From Alphaproteobacteria bacterium (lineage in GTDB: Bacteria; Pseudomonadota; Alphaproteobacteria; JBFXJJ01): a stretch of 64,000 bases of DNA. Location: positions 1-64,000 of the forward strand of contig JBFXJJ010000006.1 of NCBI GenBank assembly GCA_050175015.1, written 5' to 3'. Under the pieces are notes generated by a model. That model had not been told where the DNA came from. It searched no databases and was given only the letters and a program-made list of their open reading frames with translations. The number at the start of each line of letters is the position of its first letter. Position 1 is the stretch's first letter. Shown here one piece after another: positions 1 to 64,000 of the stretch. The position numbers and the translations under genes were made by a program.

Positions 1-1645
1 TCTTGGCATCGTCTCTGGCATAGCCAACCAGACCGCCAACCGCAGAGCCGCTGCCGTTAACACTGGAAACCGAAAAACTGTCCGAAATCCCTGAGCCGCT
101 GTATAAATAACCTACTAAACCGCCAACATTGCTGCCGCCGTTTACCGTTCCCATAGCGTAACTCGAACTTAATGTCGAGGTGCCATTAACATAGCCTTCC
201 AAACCTCCAACATTAGAATTACCAGTTACTGTTCCTGTGGCGTAACAGGAGGAAACAGAACTTTCACTGTGAGAATACCCAACCAAACCGCCAACATTGT
301 TCTTCGCAGATACGGAAGACGAAGAATAACTATCAGTTATTTTCGATTGAGATCCAACAACTCCAACTAACCCTCCAACATTGTTGCTACCACCTACAAC
401 ATTACCTGTAGAATAGCTGTTCGCGATAGTTGAAGCCTGCGCTACACTAGATACTAATCCTGCTACAGTATCTCCAACAGCAGTAACATTCACACTAGAA
501 GAACTGTTGCTGATTGTTGATTTGCCATCAAGAATAGCAACAAGACCACCTGCAATACTATCTGTATAAGATGAGATAAGCTGCGGCGATGTAACAGTTC
601 CCGATGAAGAACAATTATATATGGACGTTTTAGCATGAGCATAAGCCGCTAAACTTCCAACAACCCTGCCGCTGCTTATATTAGCATTTTTTAATTTTAC
701 ATTTTGGATGCTTGCGCCAATCGTAATATTAAAAAGCCCCGCCCAACAGCCATAACAATTTACGGTTAAATTTTTAATACTATAATTTTTACCATCAAGA
801 AAACCGGTAAAGCCATTAGAAAAACTCGTTCCTATAGGAGTAAAATTAACTCCGCTGCAATCAATATCATTTGCTAGTTGATAATTACCTGAAAGGTTGT
901 TTCCCATATTTTGTAACTGAGTGCAATTAGAAATCATATTCCAAGACATAGTGCTGCAAAAAGCAGGATATGAAACACTTTCTCTAATGCACCACAAACT
1001 ATTAGCAAAATCCCAGCCCTCAAAAGTGGCTTGCTTTTTCATTTCTGCGGTGGTTTTGCCCTCTCCTAAGGCCGAGGTCGTCTGTCCAGATGTTTCGGTG
1101 TCCCAATAACTATGAACAGCTGTAGAATTTGTTGCGCTTCCGACTAATCCCCCCACAGAAAAACTATCTCCTGAAATTGATGCCGAAGAATAACAATTAG
1201 TGATTACTGAATTATTTGCTGTGTTAGCAAAGGCTGCTGCATTTAAGGCTGCACTTATGTTTCCAGAAATATAGCAATTTGAAATATTGGTGTTCAAGAT
1301 TGAAGACGCTATGCTAGCCGCACCGTTTAGCCCTTTAACCGTAATATTGATAAAGGCTATATTTTTTATAGTAGCACCGTCTGCGACATTAAAAAGTCCA
1401 GTTTGCCAATGTATCATATTGTTTATGGTTAAATTAATGATTCTGTGATTTCTACCATCAAGAATACCCGTAAATGGATTAAATTCATCACCTATAGATA
1501 TATAGCCTGCCCCATTGTTCCAACTTGCTGAAGCGCTGCAATCAATATCATTTGCCAGATAATAATTGCCAGCTAGATTACTACTCATAGCTTGCAGTCC
1601 TGCGCAGGTTGTAATGGCTGTTTGAGCATAACCGTATCTAGGATA
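1..1645 (-). CDS. GLUG-motif (VGGLVG repeat) surface protein 1; leaderless body, runs off the window start; missed by the ORF track
   Basis: Manual translation from 1645 gives YPRYGYAQTAITTCAGLQAMSSNLAGNYYLANDIDCSASASWNNGAG...YWDTETSGQTTSALGEGKTTAEMKKQATFEGWDF..., then a second module (ISNCTQLQNMGNNLSGNYQLANDIDCS). The window start reads VGGLVGYARDDAK in the same frame. In-frame TGA at 1651-1649; first in-frame ATG (1588) lies inside the mature domain. Confidence 0.9.
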
Positions 1646-1646
1646 T
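1628..1646. repeat. Switch 1 gene-proximal inverted repeat / putative recombination core site ATAACC-GTATCTA-GGATAT
   Basis: 18/19 identical to the reverse complement of 2182-2200; imperfect dyad around a 7-bp spacer. Confidence 0.9.
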
Positions 1647-1688
1647 AGTCATATTTCTATCATACTACTTTATAAAAATATACTTATA

Positions 1689-1924
1689 AATCATATAGTT
1701 ATAAAAAAAAGCTGTTTGTTAAAAAGAGATAACAATTTAAAAAAATATAAAAATGATGCCTATTAGTTACCCGTACAAACAATATAATAATTAAAATAAT
1801 TATTATTTATCAATATGTTATATGATAAATTTAAAATAATAACAAGAAAATACAATATAATTTAGTTACCCATAAGCTACCCAATTATTTTAACCTAAAA
1901 AAACTATTTATTTTCAATACATTA
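1689..1924. promoter_or_regulatory. Array of 3 IHF-like sites (1689-1701, 1808-1820, 1912-1924) alternating with 2 GGGTARC-like box pairs (1755-1772, 1865-1882)
   Basis: TATCAATATGTTA matches the IHF consensus WATCAANNNNTTR exactly; the other two sites have 1 mismatch; spacing is conserved with switch 2. Confidence 0.7.
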
Positions 1925-2050
1925 TTTAGACTAACAAACGTCAATTTTGCAAGATGATACCAACAACAAAAATGTTAACAAAAAGAAACATTTGCGACAG
2001 CTGCAAATATGGTTTTTTATTTCTTATGATATTAAATAAAAAAAATACGC

Positions 2051-2079
2051 TTGCTTACAGCTTAAAACTGTTGCAAACT
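2051..2079 (+). promoter_or_regulatory. Candidate sigma70 promoter inside switch 1 (TTGCTT-N17-CAAACT)
   Basis: Starts 78 nt before the leader ATG; the switch 2 candidate starts 79 nt before its ATG. Confidence 0.4.
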
Positions 2080-2128
2080 GTAGATAAAAAAAGATTACTA
2101 AAAATATTTTTTACGAAAGGGCAAGAAA

Positions 2129-2212
2129 ATGTTTAATAGAATTAAATTATCATACTTGCTGCTTTTGATATTAACCTTATCATATCCTAGATACAGTTAT
2201 CTTTTATTGTAA
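2129..2212 (+). CDS. Signal-peptide exon of switch 1 (MFNRIKLSYLLLLILTLSYPRYSYLLL*)
   Basis: RBS block GAAAGGGCAAGA at 2115-2126; basic n-region plus hydrophobic h-region; crosses the repeat in the YPRY frame. Confidence 0.85.
   Translation: MFNRIKLSYLLLLILTLSYPRYSYLLL
2182..2200. repeat. Switch 1 distal inverted repeat ATATCC-TAGATAC-AGTTAT
   Basis: Partner of 1628-1646. Confidence 0.9.
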
Positions 2213-2295
2213 CAATATTTAAACAATTATTATATCTCTTGTCATATTTCTTTAAAAAAACTTTAATATATATAAAACACTCTTAATTGTTAGTT

Positions 2296-3408
2296 TTAAT
2301 AATTAGGAAATTTAAACGCCTTTCCTTCATAATTTTTAACAACAAGATATTTCTCTTCTTTTTTTTCAACATTGTCTGGCGATATTACAACTTTGCCCCC
2401 TCCTGGAGTATCAATAGCAAAAGTTGGAACAGCATAACCTGAGGTATGCCCTCTTAAAGAATTTATTATCTCTAGCCCCTTCTCTATTTTACATCTAAAG
2501 GGATAAGAACCTTTTACGGGATCACAAGCAAACAAATAATATGGTTTAACTCTGCACTTTAAAAGCTTATGCATTAGTTCTTTTATAACCTCGGTATCGT
2601 CATTAACCCCCTTCAAAAGCACCGTCTGACTTCCCATAACATTGCCATTGTCAGCTAGCTTGTCACAAGCTTCAACAACCTCAGGAACTAGTTCTAAATA
2701 ATGGCTAAAATGAAGACTGAAAAACAAAGGATTATATTTCTTAAAAATTGCCAGCAAATTGTTTGTTATTCTCATTGGCATTGTGATAACAGCTCTGGTG
2801 CCAATTCTAATAATCTCAACGTGCTTAATGGCTCTAATCCTGCTAAGAATCCAATCCAAATCATCATCTGGCAAAACTAAAGGGTCTCCACCTGAAACCA
2901 AAACATCTCTAATTTCTTGATGTTCTGAGATATAATCTAAAGCTTTCTGCCAGCTTTCTCGATTAGACATATGACGCTGCCCAACAGATCTTGATCTTGT
3001 ACAATAACGACAATACGCGCCGCAATTACTCGTAACCAGAAAAAGAACTCTATCAGGATATTTATGTACAAGCCCTGGTGTCTTCATATCATTTTCTTCG
3101 CCCAAAGGGTCATCTAGCTCTCCCTCAGACAATATATTCTCATAACTATGAGGAATATGGAGTTTTTGTAAAACAGCATTTTCTCCGCCATTGTACATAA
3201 CAGCCGCCATAAAAGGTGTCACACCAATAGGAAGCCTTTTATTTTGAGCAAAATTTGAGGCATCATTATCACTAATTGCAAAAATACGCTTAAAATCAGA
3301 AAAACTTTTAATCATATTGGCAAGCTGCCATTGCCAATCAGACCATTGAGCATCATCTATTCTTTGATAGAACGTATTTTTAAATAAATTTATCTTGTCA
3401 GAAATCAT
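2296..3408 (-). CDS. kamA: KamA-family radical SAM protein (lysine 2,3-aminomutase-like)
   Basis: WSDWQWQL, HKYPDRVL, CGAYCRYCTR, SGGDPL, PGGGK motifs. Confidence 0.85.
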   Translation of the reverse strand: MISDKINLFKNTFYQRIDDAQWSDWQWQLANMIKSFSDFKRIFAISDNDASNFAQNKRLPIGVTPFMAAVMYNGGENAVLQKLHIPHSYENILSEGELDDPLGEENDMKTPGLVHKYPDRVLFLVTSNCGAYCRYCTRSRSVGQRHMSNRESWQKALDYISEHQEIRDVLVSGGDPLVLPDDDLDWILSRIRAIKHVEIIRIGTRAVITMPMRITNNLLAIFKKYNPLFFSLHFSHYLELVPEVVEACDKLADNGNVMGSQTVLLKGVNDDTEVIKELMHKLLKCRVKPYYLFACDPVKGSYPFRCKIEKGLEIINSLRGHTSGYAVPTFAIDTPGGGKVVISPDNVEKKEEKYLVVKNYEGKAFKFPNY

Positions 3409-3458
3409 AGGATTTAATCTTCTTATTTTTTATATTTTGATAGATTAAGAATGGAAAC

Positions 3459-3932
3459 TTATGGAACATCATTATTTTGAGATGGGGCATTAATATCTGT
3501 TTGATTGGAAGTTTCATTATTTAGAACATCTTCACCTAACACGCTATATAGCATATCTATAAAATCAAACTCTTCTTCGTCATTTTCAGATTTTGTTTCA
3601 TCTGATATTTTTAGTAATTCTTCAACATCATATATTGTTATTTCTGATTTGTTTTTGTACTCATCTATGACCTCAAGAAGTTTATTTGCTTTATTATCAC
3701 CTGCTTCATTATCTTGATTTGGTAAACTTTTAGCTAATGTCAGTTCTTTTTCAGAAGATTGTTTTGAAAATTCTGATGAGTTGCTTTTGGGCATGCCATT
3801 TAATAAAGAAGAATTATTTTCGTTTTGCTCCTTTGAGGTTAACTGACCAGCAACAACAGCAAAAGCGGTTATAAGAAACATAAATAATATTATAAAATAT
3901 TTATATATTTTAAATTGTTTCATACTAACCAT
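3459..3932 (-). CDS. Hypothetical exported acidic protein
   Basis: N-terminal hydrophobic segment; 157-aa ORF co-oriented with its neighbours. Confidence 0.6.
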   Translation of the reverse strand: MVSMKQFKIYKYFIILFMFLITAFAVVAGQLTSKEQNENNSSLLNGMPKSNSSEFSKQSSEKELTLAKSLPNQDNEAGDNKANKLLEVIDEYKNKSEITIYDVEELLKISDETKSENDEEEFDFIDMLYSVLGEDVLNNETSNQTDINAPSQNNDVP

Positions 3933-3950
3933 TCCACATAAATAATTTTT

Positions 3951-4916
3951 TTAGTTGACCATCTCAGCAATCTTTTTAGCAATTTCATTTGCAGGATTAG
4001 CATAAACTTTTTTAGTAAAAAAAGCATCACTATTATCATTTAACATTTGGGCATATCCTTTTTCACATAATTCCTTGTGAAGCCTTTGATGCTTAGGAGC
4101 CGCAAAATCATCAGGAGCATAAATGTATACTGGCACATCAATAGAACATGCTTCTGTGCACATTGAAACCGAATCTCCTGTAACTATAATTTTATCTGCA
4201 AGTGCAAGGTAACCAAAGTAAGGATTCTCCGTTTTATCGCTCCATTGATAAATATTTGCAGGAACTCTAATATTTTCTAACAATGCTTTAGTTTGCTCAT
4301 CTCCTGTTCTGCGAGATGTCGTTATTAAAAGAGAGCCATTCTCGGTAATATGATTTGCTTTTTCAGCTAAATCGGCTGCCATCTCAACTGTAAACGGCTT
4401 ATTTTTAGTTTTGCCCCCTACTAACAATACCGTATATGGCCGTGGCAACTCTGAAAAAGACTCTTCCCATTTAAGTTTCTCTTTTTCGAGTCGCATCTTA
4501 TTAATTCTATGAGGAGAACCTGTTATTTTCATTATGTTAGCAGCATCTCTTATTCCATCATGGTTGGGAACAACTATTAAATCAAAATCGGAATTTTTCC
4601 ATAATCCAGGATACATTATCTGCACCAAAACCGTTTTTTTAGATGATTGCTTTTTAATATATCTTGCAAGGTTAGAACTACGTCTTCCCGCAGAAATAAC
4701 CACATCAGGCCAAGGTTCTTTTATATCTTTGAGCCCACTCTTGTTAACCCCCAAGGTTGTAGCTCCTATAATAAAATTAGGAAGCTTAATCAATGAGTTA
4801 TAAGTAATATTGATTACAGAAAAATCCCAGCCAACAGCTTCAGCAACTCCCAGAGCTTGATTAACATTGCCGATTCTATCATCAGCTAATACCCAAATTT
4901 TTTTATTATTGTTCAT
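3951..4916 (-). CDS. ELM1/mitochondrial-fission-family protein (nucleoside-diphosphate-sugar epimerase-like)
   Basis: WPDVVISAGRR, VPNHD, TTSRRT, NPYFGYLA, VTGDSVSM motifs. Confidence 0.85.
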   Translation of the reverse strand: MNNNKKIWVLADDRIGNVNQALGVAEAVGWDFSVINITYNSLIKLPNFIIGATTLGVNKSGLKDIKEPWPDVVISAGRRSSNLARYIKKQSSKKTVLVQIMYPGLWKNSDFDLIVVPNHDGIRDAANIMKITGSPHRINKMRLEKEKLKWEESFSELPRPYTVLLVGGKTKNKPFTVEMAADLAEKANHITENGSLLITTSRRTGDEQTKALLENIRVPANIYQWSDKTENPYFGYLALADKIIVTGDSVSMCTEACSIDVPVYIYAPDDFAAPKHQRLHKELCEKGYAQMLNDNSDAFFTKKVYANPANEIAKKIAEMVN

Positions 4917-5026
4917 AACGTGTATCCAATTATTTTTTAAACAATATCTTTTATAACACTTTTTAAAATCATATATAAATGATATAAATATAGTAAATAT
5001 TTTATTTATACTTTTAGGAGGTCAAA

Positions 5027-5590
5027 TTGAAAAAATTCCAATTAAGCCCAAATAAACTTGTTTTTTTTATGTTAACTATGCTTTTAGTTCCAAATTTTGC
5101 AAATGCCGCTGATGTTTTAGAATTCGGCAATCTCATTGAAACTGTTAAACTTGATGCTAACAGCAATCCCGTTGTTGATCCTAATGGCAAGCAAGTTATG
5201 AGACCTCTTACTAATGATGAAGTTGTTGCAAAGGTTAAAGCTGTAATAGAGCCAAGATTAAGTTTAAACAAACTAGGCAATGTAGCTGTAAGTGATGATG
5301 TTGTTACTGCTGAAATAAAAGATGCTTCTTCAGGAGAAATAACTTCTACCTTAGAAATTAATCGCAAAACTGGACATTTAACAAAAGATGATGCCATTCT
5401 CTCCTTAAGAGAAGAAGCACAGAAAAAAAGAATCAATTCGATTGCACGTGGTCAGAAAGTTCATGACAGACTGCAAAATGTTTATGATAAGCTAAAAGAG
5501 CTAGAAGAAACTGAAAAAGACTCTCAAAATAGTACTAGTAAAAAAGAAAGCTCTACCAATAAAGTAAGCAAATATTCTAATCAAAATTAA
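5027..5590 (+). CDS. Hypothetical secreted protein
   Basis: AGGAGG RBS, TTG start, signal peptide ending ANA. Confidence 0.7.
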   Translation: MKKFQLSPNKLVFFMLTMLLVPNFANAADVLEFGNLIETVKLDANSNPVVDPNGKQVMRPLTNDEVVAKVKAVIEPRLSLNKLGNVAVSDDVVTAEIKDASSGEITSTLEINRKTGHLTKDDAILSLREEAQKKRINSIARGQKVHDRLQNVYDKLKELEETEKDSQNSTSKKESSTNKVSKYSNQN

Positions 5591-5724
5591 GAATTACGTT
5601 TTTATTAAATAGTAATTAACTTTTTATTGAATATAATGATTTGTTTTTAAGATCTATAGGCATAAAAGAATAATTATAAGCCAGATTTTAATTTTGTAAA
5701 ATCCCCAGCAGAAGGAATTGGGAG

Positions 5725-5907
5725 ATGACAAATAAATACGATAATGAGTTTGAGCGGTTAAAAAGACTAAATCGTATTAAATTATTTAAGTCAAAATGTT
5801 TAATAGAAGCGCAAAAGCAAACAAAAACTTTGGCTCAAGTTAATAAAAGTACTAGTTTGGAAGCTCAAAAGGCTATCTTTTTAAGTTATCGTTCACTAAA
5901 TCATTAA
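5725..5907 (+). CDS. Small hypothetical protein
   Basis: Purine-rich RBS upstream; followed by a hairpin. Confidence 0.45.
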   Translation: MTNKYDNEFERLKRLNRIKLFKSKCLIEAQKQTKTLAQVNKSTSLEAQKAIFLSYRSLNH

Positions 5908-5921
5908 TTACTTTTAGTTGC

Positions 5922-5966
5922 ATTACCTTAGAAAACTCTGATTATATTAGAGTTTTCTGGGGTAAT
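5922..5966 (+). terminator. Stem-loop, probable terminator
   Basis: ATTACCTTAGAAAACTCT...AGAGTTTTCTGGGGTAAT inverted repeat. Confidence 0.6.
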
Positions 5967-6145
5967 TATTTATAAGTTAAAAAAACAATATAATTGTTAA
6001 TTGTTTTGTACTTATGAAATGACAACAAATAAATGACAAATAATATTATTTACATTTTAATAAAGTATTGTTAAAATTTTTAGTATTGTTAATAATATTT
6101 ACTACCAACAAGCAATAAACACTTTGTCCTTAAGGGGTATTTAGT

Positions 6146-6871
6146 TTGTCTGAAACTTTACAAGCAAAACGTATTTTAATTGTAGAAGATGATACTTTTG
6201 TTCAAAAAGTACTTAAAGAGTATCTTGATAAAGAAGGATACAATGTAAGCTTGGTTAATAACGGCTCAGAAATGCGCCGCTGTTTTGATTCCAATATTTT
6301 TGATCTTGTAATAATGGATTTAAAGCTGCCTGGTGAAGATGGCATATCTTTAACTCGTTATATTAAAGAAAAATATAACGTGGGCATTATTATTTTAACA
6401 TCAATGAATGAAACCTTTGATAAAGTTGTTGGTCTTGAAGTTGGGGCAGATGATTACATAACAAAACCTTTTGAGGAAAGAGAGCTTCTTGCCAGAATTA
6501 GAAGTGTTATGAGGCGTATCAGCGAAATTAAAGCCTCTGAAAAAAGAGATAACAATAAAATCTATTTTGATGGATGGCATTTAGATATTAAATCTCGAGT
6601 TTTATGGGATCCCAAAGGAAATCAAAAAGATCTTACTGGAAGTGAGTTTACTCTTTTGATTGAGCTTGCAAGCAATCCCCAGAAAGTTATTCGAAGAGAA
6701 AATCTTTTGAAGTCAGTATACAATCGCAATTGGAATCCTGTAGATCGCAGTATAGATGTTCTTGTTACCAGACTACGCCATAAAATTGAAAACGATTGTA
6801 AAAATCCTAAAATTATAAAAACCGTTCGTGGACAAGGATATGTTTTTTCAATTCAAACTCAAATAAAATAA
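6146..6871 (+). CDS. OmpR-family response regulator
   Basis: REC domain (EDD, DLKLPGEDG, GADDYITKPF) plus winged helix (DRSIDVLVTRLR, KTVRGQGY). Confidence 0.95.
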   Translation: MSETLQAKRILIVEDDTFVQKVLKEYLDKEGYNVSLVNNGSEMRRCFDSNIFDLVIMDLKLPGEDGISLTRYIKEKYNVGIIILTSMNETFDKVVGLEVGADDYITKPFEERELLARIRSVMRRISEIKASEKRDNNKIYFDGWHLDIKSRVLWDPKGNQKDLTGSEFTLLIELASNPQKVIRRENLLKSVYNRNWNPVDRSIDVLVTRLRHKIENDCKNPKIIKTVRGQGYVFSIQTQIK

Positions 6872-6987
6872 TTTGAGCAGCATCGGAATTAAAACATATT
6901 ACACAATTAATATACCATATGCGGTTTCATCTGTTACACCACCAAAATTTATAACCATTTTGAATTAACTTACATATAGAGAATGCT

Positions 6988-9501
6988 TTATTTATTAGAT
7001 TCCATATATTTATTAATAAAATACGATACCTCTAAAAAAGCACATTGCAAAAATTTACTGTAAAGTTCCATTCCTTCATAATTAGAGTCCCTTGCAGCTT
7101 TTTCTATTTCATAGGCAACATCTGATAACCTAGATGCTCCAGCGACCAAAGCTCCACTTTTAAGTTTATGAGCATAAAATTCTATGTCCTTATTCATTTT
7201 TGCTTTTATCGAACTAATAGTCATCTCATAACTAGACGTACATGATTCTAAAAAAAGTGATAATATTTCAGGAAGAGCTGAAAAATCATTTTTACAGACA
7301 CTAAGCATACGAAACATATCTAGAGGCGCGCTATTACTAAAAAAATTTTTATTATTATTTTTGCTTACTTCCATTAAAATTTCATCTCGTTCATTATCAA
7401 ACTTATAACAGCATTGATAATTTTTAAATTCAGGCAGCCACTTTCTTGCTATATTTTTCAAGTCTTCTATTCCAAACGGCTTCAAAAGATAATCACTCAT
7501 TCCTGCTTCAATACACTTATTTTTATACTCCAATGAAGCATTAGCGGTAATAGCAACAACTGGCATCTCTTCTTTGTTATTAGTCTTTTCATAAGCCCTA
7601 ATTCTTTTGGTTAATTCAAAACCATCAACATTAGGCATACTGCAATCTGTTAAAACCAAATCATATTTTTTACTGCGGATAGATGCTAAAGCGTCGACGC
7701 CATCACTTGCACATTCTGTAAGAAACCCTATACGCTCCATTTGCCTCATAATTACTAGGCGATTGACAGGATTATCATCGACTACTAAAACTTTTCCGGC
7801 ATCCTCACAAATATTAGTTCTATCATTTTGTTCTTCCGCTTCAGATTTTTTTTCTTGGTTTAGGAACGAAGCCAAAATATCGCTTTGCTTTAGGATATTA
7901 TTAGGCAAAAAATGAACATTGTTAAAATCATCAGAATGATTATTACAAAAAGGCAAAACTATAATTTTCTTATTTTGCAACGTTTGCAAATTAGATATTT
8001 CTTTTAGTTCAGATATGGAAATAATAGGCATATCAAAAAACAAAAGATCAAAATCATTTTCACCTGATATCAGCGTTTGTTTTAAAAGTTCTTTATCGTT
8101 GATATATTTTATATTAGCTCCCCATTTTGCAAGATATTCACACAAGTTTTTTGCTGTTTGACTGCCAAAAATTGATGCTAATATTTTTACTTTTGCAAGA
8201 GGCGGTTTCCTTCTAAGAGGTTTTATTTTTTTAAATGGAATTTCCACAGAAAAAATAGATCCTTTATTTTTTAAACTCGCAAAAGATATTTTCCCCCCCA
8301 TAATTTCAGCTAAATTTTTACAAATAGAAAGCCCAAGGCCGCTACCGCCATAAATTCGAGAAAAGATTTCTTCACTTTGATAAAAAGGCGAAAATATTTT
8401 TTGTTTAGCTTCTTCTGTAATACCTATCCCTGTATCACTAACGGTAAATTTTACATTTACTTTATTCGGCGCACTCTTTAACAAGTCAAGCCTGATATTA
8501 ATTTCGCCAACATTAGTAAATTTAGCAGCGTTAGCAGCAAGATTAGCTATAATCTGCCTTACTCTAAAGGCATCACCTACTAAAATTTCAGGAATACTAG
8601 GGTCAATATATACACTAAACCTTATGGCTTTATAAATAACCTGAGATTGGATTACAGTACCTATATTTTCTATTACTTCGACAAGCGAAAATTCTTGTTC
8701 TTCAATTTTAAGGTGTCCCGCCTCTATTTTTGAGAAATCTAAAATGTCATTAACAAGATTTAAAAATGACTTTGAAGTTTCAGTGATTGTATCTAAAGTT
8801 TTTTTCTGGTCATCTTTAAGCATAGTTTCAGATAAAAGCTCTAGTAAACCAACAATGCTGTTCATCGGAGTTCTAATTTCGTGGCTCATAACTGCTAAAA
8901 AGTTTGATTTTGCGTTATTGGCCTTTAATGCTTCGTCTTTTGCTTTTTCAAGTTGACAGGTTCTTTGTTTGACCTCTTCCTCCAAAGCAATTTTATTTTG
9001 CTCAAGACGGCAAAAGGCATTATAAGAGCGCAGAGATGCTGCAATAACAGCTATTAATCTTGGTTCAGTAAGTTCTGTTTTATATTTATAATCATTAATA
9101 TCATACTGAATTATAACTTCGTTTTCTGGAGCCTCTCCAGGTTGACCAGTCCTTAAGATTATTCTCACTTTATCATTTTTAACTTTATCTCTAACAAATT
9201 TTACAAAGTCTAAACCTGCGTGAGGAGTTTCCAAAATGACATCAAGCAAAATAATAGCTATGTCATTTTCATTTTGAATTATTTTTTGAGCGGCCTTGGT
9301 TGAATACGCATTAAAAATTTTAATTGGTCTATCCATAAAAATGAAATCATTCAAGACCATTTTGGTTACAGCATGAACGGACTCTTCATCATCAACAACG
9401 AGAATATTCCAAGGTTTTTGCATATCACTATTCTTGGATTTTGTGTCCTCAGGAACAAAAACCAATTCATCACTTTCTATATGTCCTAAATTTCTTGGCA
9501 T
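6988..9501 (-). CDS. Cytoplasmic hybrid histidine kinase (REC-HisKA-HATPase-REC-Hpt)
   Basis: SHEIRTPMN H-box, NAAKFT, DTGIG, GSGLGL, C-terminal REC, AHKLKSGA Hpt; no TM segment seen. Confidence 0.92.
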   Translation of the reverse strand: MPRNLGHIESDELVFVPEDTKSKNSDMQKPWNILVVDDEESVHAVTKMVLNDFIFMDRPIKIFNAYSTKAAQKIIQNENDIAIILLDVILETPHAGLDFVKFVRDKVKNDKVRIILRTGQPGEAPENEVIIQYDINDYKYKTELTEPRLIAVIAASLRSYNAFCRLEQNKIALEEEVKQRTCQLEKAKDEALKANNAKSNFLAVMSHEIRTPMNSIVGLLELLSETMLKDDQKKTLDTITETSKSFLNLVNDILDFSKIEAGHLKIEEQEFSLVEVIENIGTVIQSQVIYKAIRFSVYIDPSIPEILVGDAFRVRQIIANLAANAAKFTNVGEINIRLDLLKSAPNKVNVKFTVSDTGIGITEEAKQKIFSPFYQSEEIFSRIYGGSGLGLSICKNLAEIMGGKISFASLKNKGSIFSVEIPFKKIKPLRRKPPLAKVKILASIFGSQTAKNLCEYLAKWGANIKYINDKELLKQTLISGENDFDLLFFDMPIISISELKEISNLQTLQNKKIIVLPFCNNHSDDFNNVHFLPNNILKQSDILASFLNQEKKSEAEEQNDRTNICEDAGKVLVVDDNPVNRLVIMRQMERIGFLTECASDGVDALASIRSKKYDLVLTDCSMPNVDGFELTKRIRAYEKTNNKEEMPVVAITANASLEYKNKCIEAGMSDYLLKPFGIEDLKNIARKWLPEFKNYQCCYKFDNERDEILMEVSKNNNKNFFSNSAPLDMFRMLSVCKNDFSALPEILSLFLESCTSSYEMTISSIKAKMNKDIEFYAHKLKSGALVAGASRLSDVAYEIEKAARDSNYEGMELYSKFLQCAFLEVSYFINKYMESNK

Positions 9502-9644
9502 CGCTCAAAATCTCTCAATTTTTTTACAAAACAAATAATAATATTAATATCTAGGCTTAAATTAAACAATAATATTATTGACATCACTTGAAACAATCTT
9601 TATTTATTTACACAGTATTCAATTAATCATGGGGTAGTACTGTC

Positions 9645-10067
9645 ATGGACACAGAATATCAAAATGAAATAGAAAATGGCAACTTTATTTATTTGACTGT
9701 CGACATCGTTTCAAATTATGTCGCAAAAAACAACGTATCTTATGAAGACTTACCAAAACTGATTACTTTGGTTTATGATGCAATTAAAAGCAACTCTCTA
9801 AATGAAACTTCTAAACCTGAAAAAGAGCCAGCCGTCTCTGTTAAAAGATCTGTGCATCCTGATTTTATTGTCTGTTTAGAAGACGGCAAAAAACTTACTA
9901 TGCTTAAAAGATACTTAAAAACCAATTATAATATGACTCCAGAAGACTATCGTCTTAAATGGGGGCTTCCTCCTGACTATCCTATGGTGGCTCCTAATTA
10001 TGCAGAAAAAAGATCTATGCTCGCCAAAAAAAGCGGCTTAGGAAAATTAACTGGCAGAAAACGTTAA
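9645..10067 (+). CDS. mucR: MucR/Ros transcriptional regulator
   Basis: PAVSVKRSV, CLEDGKK, WGLPPDYPMVAPNYA. Confidence 0.93.
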   Translation: MDTEYQNEIENGNFIYLTVDIVSNYVAKNNVSYEDLPKLITLVYDAIKSNSLNETSKPEKEPAVSVKRSVHPDFIVCLEDGKKLTMLKRYLKTNYNMTPEDYRLKWGLPPDYPMVAPNYAEKRSMLAKKSGLGKLTGRKR

Positions 10068-10082
10068 AACTACAATCTGTTT

Positions 10083-10274
10083 TCAGCTTTTTTTATTAAG
10101 CAAATAAATCAGTTTTCTTTTGGCTTGTTCCTTTAATGAAAACATAGTCATATTTTTGGGTGCTACAATCGTAGCCTCAAGGCCAGTATTAGGATCAATG
10201 GCAGTAACTTTAACTGAGTTTCCAACGTTCCTAATTTCAAAAAGAATTTCTGTTTTTTCTTCAAAATTAGCCAT
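10083..10274 (-). CDS. Small conserved alphaproteobacterial protein (DUF6898-like)
   Basis: GNSVKVTAIDPNTGLE motif. Confidence 0.7.
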   Translation of the reverse strand: MANFEEKTEILFEIRNVGNSVKVTAIDPNTGLEATIVAPKNMTMFSLKEQAKRKLIYLLNKKS

Positions 10275-10401
10275 ATTAAAGTCTCTAATAAAATTTTAAT
10301 ATTTTTAAATATGCAAAATACATACCACAAATTATAGATAATAGTATATTTTAAAATAGCGCTTTTATAAAAAAACCTTAACAAACAACAAAGTAAAAAA
10401 A

Positions 10402-10998
10402 ATGAATGATACATATCAAGAAATTTCAACAGTTTACCGTAGAGAAAAAGGTGTTAACCTTATTGAAATATCTCTCTCAACAATGGCAGAACTTTTTAAT
10501 CCCATCGATCCATCACCACTAAATAAAAAAGATCTTGAAATAGATGTTGAGGACTACATCGTAACAGGTATAAAAGATTTTCCCCTAAAGTCGGCTGTAA
10601 ATGTCATAATATACCTTCCTGATGATGAAATAGAGGAAAATACTTCCTCCCAAATAAACGGTGCTTTAAATAACTTTTTTGCCTATCGAGCCTGGTCAAC
10701 CCGCAACAGCTTGAGAACAATGTTTAAAGATGCTCGAATTTCTTTGGTTTTTGGCATATTAACATTATCGACAGCAATAAGCTGCAAAACAATTTTAATG
10801 AAATTTAGCTCAGAAGCATGGGCTCAAGCTATCTCCGAAAGTCTTGTCGTCGCAGGTTGGGTGGCAATGTGGCATCCAATACAGAAATTCTTATACGAAT
10901 GGTGGCCTCTTAGAAAAAATTTGCGTGTTTATGAAAAACTTACTAAGGTAAAGGTAGAATGCCGTCCTCACTCTTCTTCACCTAACAGCATTTTTTAA
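10402..10998 (+). CDS. Conserved hypothetical membrane protein
   Basis: LFNPIDPSP and GWVAMWHPIQKFLYEWWP motifs; 2 TM segments. Confidence 0.75.
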   Translation: MNDTYQEISTVYRREKGVNLIEISLSTMAELFNPIDPSPLNKKDLEIDVEDYIVTGIKDFPLKSAVNVIIYLPDDEIEENTSSQINGALNNFFAYRAWSTRNSLRTMFKDARISLVFGILTLSTAISCKTILMKFSSEAWAQAISESLVVAGWVAMWHPIQKFLYEWWPLRKNLRVYEKLTKVKVECRPHSSSPNSIF

Positions 10999-11007
10999 AT
11001 AAAGCAG

Positions 11008-11733
11008 ATGAACTCTAATTTTGACTTTAGCAAAACGGCTTTTTATTCAAGCATAGAAGGACCATGTCCTTATTTAAATGGTGTTTTTGAAAAAAAAATT
11101 TTAACCGAGCTCAAAGGTGAAAATGCCGTAGTTATATATAATATCCTTTCAAGATACGGCTTTAGGCGTTCTTATAATTTATGCTACACTCAGGTTTGTG
11201 ATAATTGCTCTAACTGCATTCCAATTAGAGTTAAAGTTGATGATTTTAAATTAACAAGATCATTTAAACGAGTTATATCAAAAAACCAGAATATTAAATC
11301 TTTTTTCAAATATCCCAAAGCTAGCCAAGAGCAGTTTTTAATATTTCAAAAATATCAAAATCAAAGACATCAAGATGGCGAAATGTCCCAAATGGATTTT
11401 GAGGAATACCGCTCAATGATGGAAGAGAGTCCTATAGATACTCAAGTTTTAGAATTGCGGACATCAAAAAATAAATTATATGCTCTCGGAATCTGCGATA
11501 TACTAGAAGATGGCTTATCCGCAGTTTATCTTTTTTTTGACCCTAGCTACGAACAACAAAGTCCTGGAACCTTTACTATCTTAAATATGATTGAACAGAC
11601 TAAAAAATTAGGACTGAAATACTTATATTTAGGCTTTTGGGTTCCTAAAAGCGATAAAATGTCTTATAAATCTCGGTTTAAACCCCTAGAAATTCTAACC
11701 CCTCTAGGGTGGCTTGATTTGGAAGATGTATAA
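11008..11733 (+). CDS. bpt: ATE1-like aminoacyl-tRNA-protein transferase (Bpt)
   Basis: CPYL, GFRRS, LSAVY, YLYLGFW, KMSYKSRFKP. Confidence 0.88.
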   Translation: MNSNFDFSKTAFYSSIEGPCPYLNGVFEKKILTELKGENAVVIYNILSRYGFRRSYNLCYTQVCDNCSNCIPIRVKVDDFKLTRSFKRVISKNQNIKSFFKYPKASQEQFLIFQKYQNQRHQDGEMSQMDFEEYRSMMEESPIDTQVLELRTSKNKLYALGICDILEDGLSAVYLFFDPSYEQQSPGTFTILNMIEQTKKLGLKYLYLGFWVPKSDKMSYKSRFKPLEILTPLGWLDLEDV

Positions 11734-11734
11734 A

Positions 11735-12712
11735 CTAAACCACTTTAGCTATAGTACCCATAATCAAAAAAGAAACATATGCAATGTAACTGAATAATAA
11801 GATTGCGCCTTCAATTCTGCTAATTGAACCTGCTTTTTTAAAGCCATATCCCATTATAAAAAGAACTGCCGTAAGCATTGTCATAACAGGAATATCTCTT
11901 ATTATCAATTCCTTATCCATATCTATCGGCTTAATAGCTCCAGCGATTCCAACAACAGCAAGAGTGTTAAAAATATTAGACCCCAAGATATTACCAACAA
12001 CAATTTCAGACTCTTTCTTCCTTGCCGCAGCAATAGAAGATGCCAACTCAGGCAATGATGTCCCTACCGCAACAACGGTAAGTCCTATAACTAAGTCATT
12101 AACACCAAGCATCTGAGCAATGGAAACAGCTCCCCATACTAGAACTCTTGAGCTTGCAAGAAGAAGGACTAAACCTATTACTAAATAAAGCCACGCTTTT
12201 TTCTGCGAAATTTTCTCTTGCTTTAACTCGCCGTCCATCTCTTTACTTAAAGCATCATCTTTTTGCCTCATTCCTTCAAATATGGTCCAAATCATAAAAC
12301 ATAAAAAAACCAACAATAGAATAACGGCTTCTAATGTGGTAATTTTTGAATCCCAAGCTTGAAAACCTGCAACTAATGCAAATAACGTGACAAGAGGCAG
12401 TTCTTTTTTTAGAACACTTGAAGAAATAGCTATCGGACTAACTACCGCAGTAAAACCGAGAATAAGAGCAATATTGGTAATGTTTGAACCATAAGCGTTG
12501 CCAATAGCTATTCCAGGATTTCCCTGCCAAGCTGAAATAGCTGACACCAGCATTTCAGGAGCAGATGTACCAAACCCGACAATAACCATACCTATTAACA
12601 AAGGAGACATTCCCAAATGACGTGCAACCGATGCCGCACCATCAACAAAGCGGTCTGCACTCCACACTAAAATCACTAAGCCTGCAAGCACAGCAACCAT
12701 AGCCCAAAGCAT
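11735..12712 (-). CDS. Calcium/sodium antiporter (YrbG family)
   Basis: Duplicated GTSAPE/GTSLPE and GSNI motifs. Confidence 0.92.
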   Translation of the reverse strand: MLWAMVAVLAGLVILVWSADRFVDGAASVARHLGMSPLLIGMVIVGFGTSAPEMLVSAISAWQGNPGIAIGNAYGSNITNIALILGFTAVVSPIAISSSVLKKELPLVTLFALVAGFQAWDSKITTLEAVILLLVFLCFMIWTIFEGMRQKDDALSKEMDGELKQEKISQKKAWLYLVIGLVLLLASSRVLVWGAVSIAQMLGVNDLVIGLTVVAVGTSLPELASSIAAARKKESEIVVGNILGSNIFNTLAVVGIAGAIKPIDMDKELIIRDIPVMTMLTAVLFIMGYGFKKAGSISRIEGAILLFSYIAYVSFLIMGTIAKVV

Positions 12713-12732
12713 TTTATTTTGTCCTAAAAATA

Positions 12733-14958
12733 TTATTTAAAAAAACTATTATTTCTTGGAAATCCAGGAGGAGGAAGTTTTCCTGCCAAACCTCTTTTTC
12801 CAATCCAAGTAAGAAGGTCTTTTTCAATATGGATTCCGCCGCCGAGCGGATAGCTCAAGCCATCATCAATATTAAAAATCTTAGCATCAGAAATAAAACC
12901 ACTGCGATATTTTTGCAATATTACGCCTCTTCCTCTTGCCATTACTGGTATCTCTTCGGTTTTAAAAATAAGCATACGGCGATTTTCACCAATAACCGCA
13001 ATAGTATCACCTTCTGCCTCACGGCAAAGTTTGGCTTCATCTTGTTCGGCAACATTAAGAATCATTTTACCCGTTCTAGTTTGGGCAATAACATTACTTT
13101 CTTCAACGATAAAGCCCCGTCCCTGTTTTGATACGACCAAGAGCTTACCTTCAGGATTATACACTCTCATATCGATAACTTCATCATCGTTAGAGAGATC
13201 TATCATTAATCTTAACGGCTGCCCGAAACCTCTTCCTCCTGGAATATCATTCCCAGAGATCGTAAAGAAACGACCTTTGGAAGCAAAGAACAAAATTTTA
13301 TCTGTTGTCTGAGCTTGAAGCACATATTTCAGATTATCGCCTTCCTTAAACTTAAATTCATCGACAGCATCGATATGTCCCTTTACCGATCTAATCCAGC
13401 CCATTTCTGAAAGAATTATTGTTATTGGTTCTTTTTCTATCATCGCTTCAATTGGAACCTCTATAGATGGGGCAGCCTCTTCCAACATAGTACGACGACG
13501 TCCTAATGCCGTTTTTTTGCTGAATTTTTCTTTTATTTCCTTAATTTCTTCAGAAATTTTTATCCAACGTTTATCCTTATTTTCCTGAAGTTCTAAAATA
13601 TTATTTTTCTCAGCATTCAACTCATCATATTCTCTTTTTATTTCAAATTCTTCTAATCTTCTTAAAGAACGAAGTTTCATATTAAGAATAGCTTCGACTT
13701 GAATATCTGTAAGCTTAAACTTGTCTTTCATAACCTCAGATGGCTCATCTTCTTCACGAATAATTCGAATAATTTCGTCAAGATTAAGATAAGCTATAAG
13801 ATAGCCTTGCAGAACCTCCATACGATAGGTTATTTTATCGAGCCTAAAAGCTAAGCGTCTCTCAAGAACCACCATTCGATGTTCTAAAAATGCGACCAAA
13901 GCCTGTTTCAAACTCATAACACCAGGAACACCGTTAGCATCGAGAACATTAAGATTAAGACTGAACCTTGTTTCAAGCTCGGTATGCTTAAACAAATGCT
14001 CCATAACATATTCTGGCTCTACCGTACGATTTTTAGGCTCCAAAACAATTCTGATATTTTCGGCAGATTCATCTCTAATATCGGCTAAAAGCGGCAGTTT
14101 TTTAGCAATTAAAAGATTGGCTAAATTCTCAATCAAACGTGCTTTTTGCACCTGATATGGAATTTCTGTAATAATGATTTGAAAAAGACCATGAGCTAAA
14201 GTTTCTTTCTCCCATTTAGATCTTATCCGAAATGAACCTCTTCCGCTTTCATACGCATTTAGAATTTCGTGTTCATTACTGCACAAAATTCCGCCAGTTG
14301 GAAAATCAGGTCCTTTTACAAAAGAAACAAGATCTTTAACCTCGGCTTCTGGTTTATTTATTAAATGCAATAAGGCATCACATAATTCTGAAACATTATG
14401 CGGCGGAATGTTAGTTGCCATACCAACGGCAATACCAGCCGAGCCGTTTGCAAGCAGATTAGGAAACGCAGAAGGCATAACAACAGGTTCTCGTTCCTCA
14501 CCATCATAGGTAAAACGAAAATCGACGCAGTCTTGCTCAATATCTTCCATCAAAGACCAAGCAACATCTGTAAGTCGGGCTTCAGTATAACGCATTGCTG
14601 CTGCACTATCGCCATCAATATTTCCAAAGTTCCCCTGTCCTTCAACCAAAGGATAACGAACCGCAAAATCCTGAGCTAAACGCACCATAGCATCATAAAC
14701 TGCGGCATCACCATGAGGGTGAAATTTACCAATAACATCACCCACAACTCTCGCACATTTTTTAAACCCTGACTTAGGGTCAAGCTTTAACTGCCGCATA
14801 GCGTAAAGCAGTCTTCTATGAACAGGTTTTAAACCATCTCTAACGTCTGGCAGCGAACGTGAAACAATGGTCGATAGAGCATAAGATAAATAGCGCTCAG
14901 TCAAAGCCTCAGCCAAAGGGGATTCTTTTATTTTTTCTTTTATATCCGTTTTACTCAT
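12733..14958 (-). CDS. parC: DNA topoisomerase IV subunit A
   Basis: [26 protein letters not shown]. Confidence 0.96.
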
Positions 14959-15685
14959 TAGAGTTTCCTATAAAAAAACCGGCTAAACGATTTCTTGCAA
15001 ATGGAATTTTAATATTATCGTTGTTAAAAACGTGCCGTCTTAGAAAATATTCGGTTAATTTTAGTCCTTTTGCGATGTCATCTTTAGTGACATCTTGTAT
15101 GTCTTTTTTAATCAAAAATAAGGGCAAAGGCAACAACCTATTTTGGTAGGAACGTCCCGCCTCTTCGCATACAGCGCACCCGCTTTTAGGTGAAACATAA
15201 ATTAAATTGTTAGTAACACCTGTTGCCGCACAACAAGAAAGATCTAGTCCATAGCCCAAAGTCTCGAGAAGAAGCACCTCCCATTCAACATATCTTTTTG
15301 CCCAATCATCACAAGAAATCGTTTGAAAAAAATTTTTAAATTCAAAATAAAGATCTTGATAACTTTCTCGCTCGGGCAAAGTTTTTTCAATTAATGCACA
15401 AGCTGAAGATAATGTTGAAAGTTTTATGGGATCATCTAAGAGTTTAAAGGAATAAGATTCGATTAACTCTAAATTAAAATTGCCTAAATTGTTTTCCAAT
15501 CTGCTGCGCCAACGTATCGAAACCAAGTTTCCGAGTTGTAGGATATTACCTTTTTTCCCAGATGAACCAGAACTCTTAACTAGACCAGCCGTTTTTCCAT
15601 TGTTGGGCGTAAAAATGGTAACAATATGAGAGCTTTCTCCATATTTCTTTGCACCCAGAATTATACCTTCGTCTTGCCATTCCAT
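14951..15685 (-). CDS. recO: DNA repair protein RecO
   Basis: [21 protein letters not shown]; downstream of era. Confidence 0.93.
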
Positions 15686-15718
15686 ATAAAATCAAGCCTT
15701 TGTAAAAAGCTTTGAGAT

Positions 15719-16627
15719 TTAAGCATTAAAATCAAGTCCCCATTCTTGATAAATGCTGCGATCATCACTCCACTTTTCTCTAACTTTAACAAATAGAAAA
15801 AGATGAATCTTAGTTTCAAAAATAGCTTCAAGTTCTTTACGTGAAGCCATACCTATGGTCTTTATTTTAGAACCTTTATTTCCCAAAACAATCTTTTTAT
15901 GCGAAACAGATTCCACAAAAATTGTCTGTTCAATTTTAACACTGCCATCAGAATTTTCGTGCCACAATTCTGTAGATACATTAATCGCATAAGGAAGCTC
16001 TTTATGAACTTGGAGAAAAATTTTCTCACGAGTAATCTCAGCGGCTAACAATCTTGATGGCATATTAGTAATCTGATCTTCAGGAAAAAGCCAGATGCTT
16101 TCTGGAACAACACTTACAATCTTATTTACCAGATCTTGAATACCATCTCCCTTTAGTGCCGAAACCATAAAAATATCTGTAAAAACCTCTTCATTATTAA
16201 ACCTCTCGGCTATTTGAAACAGTTTTTCTTTTGGCAGAGCATCAATTTTATTAATAACTAAAATAGCTTTGAGTTTCTGCTGTTTTAATTTAGCTAAAAT
16301 AGATGAGGTTTCTTTTTCTCTTATTTTTAAAGCATCAACGACCATAACAATGGCATCAACATCTTCAGTTTCATTCCAAGCGGCAGCTACCATTGCCCGT
16401 TCCAGTCTTTTCTTAGGCGAAAAAATTCCAGGCGTATCAATAAAAATCAACTGGGCATCATCAATTACGGTAATCCCCATAACACTTGTTCTTGTAGTCT
16501 GGACTTTAGGAGATACGATAGAAACCTTTGTTCCAACAATTTGATTTACTAGTGTTGATTTGCCCGCATTAGGAGCCCCGATAACGGCAATCATACCGCA
16601 TTTTTGCTTAGTGTCAGAATTTATCAT
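15719..16627 (-). CDS. era: GTPase Era
   Basis: GAPNAGKST, DTPG, NKID, KH domain. Confidence 0.97.
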   Translation of the reverse strand: MINSDTKQKCGMIAVIGAPNAGKSTLVNQIVGTKVSIVSPKVQTTRTSVMGITVIDDAQLIFIDTPGIFSPKKRLERAMVAAAWNETEDVDAIVMVVDALKIREKETSSILAKLKQQKLKAILVINKIDALPKEKLFQIAERFNNEEVFTDIFMVSALKGDGIQDLVNKIVSVVPESIWLFPEDQITNMPSRLLAAEITREKIFLQVHKELPYAINVSTELWHENSDGSVKIEQTIFVESVSHKKIVLGNKGSKIKTIGMASRKELEAIFETKIHLFLFVKVREKWSDDRSIYQEWGLDFNA

Positions 16628-16722
16628 TTAACTTGCTTTGTACATAATAAAGTTAAAACATTTTTTGTTATATATAACACTTTATAATCATAAAAAATAC
16701 TTATTTAGACCTTTAATAATCT

Positions 16723-17065
16723 TTATTTTTTTATAACCACTTTTATATTATACCTTGTTTTTAGCTTACTAATGCTAAAAAGCAAGCTTATTATTCCTTC
16801 AACATTAAAAAACGCATAACAAATAAAAACAGCTATTAGATAACGGTATTTTATAAATAACAACTTACGCTCAGATATGAAGAGCGACAACAATTTGGTT
16901 ATGGTGGAAATCAATGAAACAAACAAGCCATTTATTCCTAAATGCTAACTCCAAATAAGAGCGTTGACAACATTCCATAAGCCCTCATTTTATTAGTTGT
17001 TTTGGATAAAAAACCAAGTAGAGAAAAGAAGCTTGCAACATAGCCAATAAAATCTACAAGCTCAT
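16723..17065 (-). pseudogene. Frameshifted YgjV-like inner-membrane protein remnant
   Basis: Frame A reads ELVDFIGYVASFFSLLGFLSKTTNKMRAYGMLSTLLFGVSI*; frame B continues GINGLFVSLISTITKLLSL...; the ATG at 17065 is out of frame by 1 nt. Confidence 0.5.
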
Positions 17066-17139
17066 TTTTTTATTCTAAAATGATATTTATATCCAATAAA
17101 TAAAAGATGTTTTTAAGCTTATGTAACATCGAAACAAAA

Positions 17140-17814
17140 TCATATTTTTGATATTTTTTCTAACATAATTTTAGCAGCATTTTGTTCAGCTACTTTTTTT
17201 GAATTACCTTCAGCAACGACAACTTCTAAGGAACCTATTTTCAGATTAACGATAAATAATGGATTGTGATCTGGACCACTCCTGTCTACAACTTCATACT
17301 TAGGAAGTCCATAACCTCTGCTTTGGGTCCACTCCTGTAATGCCGATTTTGCATCTTTTGGCGGTTCAATATTTTTATTCATAAAGTCCTGCCAGTATTT
17401 ATGAATAAAATCTTTAGCAGGCTCCAAACCAGCCTCTAAATAGATTGCACCAAGCAAAGCTTCACAAGCATCAGCAAGAATTGAGGGATTATCCCTGCCT
17501 CCTGTGTTTTCTTCAGATTGAGACATTTCAATAAGTCTGCCTAATCCAACTTTTTTAGCAATATCTGAAAGCACAATACTGCTTGATAAATTAGAATATC
17601 TTACAGCAATATCACCTTCTTTTTCCAACGGAAAATTCTTTATAAGCATCTCAGCTAAAACAAGACCTAAAACTCTATCGCCCAAAAATTCTAAAATTTC
17701 ATTGTTATTTTTCTCTAAACTACAATGAGTGAGCGCTTCGTTTATTAAATTTTCGTTTTTGAATTTATATCCCGTAAATGAAAAAATCTTTGCTATTTTT
17801 TTTTCAGTATTCAT
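17140..17814 (-). CDS. rnc: Ribonuclease III
   Basis: LEFLGDRVL motif, dsRBD. Confidence 0.96.
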   Translation of the reverse strand: MNTEKKIAKIFSFTGYKFKNENLINEALTHCSLEKNNNEILEFLGDRVLGLVLAEMLIKNFPLEKEGDIAVRYSNLSSSIVLSDIAKKVGLGRLIEMSQSEENTGGRDNPSILADACEALLGAIYLEAGLEPAKDFIHKYWQDFMNKNIEPPKDAKSALQEWTQSRGYGLPKYEVVDRSGPDHNPLFIVNLKIGSLEVVVAEGNSKKVAEQNAAKIMLEKISKI

Positions 17815-17836
17815 TTTTTATATAAATCTTGTTCAT

Positions 17837-18574
17837 CTATTCTATTTTAGAAAAAAGTCTTTCCCACCTAATTGACATAGGCCATTTCCAAACTTCCCAT
17901 ATCTTGGCACTACCATCGTTAGAATAGAAAAGAAACTGAGCTTTGCCTTCTAAATTAACTTTAGGAACAAATCCTACCAAAGAACGGCTATCCGTAGAAT
18001 TATCACGATTATCTCCCATCATAAAATAATGACCATCAGGAACTTTAAAAACCGAAGTATTATCAAAAGGTTCATTATTCCCAATTTCTATAATCTTATG
18101 CTCTTTGCCGCCTGGTAAAGTTTCGATATATTGAGAAAATCTCTTGGCATTTCCTCTTGCATCTCTTGCAACATATTCATCAACTGGAGTTCTTTTTACT
18201 TCTTCGCCATTAATATACAAAAGCCCATTTTTCATTTGGATTTCATCGCCAGGAAGCCCAATAACTCTTTTGATGTAATCAGTTTTGTTGTCTTGTGGAA
18301 GCTTGAAAACAACAACGTCTCCCCTTTTGGGCTCACTAAAGAAAATTCTGCCCTTAAACAATTTAAGACTATAAGGTAAAGAATGACGGCTGTAACCGTA
18401 AGTGTATTTAGAAACAAAAAGATAATCCCCAACCAAAAGCGTTGGAATCATAGAACCAGAAGGAATGTTGAATGGCTCAAACGCGACGGTTCTAATAAAA
18501 AGAGCAACAATAACAGCATAAAATATTGTTTTTAAAGTTTCTTTGAAACTTCCATTATCTTTTGACTTTTCCAT
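17837..18574 (-). CDS. lepB: Signal peptidase I
   Basis: IPSGSMIPTL, YIKRVIG, GDNRDNS. Confidence 0.96.
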   Translation of the reverse strand: MEKSKDNGSFKETLKTIFYAVIVALFIRTVAFEPFNIPSGSMIPTLLVGDYLFVSKYTYGYSRHSLPYSLKLFKGRIFFSEPKRGDVVVFKLPQDNKTDYIKRVIGLPGDEIQMKNGLLYINGEEVKRTPVDEYVARDARGNAKRFSQYIETLPGGKEHKIIEIGNNEPFDNTSVFKVPDGHYFMMGDNRDNSTDSRSLVGFVPKVNLEGKAQFLFYSNDGSAKIWEVWKWPMSIRWERLFSKIE

Positions 18575-18660
18575 AAATTTATTTCCACTTAGTTAGTTTT
18601 TATATTTTTATTTGTTTCAATATGACGTTTTATTGATAATGAATCAATAGTTTATTCCTC

Positions 18661-19068
18661 TTATACGGCATATATAATTACATTAGCAATAGCAAAAGGA
18701 TAATCATCACTAATAGTAACTGCAATCATTCCTTCTTTGCCTTCTGGAACAATTTCTTTCAGCCTACGGGCAGCCCCGCCATAAAGTTTCAATTCTGGTT
18801 TTCCCGAAGATTGATGAGAAATCACCATATCTCTCCAAAAAACACCTTTTCTTAAACCCGTCCCCAAAGCCTTAGAACAGGCTTCCTTAGCTGCAAACCT
18901 CTTTGCATAGGCACAGGCACGTTCCCTAGGAGAAACTTTGTTACGCCTTTCACACTCAGCAACCTCAATGTCAGCAAAAATTCTGTTCAAAAATCTCTTA
19001 TCAAAATTTTCGATACTCTGCTCTATTCTCTTAATATTAGCTATGTCATTGCCTATGCCAATAATCAT
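18661..19068 (-). CDS. acpS: Holo-ACP synthase
   Basis: IIGIGND, RFAAKEA. Confidence 0.95.
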   Translation of the reverse strand: MIIGIGNDIANIKRIEQSIENFDKRFLNRIFADIEVAECERRNKVSPRERACAYAKRFAAKEACSKALGTGLRKGVFWRDMVISHQSSGKPELKLYGGAARRLKEIVPEGKEGMIAVTISDDYPFAIANVIIYAV

Positions 19069-19946
19069 TGTTTTTTCATTCTCCTATCGCTTTTAAAACA
19101 GCCTCTTTTCCTACCTTTTTTATCAATGTTTTTTAATCCCTGATTAACCCTGACAGCAAGCCGCCCTCGAAAAGATTTTTGGGTTAAGGCTCTGGAATAA
19201 GCTCGCTTCTTATTTCTGATAAGATTAATTTTTCTGGTAATTTTACGAATATAAGCTCTTTTGGTATAGCCTCTATTCCACCTTGCTTTGCTATGTTTTC
19301 TAATTATTCTTTTTATTTTCTTATAAATATTTTGGAATTTGCCTTTTAATTCTTTTTGTTTCGTAATCCACAAACGCTTTTTAACACGCATCATTGCACG
19401 GCGGTTTTGATATTTTTTAACCATCTTCTTTAATGGAAAATATGTCCCAATCCAACCAAGAACCGCTAAAGGCAAAGAACCAATGAGCATTGGGTACCAG
19501 ATTGGCATAATTTCTTCTTTGAAACGTACCCAATCTAATTGAATCAATATTCCGAAAAAATTCTGAAATAGATGAATAAAGCTCACAGACTGAACCTCTG
19601 TCGCAGCGTTAGAAAGACTTATGATAAACAGCCCAAGCCTATAACTTCCTATCCAGATAAACGGAAAAGTCCAAGGATTACCAACAATCGTACCTAATAG
19701 GCTTGCGACAATACTTCCTTTTAAAATAAAAGCTAAAACAGCAGAAAGGATAAGATGAAACCCAACAAAGGGCGTAAAAGAAATAAAAACACCAGAAGCA
19801 AAACCTGCTGCTATGCTATGAGGTTTTTCAGGTATTCTTTTCAGTTTGATAAAAAGATATTTAGAAAATCGTATAAGACCCATTTTAGGCCACAGAAAGC
19901 TTATTATTCTGCTAATTATATTTTTAGCTTTGTGTCTTAAATTCAT
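19065..19946 (-). CDS. DUF2062 membrane protein with long basic C-terminal extension
   Basis: PHSIAAG, GNPWTFP; ~120-aa K/R-rich tail. Confidence 0.8.
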   Translation of the reverse strand: MNLRHKAKNIISRIISFLWPKMGLIRFSKYLFIKLKRIPEKPHSIAAGFASGVFISFTPFVGFHLILSAVLAFILKGSIVASLLGTIVGNPWTFPFIWIGSYRLGLFIISLSNAATEVQSVSFIHLFQNFFGILIQLDWVRFKEEIMPIWYPMLIGSLPLAVLGWIGTYFPLKKMVKKYQNRRAMMRVKKRLWITKQKELKGKFQNIYKKIKRIIRKHSKARWNRGYTKRAYIRKITRKINLIRNKKRAYSRALTQKSFRGRLAVRVNQGLKNIDKKGRKRGCFKSDRRMKKQ

Positions 19947-19963
19947 TTCCTTCTCTATACGCT

Positions 19964-22117
19964 TTAAACACTAGCCCTCTTCACTGAACTAATCACAGGA
20001 AGTGCTCTTAATGCTGCTATAATGCTTGTTAAATGCTTGGCATCTTTAACCTCGATATCTACAATCATTTCATAGATATTAGAAGTTCTATTGGTTATTT
20101 TTAAGTTAGCAATGTTGCCCATATTTTTAGCTATCATATTAGTAAGACTGGCTAAACTTCCAGCTTCGTTCACAATAAGAATTTTTAACCTTCCAATATG
20201 GATTTGGTTTTCAACATTTTCACTATTCCAAGAAACATCAAGCCAGCGTTCAGGTTCCTCAGAAAATTTTTCAAGCGTCGGGCAATCTATAGAGTGAATA
20301 GTTACCCCTTTGCCTGTAGTTACAATGCCGACGATTCTATCTCCTGGCAAAGGATGGCAGCACTTAGCAAAGTTAATCGCCATTCCAGGAATAAGCCCTT
20401 TAATAGGCATATTAGTTTCTGTTTTAGGTTTTTTTACAACCTTTTTCTGACCTACTTTGCGAATAGTTTCTACAACTTTATTCAAGGTAGAGGTTTTGTG
20501 GAGTGGGTAGACTGTTACAAATACATCTTTAGGGTTTAGAATTCCTTCACCAACCATAGCATAAAGATCTTCAATTTCTTCAGCCTTAAAGTTTTTCAAA
20601 ACTTCAGCTATGCCTTTTTCTGAAAAATCGTAACCTTCAGCTTTAAATGTTTTTTGCAAAATTTGCTTGCCGACATCAGTAAATTGGTCTCTCTTCTGAG
20701 CTCTTACAAACTTCCTTATTGCTGCCCTCGCCTTACCCGTAACCACAAAGCATTCCCAGTTAGGCGATGGCGTTTGAGCTTTTGACGTCAAAATTTCTAC
20801 TTGATCACCATTGGTCAGTATTGTCCTCAAAGGACGCATTCTGCCATTAATTTTACAGCCAACACATTTATTGCCGACGGCAGAGTGAACAGCATAAGCA
20901 AAATCAACGGGCGTCGCATCAGCAGGAAGCGTAATTAAATCGCCTTTAGGAGAAAAACAAAAAACTTGGTCTTGAAACATCTCAAGCTTCGTATTTTCTA
21001 AAAATTCTTCAGGGTTAGCGGTTTGATCAAGAATTTCTAACAGTTCTCGCAGCCATCTGAACTGCTTGCCCTCAATATTAGAACCTTGTTTATATTTCCA
21101 GTGAGCAGCAACACCAAACTCAGCAATTTCGTGCATATTTTTTGTTCTTATTTGAACTTCTATACGCTGTTTTTCAGGACCAATAACGCCTGTATGAAGA
21201 GATTGATAGCCATTAGGCTTAGGTGTTGAAATATAATCCGTAAAACGGTTTGGTATCATTGGATATTTGCTATGAATAATACCAAGAGCCTGATAGCACT
21301 CACCAATATTATCAACAATAATACGAAATGCCATAATATCAAAAATTTGCTCAAAATTGGTATTTTGGCGCTGCATCTTACGCCATATAGAATAAGGTGT
21401 TTTTTCGCGCCCATCTATATTTGTTTTTAGTCCGCCCTCTTCCATATCTTTATTGAGTTTATCAATAACATTTGGAACCATATCTCCGCCTAATTCTCTT
21501 AAGAATTTTAAGCGGGCAATGATAGATTCATAAGCATCGGGGTGCAGAACAGAAAAAGCAAGCCCTTCAAGTTCTGTTTTCATCTCCTGCATACCGATTC
21601 TTTCGGCTAAAGGAGCATAAATTTCCATGGTCTCTAAGGCTATTCTTTTTCTTTTTTCAGGCTTTTGAATAAAATGAAGCGTTCTCATATTATGCAGACG
21701 GTCAGCAAGCTTAACCAAAAGAACCCTTATATCCTCTGACATTGCCAAAACAAGCTTACGGAAATTTTCTGCCTGCTTAGCCTGTTCTGATGATAGTTGG
21801 ATTTTTGCAAGTTTGGTGACACCGTCAACTAATTGAGCGATTTCTAGGCCAAACATTTCTTTAATATCGTCGAACGTCGTAGGAGTGTCTTCAACAACAT
21901 CGTGCAAAAGGGCTGTGATAATTGATGCGCAGTCAAGTTTATATTCTGTTAAAATACCAGCGACTTCTACAGGGTGTGAGAAATAGGGATCTCCAGATGC
22001 ACGAAGCTGCGAGCCATGCATTTTCATTGCATAAACATATGCTCGGTTTAACGCATCTTCATCTGCATTAGGATCGTAAGAGCAGACTCTTTCGACCAGT
22101 TCAAACTGCCGCATCAT
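19964..22117 (-). CDS. spoT: Bifunctional (p)ppGpp synthetase/hydrolase
   Basis: HD domain (LLHDVVED), synthetase, TGS and ACT domains. Confidence 0.96.
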   Translation of the reverse strand: MMRQFELVERVCSYDPNADEDALNRAYVYAMKMHGSQLRASGDPYFSHPVEVAGILTEYKLDCASIITALLHDVVEDTPTTFDDIKEMFGLEIAQLVDGVTKLAKIQLSSEQAKQAENFRKLVLAMSEDIRVLLVKLADRLHNMRTLHFIQKPEKRKRIALETMEIYAPLAERIGMQEMKTELEGLAFSVLHPDAYESIIARLKFLRELGGDMVPNVIDKLNKDMEEGGLKTNIDGREKTPYSIWRKMQRQNTNFEQIFDIMAFRIIVDNIGECYQALGIIHSKYPMIPNRFTDYISTPKPNGYQSLHTGVIGPEKQRIEVQIRTKNMHEIAEFGVAAHWKYKQGSNIEGKQFRWLRELLEILDQTANPEEFLENTKLEMFQDQVFCFSPKGDLITLPADATPVDFAYAVHSAVGNKCVGCKINGRMRPLRTILTNGDQVEILTSKAQTPSPNWECFVVTGKARAAIRKFVRAQKRDQFTDVGKQILQKTFKAEGYDFSEKGIAEVLKNFKAEEIEDLYAMVGEGILNPKDVFVTVYPLHKTSTLNKVVETIRKVGQKKVVKKPKTETNMPIKGLIPGMAINFAKCCHPLPGDRIVGIVTTGKGVTIHSIDCPTLEKFSEEPERWLDVSWNSENVENQIHIGRLKILIVNEAGSLASLTNMIAKNMGNIANLKITNRTSNIYEMIVDIEVKDAKHLTSIIAALRALPVISSVKRASV

Positions 22118-22222
22118 AACAGCACCTGCCTACATGATGCCAAACAATCACAAAAAGATTTTACACTTGTACTTAAGACAACAAAGCACGGAAAAGCATA
22201 ATTTTGTGGCTTCTTGGCTTCA

Positions 22223-22687
22223 TTATATATCTTCTGAATTGTCAAAATCCTCAAAATCAGAATCATCTTCATCATCAGCGAAACCATCATAATCATCTTC
22301 GCCTGAAGCTTCTTCTTCTTCTTCATTAAGATCGCTTTCTTCTTCTATGATTGAGAGCCCATCTTCATCAATAGCTACACTTTCAAAAGCTTCATCAAGT
22401 TCAGCAAGTTCTCTTTCAACTTGAATATCTTCACTTTCGTGTTCTTCTGGCTCTTGAATTTCAACATATTTTTGGAGTCCTAAAACCAAAGATTTTTGAA
22501 CTTCATCAATGCTTATAGTGTTTTCTGCAATTTCTCTCAAAGCTACGACAGGGCTCTTGTCATTGTCTTTATCTACAGTAAGAGGTGAGCCTGCGCCAAT
22601 ATCTCTTGCTCTTTGAGAAGCTACTAAGACTAATTCAAAACGATTAGGTATTTTTAAGATACAATCTTCAACTGTTACACGTGCCAT
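22223..22687 (-). CDS. rpoZ: RNA polymerase omega subunit with acidic tail
   Basis: [23 protein letters not shown]. Confidence 0.96.
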
Positions 22688-22854
22688 TTTAGATCTCTTT
22701 TTTAGGTATGAGGTAATATATTACGAAAGTTTGTTATACATTGATTTTCACTATCAAATCAATAGTTTTGTTTTGATTTTTTGCATTTTATATCATTATA
22801 ATTATGAAGTTTTCTTAATGTTTACCTTATATTTTATATTTGAAAGATTGTTTT

Positions 22855-23508
22855 ATGTATCAAGAACCCGAAAAAAGCTGCTCTTTATGCCCAAGACTGA
22901 AAGACTTTAGAGATGAAAACCAAAAACAATATCCCTGTTTTTTCAATGCTCCCGTTCCATCATTCGGTTCGCTTGATGCCTCAATATTAATTGTTGGACT
23001 TGCTCCTGGATTGAAAGGGGCAAACGCCACAGGACGGCCTTTTACGGGTGATTATGCAGGAAAACTTCTGTATTCTTCTTTAAAAAAATTTAATCTTTTA
23101 GAAGGTGAATATCGTGAAGATCCGAATGATGGAGTTGTTTTACAAAACTGCCGCATAACAAATGCGGTTAAGTGCGTTCCCCCCAAAAACAAAACAACGC
23201 CGCAAGAAGAGAAAAACTGTGGTCATTTTTTAATACAAGAAATAAAAAATATGCCTAATTTAAAAGGCATCTTTTGTTTAGGAAATACTGCTCATTCTGC
23301 GGTTTTATCCGCACTTGGCTTAAAAAAGAGTGCTGTAAAATTTAAACACGGCGCTATTAATGAAATAAAACCTGAAACAAAAGAATTGAATAAGCTAGGC
23401 TTTATTATGGCAAGCAGTTACCATAGTTCAAGATATAATGTTAATACAAACCGCATAACACAAGAAATGCTTGACGATGTTTTTGAAAAACTGTTGGCTA
23501 AAATCTAA
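22855..23508 (+). CDS. Uracil-DNA glycosylase (Fe-S, family 4/5)
   Basis: CSLCPRL, GLAPG, NATGRPFTGD, SYHSS; start either 22840 or 22855. Confidence 0.9.
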   Translation: MYQEPEKSCSLCPRLKDFRDENQKQYPCFFNAPVPSFGSLDASILIVGLAPGLKGANATGRPFTGDYAGKLLYSSLKKFNLLEGEYREDPNDGVVLQNCRITNAVKCVPPKNKTTPQEEKNCGHFLIQEIKNMPNLKGIFCLGNTAHSAVLSALGLKKSAVKFKHGAINEIKPETKELNKLGFIMASSYHSSRYNVNTNRITQEMLDDVFEKLLAKI

Positions 23509-23656
23509 TCGTTAGAGCAATGTCAATTAATATGAAATCGCTTAAGTTTATAAAAACTTTTGCTCTTGCTTTTATCAAAAGCAAGAACTTGCCCGTTAAT
23601 ACTTGCTGTAAAAAAATAAAAACATCAGATTAAATGCAGAGCGTTTCTAAACTTTA

Positions 23657-24403
23657 TTACCCTTGGCTTTCTCGATAAGTAACAAGCTCTTTAACAATGC
23701 CGTGAAGCGTTTGAACTTCTTGTTTGGTTAGGTTTGCTTTTATAAACATATTTCTAATGTTGCGCACCATTCTCTCTCTTTTTTCTGCCACTCTCAAATG
23801 ACCGCAATTATCCAACTCTTTTTCTAAATGACTAAAGAAATTAAGCAAATCAGCTTTCTCTGCCAGCTCAGTATTGCCTAAATTTAAAAAAGCCTTTTCA
23901 GAATTATGTGAAGCTTTAAACCACTCGTAGCCAACCACTAATACGGCTTGTGCTAAATTAAGAGAACAGTAATTCGGATTTAAAGGAATTTCAATTATAG
24001 CATTACTTAAAGCAACATGCTCATTTTCAAGACCAGTACGTTCTTTTCCAAAAACTATTGCACATTTTAAATTTTGAGAAAGATTACCAAAGGTTTTTTT
24101 GGCAGCTTCATCTGGAGTATAAATTTCTTTAATCATATCTCTTCTTCTAGCTGTTGTTGCTAAAACATAGTTAAAATCAGAGATTGCTTCTTCAAAAGTT
24201 TCAAACACTTTTGCATTCTCTAGCACGACTTTTGCGCCTGATGACATCGCAACAGCTTTATCACTTAAATGATTTTCTCTTGGTTTTACAAGAATAAGGT
24301 CTGTCAGCCCGCAATTAAGCATCGCCCTGGCTGTTCCGCCGACGTTTTCTGCCATTTGAGGATTAACTAAAATTATTGTTGGTTTTGATAGCTCGTTATT
24401 AAT
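23657..24403 (-). CDS. trmJ: TrmJ/LasT-family SPOUT RNA methyltransferase, probable non-AUG start
   Basis: FGKERTGL, SLNLAQAV; conserved PTIILVNPQ lies upstream of the first ATG (24355). Confidence 0.85.
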   Translation of the reverse strand: MNNELSKPTIILVNPQMAENVGGTARAMLNCGLTDLILVKPRENHLSDKAVAMSSGAKVVLENAKVFETFEEAISDFNYVLATTARRRDMIKEIYTPDEAAKKTFGNLSQNLKCAIVFGKERTGLENEHVALSNAIIEIPLNPNYCSLNLAQAVLVVGYEWFKASHNSEKAFLNLGNTELAEKADLLNFFSHLEKELDNCGHLRVAEKRERMVRNIRNMFIKANLTKQEVQTLHGIVKELVTYRESQG

Positions 24404-24453
24404 TGTTATTATCCTTTATCTAACCACAAAGAATCCTTTGCCAAAGCCTTAAA

Positions 24454-25023
24454 CTATTTAGAAATCAAATTTAAAGATGTTCCTAAAATATTTTCGGTTG
24501 TCATACCAGAGCTGTCTTCAGCATCTTGGATAACGGTGGCTAAAACATTGCTCAAAGGATCAGAACCGCCTTTTTTGACTTCTTTAAGGGCTTTCATAAT
24601 CTTTTTTCTTAATTTAGCTGGAGCTGTTTTAATAAAATTATCAAACGAAGGAGGAATGTTATAACCAAGACTTCTTAAATGGTTTGTCATAACCAACATA
24701 TTATTGATGTTGACTTCAGGAGCGATTGCGTCTTGCCCCATAGCAGTATTCCACGTTGTTGACTGACCTGTATATTGAGGTCTGTAATTGGTGATTCTAG
24801 CATCAGTATTGGAATTGACACCATTAATCGAATTACCACTGCCACGCCAAGGATCTGATGGCAGACCGCTTTTTGTCGTAACAGTTGACTGCTCTTGAAC
24901 CGTAACCGCCTGCTGCGTTGCCCACGGATTTACGGGCAAACTGTCGGCTATAGCACTAGCAGAAACCATAAGTGAGGCCGCAAAAGCCAATGTATAAGAT
25001 GTTTTTATTAAGCTGGAGTTCAT
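24454..25023 (-). CDS. Hypothetical secreted protein
   Basis: Signal peptide ending AIA; GGGGG RBS. Confidence 0.7.
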   Translation of the reverse strand: MNSSLIKTSYTLAFAASLMVSASAIADSLPVNPWATQQAVTVQEQSTVTTKSGLPSDPWRGSGNSINGVNSNTDARITNYRPQYTGQSTTWNTAMGQDAIAPEVNINNMLVMTNHLRSLGYNIPPSFDNFIKTAPAKLRKKIMKALKEVKKGGSDPLSNVLATVIQDAEDSSGMTTENILGTSLNLISK

Positions 25024-25151
25024 TTTAGACCCCCTAAAAATTAAACTACATAAATTATCAACAACTTCTATTATAATACAACATATTCATAATATAAATA
25101 GTTACAATAAAAAGAAAGTTTTATGTATTTTTTTTCAAAATACAATAAACC

Positions 25152-28100
25152 TTAGTTTTCAAAACGCCCTAAAGCTTTGGAAAGTGTGAGGTAGAGTTTT
25201 CCTGAATCTGAGCTTGAAATAAATGCAATCAAAACATCTGACCTCTCACTTGAACGAGCTCTAGCTATCAAGGTATCAAATTCGGCAATGAATCTTGTTA
25301 TGTATCCTCTAAATTCAGAATCTTCTTCAAACTGCTCTTTTATTGCTGAAATTTGGCTCTTTGTCATCGCTCTATTCAGATGCCTCATAAAGACAGCGTG
25401 ATCTCCCGCATAATACTTTTTCCAAAGCTCATCTTCAGCATCAGGCTCGAATATACGAGTAATATCAACAGCCAAAGACTGCAACCTCTCATTAATAAAG
25501 CTGGCATCTTTTAAGAATTTATCCGTGGTACCTTCAGCCTGCTTTTTCTCAATTTCTGTAAGTTGTAATTCAGCCTTTTTAGAAGCATCAAGTAAATCTT
25601 TAACCTGTTTAGTAAACGCATCACCCAATTTTAATGATGAATTAGTAACTTTTTCACCTGTTTGATAAAGATTTTCAGCATTATTCTTTAATATACTAAG
25701 CAATGAAGAGAGCTTTTCTAATGCAATATCTGCAGCTTCTGATAAAGCTTCAGACTGTCTCAAGAAAATTTCACCAGAATCACGAACATCTGCCGCAATT
25801 CTTTCAGAATTATTAGCAACCTCTCCTATTGTTGAACGTAATTTATCGCCTGAAACCTCAACTTGAGCCGCACTTCTACTTGCCAAGTCCTCGAATTCCC
25901 TGCCAAGAGTACGTAAAACTTCGCCCAAATTGCGTACTTTTTCAGCGGATTCATCTGAAATTTTATTAAAGTCAAGAGAACGATCACGTAGAGATTGCCC
26001 AAATGCTTTAACAGCCTTCTGCGCTTCCTCTGAAATTCTAATAAGTTGATCACTTTGAGCTGATATGGAATCGCCAACGCTTAATATTCTGCTGGAAGCA
26101 TCGTCCGTGGCTTTAACGATATCATCGTGCTTAGCCCCAAAAACAATGCCCACTTCTTGCAATTTATCAAGAGATAAGGCTGTAACTTCAACCAGGCGGT
26201 CAGCTTTGTTATCAAGAATAGAACCCATCTCTTCTGTTTTTCTAATCATTTCTCCAGCTGTCTTGGTTGCTTCTTCACTTTTTTGCTTCAAGCTCTCACT
26301 AACAGCTTCTAAATCAAAACTAATTCTTGAGGAAGATGATAAAAGATCATTGGTATTAGTTTTAAGAACATCGTTGATGGTCTTAATCCTTGTCATGACA
26401 TCATCTGCCGCATCACTCAAATAACGTGCTTGTTGAGATAGCGACGCTTCTCCAAGTCTAGTCTGCGTTGTAACAACATTGGCAATATCAGCAAGCTCTT
26501 CCGTCTGACGTCCCAAAGTATTTTGAATCATATTAATTTGATTATTAACCTTAGATGCGGCTTGATCTAACGTTTCGATATGCTTGCCAATATCATTGCC
26601 AATAGCGTTAGCCTTATGGGCAACATTATCGCCACAAGCAACAAGATCTGTACATTTGGTTTCAACTATACTGGCAGCGGCAACAGCTTTTTGACTTGCT
26701 GAATCTGTTGATTTATTAAACTCTTCAACCGTTTTGTTAAATACGCCAGATAATTCGAACAATCTTTCTTTAGTATTTTGAGCTGAACTATCAAGTTGTT
26801 TAGTCTGTCTTGCTATGACATCGCCAACTTCAGAAAGCTGCTGAATAGATTTTTCTGAAACATTAACAATATCCTTGGTTTGAACTCCGAGACCTTCTTC
26901 AATAATTTCGATACGAGACAATATCTTATCAGCATCTTGGTCCAGCTGTATTGCTTGATTTCTAAGCGACGATGTAATCTTGCTAGTTTGATTCGACAAT
27001 CTCTCTGAGGCTTCCGACAACATAATTTCTTGCCTTTTAAACAAAATATCAAGGCTTTCAGATCTTTCAGAAAGCGATTGTGCGGCATCACTAATTTGAG
27101 TTACTGATTTATCGGCAGTCGTAGACAATATAACCGCTTGAGTTTCCAAAGTTTTAAGTGTCTGCTCGGCTGTAAGCTGAACATTATCGCTAGATCTTTC
27201 CACGGCGTCATTTTGGCGGTTTAAAATTTCTGATATTTTCTCAACCGTATCCATAATACGATTTCTTGTCTTTTCAAGACGTTCATCCTGCTGAGCCATT
27301 TCCTCACTAAATGTTTTGGCAATGCTCAAAGCTTTTTCCGATGTGTTATCAAAATTGCTAGATTCGCGATGCATAAGCTCTGATGCTTTTTCCGTTTTTT
27401 GCTCAACGACAAGAGCCATATCCATAACTTCTTCCATTTGATTTTTTAACGATTTTACAGAAGATGCAACTTCCTGATCAACCATTGCCGAAGCCTTATA
27501 TAGATCTTCTATCTGCTTCTTCAGCTCGCTTTTTACTTCTTCTATACGGGCAAGAGAAGAACTGATATGGCGCTGTTGCTGGCTTAATGCCGCCTCACCT
27601 ATGCGTGACTGGGAAACAACAACAGATGAAATATCAGATAACTCTTCCGTTTGATTGCGTAAAGAAACTCTAATATTTTCAGCCATTCTTGAAACTTCAT
27701 TGGTTGCTTTAGATAGTGATTCTATTTGCTTAGCAGCCAAATCAGAAACAGAGTTAATCTTTCGATTAACATCGTCAGCAACTTTCATAAAATCTTGACA
27801 TCTAGCTTCAACGAAGTCTCCAGCACCACCAGCTTTAGCTGCCGCACCTTCTGCCGCTGCCGCAAGCTGTCCAGCCCTTCGACCAAAAATATCAGCAACT
27901 GATGCAACCTTAGTTTGAGCGTTCTCAGTGGCTTCAGAAATAGCTTCTGACTGCTGCTGAAAAATATTGCTGACATCTCTAAATCTTTCAAACATTGCTT
28001 GAGAAAACGCCTCTAAATCCCTGATTTGTATCGCTATTCCCTCTTCAACAACTCCAACTTTTGCCAAAGATTTTTCAGTCTGCTGTTCTATTATAATTCC

Positions 28101-29126
28101 CTGTTCACGATAACGATTGGTAATCATATCTGATTGCAAATCCATTTTCTCAATGGTATTGACCAAATATTCTTCCTGATTTTTAAAAATAGATTGAACA
28201 TCATGCAGCTTATTAGAAAGAGAAGTAACTATCTTCTCGGCTGTACCGTAAGAGTTATCTATAACATTTGATAATTCTTTAGTTTTACTTTCTAAAATCT
28301 TAGCAATATAATCTACGTGACCTTTAGATTCCTCACTAACGGTAAGCATTGAGGTGTTTTGCTCTCTGAATATAGCTTGAGCTTTTTCTGCATAGTCTTT
28401 CATTTTATCAGCAACGTCATTTAAAGATGACATATGTTCTTTAATTTCATCACCAAATTTAGAGGCTGAAGATAACGCGGTTTCCGTTGCAGAATCCAAA
28501 GTTCCCACCTGCCAACGTAAAACCTCTGCCGTGTCTTTTGCTTTTTCAGAAGCATTATCAGAAGACTTGATTAAATTTTCAACTTGGCCAGCAAGCTCTT
28601 CAACTGAAACCTTAGTTATATTTTCTAATCTATTGGAAAGGTTATTAAATTCCTCTATTCTTAAGCTGACTTTATCTAATACTTCACTAGCCTTATAATC
28701 AGCTTCACTAAAGGCGCCCAGCATCTCATCTAATTGTTTTTTTACTTCAACCGCAGTGGTTTTATCTATCCCTTTGCCTGAAACTAAAGATAAACCCTCA
28801 ATTTGAGACTGCAACTTTTCCATTCTTTCTCCAACTATATCTTTGTTAGAGTATTGACTTATAATAAGCCAAAGAATCAAAACAGGCATTGCTATGCCTG
28901 CAACAAGTCCGCCAAATTCATGCGGCAGCAGCATCATTATATTTTTCCAACCAACATTAAAAATATAGGTTGCAGAAAGCCCTATCCAAAAACCTGTTAC
29001 CACAACACCTATAATATACGATGTTAAAATATGGTTATTTTGCTCGCCAAACGCAGCATCAATAACATCTTTAGAATCAGAATTTTTATAATTTCTTCTG
29101 CTATTTTGCACCTGAATCTCGGACAT
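25152..29126 (-). CDS. Membrane-anchored coiled-coil protein, TipN/GPR(RgsE)-like polar scaffold
   Basis: 2 N-terminal TM segments, ~1100 aa of helical repeats, C-terminal SLAVDITR...SSDSGKLYLTLSKALGR domain. Confidence 0.7.
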   Translation of the reverse strand: MSEIQVQNSRRNYKNSDSKDVIDAAFGEQNNHILTSYIIGVVVTGFWIGLSATYIFNVGWKNIMMLLPHEFGGLVAGIAMPVLILWLIISQYSNKDIVGERMEKLQSQIEGLSLVSGKGIDKTTAVEVKKQLDEMLGAFSEADYKASEVLDKVSLRIEEFNNLSNRLENITKVSVEELAGQVENLIKSSDNASEKAKDTAEVLRWQVGTLDSATETALSSASKFGDEIKEHMSSLNDVADKMKDYAEKAQAIFREQNTSMLTVSEESKGHVDYIAKILESKTKELSNVIDNSYGTAEKIVTSLSNKLHDVQSIFKNQEEYLVNTIEKMDLQSDMITNRYREQGIIIEQQTEKSLAKVGVVEEGIAIQIRDLEAFSQAMFERFRDVSNIFQQQSEAISEATENAQTKVASVADIFGRRAGQLAAAAEGAAAKAGGAGDFVEARCQDFMKVADDVNRKINSVSDLAAKQIESLSKATNEVSRMAENIRVSLRNQTEELSDISSVVVSQSRIGEAALSQQQRHISSSLARIEEVKSELKKQIEDLYKASAMVDQEVASSVKSLKNQMEEVMDMALVVEQKTEKASELMHRESSNFDNTSEKALSIAKTFSEEMAQQDERLEKTRNRIMDTVEKISEILNRQNDAVERSSDNVQLTAEQTLKTLETQAVILSTTADKSVTQISDAAQSLSERSESLDILFKRQEIMLSEASERLSNQTSKITSSLRNQAIQLDQDADKILSRIEIIEEGLGVQTKDIVNVSEKSIQQLSEVGDVIARQTKQLDSSAQNTKERLFELSGVFNKTVEEFNKSTDSASQKAVAAASIVETKCTDLVACGDNVAHKANAIGNDIGKHIETLDQAASKVNNQINMIQNTLGRQTEELADIANVVTTQTRLGEASLSQQARYLSDAADDVMTRIKTINDVLKTNTNDLLSSSSRISFDLEAVSESLKQKSEEATKTAGEMIRKTEEMGSILDNKADRLVEVTALSLDKLQEVGIVFGAKHDDIVKATDDASSRILSVGDSISAQSDQLIRISEEAQKAVKAFGQSLRDRSLDFNKISDESAEKVRNLGEVLRTLGREFEDLASRSAAQVEVSGDKLRSTIGEVANNSERIAADVRDSGEIFLRQSEALSEAADIALEKLSSLLSILKNNAENLYQTGEKVTNSSLKLGDAFTKQVKDLLDASKKAELQLTEIEKKQAEGTTDKFLKDASFINERLQSLAVDITRIFEPDAEDELWKKYYAGDHAVFMRHLNRAMTKSQISAIKEQFEEDSEFRGYITRFIAEFDTLIARARSSERSDVLIAFISSSDSGKLYLTLSKALGRFEN

Positions 29127-29350
29127 ATAAAACCTTCCTTAAAGGAATTGCTAGTGGGATAAAAAAACAAACAGTTACAATTAAACTTTTTAATGCAAGC
29201 CTAAATAATATAGTTTTTTTAGATAATGTTAATTACAAAATAATCTTAATTATCTAAACACAAGATATTGAATGTTTCCCTTATTTTTTACTAAATTTAG
29301 CTACCTTTGAAAATTGTTTTGGGCTTCAAAACCTTGAATTATCCCCTGCT

Positions 29351-29359
29351 TGTGGATAA
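29351..29359 (-). promoter_or_regulatory. Perfect DnaA box (TTATCCACA)
   Basis: TGTGGATAA on the + strand, intergenic. Confidence 0.45.
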
Positions 29360-29458
29360 GTTTTTGAAACTATCACCAAATATCATCGCAAATTTTAAAA
29401 AAAATCTGTTAAATTTAATTTATTTGTGGTAGCTATTTTTAATGTAAATCTTCCTTAC

Positions 29459-29532
29459 TGGGGGATAGTTTAATGGTAGAACAGCGGACTCTGACTCCGT
29501 TAGTCTTGGTTCGAATCCAGGTCCCCCAGCCA
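29459..29532 (+). tRNA. tRNA-Gln(CTG)
   Basis: Cloverleaf: TGGGGGA/TCCCCCA acceptor, CT-CTG-AC loop, TTCGAAT, CCA end. Confidence 0.97.
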
Positions 29533-29615
29533 TATTAATGGCTTTATAAATATTTACGCTTGATTATATATTTAAAGCAAAACAGAGCTTTGATTGATTT
29601 TTAGAAAACTATAAT

Positions 29616-30587
29616 ATGGCAAATATCTTTGAACTTTTATTCAAGCCAAAAGAAGCAGACAGCCCAGATAAACTTGGTCTTTACCCTGAAAGAAATCACG
29701 TTCCTGCTCTTCCTGAACGGCGCTATCTTTTTACATCACGTTATCTTGTAGTGATATCTGTAATTAATGTCTGCATTACAATTATGCTTTCAAGTATTTT
29801 GTTTTATATCCTTCCTCAAAGAAGAATTGTCCCAAAACTGTTAGCTATTGATCACAGGTTTGATATTGTGAGCTTAATTGAACCTGATGAAAGACTTGTC
29901 GATTCTTTAGTATTAGCAACAGAAACTTATATCGCTGAATATATTTATTGGCGTCATTCAATAGTTCCCAATGTTAATGAAATGAATCGCAGGTGGGGAC
30001 CAGCCAGCCTTGTTTTTTGGTATTCTAATCTCAAATTATATCAAGAATTTGAACATACTTTTATGCCCAAAGATCTTGCTATGGCTCAAGAAGATGAAAT
30101 AACAAGAGAGGTTGAAATCAGAATGATTTCAAGAAGATATTATGGCATCTGGCGCGCCGAATTTTTAACCCATGATACCAGCCCTAATTTCAAAGGTACT
30201 AGAACTACTATCTGGAGAGCTTTAATTAATGTTGCCTTTATTAAAAGACCTTATCCAAACCAAGATGAAGCTATGAAAAACCCTCTAGACTTTACCGTTA
30301 TGAGCTATTCTTTATCTTCATTAGGAAGTCCAGATGATACTAAAACTGAAGCCGAAAAAGCAGCCGAAGCCGAGGCTGAAGAAGAAGCCGCTGAAGAAGA
30401 TGAATATTCAGAAGAAGATACGGAAACTGAAGATAGTTATAACAGTGAAGAAGAAGATACTTACAATAATACAACCGAGGAAGAAGAACCTCTTCCTGAA
30501 GAACCACCTGCTCCTCCTCAAAACATTAGCGAAGATGGGAAAAGAATGCTTTTCAAAAGCAACCCCGCTAAAGTCGAAAGACGTTAA
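29616..30587 (+). CDS. VirB8/TrbF-like protein with acidic C-terminal tail
   Basis: Single TM segment, periplasmic domain ending NPLDFTVMSY (VirB8 NPxGF.V..Y-like). Confidence 0.65.
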   Translation: MANIFELLFKPKEADSPDKLGLYPERNHVPALPERRYLFTSRYLVVISVINVCITIMLSSILFYILPQRRIVPKLLAIDHRFDIVSLIEPDERLVDSLVLATETYIAEYIYWRHSIVPNVNEMNRRWGPASLVFWYSNLKLYQEFEHTFMPKDLAMAQEDEITREVEIRMISRRYYGIWRAEFLTHDTSPNFKGTRTTIWRALINVAFIKRPYPNQDEAMKNPLDFTVMSYSLSSLGSPDDTKTEAEKAAEAEAEEEAAEEDEYSEEDTETEDSYNSEEEDTYNNTTEEEEPLPEEPPAPPQNISEDGKRMLFKSNPAKVERR

Positions 30588-30782
30588 GCTATTAGATATT
30601 AAGCTATTATAAATTTAAGACTTATACTTTTATCCTTATTTCAAATGCTTTTATTTTGCCTTACGGCAAATACCCGCAAGCAGCATAAAAGTAAAAACAA
30701 AACTTCGTCACATAGCTATAAATAGGTAAAATTAGAACAATTAATTTAAATAAATATAGCTCTATATTGTGCAGTTATACAT

Positions 30783-30820
30783 ACAAAAAAAAGAGAGTTT
30801 TAAAAACTCTCTTTTTTTGT
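30783..30820. terminator. Bidirectional intrinsic terminator
   Basis: A-tract-GAGAGTTT/AAACTCTC-T-tract between convergent genes. Confidence 0.8.
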
Positions 30821-30839
30821 TTGTCATTTTAAAACGTTA

Positions 30840-33239
30840 TTATTTTCTTAGAATTCCACCTGTTTTCTTATTAACAGCATGAATTATCTGTGATGAAATA
30901 ACTTCTATCTCACTCTCAGAAAGAGTTCTCTCGGTTGGCAATAAAGTAACTTCTATTCCAACAGATTTTTTTCCTTTTTCTAAAGAACCACCAGCAAAAA
31001 CGTCAAACAACAATACATCTGATATTAATTGCTTATCAGCTGATTTAGTAGCTAGAATTACGTCACTTGCACTAATTTTTTCATCAACAACAAAAGCAAA
31101 ATCACGTTTAAGCGGCTGGAATTGCGAAAGAGCTAAATTCTTTTTTGCTTTTCCCTTATTTTTACGAGATTTAGGAACGCTATCAAGAAAAACTTCAAAA
31201 GCAACAACTGGGATTTTGATGTCTAACTTTTTCAACACCAATGGGTGAATTTCTCCAAAATATGCCAGAATATTTTTCCCCATTTTAAGAGCTCCTGCTC
31301 TTCCTGGGTGATAATAACTTGGAGCATCTGTTGCTGTTTGGATATTGTCATAAGAGACGCCTAAAGCCGCTAAGGCATCATAAGCATCAGCTTTAGCATC
31401 AAAGGCATCAACTACCCTAACTTTTTCATGACTGCTACGGACATTATAATTTCCAGTACGAACTCCAGCGGCAACATCTCTCTGATCTCCCGGCAAGTCT
31501 CCAAAAAATTCAGGTCCCACTTCAAACAATGCTAAATCGGAATATCCTCTAGCAATATTACGAAAAACAGCTGTTAACATATTAGGCAGCAAATTAGGAC
31601 GCATTTCATTAAGTTCTGAACTAATCGGATTTGCAAGCATAACAGGTTTGGCATCTGGTTTACGGAAAACTTCAGCAACAACCGAGGAAGTAAAACCATA
31701 AGTCAAAGCTTCGCAAAGCCCTCTTGTCGCAAGTCTTCTTTTGATAGATGAACTTTGAAGCTGCCTTTCAGTTAACACCATTTTAGGCATAGAATCTCTT
31801 GGAAGGGTTTCAAACGGTATCTTGTTGTAGCCATAAATCCTTATGACCTCTTCAATCAAATCGTGCTCCCCTTCAATATCATTACGCCAAGAAGGTGATT
31901 TAAAGAATACTTTATCAACCCCTTTTTCTTTTGCCTCAAAACCTAAAGTGGTTAAAATTGAAACAACGTCATCTTCTGCGATATCTATTCCAACAAGTTG
32001 TTTGATTCTAGTTGGTCTAATAAACACTTCTTTAGTATTATCAGGCATAGAACCAGCAATAATCGGTTCAGACAGCTCTCCGCCACAAATATCTAAGATA
32101 AGCTTAGCCGCATATTCTGAGCCAGTCATTGTCGATTTAGGGTCAACCCATCTTTCAAAGCGATATCTTGAATCAGAAACGATTTGAAGCTTACGTCCCG
32201 TATGAGCTATTTTAATTGGATCAAACAAAGCTGATTCTAGAAAAACATTTTCTGTTTCTTCTGTACAGCCTGTTGCTTGCCCGCCCATAATTCCGCCTAA
32301 GGATTGAACTTCAGCATTATCACAAACCGCAATCATACTTTCATCTAAGTTATAAATCTGCTCGTCTAAAGCTTCTAATTTTTCACCTTTTTTTGCATAT
32401 CTGATTTGAATATTGCCAACAAGTTTATCGGCATCAAATACATGTAAAGGACGGCATAAATCATAATTAATATAATTAGTAACATCAACTAAGGCCGATA
32501 TTGGTCTAAGCCCAACAGCAGTTAGACGATCCTTAAGCCATTTAGGACTTTGAACATTTTTTACACCCTTAATATAACGACCTATGAATAAGGGACAAGC
32601 GCTGTCATCACTTTCGAATTTAATTTCGACCCCGACAGGACTTGCAAAATTTCCCTTAACATCGCCGACATTAAGAGGTCTCAGCTTTCCTAAGCCCGCA
32701 GCAGCCAGATCTCTAGCTATGCCTCTTACACCTAAACAATCGCCCCTATTAGGAGTTACAGAAACATCGAAAATCGGGTCAAAAGTAATTGCTTTATTAG
32801 CCGCTTCACCAACAACCGCACTGGCTGGCAATTCAATAATACCATCATGACTATCACTTAAAAGAAGCTCTCTTTCCGAACAAAGCATACCTTGGCTTTC
32901 TACTCCTCTTATTTTGCCTTTTTTTAATTTTTCGTTATAAACAGGAATAAGGGTTCCCTCTAGAGCCAAAACACTTTTAAGACCTAAACGACAGTTAGGA
33001 GCGCCGCAGACAATTTGAATTTTTTCTTTGCCACTGTCTACAACCAAGAGCTTAAGTCTATCGGCATCGGGGTGCTTTTCACATGAAATGACTTCGCCTA
33101 CAATAAAACCATCAAGATATTTAGAGTTATCAACCAAACTTTCGACTTCTAAACCTATAACATTAAGTTTTTCAGCTATTTCTTGGGCTGTAGCCGTTGT
33201 TTCTAAATGTTCTCTTAACCAAGAATAAGTAAATTTCAT
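30840..33239 (-). CDS. pheT: Phenylalanine-tRNA ligase beta subunit
   Basis: MKFTYSWL, TPNRGDC, C-terminal FDX-ACB domain. Confidence 0.97.
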   Translation of the reverse strand: MKFTYSWLREHLETTATAQEIAEKLNVIGLEVESLVDNSKYLDGFIVGEVISCEKHPDADRLKLLVVDSGKEKIQIVCGAPNCRLGLKSVLALEGTLIPVYNEKLKKGKIRGVESQGMLCSERELLLSDSHDGIIELPASAVVGEAANKAITFDPIFDVSVTPNRGDCLGVRGIARDLAAAGLGKLRPLNVGDVKGNFASPVGVEIKFESDDSACPLFIGRYIKGVKNVQSPKWLKDRLTAVGLRPISALVDVTNYINYDLCRPLHVFDADKLVGNIQIRYAKKGEKLEALDEQIYNLDESMIAVCDNAEVQSLGGIMGGQATGCTEETENVFLESALFDPIKIAHTGRKLQIVSDSRYRFERWVDPKSTMTGSEYAAKLILDICGGELSEPIIAGSMPDNTKEVFIRPTRIKQLVGIDIAEDDVVSILTTLGFEAKEKGVDKVFFKSPSWRNDIEGEHDLIEEVIRIYGYNKIPFETLPRDSMPKMVLTERQLQSSSIKRRLATRGLCEALTYGFTSSVVAEVFRKPDAKPVMLANPISSELNEMRPNLLPNMLTAVFRNIARGYSDLALFEVGPEFFGDLPGDQRDVAAGVRTGNYNVRSSHEKVRVVDAFDAKADAYDALAALGVSYDNIQTATDAPSYYHPGRAGALKMGKNILAYFGEIHPLVLKKLDIKIPVVAFEVFLDSVPKSRKNKGKAKKNLALSQFQPLKRDFAFVVDEKISASDVILATKSADKQLISDVLLFDVFAGGSLEKGKKSVGIEVTLLPTERTLSESEIEVISSQIIHAVNKKTGGILRK

Positions 33240-34339
33240 TTCGCAACTCCCTTAGTCATACTTAAACCACCTGCAACACTTGGAACATCTAACGGCAAAA
33301 AGCCATAATGATCTATCCACCTGATATCTGTGTCAAAAAACGTTCTTAAATCTGGAATGCCATATTTAAGCATAGCCAAACGATCAAGTCCTAACCCAAA
33401 GGCAAAACCTTGATACTCATTAGGGTCGATGCCGCAATTTTTTAAAACATTGGGGTGAACCATTCCGCAGCCTAGAATCTCAAGCCAGTCATCGCCTTCT
33501 CCAATTGCAATAGCCCCGTCCCTGCGAGAACATTTTACATCTAACTCGGCAGAAGGTTCTGTAAATGGGAAAAACGATGGTCTTAATCTAACGGGAACAT
33601 CATCAACCTCAAAAATAGTCTTAATGAACTCTAAAAGACACCCCTTTAGATGAGCCATTGTGGTATTTTTATCAATCACTAACCCTTCAACTTGATGAAA
33701 CATAGGTGTATGTGTCATATCAGAATCACAGCGATAAGTTCTTCCTGGAGCAATAATCTTAATTGGAGGTTTTACTGATGTCATTGTCCTAATTTGGACA
33801 GGTGATGTATGCGTACGCAAAAGTTTTGAAACGGCACCATCTTCAGAACCAGATAGATAAAAAGTATCATGCATCTGACGAGCTGGGTGAGCCTCAGGAA
33901 TGTTAAGTGCGGTAAAATTATGAAAATCATCTTCAATATCAGGACCTTCAGCAACAGCAAAACCCATTTCTGAAAAGACAGCAACAACTTCTTCATAAAT
34001 TTGTGTCGTTGGGTGGATTTTTCCTCTTTTTTCAAAGCGTGGCGGCAAAGAAACATCGATTCTTTCGTTAATTAATTTTTGATTAATCTCTTCTTTCTCG
34101 AGAATATTTTTTCTTTTTTCTATTTCCGCTGAAGCTTCATCTTTAATAATGTTCAGCTCTTTGCCTGCATTTTTTCTTTCTTCTGGTGCCATTCCAGCAA
34201 GATTTTTCATAAAATTAGTAATTATCCCTTTTTTGCCAAGAGTTGCAACTCTTGCCTCTTCCAATGTTTTGATATCATTAGCTTTAGAAATAATTTCTAT
34301 AATTTCTTTTCTTAGTTCTGTGAAGTTATCCATCTGCAT
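33236..34339 (-). CDS. pheS: Phenylalanine-tRNA ligase alpha subunit
   Basis: HPARQMHDTF, LRTHTS, FPFTEPS. Confidence 0.97.
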   Translation of the reverse strand: MQMDNFTELRKEIIEIISKANDIKTLEEARVATLGKKGIITNFMKNLAGMAPEERKNAGKELNIIKDEASAEIEKRKNILEKEEINQKLINERIDVSLPPRFEKRGKIHPTTQIYEEVVAVFSEMGFAVAEGPDIEDDFHNFTALNIPEAHPARQMHDTFYLSGSEDGAVSKLLRTHTSPVQIRTMTSVKPPIKIIAPGRTYRCDSDMTHTPMFHQVEGLVIDKNTTMAHLKGCLLEFIKTIFEVDDVPVRLRPSFFPFTEPSAELDVKCSRRDGAIAIGEGDDWLEILGCGMVHPNVLKNCGIDPNEYQGFAFGLGLDRLAMLKYGIPDLRTFFDTDIRWIDHYGFLPLDVPSVAGGLSMTKGVAK

Positions 34340-34382
34340 TAAAATCCTTCATTCCATCATTCCAACAAAATCATCTTAAAAT

Positions 34383-34416
34383 AAAAGGGTCGCTTTATTA
34401 CTTGCGACCCCTTTAT
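34383..34416 (-). terminator. Intrinsic terminator after rplT
   Basis: AAAGGGTCGC...GCGACCCCTTT. Confidence 0.75.
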
Positions 34417-34439
34417 TCGTTTCTTTGTGTTTTGTAACC

Positions 34440-34793
34440 TTAAAGAGCCGCTTTAACCTTTTCAACTATCTTTGCAAAAGATTCTGGTTCATGCATAGCA
34501 AGGCTTGCTAAAACTTTACGATCAAATTCTAAGCCAAGCTTGTTTAAACCATTTACAAATTTAGAATAGGTAAGCCCATAAAGGCGAACACCTGCATTAA
34601 TTCTTTGTATCCAAAGCGAACGGAAGTTACGCTTGTTGTTTTTGCGGTCTCTATAAGCATATTTTAAGCCTTTTTCAACCTTTTGAACGGATACACGAAA
34701 AACGTTTTTATTACGACCGATATAACCCTGGGCTCTATCTAATGTCTTTTTATGACGAGCGTGGCGCGTCAATCCTCTTTTTATTCTAGCCAT
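34440..34793 (-). CDS. rplT: 50S ribosomal protein L20
   Basis: [17 protein letters not shown]. Confidence 0.97.
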
Positions 34794-34796
34794 TTC

Positions 34797-35003
34797 TTAC
34801 CTCTTAGCTGCATAGGGCATATGTTTAAGAATCGTGATTACATCAGAACTGCAAGCAACAACTGCGCCCCTTGCTTTTCTTTTCATGCTTTGAGATTTAA
34901 GACCAAGATGGTGTCGTTTTTTAGCAAAGCCACGTTTGACTTTACCTGTGCCTGTGAAGCTAAATCTTTTTTTAGCTGCACTTTTTGTTTTCATTTTGGG
35001 CAT
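34797..35003 (-). CDS. rpmI: 50S ribosomal protein L35
   Basis: [14 protein letters not shown]. Confidence 0.97.
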
Positions 35004-35041
35004 TTATATAAATCCTTATTTAGTAATTAAGTTTAATATTA

Positions 35042-35086
35042 AATGTTTAGGCATGCCCCAAAGCTTTCGCTTTGGCCCACAACATC
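35042..35086 (-). promoter_or_regulatory. Structured RNA leader upstream of rpmI (possible L20 autoregulatory element)
   Basis: GAUGUU-GUGGG-CCAAAGC-GAAA-GCUUUGG-GGCAUG-CCUA-AACAUU extended hairpin with a GNRA loop. Confidence 0.5.
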
Positions 35087-35196
35087 AACCAAAAATCACA
35101 AATTTATTGTGATCGATAAGTTGTTATAATCTTTTATTTTTTAAAAATCAATATCAAAGATTAGAGCATTAATACGATTTTCAAACTTTTTAATCT

Positions 35197-35733
35197 TTAT
35201 TTAGGAGCAACAACCATCATCATCTGTTTGCCGTCTAACTTTGGTGAAGTTTCAATTTTGGCAACAGAACTGAGATCTTCTTTTAATTTTTCAAGAATAT
35301 CTTTTCCTAATTGAATGTTGGCCATTTCTCTGCCTCTAAATCGCATTGTAAACTTAACCTTATCCCCATCTTCTATGAATCTTTTTGCAGCCTTAAGCTT
35401 AACATCATAATCATGATCTTCGATTAGAGGTCTTATTTTCAATTCTTTAATATTAACTACTTTCTGCTTTTTCTTAGCATCAGCTTTTTTCTTCTGAGCT
35501 TCATACTTGTACTTACCGTAGTCAATAATCTTACAGACAGGCGGATCAACATTAGGTGAAACCTCAACTAAATCCAAGCCAGCCTCATAAGCTCTTTTAA
35601 TGGCTTCTTTTGTTGCTACCACACCTATATTTTCACCATTTTCATCAATAAGACGAACTGTTGCATTATTGATTTCTTCGTTTGCACGTGGTCCTTCTTT
35701 AGGAGGCAGTGCATTATTAGCTAAGTTTGATAT
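35197..35733 (-). CDS. infC: Translation initiation factor IF-3 (ATA start)
   Basis: Frame extends upstream through GPRANEEI...VRLID to an ATA at 35733 preceded by AAGGAG. Confidence 0.93.
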   Translation of the reverse strand: MSNLANNALPPKEGPRANEEINNATVRLIDENGENIGVVATKEAIKRAYEAGLDLVEVSPNVDPPVCKIIDYGKYKYEAQKKKADAKKKQKVVNIKELKIRPLIEDHDYDVKLKAAKRFIEDGDKVKFTMRFRGREMANIQLGKDILEKLKEDLSSVAKIETSPKLDGKQMMMVVAPK

Positions 35734-35805
35734 GTATTTTTCTCCTTATATAAATTTACTAACTGCAATCATTTTTTCTTTAAACAAATTAAAGAAAACC
35801 AACAT

Positions 35806-37722
35806 TTAATCAATACTTGGCATCTTAGATTCATTTTTTAAAATTTCAACAATTTTATCAAGAGCAATAATTTCTTGGTTATCACCACCAAGGCGTCTTA
35901 AAGCTACCGTTCTATCTTCGGCTTCTTTGTTGCCAACAACCAAGATTAATGGAACTTTTGCTTTAGAGTGTTCTCTAATTTTATAGCCAACTTTTTCATT
36001 TCTTACATCGATATCAACTCTTAAGCCTTGCTTCTTAAGAATATCTCTAACCTCGTAAGCATAATCATCAACATTGTTAGTAATTGTTGTAACAACGGCT
36101 TGAACTGGAGATAACCACAGAGGAAATTTGCCAGCATAAAATTCAATCATCGTTCCAATAAAACGCTCAAGTGAGCCAAATAATGCTCTATGCAGCATAA
36201 CAGGACGGTGCTTTGCTCCATCTTCCCCAACATAACTAATATCAAAACGTTCAGGAAGGTTCAAATCTGCTTGCAATGTTCCAAGCTGCCATTCACGCCC
36301 CAATGCATCTTTAACTTTAAAGTCAAGTTTAGGTCCATAGAATGCTCCATCGCCTTCATTTATGGTATATTTATAGCCTAAATGAGTTAGAGAATCAGCC
36401 AAAGCATTCTCCAATTTATCCCACAAGCTATCATCACCAATTCTTTCAGCTGGACGGGTTGAAAGTTTAATTGCGACATCACCCAGACCAAAATCTTTAT
36501 AAATATCAAGCATTAATGTAATAACTTTTTGGCATTCTTCTTCCAACTGCTTCTCTGTGCAGAAAATATGGGCATCATCTTGAGTAAACGCACGAACACG
36601 CATCAAACCGTGCAAAGCTCCAGATGGTTCATAACGGTGAACTTTACCAAATTCTGCAATATAAAGAGGTAAATCACGATAGCTTTTTATTCCTTGCTTA
36701 TAGATTAAAAGACCGCCTGGACAGTTCATAGGTTTTACAGCAAAAACACGTTCTTCAATTTCTGTTGTAAACATATTTTCACGATACCAGTCCCAGTGTC
36801 CTGAAGTTTCCCAAAGGGTACGATCCATAATTTGCGGAGTGTTAACTTCGATATAACCTGCGGCAAGCTGTCTTTTTCTCATATATTCAATAAGAGTACA
36901 GAAAAGTGTCCAGCCTTTATGGTGCCAAAAAACATCTCCTGGAGCATATTGCTCAAAATGGAACAAATCCATTTCTTGTCCTAAACGACGATGATCTCTT
37001 TTTTCAGCTTCTTCCAAAATTGTAAGATATTGTTTTAATCTTTTTTTATCCTGCCAACAGGTGCCATATATTCTCTGAAGCATTTCATTATCAGAATTGC
37101 CGCGCCAATAAGCTCCAGCAACTTTCATAAGTTTAAACCCATCTCCTATTTTGCCCGTAGATGGCACGTGAGGACCTCGGCACAAATCAATAAAATCACC
37201 CTGACGATAAAGGCTTATGGTTTCACCAGCCGGAAGATCTTTTATGATTTCTGCTTTATAATTTTCACCTTTTTCTAAAAAGAATTTGACTGCCTCGTCT
37301 CTATCCCACTCTTCTCGAGTTATCTTTTCGTTTCTTCTAACGATTTCGGTCATCTTTGCTTCTATTTTTGTTAAATCATCGCTAGAAAAAGGCTCTTTCT
37401 TAGCAAAATCATAATAGAAACCATTATCAATTGCAGGGCCTATGGTAACTTGAACATCTTGGTAAAGTTCTTTTACTGCTTCAGCCATAATATGAGAGCA
37501 GCTATGACGTAGGATTTCCAAACCATCATCATCTTCAGCTGTTACAATAGTTACCTCGGCATTTTTTTCTATTTTAGTGGCTAAATCCTTTAATTTTCCA
37601 TCTAATTTAATAGCCAGAGCTTTTTTTGCCAGCCCCGAACTAATTTTTTCAGCCAATTCAAAACCCGTTACTGCCTCTGCAACTTCGAGTATTTTGCCAT
37701 CAGGTAATTTTATTGCTATCAT
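35806..37722 (-). CDS. thrS: Threonine-tRNA ligase
   Basis: TGS domain, DLCRGPH, KPMNCP, GSLERF. Confidence 0.97.
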   Translation of the reverse strand: MIAIKLPDGKILEVAEAVTGFELAEKISSGLAKKALAIKLDGKLKDLATKIEKNAEVTIVTAEDDDGLEILRHSCSHIMAEAVKELYQDVQVTIGPAIDNGFYYDFAKKEPFSSDDLTKIEAKMTEIVRRNEKITREEWDRDEAVKFFLEKGENYKAEIIKDLPAGETISLYRQGDFIDLCRGPHVPSTGKIGDGFKLMKVAGAYWRGNSDNEMLQRIYGTCWQDKKRLKQYLTILEEAEKRDHRRLGQEMDLFHFEQYAPGDVFWHHKGWTLFCTLIEYMRKRQLAAGYIEVNTPQIMDRTLWETSGHWDWYRENMFTTEIEERVFAVKPMNCPGGLLIYKQGIKSYRDLPLYIAEFGKVHRYEPSGALHGLMRVRAFTQDDAHIFCTEKQLEEECQKVITLMLDIYKDFGLGDVAIKLSTRPAERIGDDSLWDKLENALADSLTHLGYKYTINEGDGAFYGPKLDFKVKDALGREWQLGTLQADLNLPERFDISYVGEDGAKHRPVMLHRALFGSLERFIGTMIEFYAGKFPLWLSPVQAVVTTITNNVDDYAYEVRDILKKQGLRVDIDVRNEKVGYKIREHSKAKVPLILVVGNKEAEDRTVALRRLGGDNQEIIALDKIVEILKNESKMPSID

Positions 37723-37781
37723 CTTTAACCTTTTAATTTTAAGTTTTACTTTTCATATATTTAAGACGAAATTAGAATTAG

Positions 37782-38720
37782 TCAAGAAAAGCTAAAGTTT
37801 TTCTCTAAAAAATCATCAACTTCATCACAAGTTAAATTATTTAAATCGTCCTTTTGCATAATTTTTACATCACCATAAGGGCGGCATAAATCTGGATTAG
37901 AATTACTGGAAAACAAAACTAAACACGGCGTTTTTGCTGCCGCTATTAAATGCATAGGACCAGTATCATTGCCTACAGCCAAGACCGCTTCACGTGCTAG
38001 ATCTGCGATATCTTCAAATTTTGTTTTCCCCATTAAAGAAATCGCATCTGGGCATTCTTTAATAATTATATCAATCGACTCTCTTTCACTATCACCACCA
38101 ATAATGACAGGGACAATTGCTTTTTTTAAAAATCTTTTTGCTAATTCCGCATAATTTAAAGAAGTCCATCTTTTTTGCGGACGATGTTTGGCGCCGCCTG
38201 GTACAAGTAGGACATATGGTTTTTTTATATTAAAATCAGTTTTAACATCGGCTGTAAACCAAGAGATATCTGGAACTGGAACATTTTTTATTCCCGCCAT
38301 TTGCAACTGCTCTTTCTGCCTATCTACCGTATGCATAAAATCTCTTTTAGAATTACTATGAGGATATTTGCACCCCTTAGCAATTCCAGACCAATCTCCT
38401 TGAAACCCGAGCAATTTCGCAATATAGAAATAACGGTTCGTTCTTTTTGAGGTCTGCAAATCATAAACAATTTGATATTTTTTTATAATCTTTGCGGTTT
38501 TAAACCAGCCTTTTATATTGAACCACTTAGGACGTTCATCAATTACAATCTCATCAAACCACTTGCATTTTTTTGCCATTTCATAATATGGCTTTGTGGT
38601 CATTAAGGTTATGTGAGCTTGAGGAAATTGCTGCCTTATAGCCTTAAAAGGTCCTGTCGCCTGAATAAAATCTCCAAAAGCGCTTAATTTTATTATTAAA
38701 ATTTTTTCTTCAACGTTCAA
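37782..38720 (-). CDS. GT9 glycosyltransferase (heptosyltransferase-like)
   Basis: IKLSAFGD, GNDTGPMHL. Confidence 0.9.
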   Translation of the reverse strand: MNVEEKILIIKLSAFGDFIQATGPFKAIRQQFPQAHITLMTTKPYYEMAKKCKWFDEIVIDERPKWFNIKGWFKTAKIIKKYQIVYDLQTSKRTNRYFYIAKLLGFQGDWSGIAKGCKYPHSNSKRDFMHTVDRQKEQLQMAGIKNVPVPDISWFTADVKTDFNIKKPYVLLVPGGAKHRPQKRWTSLNYAELAKRFLKKAIVPVIIGGDSERESIDIIIKECPDAISLMGKTKFEDIADLAREAVLAVGNDTGPMHLIAAAKTPCLVLFSSNSNPDLCRPYGDVKIMQKDDLNNLTCDEVDDFLEKNFSFS

Positions 38721-38730
38721 CTTCGTTTCT

Positions 38731-39888
38731 CTAATTTTGAGCCGATTTTAAAATTTCCTGATAAACCGCAATTTCACCTTCACACATTTTTTTTGTTGAA
38801 AAGATCTCTTTAGCATTATTTATAGCACTTAGAGATATTTCTTTTCTTTTTGAGGAATCCATTGCAAAAATCTCTTTTATTTTTTCGGCCAAAGCTTCGG
38901 GATTAGCAGGAGGAACAAGAAAACCTGTTTTGCCGTCTTCTATAGTTTCACAAGCCCCGCCGTGAGCGCTCGCAATAACGATTTTGCCCATAGCTTGACC
39001 CTCGATAGCAACTCTGCCAAAGGCTTCCGGATCAGTTGAAGCCGAAACAACTATATTGGCAAGCATATAAGCCGCAGGCATATCATCACAATTATCTACG
39101 ATATGAAAAACGCCCTCTAAACCACGAGATTTAACTAAACGTTCAAGCTCTCTTCGATATGAGCGACGCCCCTGATCTGAGCCCAATAAGACACATCTAA
39201 AGTCCTTATTCTCCAACTTTGATACCGCATCAATCAGCACCCTTTGACCTTTCCACCTAGTAAGACGGCCTGGGAGCATAATAACGGGAGCATCTTCTGG
39301 AAGACGCCATCTTTTTGCCAGCCGAATCATTCTCTCGGCACTTACTCTGGAAATATCAAATTTATCAGTGTCAACACCACGATGGACAATCCTGATTAAA
39401 TCTTCTGAAATATTATAATTTTTCTTTATGTGTTCAGCGATAAATGAAGATATTGCAATAACCTTTTCGCCTTTGGTCATAACAGCGTTATACCGTTTTT
39501 TTATCCCCCAAGGACCTAAACCATAAGTTCCGTGAAAAGTCGTTATAAAATGAACTCCTGCTTCTTGGGCTGCCTTAAAAGCACTCCAAGCTGGAGCTCT
39601 GGAACGGGCGTGAACGATTCCAACCTTTTTCTCTTTAATGATTTCTACTAATTTTTGAGCGTTTTTATTAATTACCCAAGGCTTCTTTGTTTTAACAGGA
39701 AGAGTAATATGCTCAACTCCTATCCTGTCAAGTTCACGAACCATAGCACCGCCAGATGACACTACAATATTAGGCCAGCTCATTTTAGTAAGAGCCGTCG
39801 CAACTTCTATGGTTCCTCTTTCTACCCCGCCCGTCTCAAGTTCTGGCAGAATCTGCATTATTACTGGCATATCAACATTAGAATTCAT
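38731..39888 (-). CDS. GT4 glycosyltransferase
   Basis: GGVERGT, HARSRAPAW, EAFGRVAIE. Confidence 0.92.
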   Translation of the reverse strand: MNSNVDMPVIMQILPELETGGVERGTIEVATALTKMSWPNIVVSSGGAMVRELDRIGVEHITLPVKTKKPWVINKNAQKLVEIIKEKKVGIVHARSRAPAWSAFKAAQEAGVHFITTFHGTYGLGPWGIKKRYNAVMTKGEKVIAISSFIAEHIKKNYNISEDLIRIVHRGVDTDKFDISRVSAERMIRLAKRWRLPEDAPVIMLPGRLTRWKGQRVLIDAVSKLENKDFRCVLLGSDQGRRSYRRELERLVKSRGLEGVFHIVDNCDDMPAAYMLANIVVSASTDPEAFGRVAIEGQAMGKIVIASAHGGACETIEDGKTGFLVPPANPEALAEKIKEIFAMDSSKRKEISLSAINNAKEIFSTKKMCEGEIAVYQEILKSAQN

Positions 39889-39917
39889 TTTTTATATTCT
39901 TATATTACTTTTAAAAT

Positions 39918-40307
39918 CTATTTTATATTACTAGTGTAGTTAACGCTTTTATTTTGGACATAGCCCTTCTTTTTCATACAGCTTTTATACATTGTTGACG
40001 AGACCATATTGGATCTTTTGTCATAATTAACTGTTACAGCATCAGCTCCTTCATAAGGCACATAACTTGCCCAAATACCGTTAGAATCTTCCCATCTTGC
40101 TCTAAGCTCCAATCTTCTTTTTTCAAAAAGATCTTTTAATTTTGGAACCCGCCAAGGAAAAAAATCAGCCTTACGCATACAATACTGATGATCTTCGCCA
40201 AATTGATAAACTCCAGTTCCAGCTTTTTCCCAAACAAAAACTTTTTGACCTGAACAACCTGTCAAAATTAATAAAGCAATGGCTATAACTGAAACTCGCA
40301 GCATCAT
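39918..40307 (-). CDS. Hypothetical lipoprotein
   Basis: MMLRVSVIAIALLILTGC lipobox. Confidence 0.7.
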   Translation of the reverse strand: MMLRVSVIAIALLILTGCSGQKVFVWEKAGTGVYQFGEDHQYCMRKADFFPWRVPKLKDLFEKRRLELRARWEDSNGIWASYVPYEGADAVTVNYDKRSNMVSSTMYKSCMKKKGYVQNKSVNYTSNIK

Positions 40308-40414
40308 AAAATTTATCCAAACCTCCACGCCACACGTTACAACAAAATATTGCGCCTTAACAACAATAAATAACAACTGTTAGTGTTTTTTTGTTTATAG
40401 TTTTGTTTTGTGAT

Positions 40415-41083
40415 TTAAAAATCTAAGTTTTCATAGTCTGGCTGAGGATCCAGCCCTACAATTTTATCTGATAAAACATCTCTAAATGTTGGTCTTGATT
40501 TAATCCTAGCATACCAATTTTTAGCTTCGATATGGTCATTCCAAGGAACATCTCCTAAATAATCAACAACAGATAAATGAGCCGCAGCAGCAATATCAGC
40601 AAGCGAGAACGATGTTCCCGCAATCCATCTTCTTCTTTCAATAAGCCATGAAATATAATCGAGATGGACATGAATGTTCTTTTTACCGGCAGCAATAAAT
40701 CGAGAATCGGGAGAGCCGCTTTTAGATAATCTTTTTATAAGTTTTTCACCAACTATATTTAAGAAAACTTCATTATAGAACTTACGATCGAACCAACTTA
40801 CGATGCGCCTTACTTCTGCACGCTCTAATGGATCAGAACCTATCAATTTTGTATCACCATACTGCTCATCTAAATATTCGCATATTGCATTATGGTCAGG
40901 AACAATAACCCCATTATCCTCTATTAAAACTGGCACCTCACCTGAAGGGTCCACTTTTAAAAACTCAATACTGCGGCGCCAAGGCTTTTGCTCAATCAAT
41001 GAAAAAACTTCTCTTTTTTCAGCAAGCATTATCCTTACTTTACGGCAAAAAGGCGACATACAATAGTGGTGAAGCTGCTTCAT
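40415..41083 (-). CDS. fzlA: GST-fold protein, FtsZ-binding FzlA-like
   Basis: WYARIKSRPTFR and C-terminal YENLDF typical of FzlA. Confidence 0.75.
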   Translation of the reverse strand: MKQLHHYCMSPFCRKVRIMLAEKREVFSLIEQKPWRRSIEFLKVDPSGEVPVLIEDNGVIVPDHNAICEYLDEQYGDTKLIGSDPLERAEVRRIVSWFDRKFYNEVFLNIVGEKLIKRLSKSGSPDSRFIAAGKKNIHVHLDYISWLIERRRWIAGTSFSLADIAAAAHLSVVDYLGDVPWNDHIEAKNWYARIKSRPTFRDVLSDKIVGLDPQPDYENLDF

Positions 41084-41440
41084 AATAATCCTAAACTTTA
41101 ATGTCCTAGCATTTAATTAATATAATAAACAAAACTTTTGTATCAAGATAATGTTTCTATTATTTTTTTCCATTACCATTTTTTTCTTAAACCGTAAAAA
41201 ACATATCGATTCGAAAGAAAGCCTACTAAATATTTTTGTTTTTTGATGATTTAGCTAGCAAATTCTAAAAAAAATATTAAGCTATTGTTACTTTTTGATA
41301 AAGATTGCTTGCTAATCAAAGTTTTTTTATATAAAACCATATTCTTTAATGTTTTATAGCATATCTTAAATTTTGAATTTTCATAATCAAAGTTAAAGTT
41401 ATGCTGGTTGTGTTTAATATTTTTTTTAAGGATTTTAGCT

Positions 41441-41641
41441 ATGGCTGTTCCAAAGAAGAAAACTTCTAAATCTCGCAGAGATATGCGCAGATCTCATCAC
41501 GCACTTAAAGGCAACGCCTATATGGAATGCCCAAATTGCGGTGAACTAAAACGCCCTCACAACGTTTGCGGCGAATGTGGTCATTATAATGATAAAGAAG
41601 TGTTAAGAGTTACCATTTCTGAAGAAACTACTTCCGCTTAA
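41441..41641 (+). CDS. rpmF: 50S ribosomal protein L32
   Basis: MAVPKKKTS, two CxxC motifs. Confidence 0.96.
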
Positions 41642-41695
41642 TTTAAAGTTGCTTTCGGAGCGCTTTAATTAAATAGTTTTGAGGAGATATCTGCA

Positions 41696-42730
41696 TTGCA
41701 GGAAAAACAAGTATTATCGATTGATGCTATGGGTGGGGATTTTGCTCCAAACATGGTAATTGGTGGTTTGTGTCTAATTCAAAAGGATTTTCCCGATTTT
41801 CATTTTTTACTTCACGGTGACGAAGCGAAAATTGCGCCTTTATTAGCAAAGAATCCACAATTGTTGTCAGCCTGCGAAATTAGACATACTCCAGATGTTA
41901 TTTCTAATGATTTAAAACCTTCTCAAGCCATTAGAACTGGCAGAAAAAGCAGTTTATGGCAAGCGATAGAAGCTGTTGAAAAAAAAGAAGCTGGTGCCGT
42001 AATTTCTGCTGGAAATACGGGTGCCTTGATGGCTATTTCTAAACTAGTACTTAAAACTATGCCTGGAATAAATCGCCCTGCTATAGTTGGTTTATTGCCA
42101 ACAACCAAAGGGCTTACCGTAATGCTTGATCTTGGAGGCAACACTGAATGTGATGCCGTAAATCTTGTACAGTTTGCCATTATGGGTGAAATTTTTTCAA
42201 GAGCCGTTTTAGGAACTAAACGTCCTAAAGTTGGGCTGCTTAATATTGGCTCCGAAGATATGAAGGGAAGAGAAGAAATCAAAGAGGCCGCAAAAATTTT
42301 AAAAGAAAGCCCTCTTGATTTGGATTTTTACGGTTTTATCGAAGGACATGACATTGGACAAGGAACAGTAGATGTTATTGTTACCGATGGTTTTTCTGGA
42401 AATATTGCATTAAAATCGATTGAAGGTACAGCAAAGCTGTTTGCTAACATTTTAAAAGAATCTGCGAAAAAAAGCTTTATTTCTAAATTAGGTTTCCTTA
42501 TTGCCTGCTCTGCAATTAAACATCTAAAGGAAAAAACCGATCCCCGTAAATATAATGGCGCAATGTTTGTCGGCTTAAATGGTATTTCCGTAAAGAGCCA
42601 CGGTGGAACAGATGCCTTTGGTTTTGCTAATGCCCTTAGGTCTACCATTAATTTAATGCGTCATGGCTTTAATGAACAAATAAAACAAGAATTAGAAAAC
42701 ATTAGCCTTTCTAATAAAACTCTTTCTTAG
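41696..42730 (+). CDS. plsX: Phosphate acyltransferase PlsX
   Basis: DAMGGD, SAGNTGA, KSHG. Confidence 0.96.
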   Translation: MQEKQVLSIDAMGGDFAPNMVIGGLCLIQKDFPDFHFLLHGDEAKIAPLLAKNPQLLSACEIRHTPDVISNDLKPSQAIRTGRKSSLWQAIEAVEKKEAGAVISAGNTGALMAISKLVLKTMPGINRPAIVGLLPTTKGLTVMLDLGGNTECDAVNLVQFAIMGEIFSRAVLGTKRPKVGLLNIGSEDMKGREEIKEAAKILKESPLDLDFYGFIEGHDIGQGTVDVIVTDGFSGNIALKSIEGTAKLFANILKESAKKSFISKLGFLIACSAIKHLKEKTDPRKYNGAMFVGLNGISVKSHGGTDAFGFANALRSTINLMRHGFNEQIKQELENISLSNKTLS

Positions 42731-42740
42731 GAAATGAAAA

Positions 42741-43718
42741 ATGACAGTATTACGGTCTCAAATAATTGGAGCTGGGCATTATTTACCAGAGCGTATTTTA
42801 ACGAATAGTGAATTATCTAAAACCGTAGATACCTCAGATGAATGGATTAGAGAAAGAACAGGCATTAAAGAACGCCACATCGCAGCAGATAATGAAAAAA
42901 CTTCGGATTTAGCTTTCAAAGCAGCTTCCAAAGCTATTGAAAATGCGAAGATAACAGCTGATGATATTGATGCTATTGTCCTTGGAACAACTACACCCGA
43001 TAATACTTTTCCAGCAACAGCTGCAAAAGTTCAAGCTTTACTTGGTATGACAAGGGGCTTTGCTTTTGATGTTCAGGCCGTTTGCTCTGGATTTATATAT
43101 GCATTAATGGCTGCAGACAACTTGATTCGCTTGAAACAAGCAAAAAAAGTACTTGTTATTGGAGCCGAGACTTTCTCGAGAATTCTTAACTGGAATGATA
43201 GAAACACTTGTGTTTTGTTTGGCGACGGTGCTGGAGCCATTGTACTTAGCGCTTGTGAAGGCGAAGGAACAAGCAACGATACTGGTATTATTGATATAAA
43301 CGTCTATTCGGATGGTCGTGAATATGAACAACTTTATCTTACTGGCGGTCCCTCTTCTTTAGAAAGAATTGGTAATATCTTTATGAATGGGCGAGAAGTT
43401 TTTAAGCATGCGGTTACAAACCTTGCTGTTGCAGCTCAAACCATTCTTGACAATAATAAGATAAAAGTCGAAGAAATTAGTTGGCTGCTTCCTCATCAAG
43501 CTAATGCTAGAATTATTGACAGCACATCAAAAAAATTGGGAATACCAAACGAAAAGGTTATTATTACAGTAGATAAGCACGCTAACACATCCGCAGCTTC
43601 GATTCCTCTAGCATTATCAGAATCAATGATGGCTGGGAAAATAAAAAAAGGTGATTTAGTAGTGATGGACGCAATGGGTGGAGGTTTCACTTGGGGCGCA
43701 GCATTAGTTCGTATATAA
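42741..43718 (+). CDS. fabH: Beta-ketoacyl-ACP synthase III
   Basis: AVCSGF, PHQAN, NTSAAS. Confidence 0.96.
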   Translation: MTVLRSQIIGAGHYLPERILTNSELSKTVDTSDEWIRERTGIKERHIAADNEKTSDLAFKAASKAIENAKITADDIDAIVLGTTTPDNTFPATAAKVQALLGMTRGFAFDVQAVCSGFIYALMAADNLIRLKQAKKVLVIGAETFSRILNWNDRNTCVLFGDGAGAIVLSACEGEGTSNDTGIIDINVYSDGREYEQLYLTGGPSSLERIGNIFMNGREVFKHAVTNLAVAAQTILDNNKIKVEEISWLLPHQANARIIDSTSKKLGIPNEKVIITVDKHANTSAASIPLALSESMMAGKIKKGDLVVMDAMGGGFTWGAALVRI

Positions 43719-43820
43719 AAAATTGCTAAAGCTGTTATAATTTTGTATAATGCTTGTAATTTGATGATTTTTGTTTAATCTTAAATTTAGTGAAACTAAA
43801 CCAAATAATTGGGTGTGCTA

Positions 43821-44117
43821 ATGGAAAACAATACTATTACTAGAGTTGATATCAGTGAAGCAATATATCACGAAGTAGGTCTTTCCCGTAAAGATACTAT
43901 GGATTTATTGGAAATGATTATTGATGAAATTTCTTCAGCCCTATCAAAAGGTGATGAGGTAAAGATTTCTTCATTTGGAACGTTTGCTGTGCGCCAAAAG
44001 AAACAAAGAATTGGCAGAAACCCAAAAACCAAACAAGAAGTTCCTATTACTCCAAGGAAAGTATTGTCTTTTAGAGCTTCTCAGCTTTTAAAAAAACGTA
44101 TCAACGATAATAAATAA
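43821..44117 (+). CDS. ihfA: Integration host factor alpha subunit
   Basis: VKISSFGTF, GRNPKT; conserved synteny. Confidence 0.93.
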   Translation: MENNTITRVDISEAIYHEVGLSRKDTMDLLEMIIDEISSALSKGDEVKISSFGTFAVRQKKQRIGRNPKTKQEVPITPRKVLSFRASQLLKKRINDNK

Positions 44118-44140
44118 TACTCTTGTGGTAAAAAGAAGAG

Positions 44141-44587
44141 ATGTCCCAAACGGAAAACCATACCTTAAAAAAGTCAAAGACGGCGTTTAGAACAATTAGC
44201 GAAGTTTCAAAAGAAGTTGAAGTCGCCCAACATGTTTTACGTTTTTGGGAAACAAAATTTCCTGAAATTCAGCCAATCAAACGTGGCGGTGGGCGTAGGT
44301 ATTACCGTGTTGATGATATTACTTTAATTAAAACAATTAAAACACTTCTTTATGAAGAACGTTACACTATTGAAGGCGTTCAAAAGCTTTTTAAAGAAAA
44401 GGGCGTAAAAAATATTATTGATGACAGTAATAGTGGGTTCTTCGCCAATGAATTTCTAGCTCCTACAGTTGAAGAGCATCAAAAGCCATCTCCCATTGAG
44501 ACGACCGCCTTAAACCAAGAAAAAATCAATAATATTTTATCCGAGCTTCAAAGCTTAAGAAATTATATTAGAACATCTAACGTCTAA
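44141..44587 (+). CDS. MerR-family regulator
   Basis: FRTISEV, HVLRFWE, GGRRYY. Confidence 0.92.
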
Positions 44588-44995
44588 TTGTACGTAAGGT
44601 AAGATTTATAACTTTACCCTTTAACAAGTCTATAGTTTTTTTATAAATATCTCTTTAGAACATATTTCATTTAGTTGTACGCAATTTAAGTTTCTCATTT
44701 GAGAGACAATACGCAAGAAGTGCCTCAAATATACGGTCGACACGACGCTAGCAAAATGCCCCCCAAAAAAGGACAAGCTAAAAAGCTCTACGCCCCCCTA
44801 AAATCTTGATTGGTACGCCTTTAATAAAACTTCAAGATATAAGATAACATCGATTTAAACTAACCCAATGTAATGTTATTTATGAATTTTCTAATTACAA
44901 AACGGATATGCCCACTAAAAATCCATATATAGCTAACCTTTTATAATTTAAGCTATTGCTTTAATTAATAATTATAGCTATATTTCTAAACGTGT

Positions 44996-45072
44996 CGGAG
45001 CGTGGCGCAGCCTGGTAGCGTACTAGCATGGGGCGCTAGGGGTCGGAGGTTCAAATCCTCTCGCTCCGACCA
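44996..45072 (+). tRNA. tRNA-Pro(GGG)
   Basis: CGGAGCG/CGCTCCG acceptor, AT-GGG-GC loop, TTCAAAT, CCA end. Confidence 0.97.
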
Positions 45073-45396
45073 ATTTATTTACGAACTTCATCATCAAAAA
45101 AATTTATAGCTACTTCCTATCATTTATTGAAATTCACAAAAAGTCTGCCTTTTTTTATTTTTTTCTATCTATCTAAGAACAAATAATTTCTTACTAAATT
45201 GTGTTAGCTGCAATTAAACAGCTTACATTCCAAGCTTTAAAACAATTTAAACAAAGAACTTTTTTCCTTATATGCTAAAAACTTTTTGCCTAGCTTTTCT
45301 TTCTTAGTATTAAAAAATATTTAATGCTCTTTTTATATAAAATCTTAAATTGGAATTCAGCTAATCCCGTTTATGGCACTGAACTCACTCAGGCAA

Positions 45397-45409
45397 TAAC
45401 ATATTGATA
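45397..45409 (-). promoter_or_regulatory. IHF consensus site upstream of the sigma54 promoter
   Basis: TATCAATATGTTA matches WATCAANNNNTTR. Confidence 0.5.
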
Positions 45410-45528
45410 ATAAAATATTTTTTCTAAACAAAAAAATATCCCTCTTAATTAAAGTTATTTTTATTATCAGATACACTTTAAATTTTAATTTTATTAAAAA
45501 AACAATTTATATCCGTTATAAAGTGTTT

Positions 45529-45544
45529 TGGCATACTTATTGCA
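45529..45544 (+). promoter_or_regulatory. Sigma54 -24/-12 promoter of the hook gene
   Basis: TGGCAT-ACTTA-TTGCA with GG-N10-GC spacing. Confidence 0.75.
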
Positions 45545-45595
45545 TACCACATTTTGATATTATTTTTATGTTAAGCTCACAAGGAGTTAAAAACT

Positions 45596-46831
45596 ATGAC
45601 TATTGGTCTCTTTACTTCCAGCGTTCAGGGAATGAATGTACAAAGCCATAGTATGGCACAAATAAGCACCAATATTGCAAACGTCAATACTGTAGCTTAC
45701 AAACGGTCTGAAACCAATTTTCAAACAATTTTAGGCAAAGAAAATTTGTCTCTAAATAGTTTTTCAGGCGTTGCAGCAACAGACCGCAGATACGTTGAAG
45801 ATATTGGACAATTTGTTTCAAGCAGTGGACAATACGATGTTGCAATAAACGGTTCAGGTTTTTTTGTTGTTAATGATTCTGTCGATGGTGATGGTCAAAA
45901 TTACTATACCAGAGCCGGCAACTTCAGTGGCCTTTCCTTAACTAACTCTGATGGCACCATTGATAGTTATCTAGGTACAGAAAGCGGATATTATGTTATG
46001 GGTTGGATGGCTGATGATGACGGCACATTTCCAACAGGAGAAGATCTTGAAGCTTTAAATATAGAAGCCGCAGAAGAAATAGATGGGACAGCTACAACAA
46101 GCGTGACCATAAGAGGAAATATTGCCGCTGACTGTGATGATGAATCACAATCCATCGGCCTTGCTATTTATGGACCAGATTTTGATGCCAAAAACATTTC
46201 TGCTGTATTCACGGAGACTGATACAGCCAATGTTTGGGAATTAAGTTTTGTTTCATCTGAAGGCACTGTTACCTCACCAGCAGCAGATGAGCCAATAACC
46301 GTTAGGTTTGATGATGAAGGCAACTTTGCAGAACCCACAACCGGAATACCTTTTAGTATAACTTGGGCTGACGGTAGCGGTTCTAATACTGTTGAATTAG
46401 ACATTAGTGAGATGACGCAGCTTGGCGACGAAAAAATTATTTTAGGCATTGACCAAAACGGCCAAGAAACAGGGCAACTATTATCAACTAGCTTTGATTC
46501 AAATGGCGTTCTATCTGGGATATATTCAAATGGCGTATCTAAGCCTATTTGCAAACTTGCTCAAGCTGAATTTACGGTTCCTAACAATTTAGAAGCTGTT
46601 TCTGGCAATCTTTTTAAGGCAACGTTTGAAGCTGGAGAGATAACGATAAAAGGCGATGGCGAAAATGGAGCAGCCTCTCCTTTATTAGTCAGCACATTAG
46701 AAAGCTCTAATGTTGATTTGGTTGATCAGTTCTCTAAAATGGTTATAACACAAAAAGCATACTCAACAGCAGCAACAGCCTTTAAAACTACTGATGAAAT
46801 GCTCCAAGAAGTAGCAAACCTGAAACAATAA
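45596..46831 (+). CDS. flgE: Flagellar hook protein FlgE-like
   Basis: NIANVNT, DVAINGSGFF, YTRAGNF, LESSNVDL. Confidence 0.88.
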   Translation: MTIGLFTSSVQGMNVQSHSMAQISTNIANVNTVAYKRSETNFQTILGKENLSLNSFSGVAATDRRYVEDIGQFVSSSGQYDVAINGSGFFVVNDSVDGDGQNYYTRAGNFSGLSLTNSDGTIDSYLGTESGYYVMGWMADDDGTFPTGEDLEALNIEAAEEIDGTATTSVTIRGNIAADCDDESQSIGLAIYGPDFDAKNISAVFTETDTANVWELSFVSSEGTVTSPAADEPITVRFDDEGNFAEPTTGIPFSITWADGSGSNTVELDISEMTQLGDEKIILGIDQNGQETGQLLSTSFDSNGVLSGIYSNGVSKPICKLAQAEFTVPNNLEAVSGNLFKATFEAGEITIKGDGENGAASPLLVSTLESSNVDLVDQFSKMVITQKAYSTAATAFKTTDEMLQEVANLKQ

Positions 46832-46895
46832 CTAAATATCGTTTCAGGTTTGATAAATTTTATAATAAATTAAGTCTTATAATTTTTTATAGGAC

Positions 46896-47660
46896 TTATT
46901 TTTTGCCTTTAGCTTTAGCAATAGCTTCAAGGAATGTATCTTCAGGATAAGCACCTTCAATGAAAGTTTCACCAATGATAATTCCAGGAACGCCGTTACC
47001 GCCTAAAGCTTGGAATAATTTCTGAGCAGCATTAAACATATCTCTAACAGCATCAGATTTCATATCTTTATCAAGACGTTTAACATCATAACCAACACCT
47101 TCAGCAAGTTTCAAAAGGGTTTCTCTGTTAGCATGACCACCATCTTGGAAAATAGCATCGTGTAAAGCTCTTAATTTGCTAGAATCCTGAAGACTTGCAG
47201 CATACATAATTTCAGCAGCTTCGGTTCCACCAAGTGGGTTAAGAGGCTTAAGAATCCATCTTAAAGAAGAATCTTCTTTAGCAAGTTTTTCCATTGTATC
47301 AACATTCTTTTTGCAGAATGGGCATCTGAAATCCATAAATTCAACCATATTTACGGTTCCATTTGGATTAGCAAGAATAACAGCGCCATCTAAACTGTTT
47401 AAAGCGTCTTTATTTTCATTAATAACTTTAGCATGTTCTTCTGGGGATTTAGCTTGTTCTGCAAGGTTTTTTTCTTCTTCTAAAGAAGGCATTCCAAAGA
47501 ATTTTCTCATAGAAGCATCAATAACTTTTGGATTTTCTACTACATAGTTTTCAATAGCTTTATCAAGAGCTGCTTTTCTGGTTGTATAGAAAGGAAGATA
47601 TGCCAGTATTGCAACGACAATAACAGCTAACACTACGTTTTTGTTATTTTTTTCACTCAT
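46896..47660 (-). CDS. DsbA/Com1-family thiol-disulfide oxidoreductase
   Basis: EFMDFRCPFCK, cis-Pro GVP loop. Confidence 0.88.
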   Translation of the reverse strand: MSEKNNKNVVLAVIVVAILAYLPFYTTRKAALDKAIENYVVENPKVIDASMRKFFGMPSLEEEKNLAEQAKSPEEHAKVINENKDALNSLDGAVILANPNGTVNMVEFMDFRCPFCKKNVDTMEKLAKEDSSLRWILKPLNPLGGTEAAEIMYAASLQDSSKLRALHDAIFQDGGHANRETLLKLAEGVGYDVKRLDKDMKSDAVRDMFNAAQKLFQALGGNGVPGIIIGETFIEGAYPEDTFLEAIAKAKGKK

Positions 47661-47685
47661 TAATTTTTCTCCTTAAAATTAAACA

Positions 47686-49035
47686 TCAGTCTTTTTTATT
47701 ATAAAAATTTGTTTCTTGCAAGATATCTTTCATTCTTATCCAAGAAGGTGAATCTTTAGCAAGAACATCTATTGCTTTTTTGGCATTTAGCTCTGCCATT
47801 TTAGTATCACCGATAATAAAACTATACTCAGCAGTAGCCTCCCAAGCTTTACCCATATCGTTCAACCGTCCATACCCATTAGCCATAAGGCGCCAAGCTC
47901 CAGAATTATCTTTTTCAAGATCAACAACTTTTCTTAAATAAGAAATGGCTTGATTAATATTATTGGTATTATTGGTTTCAATAAGGGCGCTTGCCAACCC
48001 ATACATCAACAAAGGATTGTTAGAGAGGTTATCAACAGCTTTTTGATAATAAGGTACAGAATCATTTATTTTAGATCCCTCAAATAATATTTGACCTTTT
48101 AATTCATTAAAATAAGGATCATTTGGAAACTCCGTAAGAAGAGAATCTAACTCTTTCAAAGAATCATTTGTTTTCAACTGGCGGTAATATGCTATTGCTC
48201 TTGCATACCTAGCTATTAAAGATACATCTTCTTTAGGATACTTACTTAAAGTTGTTACTGGATTATCTAAAAAAGCTTTTAATTTGGTAACAAGCCTTTG
48301 ATGTTTTCTAACAAAATCAGGATTAGATGGTTTGTTAGTATATTTTGAGCTTTTTACAAAGTTATCAAGAAAGCTAATTCTCTCTGGTGTTAAAGGGTGG
48401 GTTCTAAAATAAGGATCTTGGTTATTGCTTAGAAGAGCGTCATTATGATTTATTTTTTTCATAAACTGCAATAATCCCAACGAGGATTCCCCAGTTTCTT
48501 CAAGCACCTTGGTTGCATATAAATCTGCAGAGTTTTCTTCTGACCTGCGATAATTAAAATAAGACCCCATTGAAGAGGACATACCACCCATAGCAACAGC
48601 TGATCCGACATCAGAACGACCACTTGCAATCATAGCGAGACCGCCAGCTAATGTGGATAAAAGCATAGCTGTACTAGTTTTTTTGTTTTGACCTTCAAGA
48701 CGAACCAAGTGCCCGCCCACAATATGTCCTAGTTCGTGGGCAACAACGCCTATTATCTGCTCTGGAGTTTCGCTTTGAGTTAACAAACCCGTGTAAATAA
48801 AAAGATTATTACCCTTTGCTACAAAGGCATTAATTTTATTATCATTAACGATACTAACAGATATTGTGTCAGGATTAATATTGGAAGCTTCAAATATTTT
48901 TTTTGTGAATTCTTTAAGATAATTTTCAATCTCAGCATCTCGGATAATGCTCATATCTGCCTTGGTATTTGATGGGAAAAAAACCATTACAAACATAAAG
49001 CATAAAATAAATTTTAGAAAAAACCTTTTTATCAA
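47686..49035 (-). CDS. M48 metallopeptidase with TPR repeats (BepA-like)
   Basis: INAF, HELGH, THP. Confidence 0.9.
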   Translation of the reverse strand: MIKRFFLKFILCFMFVMVFFPSNTKADMSIIRDAEIENYLKEFTKKIFEASNINPDTISVSIVNDNKINAFVAKGNNLFIYTGLLTQSETPEQIIGVVAHELGHIVGGHLVRLEGQNKKTSTAMLLSTLAGGLAMIASGRSDVGSAVAMGGMSSSMGSYFNYRRSEENSADLYATKVLEETGESSLGLLQFMKKINHNDALLSNNQDPYFRTHPLTPERISFLDNFVKSSKYTNKPSNPDFVRKHQRLVTKLKAFLDNPVTTLSKYPKEDVSLIARYARAIAYYRQLKTNDSLKELDSLLTEFPNDPYFNELKGQILFEGSKINDSVPYYQKAVDNLSNNPLLMYGLASALIETNNTNNINQAISYLRKVVDLEKDNSGAWRLMANGYGRLNDMGKAWEATAEYSFIIGDTKMAELNAKKAIDVLAKDSPSWIRMKDILQETNFYNKKD

Positions 49036-49120
49036 GCAAAAAAATCCTTATATAATGCTTTCATAAGTTTAAACAACTTATACTTTGTTTCTATTAATGG
49101 GAAAAATCAAGTTAAAAGCT

Positions 49121-50515
49121 ATGAAAATGACTTTTTATAATAAAATACTACCAATTTTTTTGGTCTCCGTTTTAATCAGCTCTTGTTCTGGCAATGCTAA
49201 AGTTGCAAGAACAGTTGCTAATCAGCAAACTTTTAGAGGTATTGTCGTTTCAGATGAACCACAAGCTACCATTGTAGGGCAAAATATACTAGCCAATGGC
49301 GGAAGTGCTGGCGATGCAATGGCAGCAATGGGACTTGCGATGTCAGTTACAATGCCTTCCCGTGTAGGTTTAGATGGCAGTGGTTTTTGCCAACTCTATA
49401 ACCCTAAAGAAAAGAATGTCCAAACGCTTGATTTTATTACAAACAATTTAAGTGATTCAACTGTCATCCCTGCTCTTCCAAGAGCCTTATTTGCTATTTA
49501 TGCTAAAGCTGGTAATCTGCGTTGGCCTGAAATTGTTTTTCCTGCAGAAAGCTTAGCTAAGTTTGATATGAAAATTTCAAGAGCTTTTGTTAAAGATTTA
49601 GAAACGTTATATCAAGCAAAAAGCGATACTAAAGACATCTATCTAGCTAGATTAATCAGCCATTTCTCATCAAAAGATGGAGAGCTTTTAAAAGAAGGTA
49701 TGCCTTTTTCTCAAATTGAACTAGCTACAGTTTTAGCTGGAATTAGAAATGCCGGAGCAGGAGATTTTTATAATGGCAATTTTGCTAAAAGATATATTGA
49801 ACAAATTTCCAATTTCCATTCAGGTATTACAGCCGAAAGTTTAGCCAATTATACGCCTATATGGCTGGCATCAAACGGCTTTAAGCTTGGAAATGAAATG
49901 GCTTATTTTCCATCTGACAAATTAACATCTGATTTTGGAAGCACTATTTGGAATCAACTAGTCGGTGATAATAACGACACTTCAAATAATATTTTAAACC
50001 TTTTGAACAACAAAAATGAAGATGTCGCATCTAAAACCAACTATGCTGCCAGTGCAATAGCTGTTGATGAAAGCGGAATGGCTATCGCCTGCACCTTTTC
50101 TATGGGGAAACTCTTTGGCGAACAAAAAATATTGCCAACCCTTGGCATAGTAAAAGCTTCAAAAGCCACTGATTTATTATCAGATATAAATCAATTAGCA
50201 AAAGCATCATCAATGATAATCATCAATGAGAATGTCAACGAATTTCGTTTTATTGGATCAGCCACAGGAGAATCTGCCGTTAGTGATTTACTGAAAACTT
50301 CTTTTTACGCAAACTATCAAAAGAAGAATTTAGAAACAGCGCTTCAGGAAACAGCTGATAACGATACAAGCACTATAAATCTTGTATCATGCAAAGAAGG
50401 CTTGCCTCCCTTCCCTGATACCTGTGAAGCTTTAAACGATATTCGAGCCGATGGCTACTTTAGATTTTCTGGAGTCCCTAAAAAAGGGAAAAGACCAGCT
50501 CCTAGAGAACGGTAA
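49121..50515 (+). CDS. Gamma-glutamyltransferase-like lipoprotein (divergent)
   Basis: Lipobox ISSC; GGSAGDA, GAGDFYNG, AVDESG. Confidence 0.75.
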   Translation: MKMTFYNKILPIFLVSVLISSCSGNAKVARTVANQQTFRGIVVSDEPQATIVGQNILANGGSAGDAMAAMGLAMSVTMPSRVGLDGSGFCQLYNPKEKNVQTLDFITNNLSDSTVIPALPRALFAIYAKAGNLRWPEIVFPAESLAKFDMKISRAFVKDLETLYQAKSDTKDIYLARLISHFSSKDGELLKEGMPFSQIELATVLAGIRNAGAGDFYNGNFAKRYIEQISNFHSGITAESLANYTPIWLASNGFKLGNEMAYFPSDKLTSDFGSTIWNQLVGDNNDTSNNILNLLNNKNEDVASKTNYAASAIAVDESGMAIACTFSMGKLFGEQKILPTLGIVKASKATDLLSDINQLAKASSMIIINENVNEFRFIGSATGESAVSDLLKTSFYANYQKKNLETALQETADNDTSTINLVSCKEGLPPFPDTCEALNDIRADGYFRFSGVPKKGKRPAPRER

Positions 50516-50532
50516 TATTTTTGTGTTTTTTT

Positions 50533-50577
50533 GCTTTCCTATGGTTTAGAAACAGCGTACTTAAGCCTTAGGAAAGC
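50533..50577. terminator. Stem-loop after the ggt-like gene
   Basis: GCTTTCCTA...TAGGAAAGC. Confidence 0.55.
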
Positions 50578-50705
50578 CTTTAAACCATTGACAATAAAAA
50601 ACAAAATACTTTAAATAAAAAAACATTTGTTAAATCATTATAACAATTAAAAAACAATATTTAACAAAAATATGATTTTATATAACATATATAAGAATGA
50701 TAAAC

Positions 50706-50777
50706 CTAACTATAACAAGGATAAGCTATAGTTATAATCGAAAACAGCAGACTTAGAAATATATTTTTATTAAACAT
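50706..50777 (-). CDS. Signal-peptide exon of switch 2 (MFNKNIFLSLLFSIITIAYPCYS*)
   Basis: RBS block GAAAGGGCAAGA (50791-50780) is identical to switch 1; 18 codons precede YPCY in the repeat. Confidence 0.85.
   Translation of the reverse strand: MFNKNIFLSLLFSIITIAYPCYS
50707..50723. repeat. Switch 2 distal inverted repeat TAACT-ATAACAA-GGATA
   Basis: 16/17 identical to the reverse complement of 51258-51274. Confidence 0.88.
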
Positions 50778-50827
50778 AGTCTTGCCCTTTCTAAAATAAA
50801 TCCTAATTTTATTTTCTTATTGTCTCT

Positions 50828-50856
50828 ATTCTGCCTTATTTTAAACGGCGTTGCAA
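50828..50856 (-). promoter_or_regulatory. Candidate sigma70 promoter inside switch 2 (TTGCAA-N17-CAGAAT)
   Basis: Starts 79 nt before the leader ATG. Confidence 0.5.
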
Positions 50857-50980
50857 CAATTAAAAAAATGTCATTAAGCATCGTTTAGAGTATTTTTATC
50901 AAAATTAATTTAAAAGTTACATTTTTTTAACATTTAATTGAACTAATTTTTATGCAAAAAAATATCACCAACAGCTAATA

Positions 50981-51215
50981 TAACACCTTGATTATATTAT
51001 ATTTTATTTCAATATTATTTTAGGGTAACATATGGGTAGCAATAATATGCTAATTTTATAGAATATCTTAAAACATTATTAATATAACTTATTGAATTAA
51101 CATACTTTTTATATAAATACTTTTATTTAATGGGTAACATATAGGTAGCTTTATATAAAAAATATATAATAAAAATCTAAAAAATAAAAAATGTAATATT
51201 TATAACATATTGATT
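50981..51215. promoter_or_regulatory. Array of 3 IHF-like sites (50981-50993, 51085-51097, 51203-51215) alternating with 2 GGGTARC-like box pairs (51023-51040, 51132-51149)
   Basis: Two perfect and one 1-mismatch WATCAANNNNTTR on the minus strand; GGGTAAC-ATAT-RGGTAGC twice. Confidence 0.7.
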
Positions 51216-51257
51216 TTAAATATCTTTTTTATATCTTTTTTTCAATACATTTGAATA

Positions 51258-51274
51258 TATCCTTGTTATGGTTA
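51258..51274. repeat. Switch 2 gene-proximal inverted repeat TATCC-TTGTTAT-GGTTA
   Basis: Partner of 50707-50723. Confidence 0.88.
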
Positions 51275-53075
51275 TAGTCAAACAGCCATCACAACCTGCT
51301 CAGAATTACAGGCGATAAACAACAACTTATCAGGTAGTTACTATCTTGCCAACGATATTGATTGCAGTGCGACATCAAGCTGGAACAGCGGTGCTGGTTT
51401 CGTACCTATCGGAAATGCATCGACCCCATTTGCAGGAACTTTTGATGGTAAGAGTTTAACCATAAAAGGACTATACATAAGCAGAGCGGGAATAAACCAA
51501 ATTGGCTTATTTGGGGAAACTAATAGTGCTACAATAAAAGATGTTACGTTGGATAGTATCAACATCACAGGGGGAAGCCGAACCGGCGGTTTAGTTGGAA
51601 GGACTGGAGGTACAACCTCCATAAAAAACTGTGGCACAAAAGGTTATGTTTATGGGCGTGCCGATTACTGCTGTATCGGAGGACTTGTTGGAGGTGCTTA
51701 CGGCAATTTTACTATTGCTAATAGTTATTCTCACGCAGCTGTCAACACTAATGTTTCTTGGTCTGGTGGGCTGGTTGGAGATCACTATACAGGAAAGATA
51801 ATTAATAGCTATGCCACGGGTTCTGTCGTTGGTTGTTCCGCAAGATGCGGGGGACTATCTGGACAACTTGTGAATAGTGGCTCAATAATAAATAGTTTTT
51901 CAACAGGTTCGCTATCAGGCTGTTCATCTTATTGTGGCGGTTTGTTTGGAATATATTATTCTGGGACATCTTCTGGCAATTATTGGGATTATCAAACATC
52001 AGGAATGGCCACCAGTGCAGGAGGAACAGGCAAAACTACAGCCCAAATGCAAACACAAAGCACTTTTGCAGGCTGGGATTTTGAAAATGATTGGTGTATG
52101 CCGGAAGGTGATTATCCACGGTTAAAATTTGAAGATGCTTGTTCCTTGCCAACTTGTACAGGTTGTGCGGTTTTAAGCGGCAGAGAATGTGTTGCTGGCG
52201 ACAGTTGTTCAGGCGAACACCCAAATTGTGTTGTAACTGATAATGATGGCATTTGTGAATGTTCAGCATCTAGCTGTAATGCGGGACGCAGCTGCTCTAC
52301 TGCGGGAATATGCTCTGACTGTGATAATTCTGAGGGGTGTGGCTCTTGTACTTGTGGAACCTCACAAAAGCCGACAGGAACAGGCGCCTGTATAAATGAC
52401 AGCTCGTGCTGTGTTGGTGAATGCAATATGGCAACTGGTGCTAATTTTTGCAGTTACAGTGATGACTTATGCTCCTCAGGAATAGCGTGCAACCGTTCAA
52501 CATTATCTTGCTGTGCTTCCTCCCTTCCTTATTGGCGAAGCAGCGACTGCAAACCTTGTGCCGCCACTAGTGGTTTGTCTGGAACGTGCCAAACTAAGGG
52601 CATGATGTGCAACTCGAATTATGATTGCGTAAGCTGTTTGGCTAATATGCAATGCACCTGTGATGATGGCTTTGTTTCTGATGGTGCTGGCGGCTGTATC
52701 GAGCCTTTATGCTACACCGACAGTGAATGCGGAACCGATAAATGTATCAATGCTGGAGACTACGACGCTTTCTGCTCAAACTGCAGTTCTATCAATAAGG
52801 TCTGGGTTTCAGGATCTTGCGAAAGCTGTCCAAGTGGTTCGACGTATCATAATGGTATTTGTTTATGCTCTGATGGCAAAATGTGGAATTCTGCAAGCAA
52901 TACCTGCTCTAAAAAAAGCGTAATTTCAAGCCACGGGGTTATTGATACCAAGAGTAAGGCAACCGCCATAACACCAGAGAGCCGCTATGACCGCATTAAG
53001 CGCAAAATGAATCGCATCACGAACAGCGCCTATGCAGGAGTAGCTGATAAAGAAGAATTGGAAGAATTAGAATAA
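51258..53075 (+). CDS. GLUG-motif plus cysteine-rich surface protein 2; leaderless body
   Basis: Frame is open 97 codons upstream of the tracked TTG: YPCYGYSQTAITTCSELQAINNNLSGSYYLANDIDCSATSSWNSGAG...; in-frame TGA at 51252; GGLVG repeats followed by a Cys-rich region. Confidence 0.9.
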   Translation, partial: YPCYGYSQTAITTCSELQAINNNLSGSYYLANDIDCSATSSWNSGAGFVPIGNASTPFAGTFDGKSLTIKGLYISRAGINQIGLFGETNSATIKDVTLDSINITGGSRTGGLVGRTGGTTSIKNCGTKGYVYGRADYCCIGGLVGGAYGNFTIANSYSHAAVNTNVSWSGGLVGDHYTGKIINSYATGSVVGCSARCGGLSGQLVNSGSIINSFSTGSLSGCSSYCGGLFGIYYSGTSSGNYWDYQTSGMATSAGGTGKTTAQMQTQSTFAGWDFENDWCMPEGDYPRLKFEDACSLPTCTGCAVLSGRECVAGDSCSGEHPNCVVTDNDGICECSASSCNAGRSCSTAGICSDCDNSEGCGSCTCGTSQKPTGTGACINDSSCCVGECNMATGANFCSYSDDLCSSGIACNRSTLSCCASSLPYWRSSDCKPCAATSGLSGTCQTKGMMCNSNYDCVSCLANMQCTCDDGFVSDGAGGCIEPLCYTDSECGTDKCINAGDYDAFCSNCSSINKVWVSGSCESCPSGSTYHNGICLCSDGKMWNSASNTCSKKSVISSHGVIDTKSKATAITPESRYDRIKRKMNRITNSAYAGVADKEELEELE

Positions 53076-53137
53076 TTAATTTTAGAGAAAGGAGGTTTTT
53101 AATAATCTGAAACTTTGCAAGAACAAACCCTGATAAT

Positions 53138-53186
53138 AAACGAGGAAATCTTAAAATATAATTTTAAAAATTTCCTCGTTTTTTTT
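53138..53186. terminator. Intrinsic terminator between GLUG gene 2 and trkH
   Basis: AAACGAGGAAAT...ATTTCCTCGTTTTTTTT. Confidence 0.8.
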
Positions 53187-53256
53187 ATGCTGAAATATCT
53201 GAAAAACTGATTTTGTAAAATATTTTTTTCCAATTATGCAAAATCTAATTGAGAAA

Positions 53257-54732
53257 CTAATCTCTCCAATAAGCAGGCATAAATAAAACCAGCAACGTAA
53301 AAATTTCTAGACGTCCCGCCATCATAGCCAATGAAAGCCACCATTTTGCAGCATCAGGCAAAGGGAGATAATTTCCTGCTGGTCCAACAATATCACCTAA
53401 ACCAGGTCCAACGTTTCCTAAAGATGATGCCACCGAAGTCAAACTTGTAACCAAATCAACCCCAGTTAATGCAACCAAAATGCTCAAAACGCCCCAGCTT
53501 ATAATAAAAACAGCAAAAAACATTGCAACCGAAAGCACTAAATCGGTTGTATAGGTTTCTCTGCCATATTTCATTTTTACAACCCTGTGAGGCAAAAACA
53601 ACTGAACAATACTTTCTTTTAAGTAACGAAGCAAAATCTGCCATCTAAAAATCTTAATTGAACCCGCAGTAGACCCCGTACAACCACCGATAAAAGGAAA
53701 AAACATAAACATTGCAACGGATAAGAAGCCCCATTTACTATAATCCTGAGAAGCAAACCCAGTTCCGTTAAACAACGAAGAAACATTAAACGATGCGTGC
53801 CTTAAAGACTGAATAAAGCTGTATTTTCCCTCATAAAAGACTGCAAAAGTAACAATTAAAATGCAAACCGCAAGCGAGCCTAAATAAGCCAAGACTTGAG
53901 TATCTTGTGCCGAATGAACATTTCCTCTTTTAAACAATCTTACATAATAAGTTAGAGGAAGCCCCGCAGAAATCACGAAAATCATAATAATGAATTCATA
54001 AAGAGGATTGTTATAATAACCAACTGATGCATCTTTAGTTGAAAATCCACCTGTTGAAAGCGCTGACATTGCGTGATTTATGGCATCAAACCAAGACATT
54101 CCAGCTAAACGAAGCAGTATGGTACAAAGAATTTGCAAAATAAAATAAACTAAAATAATAGCCTTTGCCATAGCGCCCATTTTGGCTGATATTTTTCCAA
54201 AATTTTCAGATGATTCCATTTGGAAAATCTGCATACCACCAACACGGAAATAAGGGAAAACCGAAAATGCCACCACAACAATCCCTACCCCGCCGATACA
54301 ATGTAGAATAGACCGCCAAAGCAAAATACCTTTCGACATATCATCAAGCCCAGTGATAACCGTTGAACCTGTGGTAGAAAGACCTGAAATAGATTCAAAA
54401 AAGGCATTAACATAAGAATTGGGAAACAAGAAAATATAAAAAGGCAGAGAAGCTGTTACCGTAAGCATCACCCATACCAAAACTGTGAATAAGAATGCTT
54501 GTTTGACTGATATTGTTTTTATTTCTGTCCTTGTCGAAAAAAACATTGCAAGTCCCAAAAAGAAACAAACTCCAGCAGACTCTAAAAATACGACCCAAGA
54601 CTTCCCGTCATATAAAAAATCAACTAAAGCTGGAATTAACATTATAGCTGCGAACAAAGCAACCGTAAGTCCGCAAACCATAAAAACTGGTCTAAAATCT
54701 GTTTTTGATGATCTGTTCAAATTTTTCTCCAA
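53257..54732 (-). CDS. trkH: TrkH potassium uptake membrane protein
   Basis: FESISGLSTTG, STGGFS, GGCTGST, GNVGPG, GRLE. Confidence 0.94.
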   Translation of the reverse strand: MEKNLNRSSKTDFRPVFMVCGLTVALFAAIMLIPALVDFLYDGKSWVVFLESAGVCFFLGLAMFFSTRTEIKTISVKQAFLFTVLVWVMLTVTASLPFYIFLFPNSYVNAFFESISGLSTTGSTVITGLDDMSKGILLWRSILHCIGGVGIVVVAFSVFPYFRVGGMQIFQMESSENFGKISAKMGAMAKAIILVYFILQILCTILLRLAGMSWFDAINHAMSALSTGGFSTKDASVGYYNNPLYEFIIMIFVISAGLPLTYYVRLFKRGNVHSAQDTQVLAYLGSLAVCILIVTFAVFYEGKYSFIQSLRHASFNVSSLFNGTGFASQDYSKWGFLSVAMFMFFPFIGGCTGSTAGSIKIFRWQILLRYLKESIVQLFLPHRVVKMKYGRETYTTDLVLSVAMFFAVFIISWGVLSILVALTGVDLVTSLTSVASSLGNVGPGLGDIVGPAGNYLPLPDAAKWWLSLAMMAGRLEIFTLLVLFMPAYWRD

Positions 54733-54850
54733 AAAAGCTCTATTTTTTGTTACAATTAGTTTGCAAAAAGTCTTTATTTTATTTGATAGATTGTAAAATC
54801 CACACTATATATTAAATACTAGATTAGCAATTATTTTTGGTGGTTTAAAA

Positions 54851-55204
54851 ATGAATTTTTATAACAACGTTTTAATGGGAACCATTAAAAACAGCAAGAC
54901 AAGCGAAGAAACCCAGTCTGAGGTAAAAGTAAAACCTAAGGCTAAGACCAAAAAACCTTCTATGTATAAAGTCTTGCTTCTCAATGATGATTATACACCT
55001 ATGGAGTTTGTTGTTTTTATTCTCGAAACCTTGTTTTCAAAAAACCACGAAGAAGCTACAGAGATTATGCTAAATGTTCATAAAAATGGCGTTGGATTGT
55101 GTGGAATTTACACCTATGAAATAGCAGAAACTAAGGCTTCCCAAGTTGTAAACTTGGCAAGACGTAACCAACACCCATTACAATGTCATATTGAAAAGGC
55201 TTAG
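54851..55204 (+). CDS. clpS: ATP-dependent Clp protease adaptor ClpS
   Basis: [12 protein letters not shown]. Confidence 0.96.
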
Positions 55205-55210
55205 AAAATT

Positions 55211-57553
55211 ATGCTTTCCAAAAATTTAGAACAAACCCTACATTACGCTTTAGCACTGGCTGAAGAGGAAAAGCACGAATTTGCAACTCTTGAGCATTTA
55301 TTATTAGCGCTAACAGATGACAGCGATGCCATTGAGGTTATGCAAGCCGCAGGAGTTGATATTAATAAGCTGCAAAATGACTTAATTAATTTTATTGAAA
55401 ATGAACTTGCGTCAAATATTATGCCTTCTGCAGCAGAACCTAAACCAACAGCTGCTTTTCAACGAGTAGTTCAAAGAGCCGCCGTTCAAGTGCAGTCTTC
55501 TGAACGTCAAGAAGTTGATGCTACCCATATCTTGGCGGCAATTTATTCTGAAAAAGAATCTTATGCCGTATACCTCCTGCTTGAACAAGGAATGACTAAA
55601 CTTGATGTTTTAAATTACAGTTCCCACGGTATTGCGAAAATTCCAGGAAAATCAAAAGAAAAAACGGTTAAAGGTGTTGAAGAAACAGAAAGTGATTCCG
55701 AAAACGATAAACCTAAAGACGCTTTAAACAACTTCTGCGTCAACCTTAATCAAAAAGCTAAAGAAGGCGGCATTGACCCCTTAATCGGACGAGAAGAAGA
55801 AATTGAGAGAACCATTCAAATTCTATGCCGCCGAACTAAAAACAATCCTTTGTTTATTGGTGATTCCGGAGTAGGAAAAACTGCTATTGCTGAAGGTCTT
55901 GCGTTAAAAATAATCAAAAAACAAGTTCCTGCTGTTTTAGAAGACGCCACAATTTATGCCCTTGATATGGGATCGTTAATTGCGGGAACAAGATATCGCG
56001 GCGATTTTGAAGAACGCATCAAAGCTGTAATTCATGAATTGGAACAAATTAAAGATTCTATTCTATTTATTGATGAAATTCATACTGTAGTTGGAGCAGG
56101 TTCAACCTCTAGCGGTTCAATGGACGCATCTAATCTTTTAAAACCGGCTTTATCCTCTGGAAATATCCGCTGCATAGGATCTTCAACCTATAAAGAGTTC
56201 CGCACTCATTTTGAGAAAGATAGAGCGCTGCTGCGCCGCTTCCAAAAAATAGATATTAAAGAGCCTTCAGTTGAAGACTCTATCAAAATATTAGACGGGA
56301 TAAAGCCATATTATGAAAATTTTCATAATATCCATTATACTAAAGAAGCTATTATTGCCGCGGTTGAGCTTTCGGCTCGCCATATAAACGATCGTAAATT
56401 ACCTGATAAGGCCATTGATGTTATTGATGAGGCTGGTGCTTCAACTAACCTTGTCCCTGTTAATAAACGCCCTAAAGTTATCAATGTTAAAAACATTGAG
56501 GAAATAGTAGCTAAAATGGCAAGAATACCTGCCAAAAAGGTTTCTAGCGATGATAAAAAAGCCTTAAAAGAACTTGATAAAGAGCTCAAAAGAGTTGTCT
56601 TTGGACAAGACAAAGCTATTGATGCTTTAGCAACAGCCATAAAACTTTCAAGAGCGGGTTTAAGAGAACCATTTAAGCCTATCGGCAATTATTTATTCTC
56701 TGGTCCAACAGGTGTTGGTAAAACCGAAGTAGCAAGACAGCTTGCCCTGATTATGGGAATTGAACTTAAACGCTTTGATATGTCTGAATATATGGAAAAG
56801 CATTCTGTTTCAAGATTAATTGGAACGCCTCCTGGATATGTCGGGTTTGACCAAGGGGGTCTTTTGACAGATGCTATAGATCAACATCCCCACTGCGTTC
56901 TTCTGCTTGATGAAATTGAGAAAGCTCACCCAGATTTGTTTAATATTCTGCTTCAAGTTATGGACCACGGCAAACTTACAGATAACAACGGAAAAAGCGT
57001 TGATTTTTCTAATGTAATTTTAATTATGACTACTAATGCTGGCGCTGCTGATATTGCTAAACCTCCTATGGGATTTGAAAGAAGCAATCGTGAAGGTGAA
57101 GAAAAAGAAGCTATTGAAAAAATGTTTTCGCCTGAATTTAGAAACCGTCTTGACGCTATGATTCAATTCGCTTCCCTGCCACCAAGCATTGTCCATTTAA
57201 TTGTTGATAAATTTATTTTGGAATTATCGGAGCAATTAAAAACAAAGCAAGTTATTGTAACGGCTAGTAAAGAGGCTAAAGATTGGCTGGCAACGAAGGG
57301 ATATGATGAAAAAAATGGTGCAAGGCCTCTTGCCAGAGTTATCCAAGAATACATTAAAAAGCCACTTGCAGAAGAATTATTATTTGGTAAATTAGAGAAA
57401 GGCGGAAATGTTGTTATTAATGAGAAAAACAACAAGCTCGAAATTTTTTGTGAACCTTTATCTTTTTCTAAAAAGAAGAAAAAAGCTAAAGCAAAAAGCA
57501 AATTGAAGACCAGTCTTAAATTAAAAAAAGACAAAGAAAAAATAAACGCTTAA
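55211..57553 (+). CDS. clpA: ATP-dependent Clp protease ATP-binding subunit ClpA
   Basis: Two AAA+ modules; directly after clpS. Confidence 0.96.
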
Positions 57554-57561
57554 GTAGTTTT

Positions 57562-58548
57562 ATGCTTCTAATGACCCAATTTTTGCAAAACCTAAATCAT
57601 TTATACGTAAAAAAAATATACAGCCGCCTGATGTATACGCTGTTGTTTGCTTTTGCGCTACTTTTTGCAACAATAAAACCATCTTTTGCCAGCATTCCTA
57701 TGGCATCAATAGCCGTTGATGCTGACAGCGGACTTGTTATAAAAGCTGATAATGCTGATGTTCAAACTTACCCAGCTTCTCTTACTAAGGTTATGACCCT
57801 TTATATGGTTTTTGAAGCCCTTGAAAAAGGCTGGATAACTGAAAACGATATGATGAAAGTTTCATATAACGCCTCATCAAAACCATCGGCCAAATTATGG
57901 CTCAAACCTAATTCTGAAATTTCGGTAGAAGACGGTATTAAAGCCATTATTACTCGTTCTGCTAATGATGTTGCCACTGTTTTTGCTGAACATTTAGGAA
58001 AAAGTGAAGAAAACTTTGCCAAAATGATGACCACGGTTGCCAAAGAGCTTGGCATGAGTTCAACAACTTTTAAAAATGCTTCAGGTCTTCACAACAGTGA
58101 ACAGAAAACAACAGCAAGAGATTTAGCCATCTTAGCTATGGCTATAATGAATCACTTTCCTCAATATTATTACCTATTTTCAACTAGAATGTTTGAGTTC
58201 AACAATCAAAAATGCTTCAACCATAATCGACTGCTTAGAACTTACAGCGGTGCCGACGGCATAAAAACTGGTTTTGTACAAGCATCTGGCTTTAACCTTA
58301 TAACATCGGCTCATCGAGGCGGTCATAGAATTGTTGCCGTTGTTTTAGGAAGAAACAGTGCTAAACAAAGAGATAAAGATATGACCAAGCTGCTTGATAA
58401 AAGCTTTATGTCGTTAATAATGTCACCTGATAACATCTATATTCCTCCAGAAAAACCTAATATTGAAATATTAAACGATATGGAAAATGACAGTATTTTT
58501 TCTCTCGTTAATAAAAAATACAATTTCAAAAAAATAACAGAAAATTAA
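57562..58548 (+). CDS. D-alanyl-D-alanine carboxypeptidase (S11)
   Basis: SLTK, SAN, KTG motifs. Confidence 0.92.
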   Translation: MLLMTQFLQNLNHLYVKKIYSRLMYTLLFAFALLFATIKPSFASIPMASIAVDADSGLVIKADNADVQTYPASLTKVMTLYMVFEALEKGWITENDMMKVSYNASSKPSAKLWLKPNSEISVEDGIKAIITRSANDVATVFAEHLGKSEENFAKMMTTVAKELGMSSTTFKNASGLHNSEQKTTARDLAILAMAIMNHFPQYYYLFSTRMFEFNNQKCFNHNRLLRTYSGADGIKTGFVQASGFNLITSAHRGGHRIVAVVLGRNSAKQRDKDMTKLLDKSFMSLIMSPDNIYIPPEKPNIEILNDMENDSIFSLVNKKYNFKKITEN

Positions 58549-58617
58549 CTTAATAGTTACTCTTTATTCCGTAAAATGGCAGATAATTTAGTAATTATCA
58601 AAAATGGTTTTTGAAAA

Positions 58618-59451
58618 ATGGATAAGAATAATGCTCATATTGTCGTTGTCGGCAACGAAAAAGGCGGCACAGGAAAATCAACAATTTCTATGCACCTTAT
58701 TGTCAGTCTCCTTCGCAGCGGCTTAAAAGTAGGTTCCATTGACCTTGACGGCAAGCAGAGAACGCTAACTCACTATATTCAAAACCGAGTATCTTTTGTT
58801 GAAAAATCTGGAGTTAATCTACCTATTCCAGAGCATATTGTCTTAAAACCATCAGAATATAATGATGAAATATCCTGTAAGAAAGATGAGCAGTTGCTTG
58901 AAGAGGAAATTAAAAACCTCGCCGAAACTTGTGATGTCATTATTATTGATGTTGCTGGCTCAGATAACCATTTATTCCGTGCAGGACATCGTTATGCCGA
59001 TACCTTAATAACTCCTATAAATGACAGTCTTTTAGACCTTGATGTTATTGCTAAAATAAACCCTGATACACTTGAAATGACATCGCCTAGCCATTATGCC
59101 GAAAAGGTATGGCAGGCCAAAAAAGAGCGCGTTGCCAAAGGCTTAAAAACGTTAAATTGGTTTGTAATTAGAAACAGACTGTTTCACGTTGAATCTAAAA
59201 ACAAGAAACAAATGGAAAAACTGTTAAAAAATCTTTCCAAAAGACTTGGCTTTTCTTGGATTGCAGGAATGGGAGAGAGAGTTATATTTAGAGAGCTCTT
59301 TTTAAAAGGCTTAACAATTTCCGACATTAGAGACAAAGGCATTAATATTAATTTATCAATCTCCAATGTTGCCGCCAGACAAGAAATAAGGAATATTACC
59401 GATACTATTTTTATGTGCATCAATGAGCAATTAAAAAAAAGTGCCTCTTAG
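58618..59451 (+). CDS. mipZ: Division-plane positioning ATPase MipZ
   Basis: GNEKGGTGKST, TPINDS, ERVIFRELF, ARQE. Confidence 0.92.
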   Translation: MDKNNAHIVVVGNEKGGTGKSTISMHLIVSLLRSGLKVGSIDLDGKQRTLTHYIQNRVSFVEKSGVNLPIPEHIVLKPSEYNDEISCKKDEQLLEEEIKNLAETCDVIIIDVAGSDNHLFRAGHRYADTLITPINDSLLDLDVIAKINPDTLEMTSPSHYAEKVWQAKKERVAKGLKTLNWFVIRNRLFHVESKNKKQMEKLLKNLSKRLGFSWIAGMGERVIFRELFLKGLTISDIRDKGININLSISNVAARQEIRNITDTIFMCINEQLKKSAS

Positions 59452-59488
59452 AGCATCTGGTGTTTAAATGTATTCATTCTGACGAAAT

Positions 59489-59521
59489 AAAAAAACCTCT
59501 CTTTTTCTAGAGAGGTTTTTT
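59489..59521. terminator. Bidirectional intrinsic terminator
   Basis: AAAAAAACCTCTC...GAGAGGTTTTTT. Confidence 0.8.
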
Positions 59522-59543
59522 CATTAATTCTTAGGAATTATAA

Positions 59544-61580
59544 TTATGACAAATCTTCATCTGAACCGATATTAATTCCAAATTTAGGCAGAATCTTTTT
59601 ATGAATAATAATTATTAACCAAGCCGTTAATCCTGCGGCTCCAAAAACCTTTACCGTTCCCATAAGACTGTTCAATGTTTCTGGGGAGAATATCATAAAT
59701 ATCGCAAGGAATGCCATAACTAAACCACCGATCAATTTTAAAACACGTCCGTGTTTTTCCTCAAAGCGGTTAGTCTTCAATGTGATAACAGCACTTATAA
59801 TAAGCACAAGCTCATCAAGGAGATAAATAAAAATGTATATTACAAATAAACACGCAAAATACATACCATGAACATTATTCCTAGCTAAAAGATTAGCCCA
59901 AATTACAGGAAAACCAGCTGTACAAGGCAATTCGACTAAAACTACCCCCAAAGCAAGAAGAGATGTCGCTGTAATCATAGCAAATGTCGACTTATCCGGT
60001 TTTATAATATTTCTCATATCTTTAAATATCCCAGGCTTATGCTTATCTGAGATTGTAAAAGAAAGTCCCTTTTTAAACCAAAAATAATCCTTAATGTTAA
60101 CAACTGCAAACAACAACGCTAACATAGCTATCGAGATTTGAATCCATTCAATATATCCTACATAGGCAAAGACATTAAGAATGCCAAGCATAAAAGCTCC
60201 GTAAGCCGCAGCGGTTACTGAAAGGAATGTCAAAGATACCATTAAAACTTTTTTACGAGATCTCGTATGAATAACCATACCTAGAAGAAACATTATAAGC
60301 CACGTCGAACATGGATTAAAACCATCAACAAAAGCTATAATCGAAGTAGTAATAATTATAGGAGAATCTGCTAAATTAACTTCACCGAAAAATGGTAATG
60401 TAATCGAACGATCCTCATCTGGCGTAATTTCTTTTGCTCTCGGAATAATTGGCGTTGAACCCAAAACATTCTCGGCTGGACAATGACAATCTTTTTTCAA
60501 ACAAACATCAACTGTTTTTTCCAAATTATCTTTTATTGAACGTTCACCTACAAAATATTTAGAACCAACAAAAACAACAGGATAGGAAACTTGTGTTAAA
60601 CCATATTTTTCCTTGAATAAATCAAATAAGGCATTTTCATTTTCTTCATAAACATTGTGACGATAAATCTCAACATATTTATTAGTTTCAAGATTAGATA
60701 AGAAATCTTGAATACGAATACAATGAGGGCAGTCAGGTCTATAGAAAAGATGGATACAAAGCTTTCTATCATCAATTAGCCCTGCTTTAACTGCGGGGTT
60801 AACGCAAGTATCACCAAGGCACTCTTGAACTCTTGAGGTGATTTCGCCTTTCATATCTTCAGTAAAACCAAAAATTGGAGACTTATCACCAATAAAAAAA
60901 GCAGGAACACCTAAAGGTTTAACATTGTATGCACTAGATATATCTTGAAAAATTTTGGCGCCTTCTTGGTTCTTCCAAGTTTCATAAGAATGGATCTCAA
61001 ACGATGGATATTGCTTTTTAAGTTCTTCCAAAAAGGGCTTAGCCTCTGCACAATGAGGACAGCCATCACCCCAGAAAAAATACATTATAGCCTTGTGCAA
61101 ACCACCATATAAATTATCTTCGAAAACCCCCTCTGCTTCTGCAACAGATGTTTCAACAACTTTTGTCTTTTCTTGTGCAGTGTATAATCTATCTAAAGGA
61201 TTAGGACAGCCTTCATTTAAGCATTTTTCAATTTTTTCAAAAAACTTAGGTTGCATCAACTGAGTATAGCCAAAGATAGGCCTCTCATCTCCAATAAAAA
61301 AGGCTGGAACACCAGAAGGCTTAACTCCATACTTAGCCGCTAAATTTTGAAACAATTTAGCATTATCACTATTTTCCCAAGTTTCATAAGCATGAACTTT
61401 AAGCTCAGGATACCTTGCTTCCAGATCTCCTAAAAAAGGTTTAGCTTCAGCGCAATGCGGGCAACCGTCACCCCAAAAAAACAGTAAATCTACTTGCTTG
61501 TTTGTTTCTTCTGCTTTCAAGCTTGATGTAGAAAAAACAAACGACATAAAAACAGTTAACAATATTGCGATTTTTTTCAT
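59544..61580 (-). CDS. Three CPHC redoxin domains fused to a DsbD/CcdA-like TM domain
   Basis: CPHC x3; TM cysteines in DGFNPC and ELPC; signal peptide. Confidence 0.8.
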   Translation of the reverse strand: MKKIAILLTVFMSFVFSTSSLKAEETNKQVDLLFFWGDGCPHCAEAKPFLGDLEARYPELKVHAYETWENSDNAKLFQNLAAKYGVKPSGVPAFFIGDERPIFGYTQLMQPKFFEKIEKCLNEGCPNPLDRLYTAQEKTKVVETSVAEAEGVFEDNLYGGLHKAIMYFFWGDGCPHCAEAKPFLEELKKQYPSFEIHSYETWKNQEGAKIFQDISSAYNVKPLGVPAFFIGDKSPIFGFTEDMKGEITSRVQECLGDTCVNPAVKAGLIDDRKLCIHLFYRPDCPHCIRIQDFLSNLETNKYVEIYRHNVYEENENALFDLFKEKYGLTQVSYPVVFVGSKYFVGERSIKDNLEKTVDVCLKKDCHCPAENVLGSTPIIPRAKEITPDEDRSITLPFFGEVNLADSPIIITTSIIAFVDGFNPCSTWLIMFLLGMVIHTRSRKKVLMVSLTFLSVTAAAYGAFMLGILNVFAYVGYIEWIQISIAMLALLFAVVNIKDYFWFKKGLSFTISDKHKPGIFKDMRNIIKPDKSTFAMITATSLLALGVVLVELPCTAGFPVIWANLLARNNVHGMYFACLFVIYIFIYLLDELVLIISAVITLKTNRFEEKHGRVLKLIGGLVMAFLAIFMIFSPETLNSLMGTVKVFGAAGLTAWLIIIIHKKILPKFGINIGSDEDLS

Positions 61581-61681
61581 CTTTTTCTCTCTAAAATTTT
61601 GTTTTAGATTTCGTCTTTATTTTAAACTAATTTTTTATAGCAAATATGAAAAATAAATAAAATAATTATTCTCTTTAAATA

Positions 61682-61713
61682 ATTACTGCGCAGTTTTAAG
61701 GCTGCGCAGTAAT
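61682..61713 (-). terminator. Stem-loop between the redoxin genes
   Basis: ATTACTGCGCAG...CTGCGCAGTAAT. Confidence 0.65.
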
Positions 61714-61740
61714 CGTATAAAAGCTATTTAAATTTAAATA

Positions 61741-62601
61741 TTATTCAAGTCCAGCTTTAACAGCAGGATTGGTACAGCCATTATCAAAGCATTCTTGGAT
61801 TTTAGATGTAATACTGCCTTTCATTGAATCAGCATAGCCAAAGATAGGGCTGTTATCGCCAATGAAAAAGGCTGGAACACCTCTTGGATCAACACCATAA
61901 GCTGTTGCAAGTTTGCCAAACATTTTGATGCCTTCTTGGTCTTTCCAAGTTTCATAAGCACGAACATCTAAATCTGGGTATTGCTTTTTTAATTCCTCTA
62001 AGAAAGGTTTTGCTTGAGCGCAGTGAGGACAACCATCACCCCAGAAAAAGTACATAACAATTTTTTCTTTTGTGAAAAGTTTTTTCACATAAGATTTTGC
62101 ACTATCAAAAAAAGATCCCTCTTTCTTATCTTCATCTTTTACAGCTTTATAATCATCAGATACTTTAGAAGCATATGAAGAGCCATCACTTTCAAACCCT
62201 TTTGATGCAACTTTATCTAAAGGATTAACACAACCGTCTTTAATGCAAGTTTCAACTTTTTCAATAAAAGCAGGCTGCATTTTTTCGTTATAGCCAAATC
62301 CTGGAATAGAATCACCAATAAAGAATGCAGGAACACCTCTTGCTTCTGCATTATATGCTTTTGCTACCTCTTGGAATAACTGAGCGTTCTGTCTATTCTT
62401 CCAAGTTTCAAAATAATGAACTTTAAGTTCTGGATATTTCTCTTCAAGCTCTTTTACAAAAGGTTTGGCTTCAGCACAATGAGGACAGCCATCACCCCAG
62501 AAAAATAGCAGGTGAGTTTCGTGTTTTTCTTGAGCATAAGAATTAGAAGCAAAGACAATAGAAACCATTGCCAATACTACGCTTGCTAAGATTTTTTTCA
62601 T
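61741..62601 (-). CDS. Exported tandem CPHC redoxin protein
   Basis: FFWGDGCPHC x2; signal peptide. Confidence 0.8.
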   Translation of the reverse strand: MKKILASVVLAMVSIVFASNSYAQEKHETHLLFFWGDGCPHCAEAKPFVKELEEKYPELKVHYFETWKNRQNAQLFQEVAKAYNAEARGVPAFFIGDSIPGFGYNEKMQPAFIEKVETCIKDGCVNPLDKVASKGFESDGSSYASKVSDDYKAVKDEDKKEGSFFDSAKSYVKKLFTKEKIVMYFFWGDGCPHCAQAKPFLEELKKQYPDLDVRAYETWKDQEGIKMFGKLATAYGVDPRGVPAFFIGDNSPIFGYADSMKGSITSKIQECFDNGCTNPAVKAGLE

Positions 62602-62641
62602 TATATTATCTCTCTAAATATTTGGGTTTAATATCGTTATT

Positions 62642-63430
62642 TTAAAAATCTGATTTTCCTGTCTTTAATATCGGATATTGTTCTTTCAAATCCTTTATTA
62701 TAGCAAGATCTTCAGGCTCAGTGTAAGAGCAACCATTTTTCTTGCCGCCACAACCGCCTTTTTTGCCCAATCCGGCAGCAGGACAAGTTCCACGGACTGC
62801 TGCAACTTCTTGTTTATCAGATGTTTTAGATACATCTTCTTGTCCCTGAATCATTGAAGCCCCTTGCTCAGGAACTACACCTTCTGGTGTAGAGAAAATA
62901 CATATTCCTTCTTTAGTTCTTGTTGCCCCTTTAGGACAAACCTCATCTCCCATAGGAGGTTTTTCTGTAGGATATTCATTATCAATCCATTTTGAGATTC
63001 CATCTTTTAGCCAAAAGACATTGCCTAAACCAATTTCCCAATCCGCTATTTGTTTTAAAGCTTTAGAACTCCTTGCTCCATCATCACAGTAAAAGACAAC
63101 TGAACTATGATTTTTCAGAACAGCTTCAACCATAGCTTGGGTCAGACTATTATTTTTTTCGTCTTCATCGCCAAAAGGCATATTTAAAGCCCCGACAATG
63201 TGTTTTTCACCAAAAAATTCAGGAGATCTATTGTCAACGAAAACGACATTTGCTGTCTTAAATAATTCAAACGCTTTCTCGGTATTAATAATATTGGCAT
63301 CACCAATAATCTTTGCTACACCTTTTACATCTACGGAAGAAGCGAGATTACTTGGTTTATAAAAAACATATGCTGCAACAACAATAACAACGGCTACAGC
63401 AATAGTTATAATAAGCTTTAGATTTTTCAT
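62642..63430 (-). CDS. Membrane-anchored rhodanese-like protein with Cys-containing tail
   Basis: FVDNR, HIVGA, FYCDDGARS, LKDGISKW; probable start MKNLKL. Confidence 0.8.
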   Translation of the reverse strand: MKNLKLIITIAVAVVIVVAAYVFYKPSNLASSVDVKGVAKIIGDANIINTEKAFELFKTANVVFVDNRSPEFFGEKHIVGALNMPFGDEDEKNNSLTQAMVEAVLKNHSSVVFYCDDGARSSKALKQIADWEIGLGNVFWLKDGISKWIDNEYPTEKPPMGDEVCPKGATRTKEGICIFSTPEGVVPEQGASMIQGQEDVSKTSDKQEVAAVRGTCPAAGLGKKGGCGGKKNGCSYTEPEDLAIIKDLKEQYPILKTGKSDF

Positions 63431-63535
63431 GTAACCCTCTCTTGTTTGGCATAATAACCAAACATTAACATTTGTCAACCACGCTATTTATGCTTTATTT
63501 TTTTGCTTTTAATATTTTTTAAACATAACTCAAAA

Positions 63536-64000
63536 TTACTCTCTACGCCATCTTTTTTCTGCATTAATAGACATTCCTTTTCCTTGACCAACTTCCCTGC
63601 CTATCAATTTTATTCTCATTGCCATACAAGACTTACATTCTTCTGCTGTTTCATCAATACAAGCTTTGGCTGGATATATTTCATAAAGCTTACGATACTT
63701 TATTGGCGTTAAATTCGGCATTAAGACATTGGCTCCAGACATTAAACCTCGCTCCCGCCCCTTTGCTTTGTTAAGCGTTGCTATAGCTGTGGTGCTTGGA
63801 ATATTGGTGTATGGGCATAAAATTCTAGTAAGAGCTATAACCTTATATGCCATATATTCTGTATTCGGCACCTGTTCTTCACCATCAAGAAAAGGGATAA
63901 TCCCTTTGCCTAAAGGCGTGTCTTGGTGCGGAATAAAAGGCCCAACCCCTATCATATCTAAATCAAGTTCTTTAAATTTTAAAATATCTTCCGCCAAACT
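63536..64000 (-). CDS. hydE: [FeFe]-hydrogenase maturase HydE-like radical SAM protein (C-terminal part)
   Basis: GVGPFIPHQDTPL, PSTTA, GANVLMPN, YEIYP. Confidence 0.85.
   Translation of the reverse strand, partial: SLAEDILKFKELDLDMIGVGPFIPHQDTPLGKGIIPFLDGEEQVPNTEYMAYKVIALTRILCPYTNIPSTTAIATLNKAKGRERGLMSGANVLMPNLTPIKYRKLYEIYPAKACIDETAEECKSCMAMRIKLIGREVGQGKGMSINAEKRWRRE

Follow-up and report, generated by a model that had tools for sequence, protein, structure and literature searches.

Leader-bearing cassettes between inverted cores in an uncultured alphaproteobacterium: a probable family of site-specific inversion switches ahead of GLUG and other genes

The fimS element of Escherichia coli, on which FimB and FimE act, is a tyrosine-recombinase ON/OFF switch of a few hundred base pairs that uses IHF as an accessory factor. 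It is intergenic and carries only a promoter between 9-bp repeats; FimB and FimE, the products of neighbouring genes, are short proteins without an arm-binding domain. In other systems (Mpi of Bacteroides fragilis, which is a serine recombinase, the Tsr-type enzymes and RecV of Clostridioides difficile), one trans-acting recombinase serves many unlinked switches of surface or exported products. In the vsa system of Mycoplasma pulmonis, as in the mba locus and UU172 element of Ureaplasma parvum (PMC3047005), site-specific inversion places before a gene body without its own 5' end a segment that supplies the promoter, the RBS and the beginning of the ORF with its signal peptide, and the recombination site lies inside the coding sequence. 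Partial intergenic or gene-altering inversions with one repeat inside the coding sequence are described in Milman 2023 (PMC9881135) and Chanin 2023 (PMC10028968); the phrase "signal peptide" occurs nowhere in the two main texts, and the Milman screen required repeats of at least 22 bp.

The genome considered here is a metagenome bin of 49 contigs (2.53 Mb, 35% GC) from an uncultured alphaproteobacterium. Its lineage is described as free-living and landfill-derived and has no sequenced relatives below class level. We consider it likely that 14 loci of this genome are site-specific inversion switches (invertons) with a leader cassette, and that an integrase encoded on contig C1 is the enzyme most likely to act on them. 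Two of the loci, A and B, lie in the window, that is, the whole 64,000-nucleotide stretch of DNA that was analysed, and every element of the layout first described for them is present in the sequence:

2..1645, minus strand: GLUG gene body of locus A, lacking both start codon and signal peptide, 548 codons open and exiting through the start of the window and contig; begins YPRYGYAQTAITTC, matches PF07581 and PF05342, with an in-frame TGA at 1649-1651
1629..1645, minus strand: locus A gene-side core TATCC-TAGATAC-GGTTA, heading the GLUG frame
1757..1772, minus strand: locus A tandem GGGTARC (motif search), gene-nearer copy, a candidate integrase arm-type site
1808..1820, plus strand: locus A site that fits the IHF consensus WATCAANNNNTTR exactly (consensus scan)
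1867..1882, minus strand: locus A second tandem GGGTARC (motif search), 110 bp from the first
2051..2079, plus strand: locus A presumed promoter-like boxes TTGCTT-N17-CAAACT on the leader strand, conserved in the alignment and unflagged by a simple promoter scan
2115..2182, plus strand: locus A SD box GAAAGGGCAAGA (2115-2126) and 18-codon signal-peptide exon MFNRIKLSYLLLLILTLS, its ATG corrected to 2129
2183..2212, plus strand: locus A leader-side core TATCC-TAGATAC-AGTTA (2183-2199; TATCCTAGATACAGTTA) and the 9-codon dead end YPRYSYLLL-stop
43839..44105, plus strand: gene of the HU/IHF family that lies downstream of plsX-fabH and may encode an accessory factor
50706..50723, minus strand: leader-side core of locus B, TATCC-TTGTTAT-AGTTA (50707-50723), with a dead end of 5 codons, YPCYS-stop
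50724..50791, minus strand: signal-peptide exon of locus B, 18 codons from the ATG at 50777 (MFNKNIFLSLLFSIITIA), preceded by its SD box (50780-50791)
50828..50856, minus strand: locus B presumed promoter-like boxes TTGCAA-N17-CAGAAT, conserved and likewise unflagged by the simple promoter scan
50981..50993, minus strand: match to the IHF consensus at locus B, 277 bp away from the gene-side core
51023..51040, plus strand: locus B tandem GGGTARC GGGTAACATATGGGTAGC (motif search)
51132..51149, plus strand: second copy of the tandem motif at locus B, GGGTAACATATAGGTAGC, spaced 109 bp from the other
51203..51215, minus strand: match to the IHF consensus at locus B, 55 bp away from the gene-side core
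51258..53075, plus strand: locus B gene-side core TATCC-TTGTTAT-GGTTA (51258-51274) heading a 605-codon GLUG ORF with the conserved C-terminal tail; matches PF07581 Glug and PF05342, with an in-frame TGA at 51252-51254

The window has just two copies of the box GAAAGGGCAAGA-NN-ATGTTTAATA, at 2115-2138 (plus strand) and 50768-50791 (minus strand); 100 shuffles contained none. At both loci the leader joins the core as TAT CCT, in phase with the gene where it exits its own core. The bounded DNA, which had been put at about 570 bp, reaches that size with the cores included (568-571 bp), whereas the interiors without cores measure 537 bp at locus A and 534 bp at locus B.

Inverted pairs of TATCC-N7-RGTTA had been predicted across the genome, and a scan found them, each locus having a spacer of its own. 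The pattern occurs 34 times in the 2.53 Mb, and 22 of these occurrences form 11 inverted pairs with identical spacers, 543-584 bp apart; this pairing is far above chance. With three further loci detected through other motifs, the anticipated genome-wide family comes to 14, both window loci included. Each consists of an AT-rich segment of 526-567 bp between inverted ATATCC-N7-GGTTAT cores, the inverted-repeat pair of an inverton, with core lengths of 13-17 bp across the family. The 7-bp spacer is the same within the pair at all 14 loci and different between any two of them, and the base bordering it is often unequal (G towards the gene, either A or G towards the dead end). The closest spacers differ by one base, as do TAACAAT and TAACAAC, so that insulation between loci may be incomplete. 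The family is not limited to GLUG genes: one switch heads a 1594-aa Cys-rich protein and another a 35-codon ORF.

All 13 complete loci, which are spread over 10 contigs, share one arrangement. An SD, an ATG and an 18-codon leader are present in each segment, the leader joins the core in the gene's frame, and it points away from the gene (OFF), running outward into a dead end of 5-22 codons. Each segment thus holds an orientation-dependent expression element, presumably with a promoter. Could such an arrangement have been produced by misassembly or by chimeras of paralogous repeats? The source is a metagenome bin, and 6 of the 12 GLUG genes run off contig ends, but the 13 loci lie within contigs of 9-210 kb with unique housekeeping genes on their flanks, and a contig from a second assembler matches the assembly across two of the switches; we regard the chance of an artefact as close to negligible. 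This contig, from the Logan collection, covers positions 1810-9000 of L008 in the reference orientation with no differences and contains one switch entire and the other from its gene-side core on. It was built from the same reads and is therefore not independent data.

An alignment of 11 cassettes revealed conserved blocks in a fixed order, the remaining DNA being unconserved. The pair of tandem GGGTARC motifs and the IHF-consensus sites occupy fixed positions in every complete cassette. The IHF-consensus matches number 18 in the 13 interiors, against 2.3 +/- 1.5 in 500 shuffles (maximum 7), and all lie on one strand, approximately 55-66, 173-187 and 277-293 bp from the gene core. The core itself is symmetric at 5 of 6 arm positions and, with its 7-bp spacer, falls within the 6-8 bp overlap of core-type sites. 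The promoter-like boxes are weak matches, and in the simple scan of the window loci promoter-like sites were no commoner than in shuffles.

The initial interpretation is supported in part: the layout fits a recombinase-driven inversion switch that would provide a start codon and an export signal, probably along with a promoter, and flipping of the cassette probably turns each gene on and off. In the mechanism we propose, a cassette of about 550 bp comprises a promoter-like element, the SD, the ATG, 18 codons for the n and h regions of a Sec signal peptide, and an accessory block in which two tandem GGGTARC pairs are accompanied by up to three sites of IHF type; the core doubles as the code for the signal-peptide c-region, YPxYGY[S/A]. 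In the assembled OFF state, the leader reads outward into its dead end and the gene has no start. Strand exchange within the 7-bp overlap would then flip the cassette, fusing the leader in frame to the mature protein and bringing the promoter along, with cleavage likely after GY[S/A] and before QT.

The genes behind the switches bear on whether inversion is needed at all. All 12 GLUG N-termini in the genome sit behind switches, and none has its own start codon or signal peptide. Their frames are open for 522-902 codons, and dN/dS is 0.12-0.39, with dS above 1 (saturated), in the 20 pairs with finite dS among the 25 listed, 66 having been computed. Judged by these features of sequence, the GLUG genes are alive. 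Pfam PF07581 bit scores were 69, 33.4, 32.3 and 140.7, compared with a gathering cut-off of 20.5, and the C11:2 protein had no Pfam match. If the leaders were instead small divergent genes, the GLUG proteins would have to be made from internal starts, or exported through their C-terminal tail by, for example, a type I-like signal. Some paralogues do have an in-frame Met about 20 codons in (LQAMS), and all complete proteins end in a common tail, ESRYDRIKRKMNRITNSAYAG. However, the gene frames have no SD or start ahead of them and a stop 1-21 codons upstream, and the first in-frame start of locus B comes no earlier than codon 98. This account would also leave the leader frame, the 18-codon length and the identical spacers without explanation. 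Moreover, distant homologues have a normal signal peptide at exactly the same junction (marked by a slash), ...ALA/QTPITTC or ...ASA/QTMITTC, as does a fixed paralogue at C1:57516-47437, which reads MFNKISILVSF...VSYA/TYCTSH where the switch-controlled C11:2 protein reads ...KGYS/QSCTTH. We therefore consider expression without inversion extremely unlikely.

The 14th locus, split across the ends of contigs C21 and C11, has its interior inverted relative to its conserved flank. The dead-end flank and core in C21:1-330 match, in plus orientation, the corresponding flanks of five loci (identity 75-85%, E 3e-28 at best). Its interior aligns in minus orientation to the gene-proximal ends of C10 (E 3e-9) and C11; the partner contig C11 begins at the core. 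About 440 bp of this locus, including the presumed leader, are absent from the genome, so that the ON state is deduced from one junction. The inversion-switch interpretation gains from the layout, from the family and from this oppositely assembled locus, but not from the Logan contigs (one run, depth of about 15), which contain no strand-change joint across two switches. The latter result, and the OFF orientation of all 13 complete loci, would also agree with cassettes that inverted in the past and are now frozen OFF, the genes being silent relics. That reading is very improbable, as the long frames remain open at 35% GC under the dN/dS given above, the cores, leaders and accessory motifs are kept over the same divergence, the spacers agree within all 14 pairs, and one locus has the other orientation. 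Furthermore, a minority of cells ON per locus would yield a consensus assembly that is OFF everywhere.

An orphan tyrosine recombinase had also been predicted, and one was found at C1:263738-265012 with a sequence link to the switches through GGGTARC. This integrase has 424 aa, with PF13356 (Arm-DNA-bind_3) and PF00589 domains; its neighbours are a xerD-like gene, lptFG, lptD and surA, and the vicinity is free of tRNA and mobility genes. Beyond the switches, tandem GGGTARC occurs only 37 and 173 bp upstream of this gene, apart from a few weaker off-pattern matches, and the other P4-type integrases of the genome carry tandem repeats of a different sequence at that place upstream. The motif is found 23 times in this genome and at most three times in each of 400 other Alphaproteobacteria. 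In 5 of 14 loci retrieved from other Alphaproteobacteria, it stands approximately 10-60 bp from an integrase start. By this motif association, the C1 integrase is the most likely candidate invertase.

The tandem motifs may instead bind a regulator, and the switches could be real but served by another enzyme: a 354-aa integrase, XerC/D, or one encoded on an unbinned contig. The genome, a 49-contig metagenome assembly, has 16 tyrosine-recombinase ORFs (one a 92-aa fragment) and no serine recombinases were found in it; one 354-aa integrase lies 3.7 kb from the C21:16224 switch. The link of motif to integrase is an association, and arm-domain identity does not single out C1, whose arm domain resembles that of foreign GGGTAAC-repeat integrases (22-34% identity) no more than it does others. 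However, the 354-aa integrases (C3, C21) adjoin NikA-like and relaxase genes and so look like those of mobilisable elements, the GGGTARC repeats stand upstream of the C1 integrase only, in the position of the others' repeats, and no recombinase adjoins either window locus among window ORFs of at least 150 aa. Another recombinase is accordingly a rather unlikely alternative to the C1 integrase.

Because every locus has an overlap of its own, a single tyrosine recombinase acting in trans could flip all switches with little recombination between loci. Extending this, we tentatively suggest, as a possibility of somewhat less than even weight, that a domesticated phage- or island-type heterobivalent integrase acts as master invertase on attP-like arm/IHF arrays, and that at least 14 dispersed invertons, kept orthogonal by their private 7-bp overlaps, vary the exported repertoire combinatorially or one gene at a time. 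If so, the genome would amount to a natural collection of mutually orthogonal site pairs that a single recombinase uses.

Compared with known systems, the loci are not of the fimS/FimBE type, as their cassettes contain coding sequence and no recombinase is adjacent. They would resemble the Mpi, Tsr and RecV systems, if one enzyme serves them all, in having a single recombinase for dispersed switches; those switches, however, flip promoters or 5' UTR elements and share their repeats between loci, whereas here a start codon and signal peptide would be moved and each locus has a private overlap. Like lambda- and P4-type att sites, they have an inverted-arm core with a 7-bp overlap, and their tandem direct repeats, which may be arm-type sites, lie 100-250 bp from it with IHF-consensus matches in between; the candidate enzyme, too, has an Arm-DNA-bind_3 domain. 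Unlike those sites, the two cores are inverted, with no attL/attR direct repeats, so that the outcome would be inversion and not integration or excision; the 550-bp interior has no element genes, the candidate arm sites are confined to one side of the core next to them, whichever that is, and there is no mobile element. The inversions in PMC9881135 and PMC10028968 are, in contrast, mostly shufflon-like domain swaps, and cores of 13-17 bp would be missed at the repeat threshold given in the former. The original prediction came with no known description of the architecture in Alphaproteobacteria; its general principle is already known in Mollicutes (PMC3047005): as in vsa and mba, the cassette holds an RBS, a signal-peptide 5' end and a presumed promoter, and the site lies within coding sequence, the core encoding YPxYGY. 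In those systems the 5' end alternates between productive genes of one locus, while here it would alternate between a gene and a dead end; and here at least 14 genes, dispersed rather than clustered, each have a cassette with arm-type-like and IHF-type motif arrays, in a Gram-negative alphaproteobacterial host. What is new lies in the private ON/OFF cassettes, in their attP-like anatomy and in the spacers peculiar to each locus.

In the window, the box GAAAGGGCAAGA-NN-ATGTTTAATA occurs exactly twice, at 2115-2138 (+) and 50768-50791 (-), and in none of 100 shuffles, marking two putative switch loci, A and B. The original prediction that both share one layout was borne out by sequence reading and frame analysis. 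In each, an AT-rich cassette between inverted cores of the form ATATCC-N7-GGTTAT carries a Shine-Dalgarno (SD) box, an ATG and an 18-codon leader, the signal-peptide exon. We call a switch OFF when the leader faces away from the gene into a dead end, and ON when it is fused in frame to the gene body. The features of both loci are as follows.

1629-1645 (-): locus A gene-side core, in reverse complement, heading a 548-codon GLUG frame
1649-1651: in-frame TGA of locus A
2129 (+): ATG of the locus A leader, 18 codons, MFNRIKLSYLLLLILTLS, which enters TATCCTAGATACAGTTA and stops after 9 codons
2183-2199 (+): locus A leader-side core, TATCCTAGATACAGTTA
50723-50707 (-): locus B leader-side core, TATCCTTGTTATAGTTA
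50777 (-): ATG of the locus B leader, MFNKNIFLSLLFSIITIA, which enters TATCCTTGTTATAGTTA and stops after 5 codons
51252-51254: in-frame TGA of locus B
51258-51274: locus B gene-side core, heading a 605-codon GLUG ORF that ends at 53075

The cassette interiors measure 537 bp (A) and 534 bp (B), the locus A frame passes on the minus strand beyond the contig start, and the GLUG proteins of both loci match PF07581 (Glug) and PF05342. The remaining window is ordinary alphaproteobacterial housekeeping DNA (mipZ, parC, recO, era, rnc, spoT, pheST, thrS, plsX-fabH, flgE, clpB), and its ORFs of 150 aa or more include no recombinase. At 25152-29126 (-) and 29616-30587 (+), a 1324-aa ORF that matches no Pfam family significantly adjoins a VirB8-like gene and a tRNA-Gln (29459-29532). 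Several DsbA-, thioredoxin- and glutaredoxin-like genes, including one for a 678-aa multi-thioredoxin-fold protein, lie at 46896-47660 and 59544-62601 and may be relevant to the folding of the Cys-rich exported family described below.

The two loci belong to a genome-wide family of 14. The source genome comprises 49 contigs (C-numbers below) and 2.53 Mb, at 35% GC and 99.4% completeness; the window corresponds to C6:1-64000. Scanning the genome for TATCC-N7-RGTTA gave 34 sites, 22 of which make up 11 inverted pairs whose interiors measure 526-567 bp and whose spacer is identical within each pair, as the prediction of further inverted pairs across the genome had anticipated. The single sites on C1, C2, C3 and C4 and C5:15866 are consistent with the approximately 10 matches that a hand estimate from the information content of the pattern predicts by chance; C19:30471, with stops in frame, also looks like a chance match. 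Three further loci came from a scan for the internal motif GGGTARC-N4-RGGTA and inspection of single sites.

C4:93717/94272: one-base core variants
C21:16224/16778: gene side consisting of a 35-codon ORF only
C21:110 and C11:2: one locus split over two contig ends

The 13 complete loci share one state, in which the leader points away from the gene into 5-22 dead-end codons. Their gene frames begin at the core, with an upstream stop 1-21 codons away; their leaders are 18 codons long in every case (C23:1833 counted from the ATG aligning with the others) and read into the core as TAT CCT, the gene's own frame. The 14 spacers (TAATTAT, TAGTAAT, TAGATAC, TTGTTAT, TAATAAC, TAACAAT, TAACTAT, TAACAAC, TAGTTAT, TTATTAC, TAAATAC, TAACTAC, TGATAAT and TAATAAA) are all distinct, some by a single base.

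Several members of the family show particular features. The switch at C21:16224-16794 (L010) is complete and OFF, with leader MKNKFKIVNFINMITIKL, spacer TGATAAT and core variant GGTTG, and another gene starts about 200 bp on, at C21:16989; the locus may have a truncated target or be a pure promoter switch. On C10, an exact 17-base copy of the gene-side core, TATCCTAATAACGGTTA, sits 7 kb from the switch (C10:80113-80129; L003:4114-4130), in a 20-bp gap between co-directional genes, overlapping a stop codon and the SD box of the next gene; it could be a chance copy or a secondary site permitting a 7.4-kb inversion. Finally, about 100 bp past the leader-side core are 75-85% identical between the dead-end flanks of C10, C13, C17, C27 and C11 and C21:127-230, so the duplicated unit extends past the cassette, and the flank perhaps serves in termination.

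Evidence on orientation comes from the split locus. The first 330 bases of C21 contain a core with spacer TAATAAA, and the only other core with this spacer lies at position 2 of C11, where it heads a 1594-codon Cys-rich ORF. On the outer side of its core, C21 aligns in the same direction with the dead-end flanks of C10, C13, C17, C27 and C11 (about 105 bp at 75-85% identity, best E 3e-28). On the inner side it aligns in the opposite direction with C10 (E 3e-9, 72% identity over 103 bp) and C11, at their gene-proximal (IHF) ends. This combination indicates that, relative to the conserved flank, the cassette points the opposite way to the other 13, which is the arrangement predicted for the ON state. 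Both contigs break in or at the cassette, as would fit, but does not prove, a mixed population there. We also compared Logan contigs from three runs of one study with a 9-kb stretch (L008:1-9000): X1, a landfill metagenome at depth ~15 that may be the source of the genome, and two companion runs. No strand-change joint was found in these contigs over that stretch, one contig covers 1810-9000 in the reference orientation, and no RNA run containing the stretch is listed. Overall, the interpretation as inversion switches is largely supported in silico, and the loci are predicted to flip.

The 11 canonical cassettes were aligned with the gene to the right, and the order of their conserved blocks is fixed. 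The dead-end flank is followed by the core, the reversed leader exon, the SD box and two conserved boxes (approximately TTGCAA-N17-CAAAAT on the leader strand); after about 100 unconserved bp come an IHF-like site, GGGTAAC-N4-GGGTARC, a second IHF-like site, GGGTAAC-N4-AGGTAnC, a third IHF-like site, the core and the gene. The 13 interiors contain 18 exact matches to WATCAANNNNTTR, versus 2.3 +/- 1.5 in 500 shuffles (maximum 7); all 18 are on one strand and ~55-66, 173-187 and 277-293 bp from the gene core. Three genes of the HU/IHF family are present in the genome, one of them in the window (43839-44105). In the extended core, the arms flanking the 7 bp (ATATCC and ATAACC) show near-dyad symmetry, which is the form expected of a tyrosine-recombinase core site. 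We infer a promoter role for the two conserved boxes; a simple promoter scan, no better here than with shuffles, did not flag them, and in this AT-rich DNA a terminator scan was likewise uninformative.

A tblastn search of the genome with the N-terminal 70 residues found 12 gene starts, all 12 behind switches, and its remaining matches are internal repeats of the module. The 12 GLUG frames stay open for 522-902 codons, half of them passing beyond contig ends. Among the 25 listed of 66 pairwise comparisons, 20 had a finite dS, of 1.1 or higher; their dN/dS ratios span 0.12-0.39 and are rough given saturated dS. In distant GLUG homologues, the same mature N-terminus directly follows a conventional signal peptide, for example ...SQPALA|QTPITTCTELQN and ...TCASA|QTMITTCQELQD. 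In the present genome, a giant paralogue (C1:57516-47437) has its own fixed start, with the signal peptide MFNKISILVSFGITFCAILVSSPNVSYA|TYCTSHFDCG, and the switch-controlled C11:2 protein reads ...YPNKGYS|QSCTTHWECG at the matching place. From these junctions, the core-encoded YPxYGY[S/A] appears to sit at the position of the c-region and cleavage site, and the 18-codon leader would supply the n- and h-regions of the signal peptide. Export of the switch-controlled proteins is a well-supported prediction. The C1 paralogue itself (C1:47437-57516, -) is a Cys-rich protein of ~3360 aa with the family C-terminal tail and no switch. This tail, ...ESRYDRIKRKMNRITNSAYAG..., is common to all complete proteins, GLUG or not, and follows Cys-rich CPSGSTYHNGICLCSDGK... 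in a conserved C-terminal module (window 52803-53072 and the C-termini of the C5, C13, C23, C4 and C11:2 proteins); the tail and module gave no Pfam family and no usable ESM Atlas match.

No serine recombinase was found in the genome, which has 16 tyrosine-recombinase ORFs (one a 92-aa fragment). Two resemble XerC/D; three 354-aa paralogues are 71-80% identical to one another, two of them beside NikA-like and relaxase genes; and several integrases of 387-434 aa have tRNA-like sequence next to them and tandem repeats of their own immediately ahead of the start codon. Such direct repeats (GTAGCCCC, GGTTCCTG or GCGGCAATG) precede the island-type integrases at C10:9317-10483, C4:203513-204787 and C8:64855-66159, and together they appear to represent several different arm-site specificities within this genome. 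The strict tandem GGGTARC motif occurs 27 times, 25 of them in switches, the others being C1:265185 and the off-pattern C3:5276; with a relaxed pattern, C1:265049 and three weak matches also appear. The orphan tyrosine recombinase sought by the original prediction finds a candidate here, by association, for a 424-aa integrase (C1:263738-265012, -) with PF13356 (Arm-DNA-bind_3) and PF00589 domains has the motifs C1:265049 and C1:265185 upstream of it, at 37 and 173 bp. It is flanked by a xerD-like gene on one side and lptFG-lptD-surA-ksgA on the other, with no tRNA or mobility genes near, and its closest paralogue (C4:203513, 57% identity) lies inside a mobilisable element. Identity of the arm domain (22-34%) does not single it out from the other integrases.

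The GGGTARC motif was counted 23 times here, and none of 400 other Alphaproteobacteria has more than 3 copies. In 5 of 14 fetched foreign loci (L020-L033), it lies ~10-60 bp upstream of a P4-type integrase gene. The tandem GGGTAAC repeats of these loci have an 11-bp period, and two foreign genomes have a second copy 17-21 kb away, as attL/attR arms would be, which suggests that tandem GGGTAAC upstream of P4-type integrases is a widespread arm-site type. Given this distribution upstream of integrases, we take the GGGTARC pairs to be candidate arm-type sites and regard the C1 integrase as the likely invertase. In the mechanism we propose, a heterobivalent integrase would bind the arm array and bridge via IHF bends to both cores, and strand exchange inside the 7-bp overlap would invert the cassette. 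Inversion would shift the arm array to the other core, making the reaction symmetric and hence reversible. Recombination between loci would be suppressed by the private overlaps. An assembly that is OFF nearly everywhere, as observed, is what a consensus would give if only a minority of cells had any particular locus ON. The 14 natural core pairs, differing only in the overlap, would be an orthogonal switch set for one recombinase, with a practical use in synthetic memory circuits.

Among the genomes searched, none is closer to this lineage than class level. The gene-side junction pattern was found in none of the 40 nearest genomes (all of the same class only); it had two matches in JGI metagenome contigs, both by chance in unrelated DNA, and one among 185,579 species genomes, a chance match in mutS. 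Among 241 proteins returned by protein searches, none has the leader fused to YPxYGY-QTAI, the ON-form product, and only P0010, from an ENA metagenome contig, shares the junction and looks OFF. If the switches are real, they set an annotation trap: each of the 12 GLUG genes would be annotated as truncated or with a false start, as has happened with the database entries P0007, P0018 and P0082.

Control of many loci by a single recombinase is known in Bacteroides and C. difficile. Gene-overlapping invertons have already been catalogued, in texts whose available parts do not mention signal peptides (PMC9881135, PMC10028968). The screen of Milman required repeats of at least 22 bp (PMC9881135), and inverton finders requiring long repeats would miss the present switches. 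In the literature covered, main texts with few subscription journals, we found no private ON/OFF leader-exon cassettes or per-locus overlaps, no attP-like arm and IHF array in an inverton, no arm-site-dependent invertase and no GLUG phase variation. [quoted passage not shown] If our interpretation is correct, expression-site inversion would extend beyond Mollicutes to many-locus ON/OFF control in an uncultured alphaproteobacterium, with DNA flipping delivering a start codon and an export signal in addition to a promoter, and with arm-binding integrase machinery newly used for inversion in place of integration.

Follow-up and report, generated by a model that had tools for sequence, protein, structure and literature searches.

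The fimS switch of E. coli is a short invertible element that carries a promoter only, sits at a single locus and is served by adjacent tyrosine recombinases (FimB/FimE) which have no arm-binding domain, with IHF and Lrp as further partners and IHF bending sites in the DNA. Global invertases such as Mpi of Bacteroides fragilis, a serine recombinase, and RecV of Clostridioides difficile represent another arrangement, in which promoter or 5′-UTR elements are switched. In these cases a single recombinase, encoded away from the switches, is believed to act on many elements across the genome (for Bacteroides, as outlined in PMC2268961). The association of fimS with IHF is mentioned in PMC9096935. 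Among the mycoplasmas, the mpl (P35) genes of Mycoplasma penetrans are portrayed in PMC2268961 as a large, scattered family of surface-protein genes, each with its own small invertible element, described there as a promoter, and each switched ON and OFF independently, the tyrosine recombinases being proposed to act in trans. The accounts given of vsa in Mycoplasma pulmonis and of mba / UU172 in Ureaplasma (PMC2268961, PMC3047005) describe a 5′ coding cassette which is fused to the gene by inversion at a site inside the coding region, one expression cassette being shared among the silent genes of a single locus and toggling between them. The phase-variation system reported here is real in our judgement and of the kinds known from mpl, vsa, mba and fim; what is new is that the crossover spacers are private to each locus and that the interior of the elements is attP-like.

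Positions 1628-2200 of the window (the whole stretch of DNA that was analysed, 64,000 nucleotides) probably form such a phase-variation switch, which works by site-specific inversion, is OFF in the assembly and is referred to here as Switch 1. The inverted repeats which the initial annotation had placed at 1628-1646 and 2182-2200, with 18/19 positions matching, are indeed present as 19-mers: ATAACCGTATCTAGGATAT at 1628-1646 recurs at 2182-2200 as its reverse complement with one mismatch, the two copies lying 554 bp apart centre to centre. Both follow the layout TATAWCC, 7-bp spacer, GGWTATA, that is, two inverted half-sites around an overlap. The proximal site (1628-1646) consists of an outer half-site (1628-1633), a spacer (1634-1640) and an inner half-site (1641-1646), and the distal site (2182-2200) of an inner half-site (2182-2187), a spacer (2188-2194) and an outer half-site (2195-2200, AGTTAT). 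The lone mismatch (GGT vs AGT; position 1633 is C, 2195 is A) falls in the outer half-sites and outside both 7-bp spacers, as had been claimed, and the further claim that it stays with the flank holds throughout the genome, the outer position being G proximally and A distally at 7/13 loci, with the spacer identical between arms at 13/13. Core sites of tyrosine recombinases have inverted half-sites around an overlap of 6-8 bp that must be identical in the partners, and the sites found here fit this type. The predicted invertible segment (1634-2194) measures 561 bp including both spacers and adjoins its target gene. When up to three mismatches are allowed, the 19-mer has three matches in the window against 0.01 expected (100 shuffles, with a maximum of 1 and never 3); the third, at 51257-51275, belongs to another switch, of which it forms the proximal site.

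The target of Switch 1 is a GLUG / Peptidase_M26_N surface-protein gene on the minus strand (2-1645), which has no start codon or signal peptide of its own and extends past the start of the contig. Its frame opens directly after a TGA at 1649-1651 and reads ...IEI*LYPRYGYAQTAITTCAGLQ..., the mature part of the protein starting at the Q codon 1624-1622; in this minus-strand frame there is no start codon ahead of QTAITTC, and the first ATG is internal. The ORF finder calls the gene as 2-1588 from an internal ATG, missing its 5′ end because the reference orientation offers no start codon. Profile matches have E-values of 1.8e-21 (Peptidase_M26_N, PF05342) and 1.8e-19 (Glug, PF07581); the scores, 77 and 69.1 bits, are above the respective Pfam gathering cut-offs of 27.7 and 20.5. 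The encoded protein is rich in cysteine, of which the complete paralogues have 48-53.

Between the repeats lie ~550 bp in which a promoter-like block and a ribosome-binding site are followed by an ATG with 22 codons of a signal peptide, all facing away from the GLUG gene. On the plus strand, a ribosome-binding block (GAAAGGG, 2115-2121) and a mini-ORF (2129-2212) together occupy 2115-2212; the mini-ORF ends at a stop after 27 aa (MFNRIKLSYLLLLILTLSYPRYSYLLL), the length previously given for it, and its residues 1-22 are the movable part of the signal peptide. It had been termed an exon, which is the wrong word for a bacterial mini-ORF. The putative promoter is a plus-strand block at 2051-2079 (TTGCTT, 17 nt, CAAACT), which ends 49 nt before the ATG and is weak here, scoring 6/12; a block of the form TTGCNN, 17 nt, CANANT lies 42-54 nt ahead of the ATG at 11/13 loci, with scores of 8-9 of 12 in ten loci other than Switch 1. 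A generic sigma-70 scan found promoter-like sites to be no commoner than in shuffles (9 vs 6.0±2.3; 9 vs 8.4±2.8), with no site upstream of the cassette ATG, and did not flag the conserved block. No terminator was found by the terminator scan, and no Rfam match at E up to 1 in 1400-2500.

When the segment is flipped in silico from spacer to spacer, the cassette ORF is fused in frame with the GLUG gene, in agreement with the initial annotation. The fusion has a 25-residue N-terminus before QTAITTC, with two positive charges in residues 1-8, a hydrophobic core whose best 10-residue Kyte-Doolittle mean is 2.45, and Pro at -6, Gly at -3 and Ala at -1. Read on the gene strand, the proximal site 1628-1646 encodes Y-P-R-Y-G-Y, a case of the general form Y-P-x-Y-G-Y, and the recombination site thus doubles, as had been proposed, as coding sequence for the signal c-region. 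Judged by heuristic rules (a positively charged n-region, a hydrophobic h-region and small side chains at -3/-1), the idea of a plausible signal peptidase I substrate stands up, and the fusions at 12/12 GLUG loci likewise have the predicted features of Sec / signal peptidase I signal peptides. A lipoprotein was considered and rejected, there being no lipobox Cys at +1.

Switch 2 spans 50706-51275 of the same window. Its cassette mini-ORF (50706-50777, minus strand, 23 aa) includes the distal site 50706-50724 with its spacer 50712-50718, and is preceded on that strand by a promoter-like TTGCAA (50851-50856), 17 nt and CAGAAT (50828-50833). The invertible segment (50712-51269, 558 bp, again assembled OFF) contains arm-type-like pairs at 51023-51040 and 51132-51149 and ends in the spacer (51263-51269) of the proximal site 51257-51275. 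The target is a complete GLUG gene without a start (51258-53075, plus strand), encoding 598 mature residues with 53 cysteines and the conserved C-terminal tail of the family; its Glug score of 33.4 bits is above the Pfam cut-off and its M26_N score of 25.1 bits below.

The same architecture is found at 13 loci in the 2.5-Mb genome, which is 99.4% complete and belongs to a diderm organism (LptD/F/G present). Twelve of these, Switch 1 included, are on GLUG paralogues, where the arms match at 15-18 of 19 positions and span 543-584 bp, the start-less frames are open for 537-909 aa, and the in-silico flip is in frame at 12/12. The flipped leaders are 25 residues long (27 in one), with a charge of +1 to +3 and a hydrophobic core; position -3 is G and position -1 either A or S. 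Cassette and spacer are private to each of the 13 loci, all 13 spacers differing between loci, and no cassette is common to several silent genes. Across the 78 pairs of loci, 11 differ by one spacer base and the others by 2-5. Mismatches between arms are confined to the half-sites, in their outer members, as would follow if identity were required in the overlap alone. Private spacers of this kind should restrict each element to recombination with its own partner site, although this insulation may leak between the 11 pairs that are one base apart.

Every element also contains three IHF-like boxes in phase and two GGGTARC-N4-RGGTARC pairs, the pairs being situated ahead of the promoter-like block. 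On the minus strand of Switch 1, pair 1 (GGGTAGC-N4-GGGTAAC) is at 1865-1882 and pair 2 (GGGTAAC-N4-AGGCATC) at 1755-1772, with the central IHF-like box at 1809-1820; the box reads TAACATATTGAT on the gene strand, and its complement fits WATCAANNNNTTR, which we take to be the IHF consensus. Strict matches to the consensus on one strand number 18 in the 13 elements against 1.1 in shuffles (maximum 5, 500 shuffles), the boxes stand at fixed positions (-290, -185 and -67), and the genome has three genes of the HU/IHF family. Within this genome the arm-pair pattern occurs in 13 places (0 for a reversed-pattern control), and when the 26 GGGTARC pairs are made into a weight matrix, it recovers 27 sites in 2.5 Mb, namely the 26 training sites and one more, 172 bp upstream of an integrase gene on contig C1 that encodes an arm-binding domain.

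Set beside the described systems, the scattered family with a small element for each gene resembles mpl, except that the element here supplies a start codon and signal peptide as well as the putative promoter, and that the crossover would fall in coding sequence. It is in this last respect that the switches are of the vsa/mba type, inversion being predicted to provide a gene that lacks a start with a promoter, a start codon and a signal peptide by fusion; unlike vsa and mba, each cassette is private, contributes 22 codons and gives plain ON/OFF switching, the products are non-lipoproteins and the host is diderm. Short elements with IHF-like sites and a likely tyrosine recombinase recall fimS, which differs in having no start or signal peptide in the element, a single locus rather than 13, and an adjacent recombinase. 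An unlinked enzyme serving many elements would be shared with Mpi and RecV, but there is no serine recombinase in the genome, and the switches are coding fusions. A shufflon (R64 Rci / sfx type) consists of several neighbouring segments with interchangeable sites and yields many arrangements, whereas here there is a single two-site element at each locus, and the spacers differ between loci. Heterospecific lox and FRT variants have the same arms with different overlaps and recombine only with their own kind; in contrast to these engineered sites, the set of 13 would be natural, its orthogonality being suggested by the spacer sequences. The element interior resembles the attP intasome of lambda / P4-type heterobivalent integrases, the direct-repeat pairs being 11 bp apart, far from the cores and alternating with putative IHF boxes, and the candidate enzyme having arm-binding, core-binding and catalytic domains. 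However, the partner sites are inverted on the same molecule, which would lead to inversion rather than integration or excision, the putative arm sites lie between the two cores, and there is no mobile element.

The genome has 17 matches to tyrosine recombinases (Phage_integrase) and none to serine recombinases (Resolvase). A serine invertase was rejected on this ground, and a linked recombinase was likewise rejected, none being encoded in the 64-kb window or beside any of the 13 switches. The candidate is the C1 integrase (C1:263738-265012, 424 aa), with matches to Arm-DNA-bind_3 (4e-13) and Phage_integrase (5.8e-19) and a catalytic part that aligns to XerH 5jjv. In addition to the upstream site, it has a second GGGTARC pair at its start codon, making four heptamers in total; near 14 other recombinase genes there are none at 12 and one each at two, and in the 2.5-Mb genome the motif occurs outside the switches at the C1 integrase gene only. 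A 57%-identical paralogue is the classic integrase of a tRNA-Val island, with direct-repeat pairs of its own at either end of the island, one position being immediately ahead of its start codon. The co-occurrence of the motif is what points to the unlinked C1 integrase as the most likely trans-acting invertase, an assignment that we regard as evenly balanced between right and wrong. We put forward, with slightly less confidence again, the fuller picture of an arm-binding integrase of phage or island type domesticated as a genome-wide invertase, the switches being miniature attP-like intasomes (two arm-site pairs and three IHF boxes between inverted cores) made independent by 13 natural overlap sequences set in signal-peptide codons. 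The enzyme would bind both GGGTARC pairs in each element, IHF or HU would bend the DNA at the three phased boxes, and strands would be exchanged inside the 7-bp spacer. The element would then flip and join the cassette in frame to the start-less gene. In the ON state the GLUG gene would be transcribed, translated and exported, with signal peptidase I cutting before QTAITTC; in the OFF state an orphan 27-residue peptide would be the sole possible product.

It is possible, if somewhat unlikely, that the switch is real but that its invertase is a simple tyrosine recombinase, Xer-like or the tandem pair on contig C39, and that the GGGTARC pairs are binding sites for a nucleoid protein or transcription factor which also regulates the C1 integrase gene. 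Such simple enzymes are encoded at C1:262591, C3:34082, C39 (two) and C40, the position of the pairs, ahead of the promoter-like block, is one at which activators bind, and the invertases known from phase variation are of this simple kind without an arm-binding domain, the arm-binding class being best known as phage and ICE integrases and tied to mobile elements in a tyrosine recombinase survey (PMC8138268). Against this reading, the motif occurs outside the switches only at the gene of the arm-domain integrase, the island paralogue of that enzyme has a like arrangement, with repeats of its own at each att end, and simple recombinase genes have no heptamers nearby except for one near C40.

Another reading is that the switches are frozen relics, inversion having ceased and the GLUG family being permanently silent. 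All 13 loci are assembled OFF, no contig in the assembly has an ON junction or a flipped copy, and the locus on C21 has lost its GLUG gene. Even so, we consider this improbable. The elements have diverged to a median identity of 56% while the spacers remain perfectly matched between arms at 13/13 loci, and in the recent duplicates on C10 and C17 (93.7% identical) the one spacer base that differs has changed in both arms. Twelve long frames are still open, and a dN/dS of 0.36 over 639 codons (C10 vs C17) indicates that the start-less genes are under coding constraint. Inversion probably continues, and were about one of the 12 genes ON in each cell, a consensus assembly would read OFF at every locus.

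Inversion by general homologous recombination between the repeats, with no dedicated recombinase, appears highly improbable: RecA does recombine inverted repeats in some antigenic-variation systems, but arms that match at just 15-18 of 19 positions are too short for efficient RecA exchange, identity is limited to the spacer and inner bases with no even decay, and the symmetry of half-site, 7-bp spacer and half-site is that of tyrosine-recombinase cores. A repeat produced by chance or by faulty assembly, together with a meaningless mini-ORF, is practically negligible as an explanation, for although weak inverted repeats abound in AT-rich intergenic DNA (83 pairs in the first 8 kb), only 0.01 matches were expected, 13 independent loci have the same anatomy with in-frame fusions at 12/12, and a 19-bp repeat would presumably be too short to fool an assembler 13 times in one direction.

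If the preferred reading is true, this uncultured bacterium has a repertoire of 12 Cys-rich surface proteins, each of which can be switched alone, which suggests that hosts, grazers or phages exert strong pressure on it. An arm-binding integrase that serves as an invertase would add to the roles known for this enzyme class, and, if the private spacers do insulate the loci, they would constitute a natural orthogonal site set for one enzyme, of use in building multi-bit DNA memory. Genes of this kind will be overlooked or cut short by gene finders, which here are called from internal ATG or TTG codons, and the same trap may conceal similar families elsewhere. Our literature search found no per-gene invertible signal-peptide cassette and no arm-binding integrase serving as a phase-variation invertase, though similar cases may be present among the invertons listed by Chanin et al. 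and Milman et al.

Among the genomes searched there was no relative closer than class level: the 40 nearest, all only of the same class, gave one weak GLUG match (E 1e-9) and no switch. One sequencing run, labelled landfill metagenome and possibly the source, contains the stretch. Of 400 further genomes from the class, none has the arm-pair pattern, and its 14 matches in metagenome contigs were all tandem repeats, chance or unrelated. A GLUG scan of genome contigs recovered 21 distant loci, mostly from candidate-phyla (CPR-type) bacteria and archaea, none of them with a switch. In 4/21 of these distant homologues from other organisms, the same domain starts within three residues of an ordinary in-frame signal-peptide end of the Ala-x-Ala type; the homologue L063, for example, reads ...PQPALA and then QTAITTC.

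Contig C6, whose first 64 kb are the window, belongs to a genome of 2.53 Mb (G000; 49 contigs, 35% G+C) whose sequence makes it highly probable that a working tyrosine-recombinase inversion switch rebuilds a secreted protein. Switch 1 is bounded by a repeat at 1628-1646, reading ATAACCGTATCTAGGATAT on the + strand, and by its reverse complement with one mismatch at 2182-2200, as the initial annotation had described (18/19). Allowing up to three mismatches, the 19-mer has three matches in the window against 0.01 expected (none of 100 shuffles reached three), and the third, 51257-51275, is part of a second switch (Switch 2, 50706-51275). On the minus strand, the frame running from 1648 to the contig start (...IEI*LYPRYGYAQTAITTCAGLQ...) opens directly behind a stop codon and holds no start codon ahead of the conserved QTAITTC; the ORF finder was forced to an internal ATG and called the gene as 2..1588. 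Its product is a GLUG/Peptidase_M26_N protein (77 and 69 bits). The cassette at 2129-2212 (+ strand) is preceded by GAAAGGGCAAGAAA and codes MFNRIKLSYLLLLILTLSYPRYSYLLL, then a stop. This short ORF had been called an exon, a word which does not suit a bacterial mini-ORF; the other details recorded for Switch 1 were all correct.

Inversion was simulated by a script which turned round the DNA between the spacers 1634-1640 and 2188-2194. In the flipped Switch 1, cassette codons 1-22 continue in frame into the gene's G-Y-A-Q-T-A..., giving a leader of 25 residues: two positive charges stand close to the N-terminus, the hydrophobic core reaches a best 10-residue Kyte-Doolittle mean of 2.45, and Pro, Gly and Ala occupy -6, -3 and -1, respectively. 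Judged by heuristics, these features are those of a textbook signal peptidase I substrate, and the claim that the flip rebuilds an in-frame protein with a plausible cleavage site is upheld on this basis. The same operation yields an in-frame leader at all 12 GLUG loci of the genome, of 25 residues (27 in one); the charge ranges from +1 to +3 and the core hydrophobicity from 2.45 to 3.12, position -3 is Gly, and position -1 is Ala or Ser. The cleavage point before QTAITTC is independently supported, because some distant homologues start the domain right behind ordinary signal peptides: at four of the 21 distant GLUG loci fetched from other organisms (L049, L055, L061, L063) the domain begins no more than three residues from an ordinary in-frame signal peptide ending Ala-x-Ala, the L063 homologue reading ...PQPALA then QTAITTC. 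At two more (L053, L062) it lies about 20 residues or less from an Ala-x-Ala-type leader, and at the remaining 15 either the domain is internal or the locus ends before the frame does.

The complete GLUG paralogue in the window (51258-53075, + strand) has 53 cysteines, most of them in the C-terminal half, and no membrane segment; a protein of such a kind needs export. GLUG frames stay open over 537-909 residues and the dN/dS between the genes on contigs C10 and C17 is 0.36 over 639 codons; because the frames are kept open and under coding constraint, these genes must be expressed at times, and inversion is the only route to expression which is visible.

When the entire genome was searched by pattern and by protein, the same anatomy turned up at 13 loci: two lie in the window, C5 and C23 hold two apiece, and C4, C10, C11, C13, C17, C21 and C27 hold one each. 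Twelve precede GLUG paralogues. The thirteenth, at L064:6219-6795 (G000:C21:16218-16794), has lost its GLUG gene, though its spacers match and it retains a cassette ORF and the two GGGTARC pairs; a nucleoside hydrolase gene lies about 190 bp beyond. The sites take the form TATAWCC, 7-bp spacer, GGWTATA, and the covariation of their two arms is the strongest evidence for a switch: the spacer is identical between arms at all 13 loci, whilst the 13 spacers all differ from each other (of 78 locus pairs, 11 differ by one position, 28 by two, 25 by three, 12 by four and 2 by five). This match has survived the divergence of the elements, now at a median identity of 56%, and in the OFF state, in which the cassette points away from the gene, no obvious coding constraint acts on either site copy. 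Between the most recent duplicates, C10 (87008-87573) and C17 (43751-44315), whose elements are 93.7% identical, one spacer base differs and has been changed in both arms of each. Differences between partner arms fall in the half-sites, as expected, since tyrosine recombinases require identity just where they exchange strands, in the overlap region. The proposal that the Switch 1 mismatch stays with the flank fits as well, the base just outside the spacer being G on the gene side and A on the distal side at seven of the 13 loci.

Conserved blocks were taken from an alignment of the 13 elements and run, from the distal site inwards, as signal-peptide codons, an ATG with a ribosome-binding block, a promoter-like pair, about 100 variable bases and, innermost, three TAACATATTGAT boxes interleaved with two GGGTARC-N4-RGGTARC pairs. 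At 11 of the 13 loci the promoter-like pair (TTGCNN, 17 nt, CANANT) stops 42-54 nt short of the ATG. Its assignment as a promoter is weak: the Switch 1 copy scores just 6 of 12, and a generic sigma-70 scan was not above shuffles in either window switch and flagged nothing upstream of the cassette ATGs. The complement of the TAACATATTGAT box fits the IHF consensus, WATCAANNNNTTR; there are 18 strict matches in the elements on one strand and none on the other, compared with 1.1 in shuffles (maximum five in 500), at -290, -185 and -67 from the proximal core. Three HU/IHF-family genes are present in the genome, one of them within the window (43839-44105).

As to the enzyme, serine recombinases are absent from the 99.4%-complete genome and the tyrosine recombinase family accounts for 17 hits, with no gene of the latter adjoining any of the 13 switches. 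The 26 GGGTARC pairs were used to train a weight matrix; scanning the entire genome with it, at a cut-off far below the score of the weakest training pair, returned 27 sites: the 26 used in training and one more, 172 bp upstream of the point where the gene of a 424-residue integrase begins on contig C1 (C1:263738-265012). A second pair, with 5-nt spacing, lies directly ahead of the start codon of this gene and a third half-site lies behind the first pair. Of the 159 genomic copies of the heptamer (0.063 per kb), four lie in this 5' flank; within 600 bp of 14 other recombinase genes it is absent from 12 and found once each at two. The C1 integrase has arm DNA-binding, core-binding and catalytic domains, the catalytic part aligning to XerH, and the 12 kb around its gene hold no tRNA gene. 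Its paralogue on C4, 57% identical, is a textbook island integrase, a 424-aa arm-domain protein carried by an island of about 9.6 kb (G000:C4:195264-205020, partly in L012) integrated in tRNA-Val, with the intact tRNA gene on one side and, 9.6 kb away on the other, 51 nt that repeat its 3' end at 90%. Direct-repeat pairs of GGAACC-N5-GGAACC stand beside both island ends, one just before the integrase start codon, and by analogy the GGGTARC pairs may be the arm-type sites of the C1 enzyme. A domesticated C1 integrase would then flip all 13 elements, and we put the chance that it is the switch enzyme at even or slightly below.

The chief alternative assigns the chemistry to a simple recombinase, either an Xer-like one or the tandem pair on C39, and makes the GGGTARC pairs binding sites for a regulator that also acts on the integrase gene. 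In a survey of tyrosine recombinases, arm-binding enzymes are grouped with phages and ICEs, and the switch enzymes belong to the simple ones (PMC8138268); the interior of the present elements appears to be built like a phage attP, which points to an arm-binding integrase such as that on C1.

The cassette points away from the gene at 13 of 13 loci, every switch thus being OFF in the assembly. If about one of the 12 genes were ON per cell, each locus would be OFF in most cells and a consensus assembly would be OFF throughout; a recombinase biased to OFF would yield the same assembly. That the switches are instead frozen and dead sits badly with the perfect matching of the spacers and with the constraint on the GLUG genes. 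The initial interpretation of Switch 1 is supported by everything computable from these data, with no ON junction directly sighted on any of the assembly's contigs. No switch was found among the 40 nearest genomes, all related just at class level, nor the arm-pair pattern in any of 400 genomes elsewhere in the class; 14 metagenome matches to this pattern were rejected as tandem repeats or chance.

In all probability this is a phase-variation switch whose general type is known, in an unusually tidy form. In Mycoplasma penetrans, invertible promoters are described before single genes of a scattered surface-protein family, the 38 mpl genes (PMC2268961), and fusion of a 5' coding cassette by inversion is described for Mycoplasma pulmonis vsa (PMC2268961) and at the Ureaplasma mba and UU172 loci (PMC3047005). 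The present system combines both designs, a private cassette for each gene and an in-frame fusion inside the signal peptide, and unlike the mycoplasmas its host is a diderm bacterium (LptD/F/G). Invertons overlapping a gene on one side have been counted in their hundreds (Chanin et al., bioRxiv 10.1101/2023.03.11.532203; Milman et al., PMC9881135). In the literature searched we found no description of a locus-specific overlap sequence for every switch, nor of an attP-like element interior pointing to an arm-binding integrase; the supplementary inverton tables of Chanin et al. and Milman et al. may contain similar cases.

Several further features of the family were observed. The six complete GLUG proteins share a Cys-rich C-terminal half with 43-49 Cys (window 52100-53075 and the C-termini of the C4, C5a, C5b, C13 and C23b genes) and a conserved basic tail, ...ESRYDRIKRKMNRITNSAYAG..., which has no Pfam match. 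Contigs C6 (window 1-60), C11 and C27 all end within one same GLUG repeat (...SGSAVGGLVGYARDDAK); identical stretches among the paralogues beat the assembler and several members are incomplete. The genes behind the C10 and C17 elements are mosaic, with dS of 0.2-1.4 in 100-codon windows and 73% amino-acid identity, which hints at gene conversion between the loci. A third copy of the C10 core site (G000:C10:80113-80131; 18 identical bases, same spacer) lies 7 kb from the C10 switch, immediately ahead of the start codon (ATG) of a gene on the + strand. Since its orientation is opposite to that of the proximal site, the two could conceivably recombine to invert 7.4 kb, but the fusion so formed would be non-productive.

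About 60 bp beyond the distal site, outside the invertible segment, are conserved at five loci (C10, C11, C13, C17, C27) and contain ...CAACAAGACTCG... and ...AAAAAACACTATTTTACA together with short hairpin-forming repeats; this block could be a terminator of the OFF-state transcript or a site biasing the direction of switching. Both window cassettes, when OFF, point into convergent neighbours, a lysine-2,3-aminomutase-like radical SAM gene (2296-3408) beside Switch 1 and a gamma-glutamyltranspeptidase gene (49085-50515) beside Switch 2, and OFF-state transcription could therefore run antisense to both. At the C21 switch a stop closes the frame about 35 codons past the proximal site, and the downstream gene encodes an inosine-uridine nucleoside hydrolase, the transcription of which the element might now switch. 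The same contig carries, at L064:10518-14689, a 354-aa integrase adjoining an ankyrin-repeat protein and a MobA/VirD2-type relaxase; the integrase has two 70-80% identical copies, on C3 and C8. These features hint at a mobile element present in several copies and possibly at life in association with a host.

Follow-up and report, generated by a model that had tools for sequence, protein, structure and literature searches.

What purpose is served by the row of alternating IHF-like sites and paired GGGTARC boxes that precedes two surface-protein genes of an alphaproteobacterium? This question was addressed in a window of 64,000 nucleotides (GCA_050175015.1 JBFXJJ010000006.1:1-64000), which is A+T-rich (35% G+C) and carries genes of alphaproteobacterial type, including those for MipZ, a MucR/Ros regulator, ClpS/ClpA, a Bpt-type transferase, VirB8 and a flagellar hook protein. 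The two arrays belong to switch 1 (S1) and switch 2 (S2), which are located about 49 kb apart, each directly upstream of a paralogous GLUG gene, and whose interiors have a G+C content of only 19–21% (Table 1). Several other features of the window are recorded here for completeness. The VirB8-like gene (29459-30587; 323 aa) immediately follows a tRNA-Gln gene and is solitary, the window containing no further type IV secretion genes in its vicinity. A 1324-aa ORF (25152-29126, minus strand) matches no Pfam or NCBIfam family above threshold and shows weak coiled-coil-like matches to SMC and ZorA. Two adjoining ORFs (59544-62601, minus strand) contain repeated thioredoxin/glutaredoxin-like and TraF-like segments, and a HydE-like radical-SAM maturase is represented by its C-terminal part at the window edge (63536-63997, minus strand; E 8e-35, below the equivalog cut-off).

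Table 1. Coordinates of the switches, their elements and candidate trans-acting genes in the window.
Feature	Position	Strand	Description
S1 array (switch 1)	1689-1924		inside low-G+C segment bounded by inverted repeats
S2 array (switch 2)	50981-51215		counterpart of S1 array, likewise between inverted repeats
S1 inverted repeat arms	1628-1662 / 2166-2200		
S2 inverted repeat arms	50707-50723 / 51258-51274		
S1 proximal (array-side, gene-proximal) core	1628..1646		interior outward ATATCC TAGATAC GGTTAT; in gene-body frame
S1 distal (promoter-side) core	2182..2200		interior outward ATATCC TAGATAC AGTTAT
S2 proximal (array-side, gene-proximal) core	51257..51275		interior outward ATATCC TTGTTAT GGTTAT
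S2 distal (promoter-side) core	50706..50724		interior outward TTATCC TTGTTAT AGTTAG
S1 7-bp spacers	1634-1640 / 2188-2194		
S2 7-bp spacers	50712-50718 / 51263-51269		
S1 target gene body	2..1648	-	GLUG / Peptidase_M26_N surface-protein type; continues past window edge
S2 target gene body	51255..53075	+	GLUG protein (GLUG / Peptidase_M26_N type)
S1 leader	2115..2212	+	ribosome-binding site GAAAGGGCAAGA, ATG 2129, signal peptide MFNRIKLSYLLLLILTLSYPRY
S2 leader	50706..50791	-	conserved ribosome-binding site GAAAGGGCAAGA, ATG 50777, signal peptide MFNKNIFLSLLFSIITIAYPCY
S1 IHF-a	1689..1702	+	AATCATATAGTTAT; 1 mismatch to strict consensus; aligns with S2 51202-51215
S1 box pair 1	1755..1772	-	GGGTAAC taat AGGCATC; 2 mismatches, second box degenerate
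S1 IHF-b	1808..1821	+	TATCAATATGTTAT; strict match
S1 box pair 2	1865..1882	-	GGGTAGC ttat GGGTAAC; 0 mismatches
S1 IHF-c	1912..1925	+	TTTCAATACATTAT; 1 mismatch; least conserved of the three, 8/14 columns identical
S1 island 3	1972..1989	+	conserved 18 bp, 7+4+7 look, orientation opposite to boxes
S1 putative promoter	2051..2079	+	TTGCTT, 17-bp spacer, CAAACT
S2 IHF-a	51202..51215	-	strict match
S2 box pair 1	51132..51149	+	GGGTAAC atat AGGTAGC; 0 mismatches
S2 IHF-b	51084..51097	-	1 mismatch
S2 box pair 2	51023..51040	+	GGGTAAC atat GGGTAGC; 0 mismatches
S2 IHF-c	50980..50993	-	strict match
S2 island 3	50916..50933	-	ATGTTAA aaaa ATGTAAC
S2 putative promoter	50828..50856	-	TTGCAA, 17-bp spacer, CAGAAT
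OmpR/PhoB-family response regulator	6146..6871	+	best matches TorR, ArcA, OmpR, all below equivalog cut-offs
Tripartite hybrid kinase (HisKA-HATPase-REC-Hpt)	6988-9501		adjoins response regulator
ihfA (IHF alpha subunit)	43809..44117	+	NCBIfam IHF alpha 134.9 bits vs cut-off 111

Judged by their sequence, S1 and S2 appear to be invertible ON/OFF cassettes for the adjacent surface-protein genes. Each cassette is about 552 bp long (554 bp in S1 and 551 bp in S2 from core centre to core centre) and contains a ribosome-binding site, a start codon and a signal peptide but no long ORF. As in fimS, short inverted repeats flank a segment with expression signals of the adjacent gene, here together with its start codon and signal peptide. 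In the assembly both cassettes are in the OFF orientation, with their leaders pointing away from the genes. The initial annotation had assigned the array to the interior of a switch; our analysis adds that this switch would move a start codon and a signal peptide besides a promoter.

The reading frames on either side of the repeats are consistent with such a function. In S1 the gene frame is open from the proximal core onward, and 20 codons without a start precede the first in-frame start (ATG 1588); in S2 98 such codons precede the first in-frame start (TTG 51549). Both leaders run through the distal core and repeat and meet a stop codon shortly past it. The distal repeat encodes YPRY (S1) or YPCY (S2) in the leader, and the proximal core at the head of the gene body encodes YPRYGY or YPCYGY, respectively. 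Because the leader frame through the distal repeat matches the gene frame at the proximal repeat, inversion would join leader and gene in frame. In relatives with ordinary signal peptides (P0005, P0028, P0031) the sequence ASA is followed by QTMITTC, and from this order we infer that the crossover site lies within the stretch of the leader expected to be removed by cleavage. With start codon and signal peptide residing on the flipping part, OFF-state genes would be called as truncated and apparently non-secreted proteins. An example is the S2 gene, whose database form is solely a truncated protein of 508 aa (P0021). The design of the cassette therefore bears on genome annotation, in which OFF-state genes of this type are start-less.

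The recombination cores have the layout ATATCC-N7-GGTTAT, that is, two inverted half-sites of 6 bp around a 7-bp spacer (6+7+6, 19 bp). The spacer is the same in both cores of a switch and differs between S1 and S2 at three of seven positions. Tyrosine recombinases require identity of the overlap between partner sites, and as in cores of the lambda Int type the inverted half-sites here surround an overlap that is identical between partners. Spacer identity within each switch, combined with the inverted half-sites, thus points to a tyrosine-recombinase layout, and the difference between the spacers would keep S1 and S2 from recombining with each other. The outer half-sites are not the same at the two ends, reading GGTTAT on the gene side and AGTTAT (S1) or AGTTAG (S2) on the far side. 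A MITE or transposon-end origin of the repeats was ruled out by the in-frame continuation of leader and gene across them; it is also contradicted by spacers that vary from switch to switch alongside conserved half-sites.

No tyrosine or serine recombinase was found in the window (52 of 76 ORFs covered at E≤1e-5, and nine unassigned ORFs at E≤1), and none of the window ORFs scanned matched the Resolvase family, as a serine invertase of the Hin/Gin type would. Where a fimS-type system would have its recombinase genes, S1 has a radical-SAM/KamA-like gene as its neighbour, and S2 is accompanied by genes for a gamma-glutamyltranspeptidase and TrkH. A 16-bp stem with 88% complementarity (50533-50577) immediately follows the gamma-glutamyltranspeptidase-like gene, upstream of S2, and may be a terminator that shields S2 from read-through, though it has no T-rich tail.

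Relatives of the switches were sought at the DNA and protein levels. With the two gene N-termini, 71 contig loci were found at up to 43% protein identity, none of them belonging to the window's own genome, and a box pair was present in none of the 71; in the best of them (L001) the domain lies in the middle of a long ORF and there is no switch. By blastn S2 gave no match in plasmid and phage collections. Proteins corresponding to the ON state (signal peptide plus YPxxGY) were found neither among the best 120 of 3,867 matches nor in sets of 14 and 15 proteins. Two of these best 120 of 3,867 matches have YPxxGY at the N-terminus and no signal peptide (P0007 and P0009, with the junctions YPNNGY and YPKYGY), and the source label of the first of them is MAG Alphaproteobacteria. 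Proteins P0011, P0027 and P0127 start at an internal methionine, as gene calls made in the OFF state would. These sequences suggest that the same type of switch may exist in other genomes.

All four box pairs are 18 bp long and consist of direct repeats in a 7+4+7 arrangement, with the 11-bp period given in the initial annotation. The pattern GGGTARC-N4-RGGTARC, with up to two mismatches allowed, occurs five times in the window versus 0.61 expected, a number reached in none of 100 shuffles. Four of these matches are the S1 and S2 pairs, the fifth (20721-20738) is located inside a RelA/SpoT coding region, and upstream of any other gene in the 64-kb window no further pair was found. Single exact boxes are not enriched window-wide (eight versus 4.61 expected; 7 of 100 shuffles reach eight); six of the eight lie inside the arrays, all on the inner side of one core, and two are far off in coding regions. 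Between S1 and S2, pair 1 is identical at 14 and pair 2 at 15 of 18 columns. The box sequence is unlike the core half-sites ATATCC and RGTTAT. An iteron-type replication origin was ruled out on context, as the two copies each lie directly upstream of a paralogous gene.

Six IHF-like sites of the form WWTCAWNNNRTTAT are present at the limits given in the initial annotation. Three of them are strict matches to WATCAANNNNTTR, which we take to be the strict IHF consensus; 0.25 strict matches are expected in the two interiors, and one of 300 shuffles reaches three. Matches with at most one mismatch are not enriched by count (seven versus 6.4 expected; 146 of 300 shuffles reach seven), and six of these seven are aligned, co-oriented array sites. 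What makes the six sites convincing is their homologous position in both switches, their single orientation and the islands of identity that they form. GTTAT is present in five of the six and is shared with the outer core half-site RGTTAT; hence the IHF-like sites may be extra recombinase half-sites instead of IHF sites. The gene ihfA had been reported for this window and is indeed encoded there, with a score above the family cut-off, and its product is a candidate for acting in trans at the IHF-like sites.

In both switches the elements follow each other, from the gene-proximal core inward, in the order IHF, box pair, IHF, box pair, IHF, and all distances previously listed for them were reproduced to within 1 bp. 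For S1 and S2, respectively, these distances are 109 and 108 bp from the core to the first pair, 110 and 109 bp from pair to pair, 54 and 54 bp from the first IHF site to the pair, 36 and 35 bp from the pair to the middle IHF site, and 30 and 30 bp from the second pair to the last IHF site. Expressed as offsets from the centre of the array-side core, the positions are +52/+51 (IHF-a), +118/+117 (pair 1), +171/+169 (IHF-b), +228/+226 (pair 2) and +275/+273 (IHF-c). Over approximately 550 bp the offsets of the elements thus agree within 1–2 bp between S1 and S2, and that of the putative promoter within 4 bp.

This regular spacing is kept in DNA that has otherwise diverged. The motif columns of S1 and S2 are identical at 59 of 78 positions (76%), as compared with 45% for the other 203 array columns and a compositional expectation of 40%, which bears out the earlier remark that the DNA between the motifs is diverged. 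Only 3 of 20,000 random block placements reached 59 identical positions, in a test based on two array copies and on motif limits that were set after the alignment was seen. The same two features, two clearly homologous copies only and motifs defined on the aligned sequences, could be taken to mean that the motifs are devoid of function and represent leftover similarity from duplication of a switch, their spacing being kept for want of indels. We consider this highly improbable given the difference between motif and intermotif columns and the rarity of equally good placements. Moreover, G-rich boxes persist in DNA of such low G+C content, and the orientation of the six IHF-like sites and of the four pairs is preserved throughout. 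Given the general expectation for the rate of indels, the few length changes in DNA with substitutions near saturation suggest that the spacing itself is under selection.

The array is continued by a further element that is absent from the initial annotation. Island 3 is located about 107 bp beyond pair 2, by which it extends the rhythm of about 110 bp, and with 11 of 12 positions identical it is better conserved than any other block of the interior. It was rejected as a third box pair because it scores -5.4 with the box matrix versus 19–25 for the four pairs. An IHF-like site is found roughly midway in the interval between core and pair 1 and in that between pair 1 and pair 2; one is also located between pair 2 and island 3. 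At a conserved position 60–62 bp beyond island 3, each switch has a putative promoter. A sigma-54 promoter with an IHF-assisted enhancer was rejected, as inspection by eye showed no GG/GC -24/-12 pair upstream of either start codon. Control by CcrM methylation was likewise discarded, with not a single GANTC in S1 or S2.

The position of the putative promoter raises the question of whether the array is simply its upstream regulatory region and has no role in recombination. Each pair would then bind a head-to-tail dimer of an OmpR/PhoB-family protein, for instance the product of the response regulator gene at 6146-6871, and IHF bends would loop the dimers, located at about -200 and -320, to the promoter so that a signal sets expression in the ON state. 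The geometry of the pairs is indeed that of the ArcA box, which comprises 18 bp with direct repeats 11 bp apart from centre to centre and often occurs in multiple copies (PMC3798270). All elements of the array are located upstream of the putative promoter and keep a fixed register to it, and the window encodes an OmpR-family regulator along with a tripartite hybrid kinase. These two genes form a cluster with a MucR/Ros regulator gene about 4 kb from S1 (6146-10067). The response regulator is a candidate binder of the direct-repeat boxes, to which it is linked by site geometry only.

Several features are difficult to reconcile with a purely regulatory function. The boxes are located roughly 170–300 bp upstream of the putative -35 element, with none near the promoter, and IHF-a lies past the last box, beside the core, where it would be useless to a promoter loop. 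Elsewhere in the window the box-pair pattern is matched only within a coding region. The promoter itself is putative; both candidates are weak, and neither of them passed the thresholds of the promoter scan. We therefore regard a regulatory region without a recombination role as possible but rather unlikely.

Instead, we favour the idea that the array is a recombination-accessory scaffold, that is, the cis-acting accessory arm of the invertible cassette, and give it an even chance of being correct. This preference is based on the shortness of the half-sites, on the presence of an IHF-like site in each of the intervals from core to pair 1, from pair 1 to pair 2 and from pair 2 to island 3, and on the precedents set by lambda attP and fimS. 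It is further based on IHF-a, which seen from the promoter lies beyond all boxes and keeps a fixed distance of 52 (S1) or 51 bp (S2) from the core. The initial annotation had proposed arm-type sites and IHF bends that form an intasome-like complex able to bias direction. The architecture does fit a recombination-accessory array, whereas the array by itself cannot set direction: since it is contained wholly within the segment, its inner half-site would not change between ON and OFF, and the array thus cannot alone distinguish the two states. A bias in direction could originate only at the outer half-sites, as these differ and change beside the array. The outer half-site next to the array is GGTTAT in the OFF state and would be AGTTAT (S1) or AGTTAG (S2) in the ON state.

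Based on this architecture we propose that a tyrosine recombinase encoded outside the window would exchange strands in the 7-bp spacers. Half-sites of 6 bp would be too short for the enzyme to be held firmly, hence the phased row of IHF-a, pair 1, IHF-b, pair 2 and IHF-c. With every IHF bend, some 110–125 bp of DNA would double back on itself, and both box pairs would thereby be stacked beside the core; in total about 290 bp would be folded so that the protein bound to the boxes meets the weak cores. The bends would also shorten the 550-bp loop and let the two cores meet. The boxes might be bound by the arm-binding N-terminal domains of four lambda-Int-like recombinase protomers or by two dimers of an accessory protein. 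As the arm keeps its inner half-site, ON-to-OFF and OFF-to-ON inversion would be reactions of the same type, and no excisionase-like factor would be needed.

Two more specific versions of this model differ in the protein that occupies the boxes, whose number fits the four protomers of a recombinase tetramer and equally two dimers of a direct-repeat-binding protein. According to the first, which we put forward tentatively and consider unlikely, a heterobivalent integrase of the lambda Int type acting on a one-armed att site runs a chromosomal phase-variation switch. There would be four arm-type boxes for as many protomers in the tetramer, and three IHF-induced U-turns would compact the roughly 290 bp. 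The weak 6+7+6 core would be accommodated in the part of the signal peptide that is cleaved off, the reaction would be symmetric without a directionality factor, and the 7-bp spacers, being specific to each switch, would prevent cross-recombination among the many switches of a genome.

According to the second, which is a sub-case of the scaffold, the boxes are not arm-type sites and are bound by a response regulator or another direct-repeat protein that assists the recombinase or biases its action, whereby the ratio of ON to OFF would be coupled to a signal. The geometry of the boxes is that of response-regulator sites (PMC3798270), and there are precedents for such a role: ArcA together with PepA is an accessory factor of XerCD at psi (bioRxiv 10.64898/2026.02.23.706985, in part), and RstA, a member of the ArcA family of regulators that binds a box inside fimS, brings about an OFF-to-ON shift at unchanged fimB and fimE mRNA levels (PMC13276309, in part). 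However, the four boxes would also suit the four protomers of a recombinase tetramer. In addition, inversion would change neither the core beside which the array lies nor the side on which it lies, and a bound factor would therefore meet near-identical ON and OFF complexes. We thus judge this second version to be distinctly unlikely.

Descriptions of invertible switches usually comprise two short repeats and a recombinase. To our knowledge, little is known outside fimS about the accessory DNA that governs whether and how often switches flip. In S1 and S2 this accessory layer is unusually legible, as it consists of five to six short elements in randomised, very A+T-rich DNA with a spacing that is kept to about 1 bp. 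A phased array of such legibility makes it practical to test directly for an intasome-like assembly on an inversion substrate. Should the boxes be arm-type sites, the arrays would connect phase variation with intasomes of the integrase kind; should they be bound by a response regulator, the arrays would represent a compact form of phase variation coupled to a signal, in a lineage of uncultured alphaproteobacteria. In a limited search of the literature we found no description of a strictly phased, one-armed array of IHF sites and direct repeats in such a cassette.

The principle of the cassette itself is not new, as is evident from inversions in mollicutes and from catalogued partial intergenic invertons. 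A further study of mollicute surface antigens reportedly describes site-specific inversions of the same sort. In Ureaplasma (mba/UU172) and Mycoplasma (vpma, vsa), inversion at repeats in or close to the 5' coding region links an expression site providing the signal peptide to a silent surface-protein gene (PMC3047005, in part). There, one expression site serves several genes, and the sections of that paper on which we draw describe no phased array, whereas in the window studied here each gene has a cassette of its own. Like S1 and S2, partial intergenic invertons have one repeat in coding sequence and the other outside (bioRxiv 10.1101/2023.03.11.532203, in part). The survey, in the portion drawn on here, treats most of these cases as shufflon-like domain swaps, and its main text contains neither 'start codon' nor 'signal peptide' a single time.

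With fimS of E. coli (FimB/FimE, IHF, Lrp), S1 and S2 share the organization as an ON/OFF cassette in front of a gene for a surface structure, and the location of architectural-protein sites, which are predicted in our case, inside or beside the segment; RstA also binds inside fimS (PMC13276309, in part). IHF is essential for inversion of fimS, which has an IHF site next to IRL and another within the switch, where Lrp sites are found too (bioRxiv 10.1101/2022.09.20.508701, in part). In contrast to these Lrp sites, three IHF-like sites alternate strictly with paired direct repeats in each of our arrays. The two systems also differ in that fimS comprises 314 bp with 9-bp repeats and moves a promoter only, whereas the cassettes described here span about 552 bp, have 19-bp cores in coding sequence, would move a start codon and a signal peptide, and are not adjacent to recombinase genes.

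The Xer sites cer and psi, at which PepA acts with ArgR or ArcA, resemble S1 and S2 in having accessory DNA on one side of a tyrosine-recombinase core, and at psi one of the accessory proteins is a response regulator of the OmpR/PhoB family (bioRxiv 10.64898/2026.02.23.706985, in part). The tandem-site geometry of that family, with repeats spaced by 10–11 bp, is also seen in the box pairs, which span 18 bp with repeats 11 bp apart (PMC3798270). Unlike the cores of S1 and S2, which are inverted and served by one array, the Xer sites are direct repeats, and the accessory DNA of both partners interwraps and thereby enforces resolution.

P2, HP1 and L5 are grouped with the intasomes of the lambda attP type, and the arrays would work in a manner resembling these intasomes or fimS. 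Likenesses are the inverted half-sites around a 7-bp overlap common to both partners, the boxes that are unlike the core half-sites and located 100–250 bp away from them, and the location, between boxes and core, of IHF sites, which are predicted in our case. In lambda attP, arm sites and IHF bends cooperate with an Int tetramer on 240 bp of DNA, and the accessory region described here is of comparable length, with about 290 bp (PMC4111918, in part). Lambda attP, however, has two arms, P and P', and serves integration, whereas in S1 and S2 only one of the two inverted cores has an arm, a single one located to its inner side, and the reaction would be inversion within the chromosome. The arm would stay with its core throughout, so that neither an attL/attR asymmetry nor a need for Xis would arise.

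Follow-up and report, generated by a model that had tools for sequence, protein, structure and literature searches.

The window analysed here, a 64,000-nt stretch of an alphaproteobacterial contig, carries a gene that appears to be divided between the two strands by a pair of short inverted repeats. A repeat search of the window places the arms of this locus, switch 2, at 50707–50723 and 51258–51274; they are 17 nt long, 94% complementary (16/17) and separated by 534 nt. The switch-2 17-mer, with up to three mismatches allowed, matches the window three times against 0.38 expected from shuffles, and the third match, at 1629–1645, is one arm of a second locus of the same kind, switch 1. The right, ORF-side arm of switch 2 (51258–51274, plus strand; TATCCTTGTTATGGTTA) encodes YPCYGY just before a predicted signal-peptidase site, GYS↓QTA, and opens a 5′-truncated cargo ORF (51258–53075, plus strand; 605 codons and a stop at 53073–53075), whose frame is bounded by a plus-strand stop 3 nt upstream of 51258. 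In the product, an M26_N-like N-terminal region bearing GLUG repeats is followed by a C-terminal half rich in Cys. GLUG (PF07581) scores 33.4 bits in this ORF (cut-off 20.5) and 69 bits in that of switch 1; Peptidase_M26_N (PF05342) scores 25.2 bits, below its cut-off of 27.7, compared to 77.8 bits, above it, in the switch-1 paralog, and the domain search found no peptidase catalytic domain in either ORF. The cargo ORF lacks a start codon before TTG 51549, the first in-frame ATG, GTG or TTG, which comes after 97 codons of a domain alignable with the paralogs from residue 1.

A candidate for the missing 5′ end lies on the opposite strand, at the other arm. This left arm (50707–50723, minus strand; TATCCTTGTTATAGTTA) is composed of the core TATCC, the 7-nt centre TTGTTAT and the outer half AGTTA, and an 18-codon signal-peptide exon ends inside it. 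The mini-exon (50706–50777, minus strand) starts at ATG 50775–50777, reads through its 18 codons (MFNKNIFLSLLFSIITIA) and YPCYS, and meets a TAG (50706–50708) directly past the repeat, for a frame of 23 codons. Joined across the repeat, the 18 exon codons and 605 ORF codons would yield a protein of 623 aa. An earlier note on this DNA had described the same repeats with their 16/17 match, an exon stopping right after the repeat, a fused 623-aa ORF ending at 53075, and an ORF-track start that omits 97 paralog-aligned codons; the inverted-repeat search, the TAG, the codon count with a frame open from 51258, and the paralog alignment bear these out. A lipoprotein signal was also considered and rejected, as the Cys in YPCY is found only in the switch-2 paralog and a lipobox is absent. 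With start codon, ribosome-binding site and exon on the strand opposite the ORF, and in frame with it across the repeat, the orientation of the segment between the arms, hereafter the cassette, probably sets the expression of the cargo gene.

When the cassettes of this genome are aligned, a few blocks are conserved at fixed positions amid otherwise unalignable AT-rich DNA: the ribosome-binding block, TTGnnA-17-CAnAAT, three copies of TAACAnnTTGAT, and two of GGGTARC-N4-RGGYA. In switch 2, the conserved 5′ leader and ribosome-binding block (50779–50791, minus strand; GAAAGGGCAAGAC) immediately precedes the ATG. Further from the exon and directed toward it is a putative promoter in conserved columns (50828–50856, minus strand), composed of TTGCAA (50851–50856), a 17-nt spacer and CAGAAT (50828–50833); an exact TTGCAA is present in 9/12 loci. 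The assignment is a predicted one, and the element scores below the threshold of a generic promoter and terminator scan, which returned nine promoter-like sites versus 7.5 expected and zero terminators and is uninformative in such AT-rich DNA. A sigma-54 promoter was rejected for its unsuitable spacing. The remaining blocks alternate along the plus strand: a site matching the consensus of integration host factor (IHF; 50981–50993, TAACACCTTGATT, position −277), box 1 (51023–51040; GGGTAAC-ATAT-GGGTAGC, tandem heptamers with an 11-nt period), a second, IHF-like site (51085–51097, TAACTTATTGAAT) with one mismatch to the consensus here and none in seven other loci, box 2 (51132–51149; GGGTAAC-ATAT-AGGTAGC), and a third IHF-consensus site (51203–51215, TAACATATTGATT, position −55). 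In 12/12 loci the tandem GGGTARC boxes occupy positions −245 and −137 relative to the core; they may be arm-type sites for an integrase. The exact IHF consensus occurs 18 times in the forward and zero times in the reverse direction across the 12 segments (6.7 kb), versus ~0.6 expected from the genome rate.

Switch 1, in the same window, has the same plan. Its ORF-side arm (1629–1645, minus strand; TATCCTAGATACGGTTA) heads a cargo ORF that runs on the minus strand from 1645 to 2 and off the contig start; its signal exon (2129–2199, plus strand) consists of ATG 2129–2131, MFNRIKLSYLLLLILTLS and then YPRYSY, and ends at the exon-side arm (2183–2199, plus strand; TATCCTAGATACAGTTA), with two GGGTARC boxes lying at 1759–1882 on the minus strand. 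Genome-wide there are 12 paralogs with this N-terminal domain and one cargo-less relic (C21). All 12 share the layout: the arms lie 544–585 nt apart with 0–2 mismatches in 18 nt, 18 exon codons precede YP, and exon and ORF keep one codon phase across the repeat (TAT CCT ...). Every exon retains its ATG, ribosome-binding site and hydrophobic core, and by eye each has a K or R near the N-terminus, a hydrophobic run of ~10 residues, and G-Y-(S/A) before QTA. Every cargo gene, as assembled, is without start or signal peptide, and all 12 ORFs (522–902 codons) are open in a genome of 35% GC, six of them reaching a stop at 605–902 aa and six running off contig ends. The 12 cargo genes are under purifying selection: pN is below pS in 66/66 paralog pairs, and dN/dS is 0.12–0.39 in 9 of the 14 closest pairs listed, these nine being the ones with a computable dS, with synonymous sites between paralogs near saturation. 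Conceivably, the 550-bp segment could instead be a miniature transposable element inserted in the gene, in keeping with its short terminal inverted repeats and with an AT-rich interior that holds no long ORF. This is a very remote prospect, however, given that the segment sits at an identical codon position in 12 long-diverged paralogs and includes, in frame, the start and signal exon belonging to the gene itself, that the interiors have diverged apart from the functional blocks, that the flanking sequence inspected shows no target-site duplication, and that the copies, the relic aside, are confined to this gene family.

The repeats themselves read as the core site of a tyrosine recombinase, that is, two inverted half-sites around a 7-nt overlap. 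Their pattern is TATCC-[TnnnnAY]-GGTTA, in which the half-sites TATCC and TAACC agree at 4/5 positions. The 7-nt centre is the same in both arms at 13/13 loci and different among all 13 (the computed score is 12/13, the C4 locus having been added by eye on account of its arms sharing TAACTAC). The centres differ even synonymously among the three NY loci and among the three NN loci. Recombination at such sites might also be the work of general RecA-dependent homologous exchange with no dedicated enzyme, as in the sap inversion of Campylobacter fetus, and it fits this proposal that no switch is adjoined by a recombinase gene. Yet the arms are only 12–23 nt long across the loci, which is short for RecA-type exchange, and the half-site and centre structure, the IHF sites and the box array would be left without a role; a RecA mechanism is accordingly rated highly improbable.

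The reading that we favour, with a probability of roughly 70%, is that the locus is a site-specific DNA inversion switch, or inverton, in which the whole 5′ end of the gene is what moves, from promoter and leader through ribosome-binding site and ATG to codon 18 of a putative Sec signal peptide. As assembled (OFF), the cassette faces away, leaving a GLUG-domain surface or secreted protein with neither start codon nor signal peptide; since the cassette lies backwards before the gene body, the protein would be made only if the cassette flips. If the two inverted core sites recombined, ~550 bp would turn over and the exon would be joined in frame with the ORF, restoring M-(17 aa)-YPxxGY(S/A)↓QTAITTC. 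A centre matched within each locus and unlike between the 13 loci would confine exchange to partners of the same locus, and any given cell may have few of the 12 genes, or none, switched on. That inversion itself occurs we infer from the DNA sequence. In colinear homologs from other organisms (P0005, P0018 and P0021), QT(A/M)ITTC is directly preceded by a signal peptide of the ordinary kind. These homologs, together with the 12/12 layout, the purifying selection and the co-varying arms, lend support to the proposal of the earlier note that a split gene is rejoined by inversion.

In the assembly, the ON orientation is found at 0/12 paralog loci, or 0/13 with the relic. The larger repertoire with few members ON that the note had surmised is confirmed on a genome-wide count, with 12 loci and one relic, every one of them OFF. 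The assembly, the contigs of one sequencing run and the protein databases searched yielded no ON copy. In that run (X1, probably the source sample and alone in holding this DNA), a 6250-nt contig of depth about 13 is colinear with 49500–51295 and represents the OFF form; the X1 contigs contain no strand-changing joints or loose ends at the repeats, although contigs drop rare variants and are silent on a minority ON form. Almost none of this stretch is present in runs X2 and X3. No ON-type protein is present among the matches listed (120 of 959), and a search among shorter proteins gave four matches, none with the exon-plus-domain N-terminus. P0006 and P0008, relatives encoded in another assembly, lack a signal peptide too. 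Such uniformity among the 13 loci is also what a fixed, non-switching arrangement would produce, and a frozen relic, in which an ancestral inversion system is inactive and the loci are locked OFF with genes heading for decay, would account for the single orientation of 13/13 loci, the want of an ON form in the material searched, and a locus, C21, that is already without cargo. Against it stand 12 open ORFs, 12 intact exons, and centres that match at 13/13 loci despite near-saturated synonymous sites; any loss of activity must have been very recent, and we regard this explanation as improbable.

The genome has 17 matches to the tyrosine-recombinase domain PF00589 in ~15 genes, none of them beside a switch; a search for serine recombinases (PF00239) found none in this 99.4%-complete genome, and for an IS110/Piv-type enzyme there is one weak match, below the cut-off. 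The box pattern matches the genome 27 times (~0.6 expected by chance, by our own estimate): 24 times in the 12 switches, once in the relic, once ~170 nt upstream of an integrase gene, and once elsewhere. This integrase (424 aa; G000 C1:263738-265012, G000 being the genome that carries these switches) has Arm-DNA-bind_3, SAM_3 and catalytic domains, scoring 49.7 bits for PF13356 (cut-off 27) and 68.9 bits for PF00589 (cut-off 27.1). Five heptamers lie upstream of it, and it is the only integrase-family gene with the box motif upstream. It lies between xerD and lptF/lptD-like genes, in a neighbourhood that lacks a tRNA; a paralog on C4, 57% identical, sits beside a tRNA-like end and is preceded by tandem repeats of a different kind. 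From the one shared motif we infer that the chromosomal, non-mobile C1 integrase is a candidate invertase acting in trans on all loci with IHF. Both ihfA and ihfB exceed their curated cut-offs in the genome, and ihfA, for a likely accessory factor, lies in the window (43809–44117, plus strand; 134.9 bits versus a cut-off of 111).

With its three IHF sites and its pair of tandem GGGTAAC boxes, the cassette interior resembles the arm array of a phage attP, upon which the C1 integrase would act in trans at every locus with the help of IHF. A fuller version of this proposal is tentative, and we hold it with rather less than even confidence: a domesticated phage-type arm-binding integrase would be the trans-acting master invertase, forming attP-like complexes with IHF in 13 cassettes that are addressed by their 7-nt overlaps, such that each flips independently without recombination between loci, giving a combinatorial, mostly silent surface repertoire in which start and signal peptide are the movable part. 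Alternatively, the switch could be real but operated by a different tyrosine recombinase, XerC/XerD or one of the ~12 other integrase-family genes, with the boxes bound by some other factor, for example, a response regulator for direct repeats spaced by 11 bp. In its favour, the genome has ~15 PF00589 genes, Xer-like enzymes run the vsa, vpma and vsp systems of mycoplasmas (PMC2268961), and known switch recombinases are "simple" enzymes without arm-binding domains (PMC8138268). This alternative is nonetheless judged unlikely, if far from negligible, in view of the box motif upstream of the C1 integrase alone, and of the C4 paralog, whose different upstream repeats fit a scheme in which each enzyme's own arm sites precede its gene.

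By analogy, the switches are invertons resembling Mycoplasma vsa and mpl and Escherichia coli fimS. The last is a few-hundred-bp invertible promoter element with short inverted repeats, worked by the tyrosine recombinases FimB and FimE with IHF as accessory (Klemm 1986, cited in PMC8138268). Short inverted repeats recur in the switches here, as would a small invertible promoter element, a tyrosine recombinase and IHF as accessory. However, FimB and FimE belong to the simple class, with no domain for arm binding, and the fimS repeats are intergenic and at a single locus, in contrast to 13 loci with repeats in coding sequence, tandem arm-like boxes and a candidate arm-binding integrase. Those additional features recall lambda and P4-type attP sites, in which arm-type sites, as tandem direct repeats, alternate with IHF sites next to a core whose two half-sites enclose a 7-bp overlap. 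The likeness lies in an arm-binding enzyme and in tandem arm-type and IHF sites near the core, here predicted; but lambda and P4-type integrases serve the integration and excision of mobile elements, whereas here the sites are inverted and chromosomal, at 13 places, with a non-mobile integrase gene and a predicted role in gene switching. Integrases fall into arm-binding (heterobivalent) and simple domain classes, and an arm-binding enzyme is usually taken to indicate a mobile element (PMC8138268).

Close parallels for the position of the exchange are Mycoplasma pulmonis vsa (HvsR) and Ureaplasma parvum mba/UU172, where the recombination site is within coding sequence and, on inversion, the 3′ part of a surface-protein gene, which has no promoter of its own, is joined to a piece with promoter, ribosome-binding site and 5′ coding region (PMC2268961; PMC3047005). 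There, as would happen in the switches here, a promoter–ribosome-binding site–5′ piece is moved by exchange inside coding sequence; their enzyme is a tyrosine recombinase. In vsa, many silent, clustered genes share a single expression cassette, which spans the first 714 nt of coding sequence, and the recombinase gene is adjacent, unlike the 12 dispersed genes here, each with a private 18-codon cassette and no adjacent recombinase gene. A private cassette per gene would therefore allow independent ON/OFF switching rather than the mutually exclusive choice of vsa. In Mycoplasma penetrans mpl (P35) and the Bacteroides capsule and surface invertons, each dispersed family member has its own small invertible element, and the recombinases are global (PMC2268961). 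Many dispersed surface-protein genes with an element each are likewise found here, but in those systems the promoter alone inverts and the coding sequence stays intact, whereas here exchange would fall within signal-peptide coding sequence and the start codon would move too. Gene-altering or "partial intergenic" invertons, with one repeat in a gene and one outside, have been detected widely, both computationally and with long reads (Milman et al. 2023; Chanin et al. 2023; PMC9881135; 10.1101/2023.03.11.532203); in the parts of these reports available, a single upstream part is kept and downstream, C-terminal variants are swapped, unlike the switches here. Signal peptides are not mentioned in those texts, whose supplementary tables may list similar cases. 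An arm-binding invertase did not appear in the partly accessible literature on arm-type sites, DNA inversion, phase variation and integrases, nor did the literature search link GLUG with phase variation.

Related switches were sought with the pattern CCTNNNNAYGGTTATNNTCARACAG, which gave 16 loci in metagenome_contigs and 11 in genome_contigs, none of them a GLUG gene on translation and all taken as chance matches. The double-box pattern is present in 1/401 genomes of the class, G000 itself, and the N-terminal domain in 2/41 relatives, namely G000 and, as a weak match, G013. These scans yielded no related switch beyond G000. If the cassettes flip, they would provide compact, leak-proof silencing of a whole surface-protein family, leak-proof because the OFF state has no start codon and no export signal. 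Such switching would then extend to an uncultured environmental bacterium far from the mycoplasmas and gut Bacteroides already known to possess it, and an arm-binding integrase would be serving as a cellular gene switch. The locus-specific overlaps suggest a testable insulation rule for many sites served by one enzyme, which is relevant to recombinase-based genetic circuits. There is also a lesson for annotation in that gene callers misplace the N-termini of such split genes: they either shorten them, as with TTG 51549, or give them false N-termini, as in P0004 and P0006.

The switch at 50706–53075 is bounded by two 17-nt inverted repeat arms, 50707–50723 and 51258–51274, whose 16/17 match, reported in the earlier note, was recovered by repeat search. 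On the minus strand, a signal-peptide exon opens at an ATG (50775–50777) and encodes a 23-codon frame, MFNKNIFLSLLFSIITIA-YPCYS, that terminates right after the repeat as described, its stop codon (50706–50708) falling directly beyond the left arm. On the plus strand, the GLUG cargo ORF extends over 605 codons from the right arm (51258) to 53075, beginning YPCYGYSQTAITTC within the arm and preceded by an in-frame stop 3 nt to its 5′ side. The exon and the ORF share one codon phase across the repeat, and the sequence statements behind the proposed in-frame fusion ending at 53075 are correct. The earliest start codon of the ORF frame, TTG 51549, indeed leaves out 97 codons, and the domain alignments of the paralogs begin at residue 1 or 2. 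Outside the cassette, a hairpin at 50533–50577 (16-nt stem, 88% complementary, 13-nt loop) sits just 3′ of a gamma-glutamyltranspeptidase-like gene, and may terminate both that gene and an outward cassette transcript in the OFF state, in which the cassette points away from the ORF.

The same arrangement recurs throughout the genome. By tblastn, 12 loci align from residue 1 or 2 of the N-terminal domain. All 12 lack a usable start, with an in-frame stop 0–63 nt upstream; all have an inverted partner of their first 18 nt located 544–585 nt upstream with 0–2 mismatches; and all possess an opposite-strand ATG exon with exactly 18 codons ahead of YP. A 13th switch, a relic at C21:16224–16794 (L041:2225–2796), retains both arms (centre TGATAAT), two boxes of tandem heptamers, and a degenerate exon; its cargo is a short stub whose frame stops after ~37 codons, just ahead of a nucleoside-hydrolase gene. 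The interpretation of a gene split by inversion is supported and widened to 13 loci, inversion itself being what we infer from sequence. The family also fragments the assembly, as six of its 12 ORFs are cut short by a contig end.

The earlier proposal of a larger repertoire with few members ON holds as to the repertoire; as to ON members, the assembly contains none among the 13 loci, and only the OFF form occurs in contigs of the one sequencing run containing the window DNA. This would fit cells in which few or none of the 12 are ON, such that the majority is OFF at each locus and a 13× consensus assembly is thus all OFF; it would equally fit switching that occurs only if induced, under particular conditions. 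It also fits a frozen system, although the intact genes, exons, and arms speak against that reading. Open frames of 522–902 codons persist in all 12 paralogs, whose amino-acid identity has a median of 49%. Across the first 140 codons, pN is below pS in 66/66 pairs; among the 14 closest pairs listed, dS is saturated in five, and the nine with computable dS give dN/dS of 0.12–0.39. By these measures, the 12 genes are evidently old paralogs maintained by purifying selection, which as presently oriented would be incapable of translation or export.

The arms, in coding sense, follow TATCCTnnnnAY(G/A)GTTA(T), which we read as half-sites TATCC and GGTTA flanking a 7-nt centre, TnnnnAY; the reverse complement of GGTTA, TAACC, is alike to TATCC at 4/5 positions. 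The centre is the same in both arms at 13/13 loci and different between all 13 (a scripted comparison scored 12/13, the C4 arms being 3 nt out of register; by eye, both are TAACTAC). Three loci encode NY here and three NN, their centres differing through synonymous bases. Such identity within loci, together with near-saturated synonymous divergence between them, points to either selection for centre identity or homogenisation by exchange, and either would imply recombination at these sites. In 8/13 loci the arms show the same mismatch, the ORF-side arm having G and the exon-side arm A. Because this base belongs to the outer half-site and not to the centre, it would remain with its flank, never exchanged.

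Alignment of the 12 segments (MAFFT) revealed mostly unalignable AT-rich DNA interrupted by sharp conserved blocks: a ribosome-binding block, GAAAGGGCAAGAC, ahead of the ATG; on the exon strand, a TTGnnA-17-CAnAAT motif (exact TTGCAA in 9/12), the putative cassette promoter; three copies of TAACAnnTTGAT; and two tandem-heptamer boxes, GGGTARC-N4-RGGYA. Read on the other strand, the TAACAnnTTGAT blocks agree with the IHF consensus, WATCAANNNNTTR. The 12 segments (6.7 kb) contain 18 exact consensus matches in the forward direction and none in reverse, the genome rate being 0.083 per kb per strand. These matches cluster at about −285, −185, and −60 relative to the right arm, and the boxes are found at −245 and −137. 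Both ihfA (43809–44117 in the window) and ihfB (on C12) score above their NCBIfam cut-offs.

The boxes also point to a candidate recombinase. The genome (2.53 Mb, 49 contigs, 99.4% complete), which probably derives from a landfill metagenome by binning, yielded 17 PF00589 matches, no serine recombinase, and a single weak IS110/Piv-type match below cut-off; none of the recombinase genes found adjoins a switch. Genome-wide, the box pattern occurs 27 times (~0.6 expected by chance, by our calculation from base composition): 24 in switches, one in the relic, one on C3, and one at C1:265185, ~170 nt 5′ of the gene for a 424-aa integrase. Looser matching places five heptamers upstream of this gene, at −190, −179, −168, −54, and −42. 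The enzyme comprises Arm-DNA-bind_3, SAM_3, and catalytic domains, with the catalytic R, HxxR, H, and Y visible in its translation; its gene is flanked by xerD on one side and lptF/lptD-like genes on the other, with no tRNA seen nearby. A 424-aa paralog of 57% identity (C4:203513–204787, minus strand), which adjoins a tRNA-like 3′ end, probably belongs to an integrated island as its integrase. Tandem TGGTTCCTG repeats, unlike those of the C1 gene, precede it, a difference that fits the idea that each enzyme's own arm sites precede its gene. We likewise infer the enzyme assignment: the C1 integrase is a likely candidate invertase, at roughly even odds. Elsewhere, near-identical tyrosine recombinase genes of 354 aa (C3:16689–17753, C21:20517–21581, and C8:36047–37111) and of 387–388 aa (C10:9317–10483 and C2:85401–86564) have similar N-termini, which suggest that both groups are multi-copy mobile elements.

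The cargo contains GLUG motifs (33.4 bits; cut-off 20.5) and a subthreshold Peptidase_M26_N match (25.2 vs. 27.7 bits); the switch 1 paralog at the window start scores 77.8 bits for the latter. Homologs from other organisms (P0005, P0018, and P0021) carry an ordinary signal peptide ending ...CASA, followed at once by QTMITTC; therefore, in its normal form the family carries a signal peptide at the very point where this gene is interrupted, and the mature protein would start at about QTA. P0006 and P0008, from another assembly, share this gene's architecture down to the Cys-rich tail, and likewise lack a signal peptide. The Cys-rich C-terminal half of the ORF matched no Pfam family. In the ORF, its paralogs, P0006, and P0008, this half spans ~300 residues with many CxxC-like spacings and precedes a basic tail with a conserved pattern (...RY..IK.KM.RI...); C-terminal-only copies of the region occur at C11:3845–4780 and C1:47446–48291.

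In the portions of the literature compared, silent gene bodies likewise gain a promoter and 5′ coding exon by inversion in Mycoplasma pulmonis vsa and Ureaplasma mba/UU172, and M. penetrans mpl and Bacteroides invertons are likewise dispersed, trans-acting, and limited to a single switch per gene (PMC2268961; PMC3047005). The small promoter element assisted by IHF is reminiscent of fimS. Another established class is that of "partial intergenic" invertons, which, as described in the sections compared, keep one upstream part and swap the downstream parts (10.1101/2023.03.11.532203; PMC9881135). The survey in PMC8138268, in its compared part, treats arm-binding enzymes as a mark of mobile elements, switches using simple enzymes. 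Three features were not found in the compared portions of the inverton literature, whose supplementary tables may list similar cases: a dozen paralogs each with its own cassette of start codon and signal peptide, overlap sequences specific to the locus, and an attP-like arm/IHF array within an inverton served by an arm-binding integrase.

An exact 18-nt copy of the C10 ORF-side arm lies at C10:80113–80129 (L042:4114–4130, minus strand), 7.4 kb upstream of the C10 switch, with gltX and comEC in between. The copy is oriented opposite to the ORF-side arm and in the same direction as the exon-side arm; it is unlikely to match its neighbour's particular centre by chance and might permit a bigger inversion or deletion. 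Two DUF6782 metallopeptidase genes flank it; the region (L042:1969–7099; C10:77968–83098) holds four tandem paralogs of this putative family, one also matching the Peptidase_M91 "effector protein" family. Nearby, L042:152–1900 is a single 582-aa frame, an apparent fusion of LpxI and LpxB domains.
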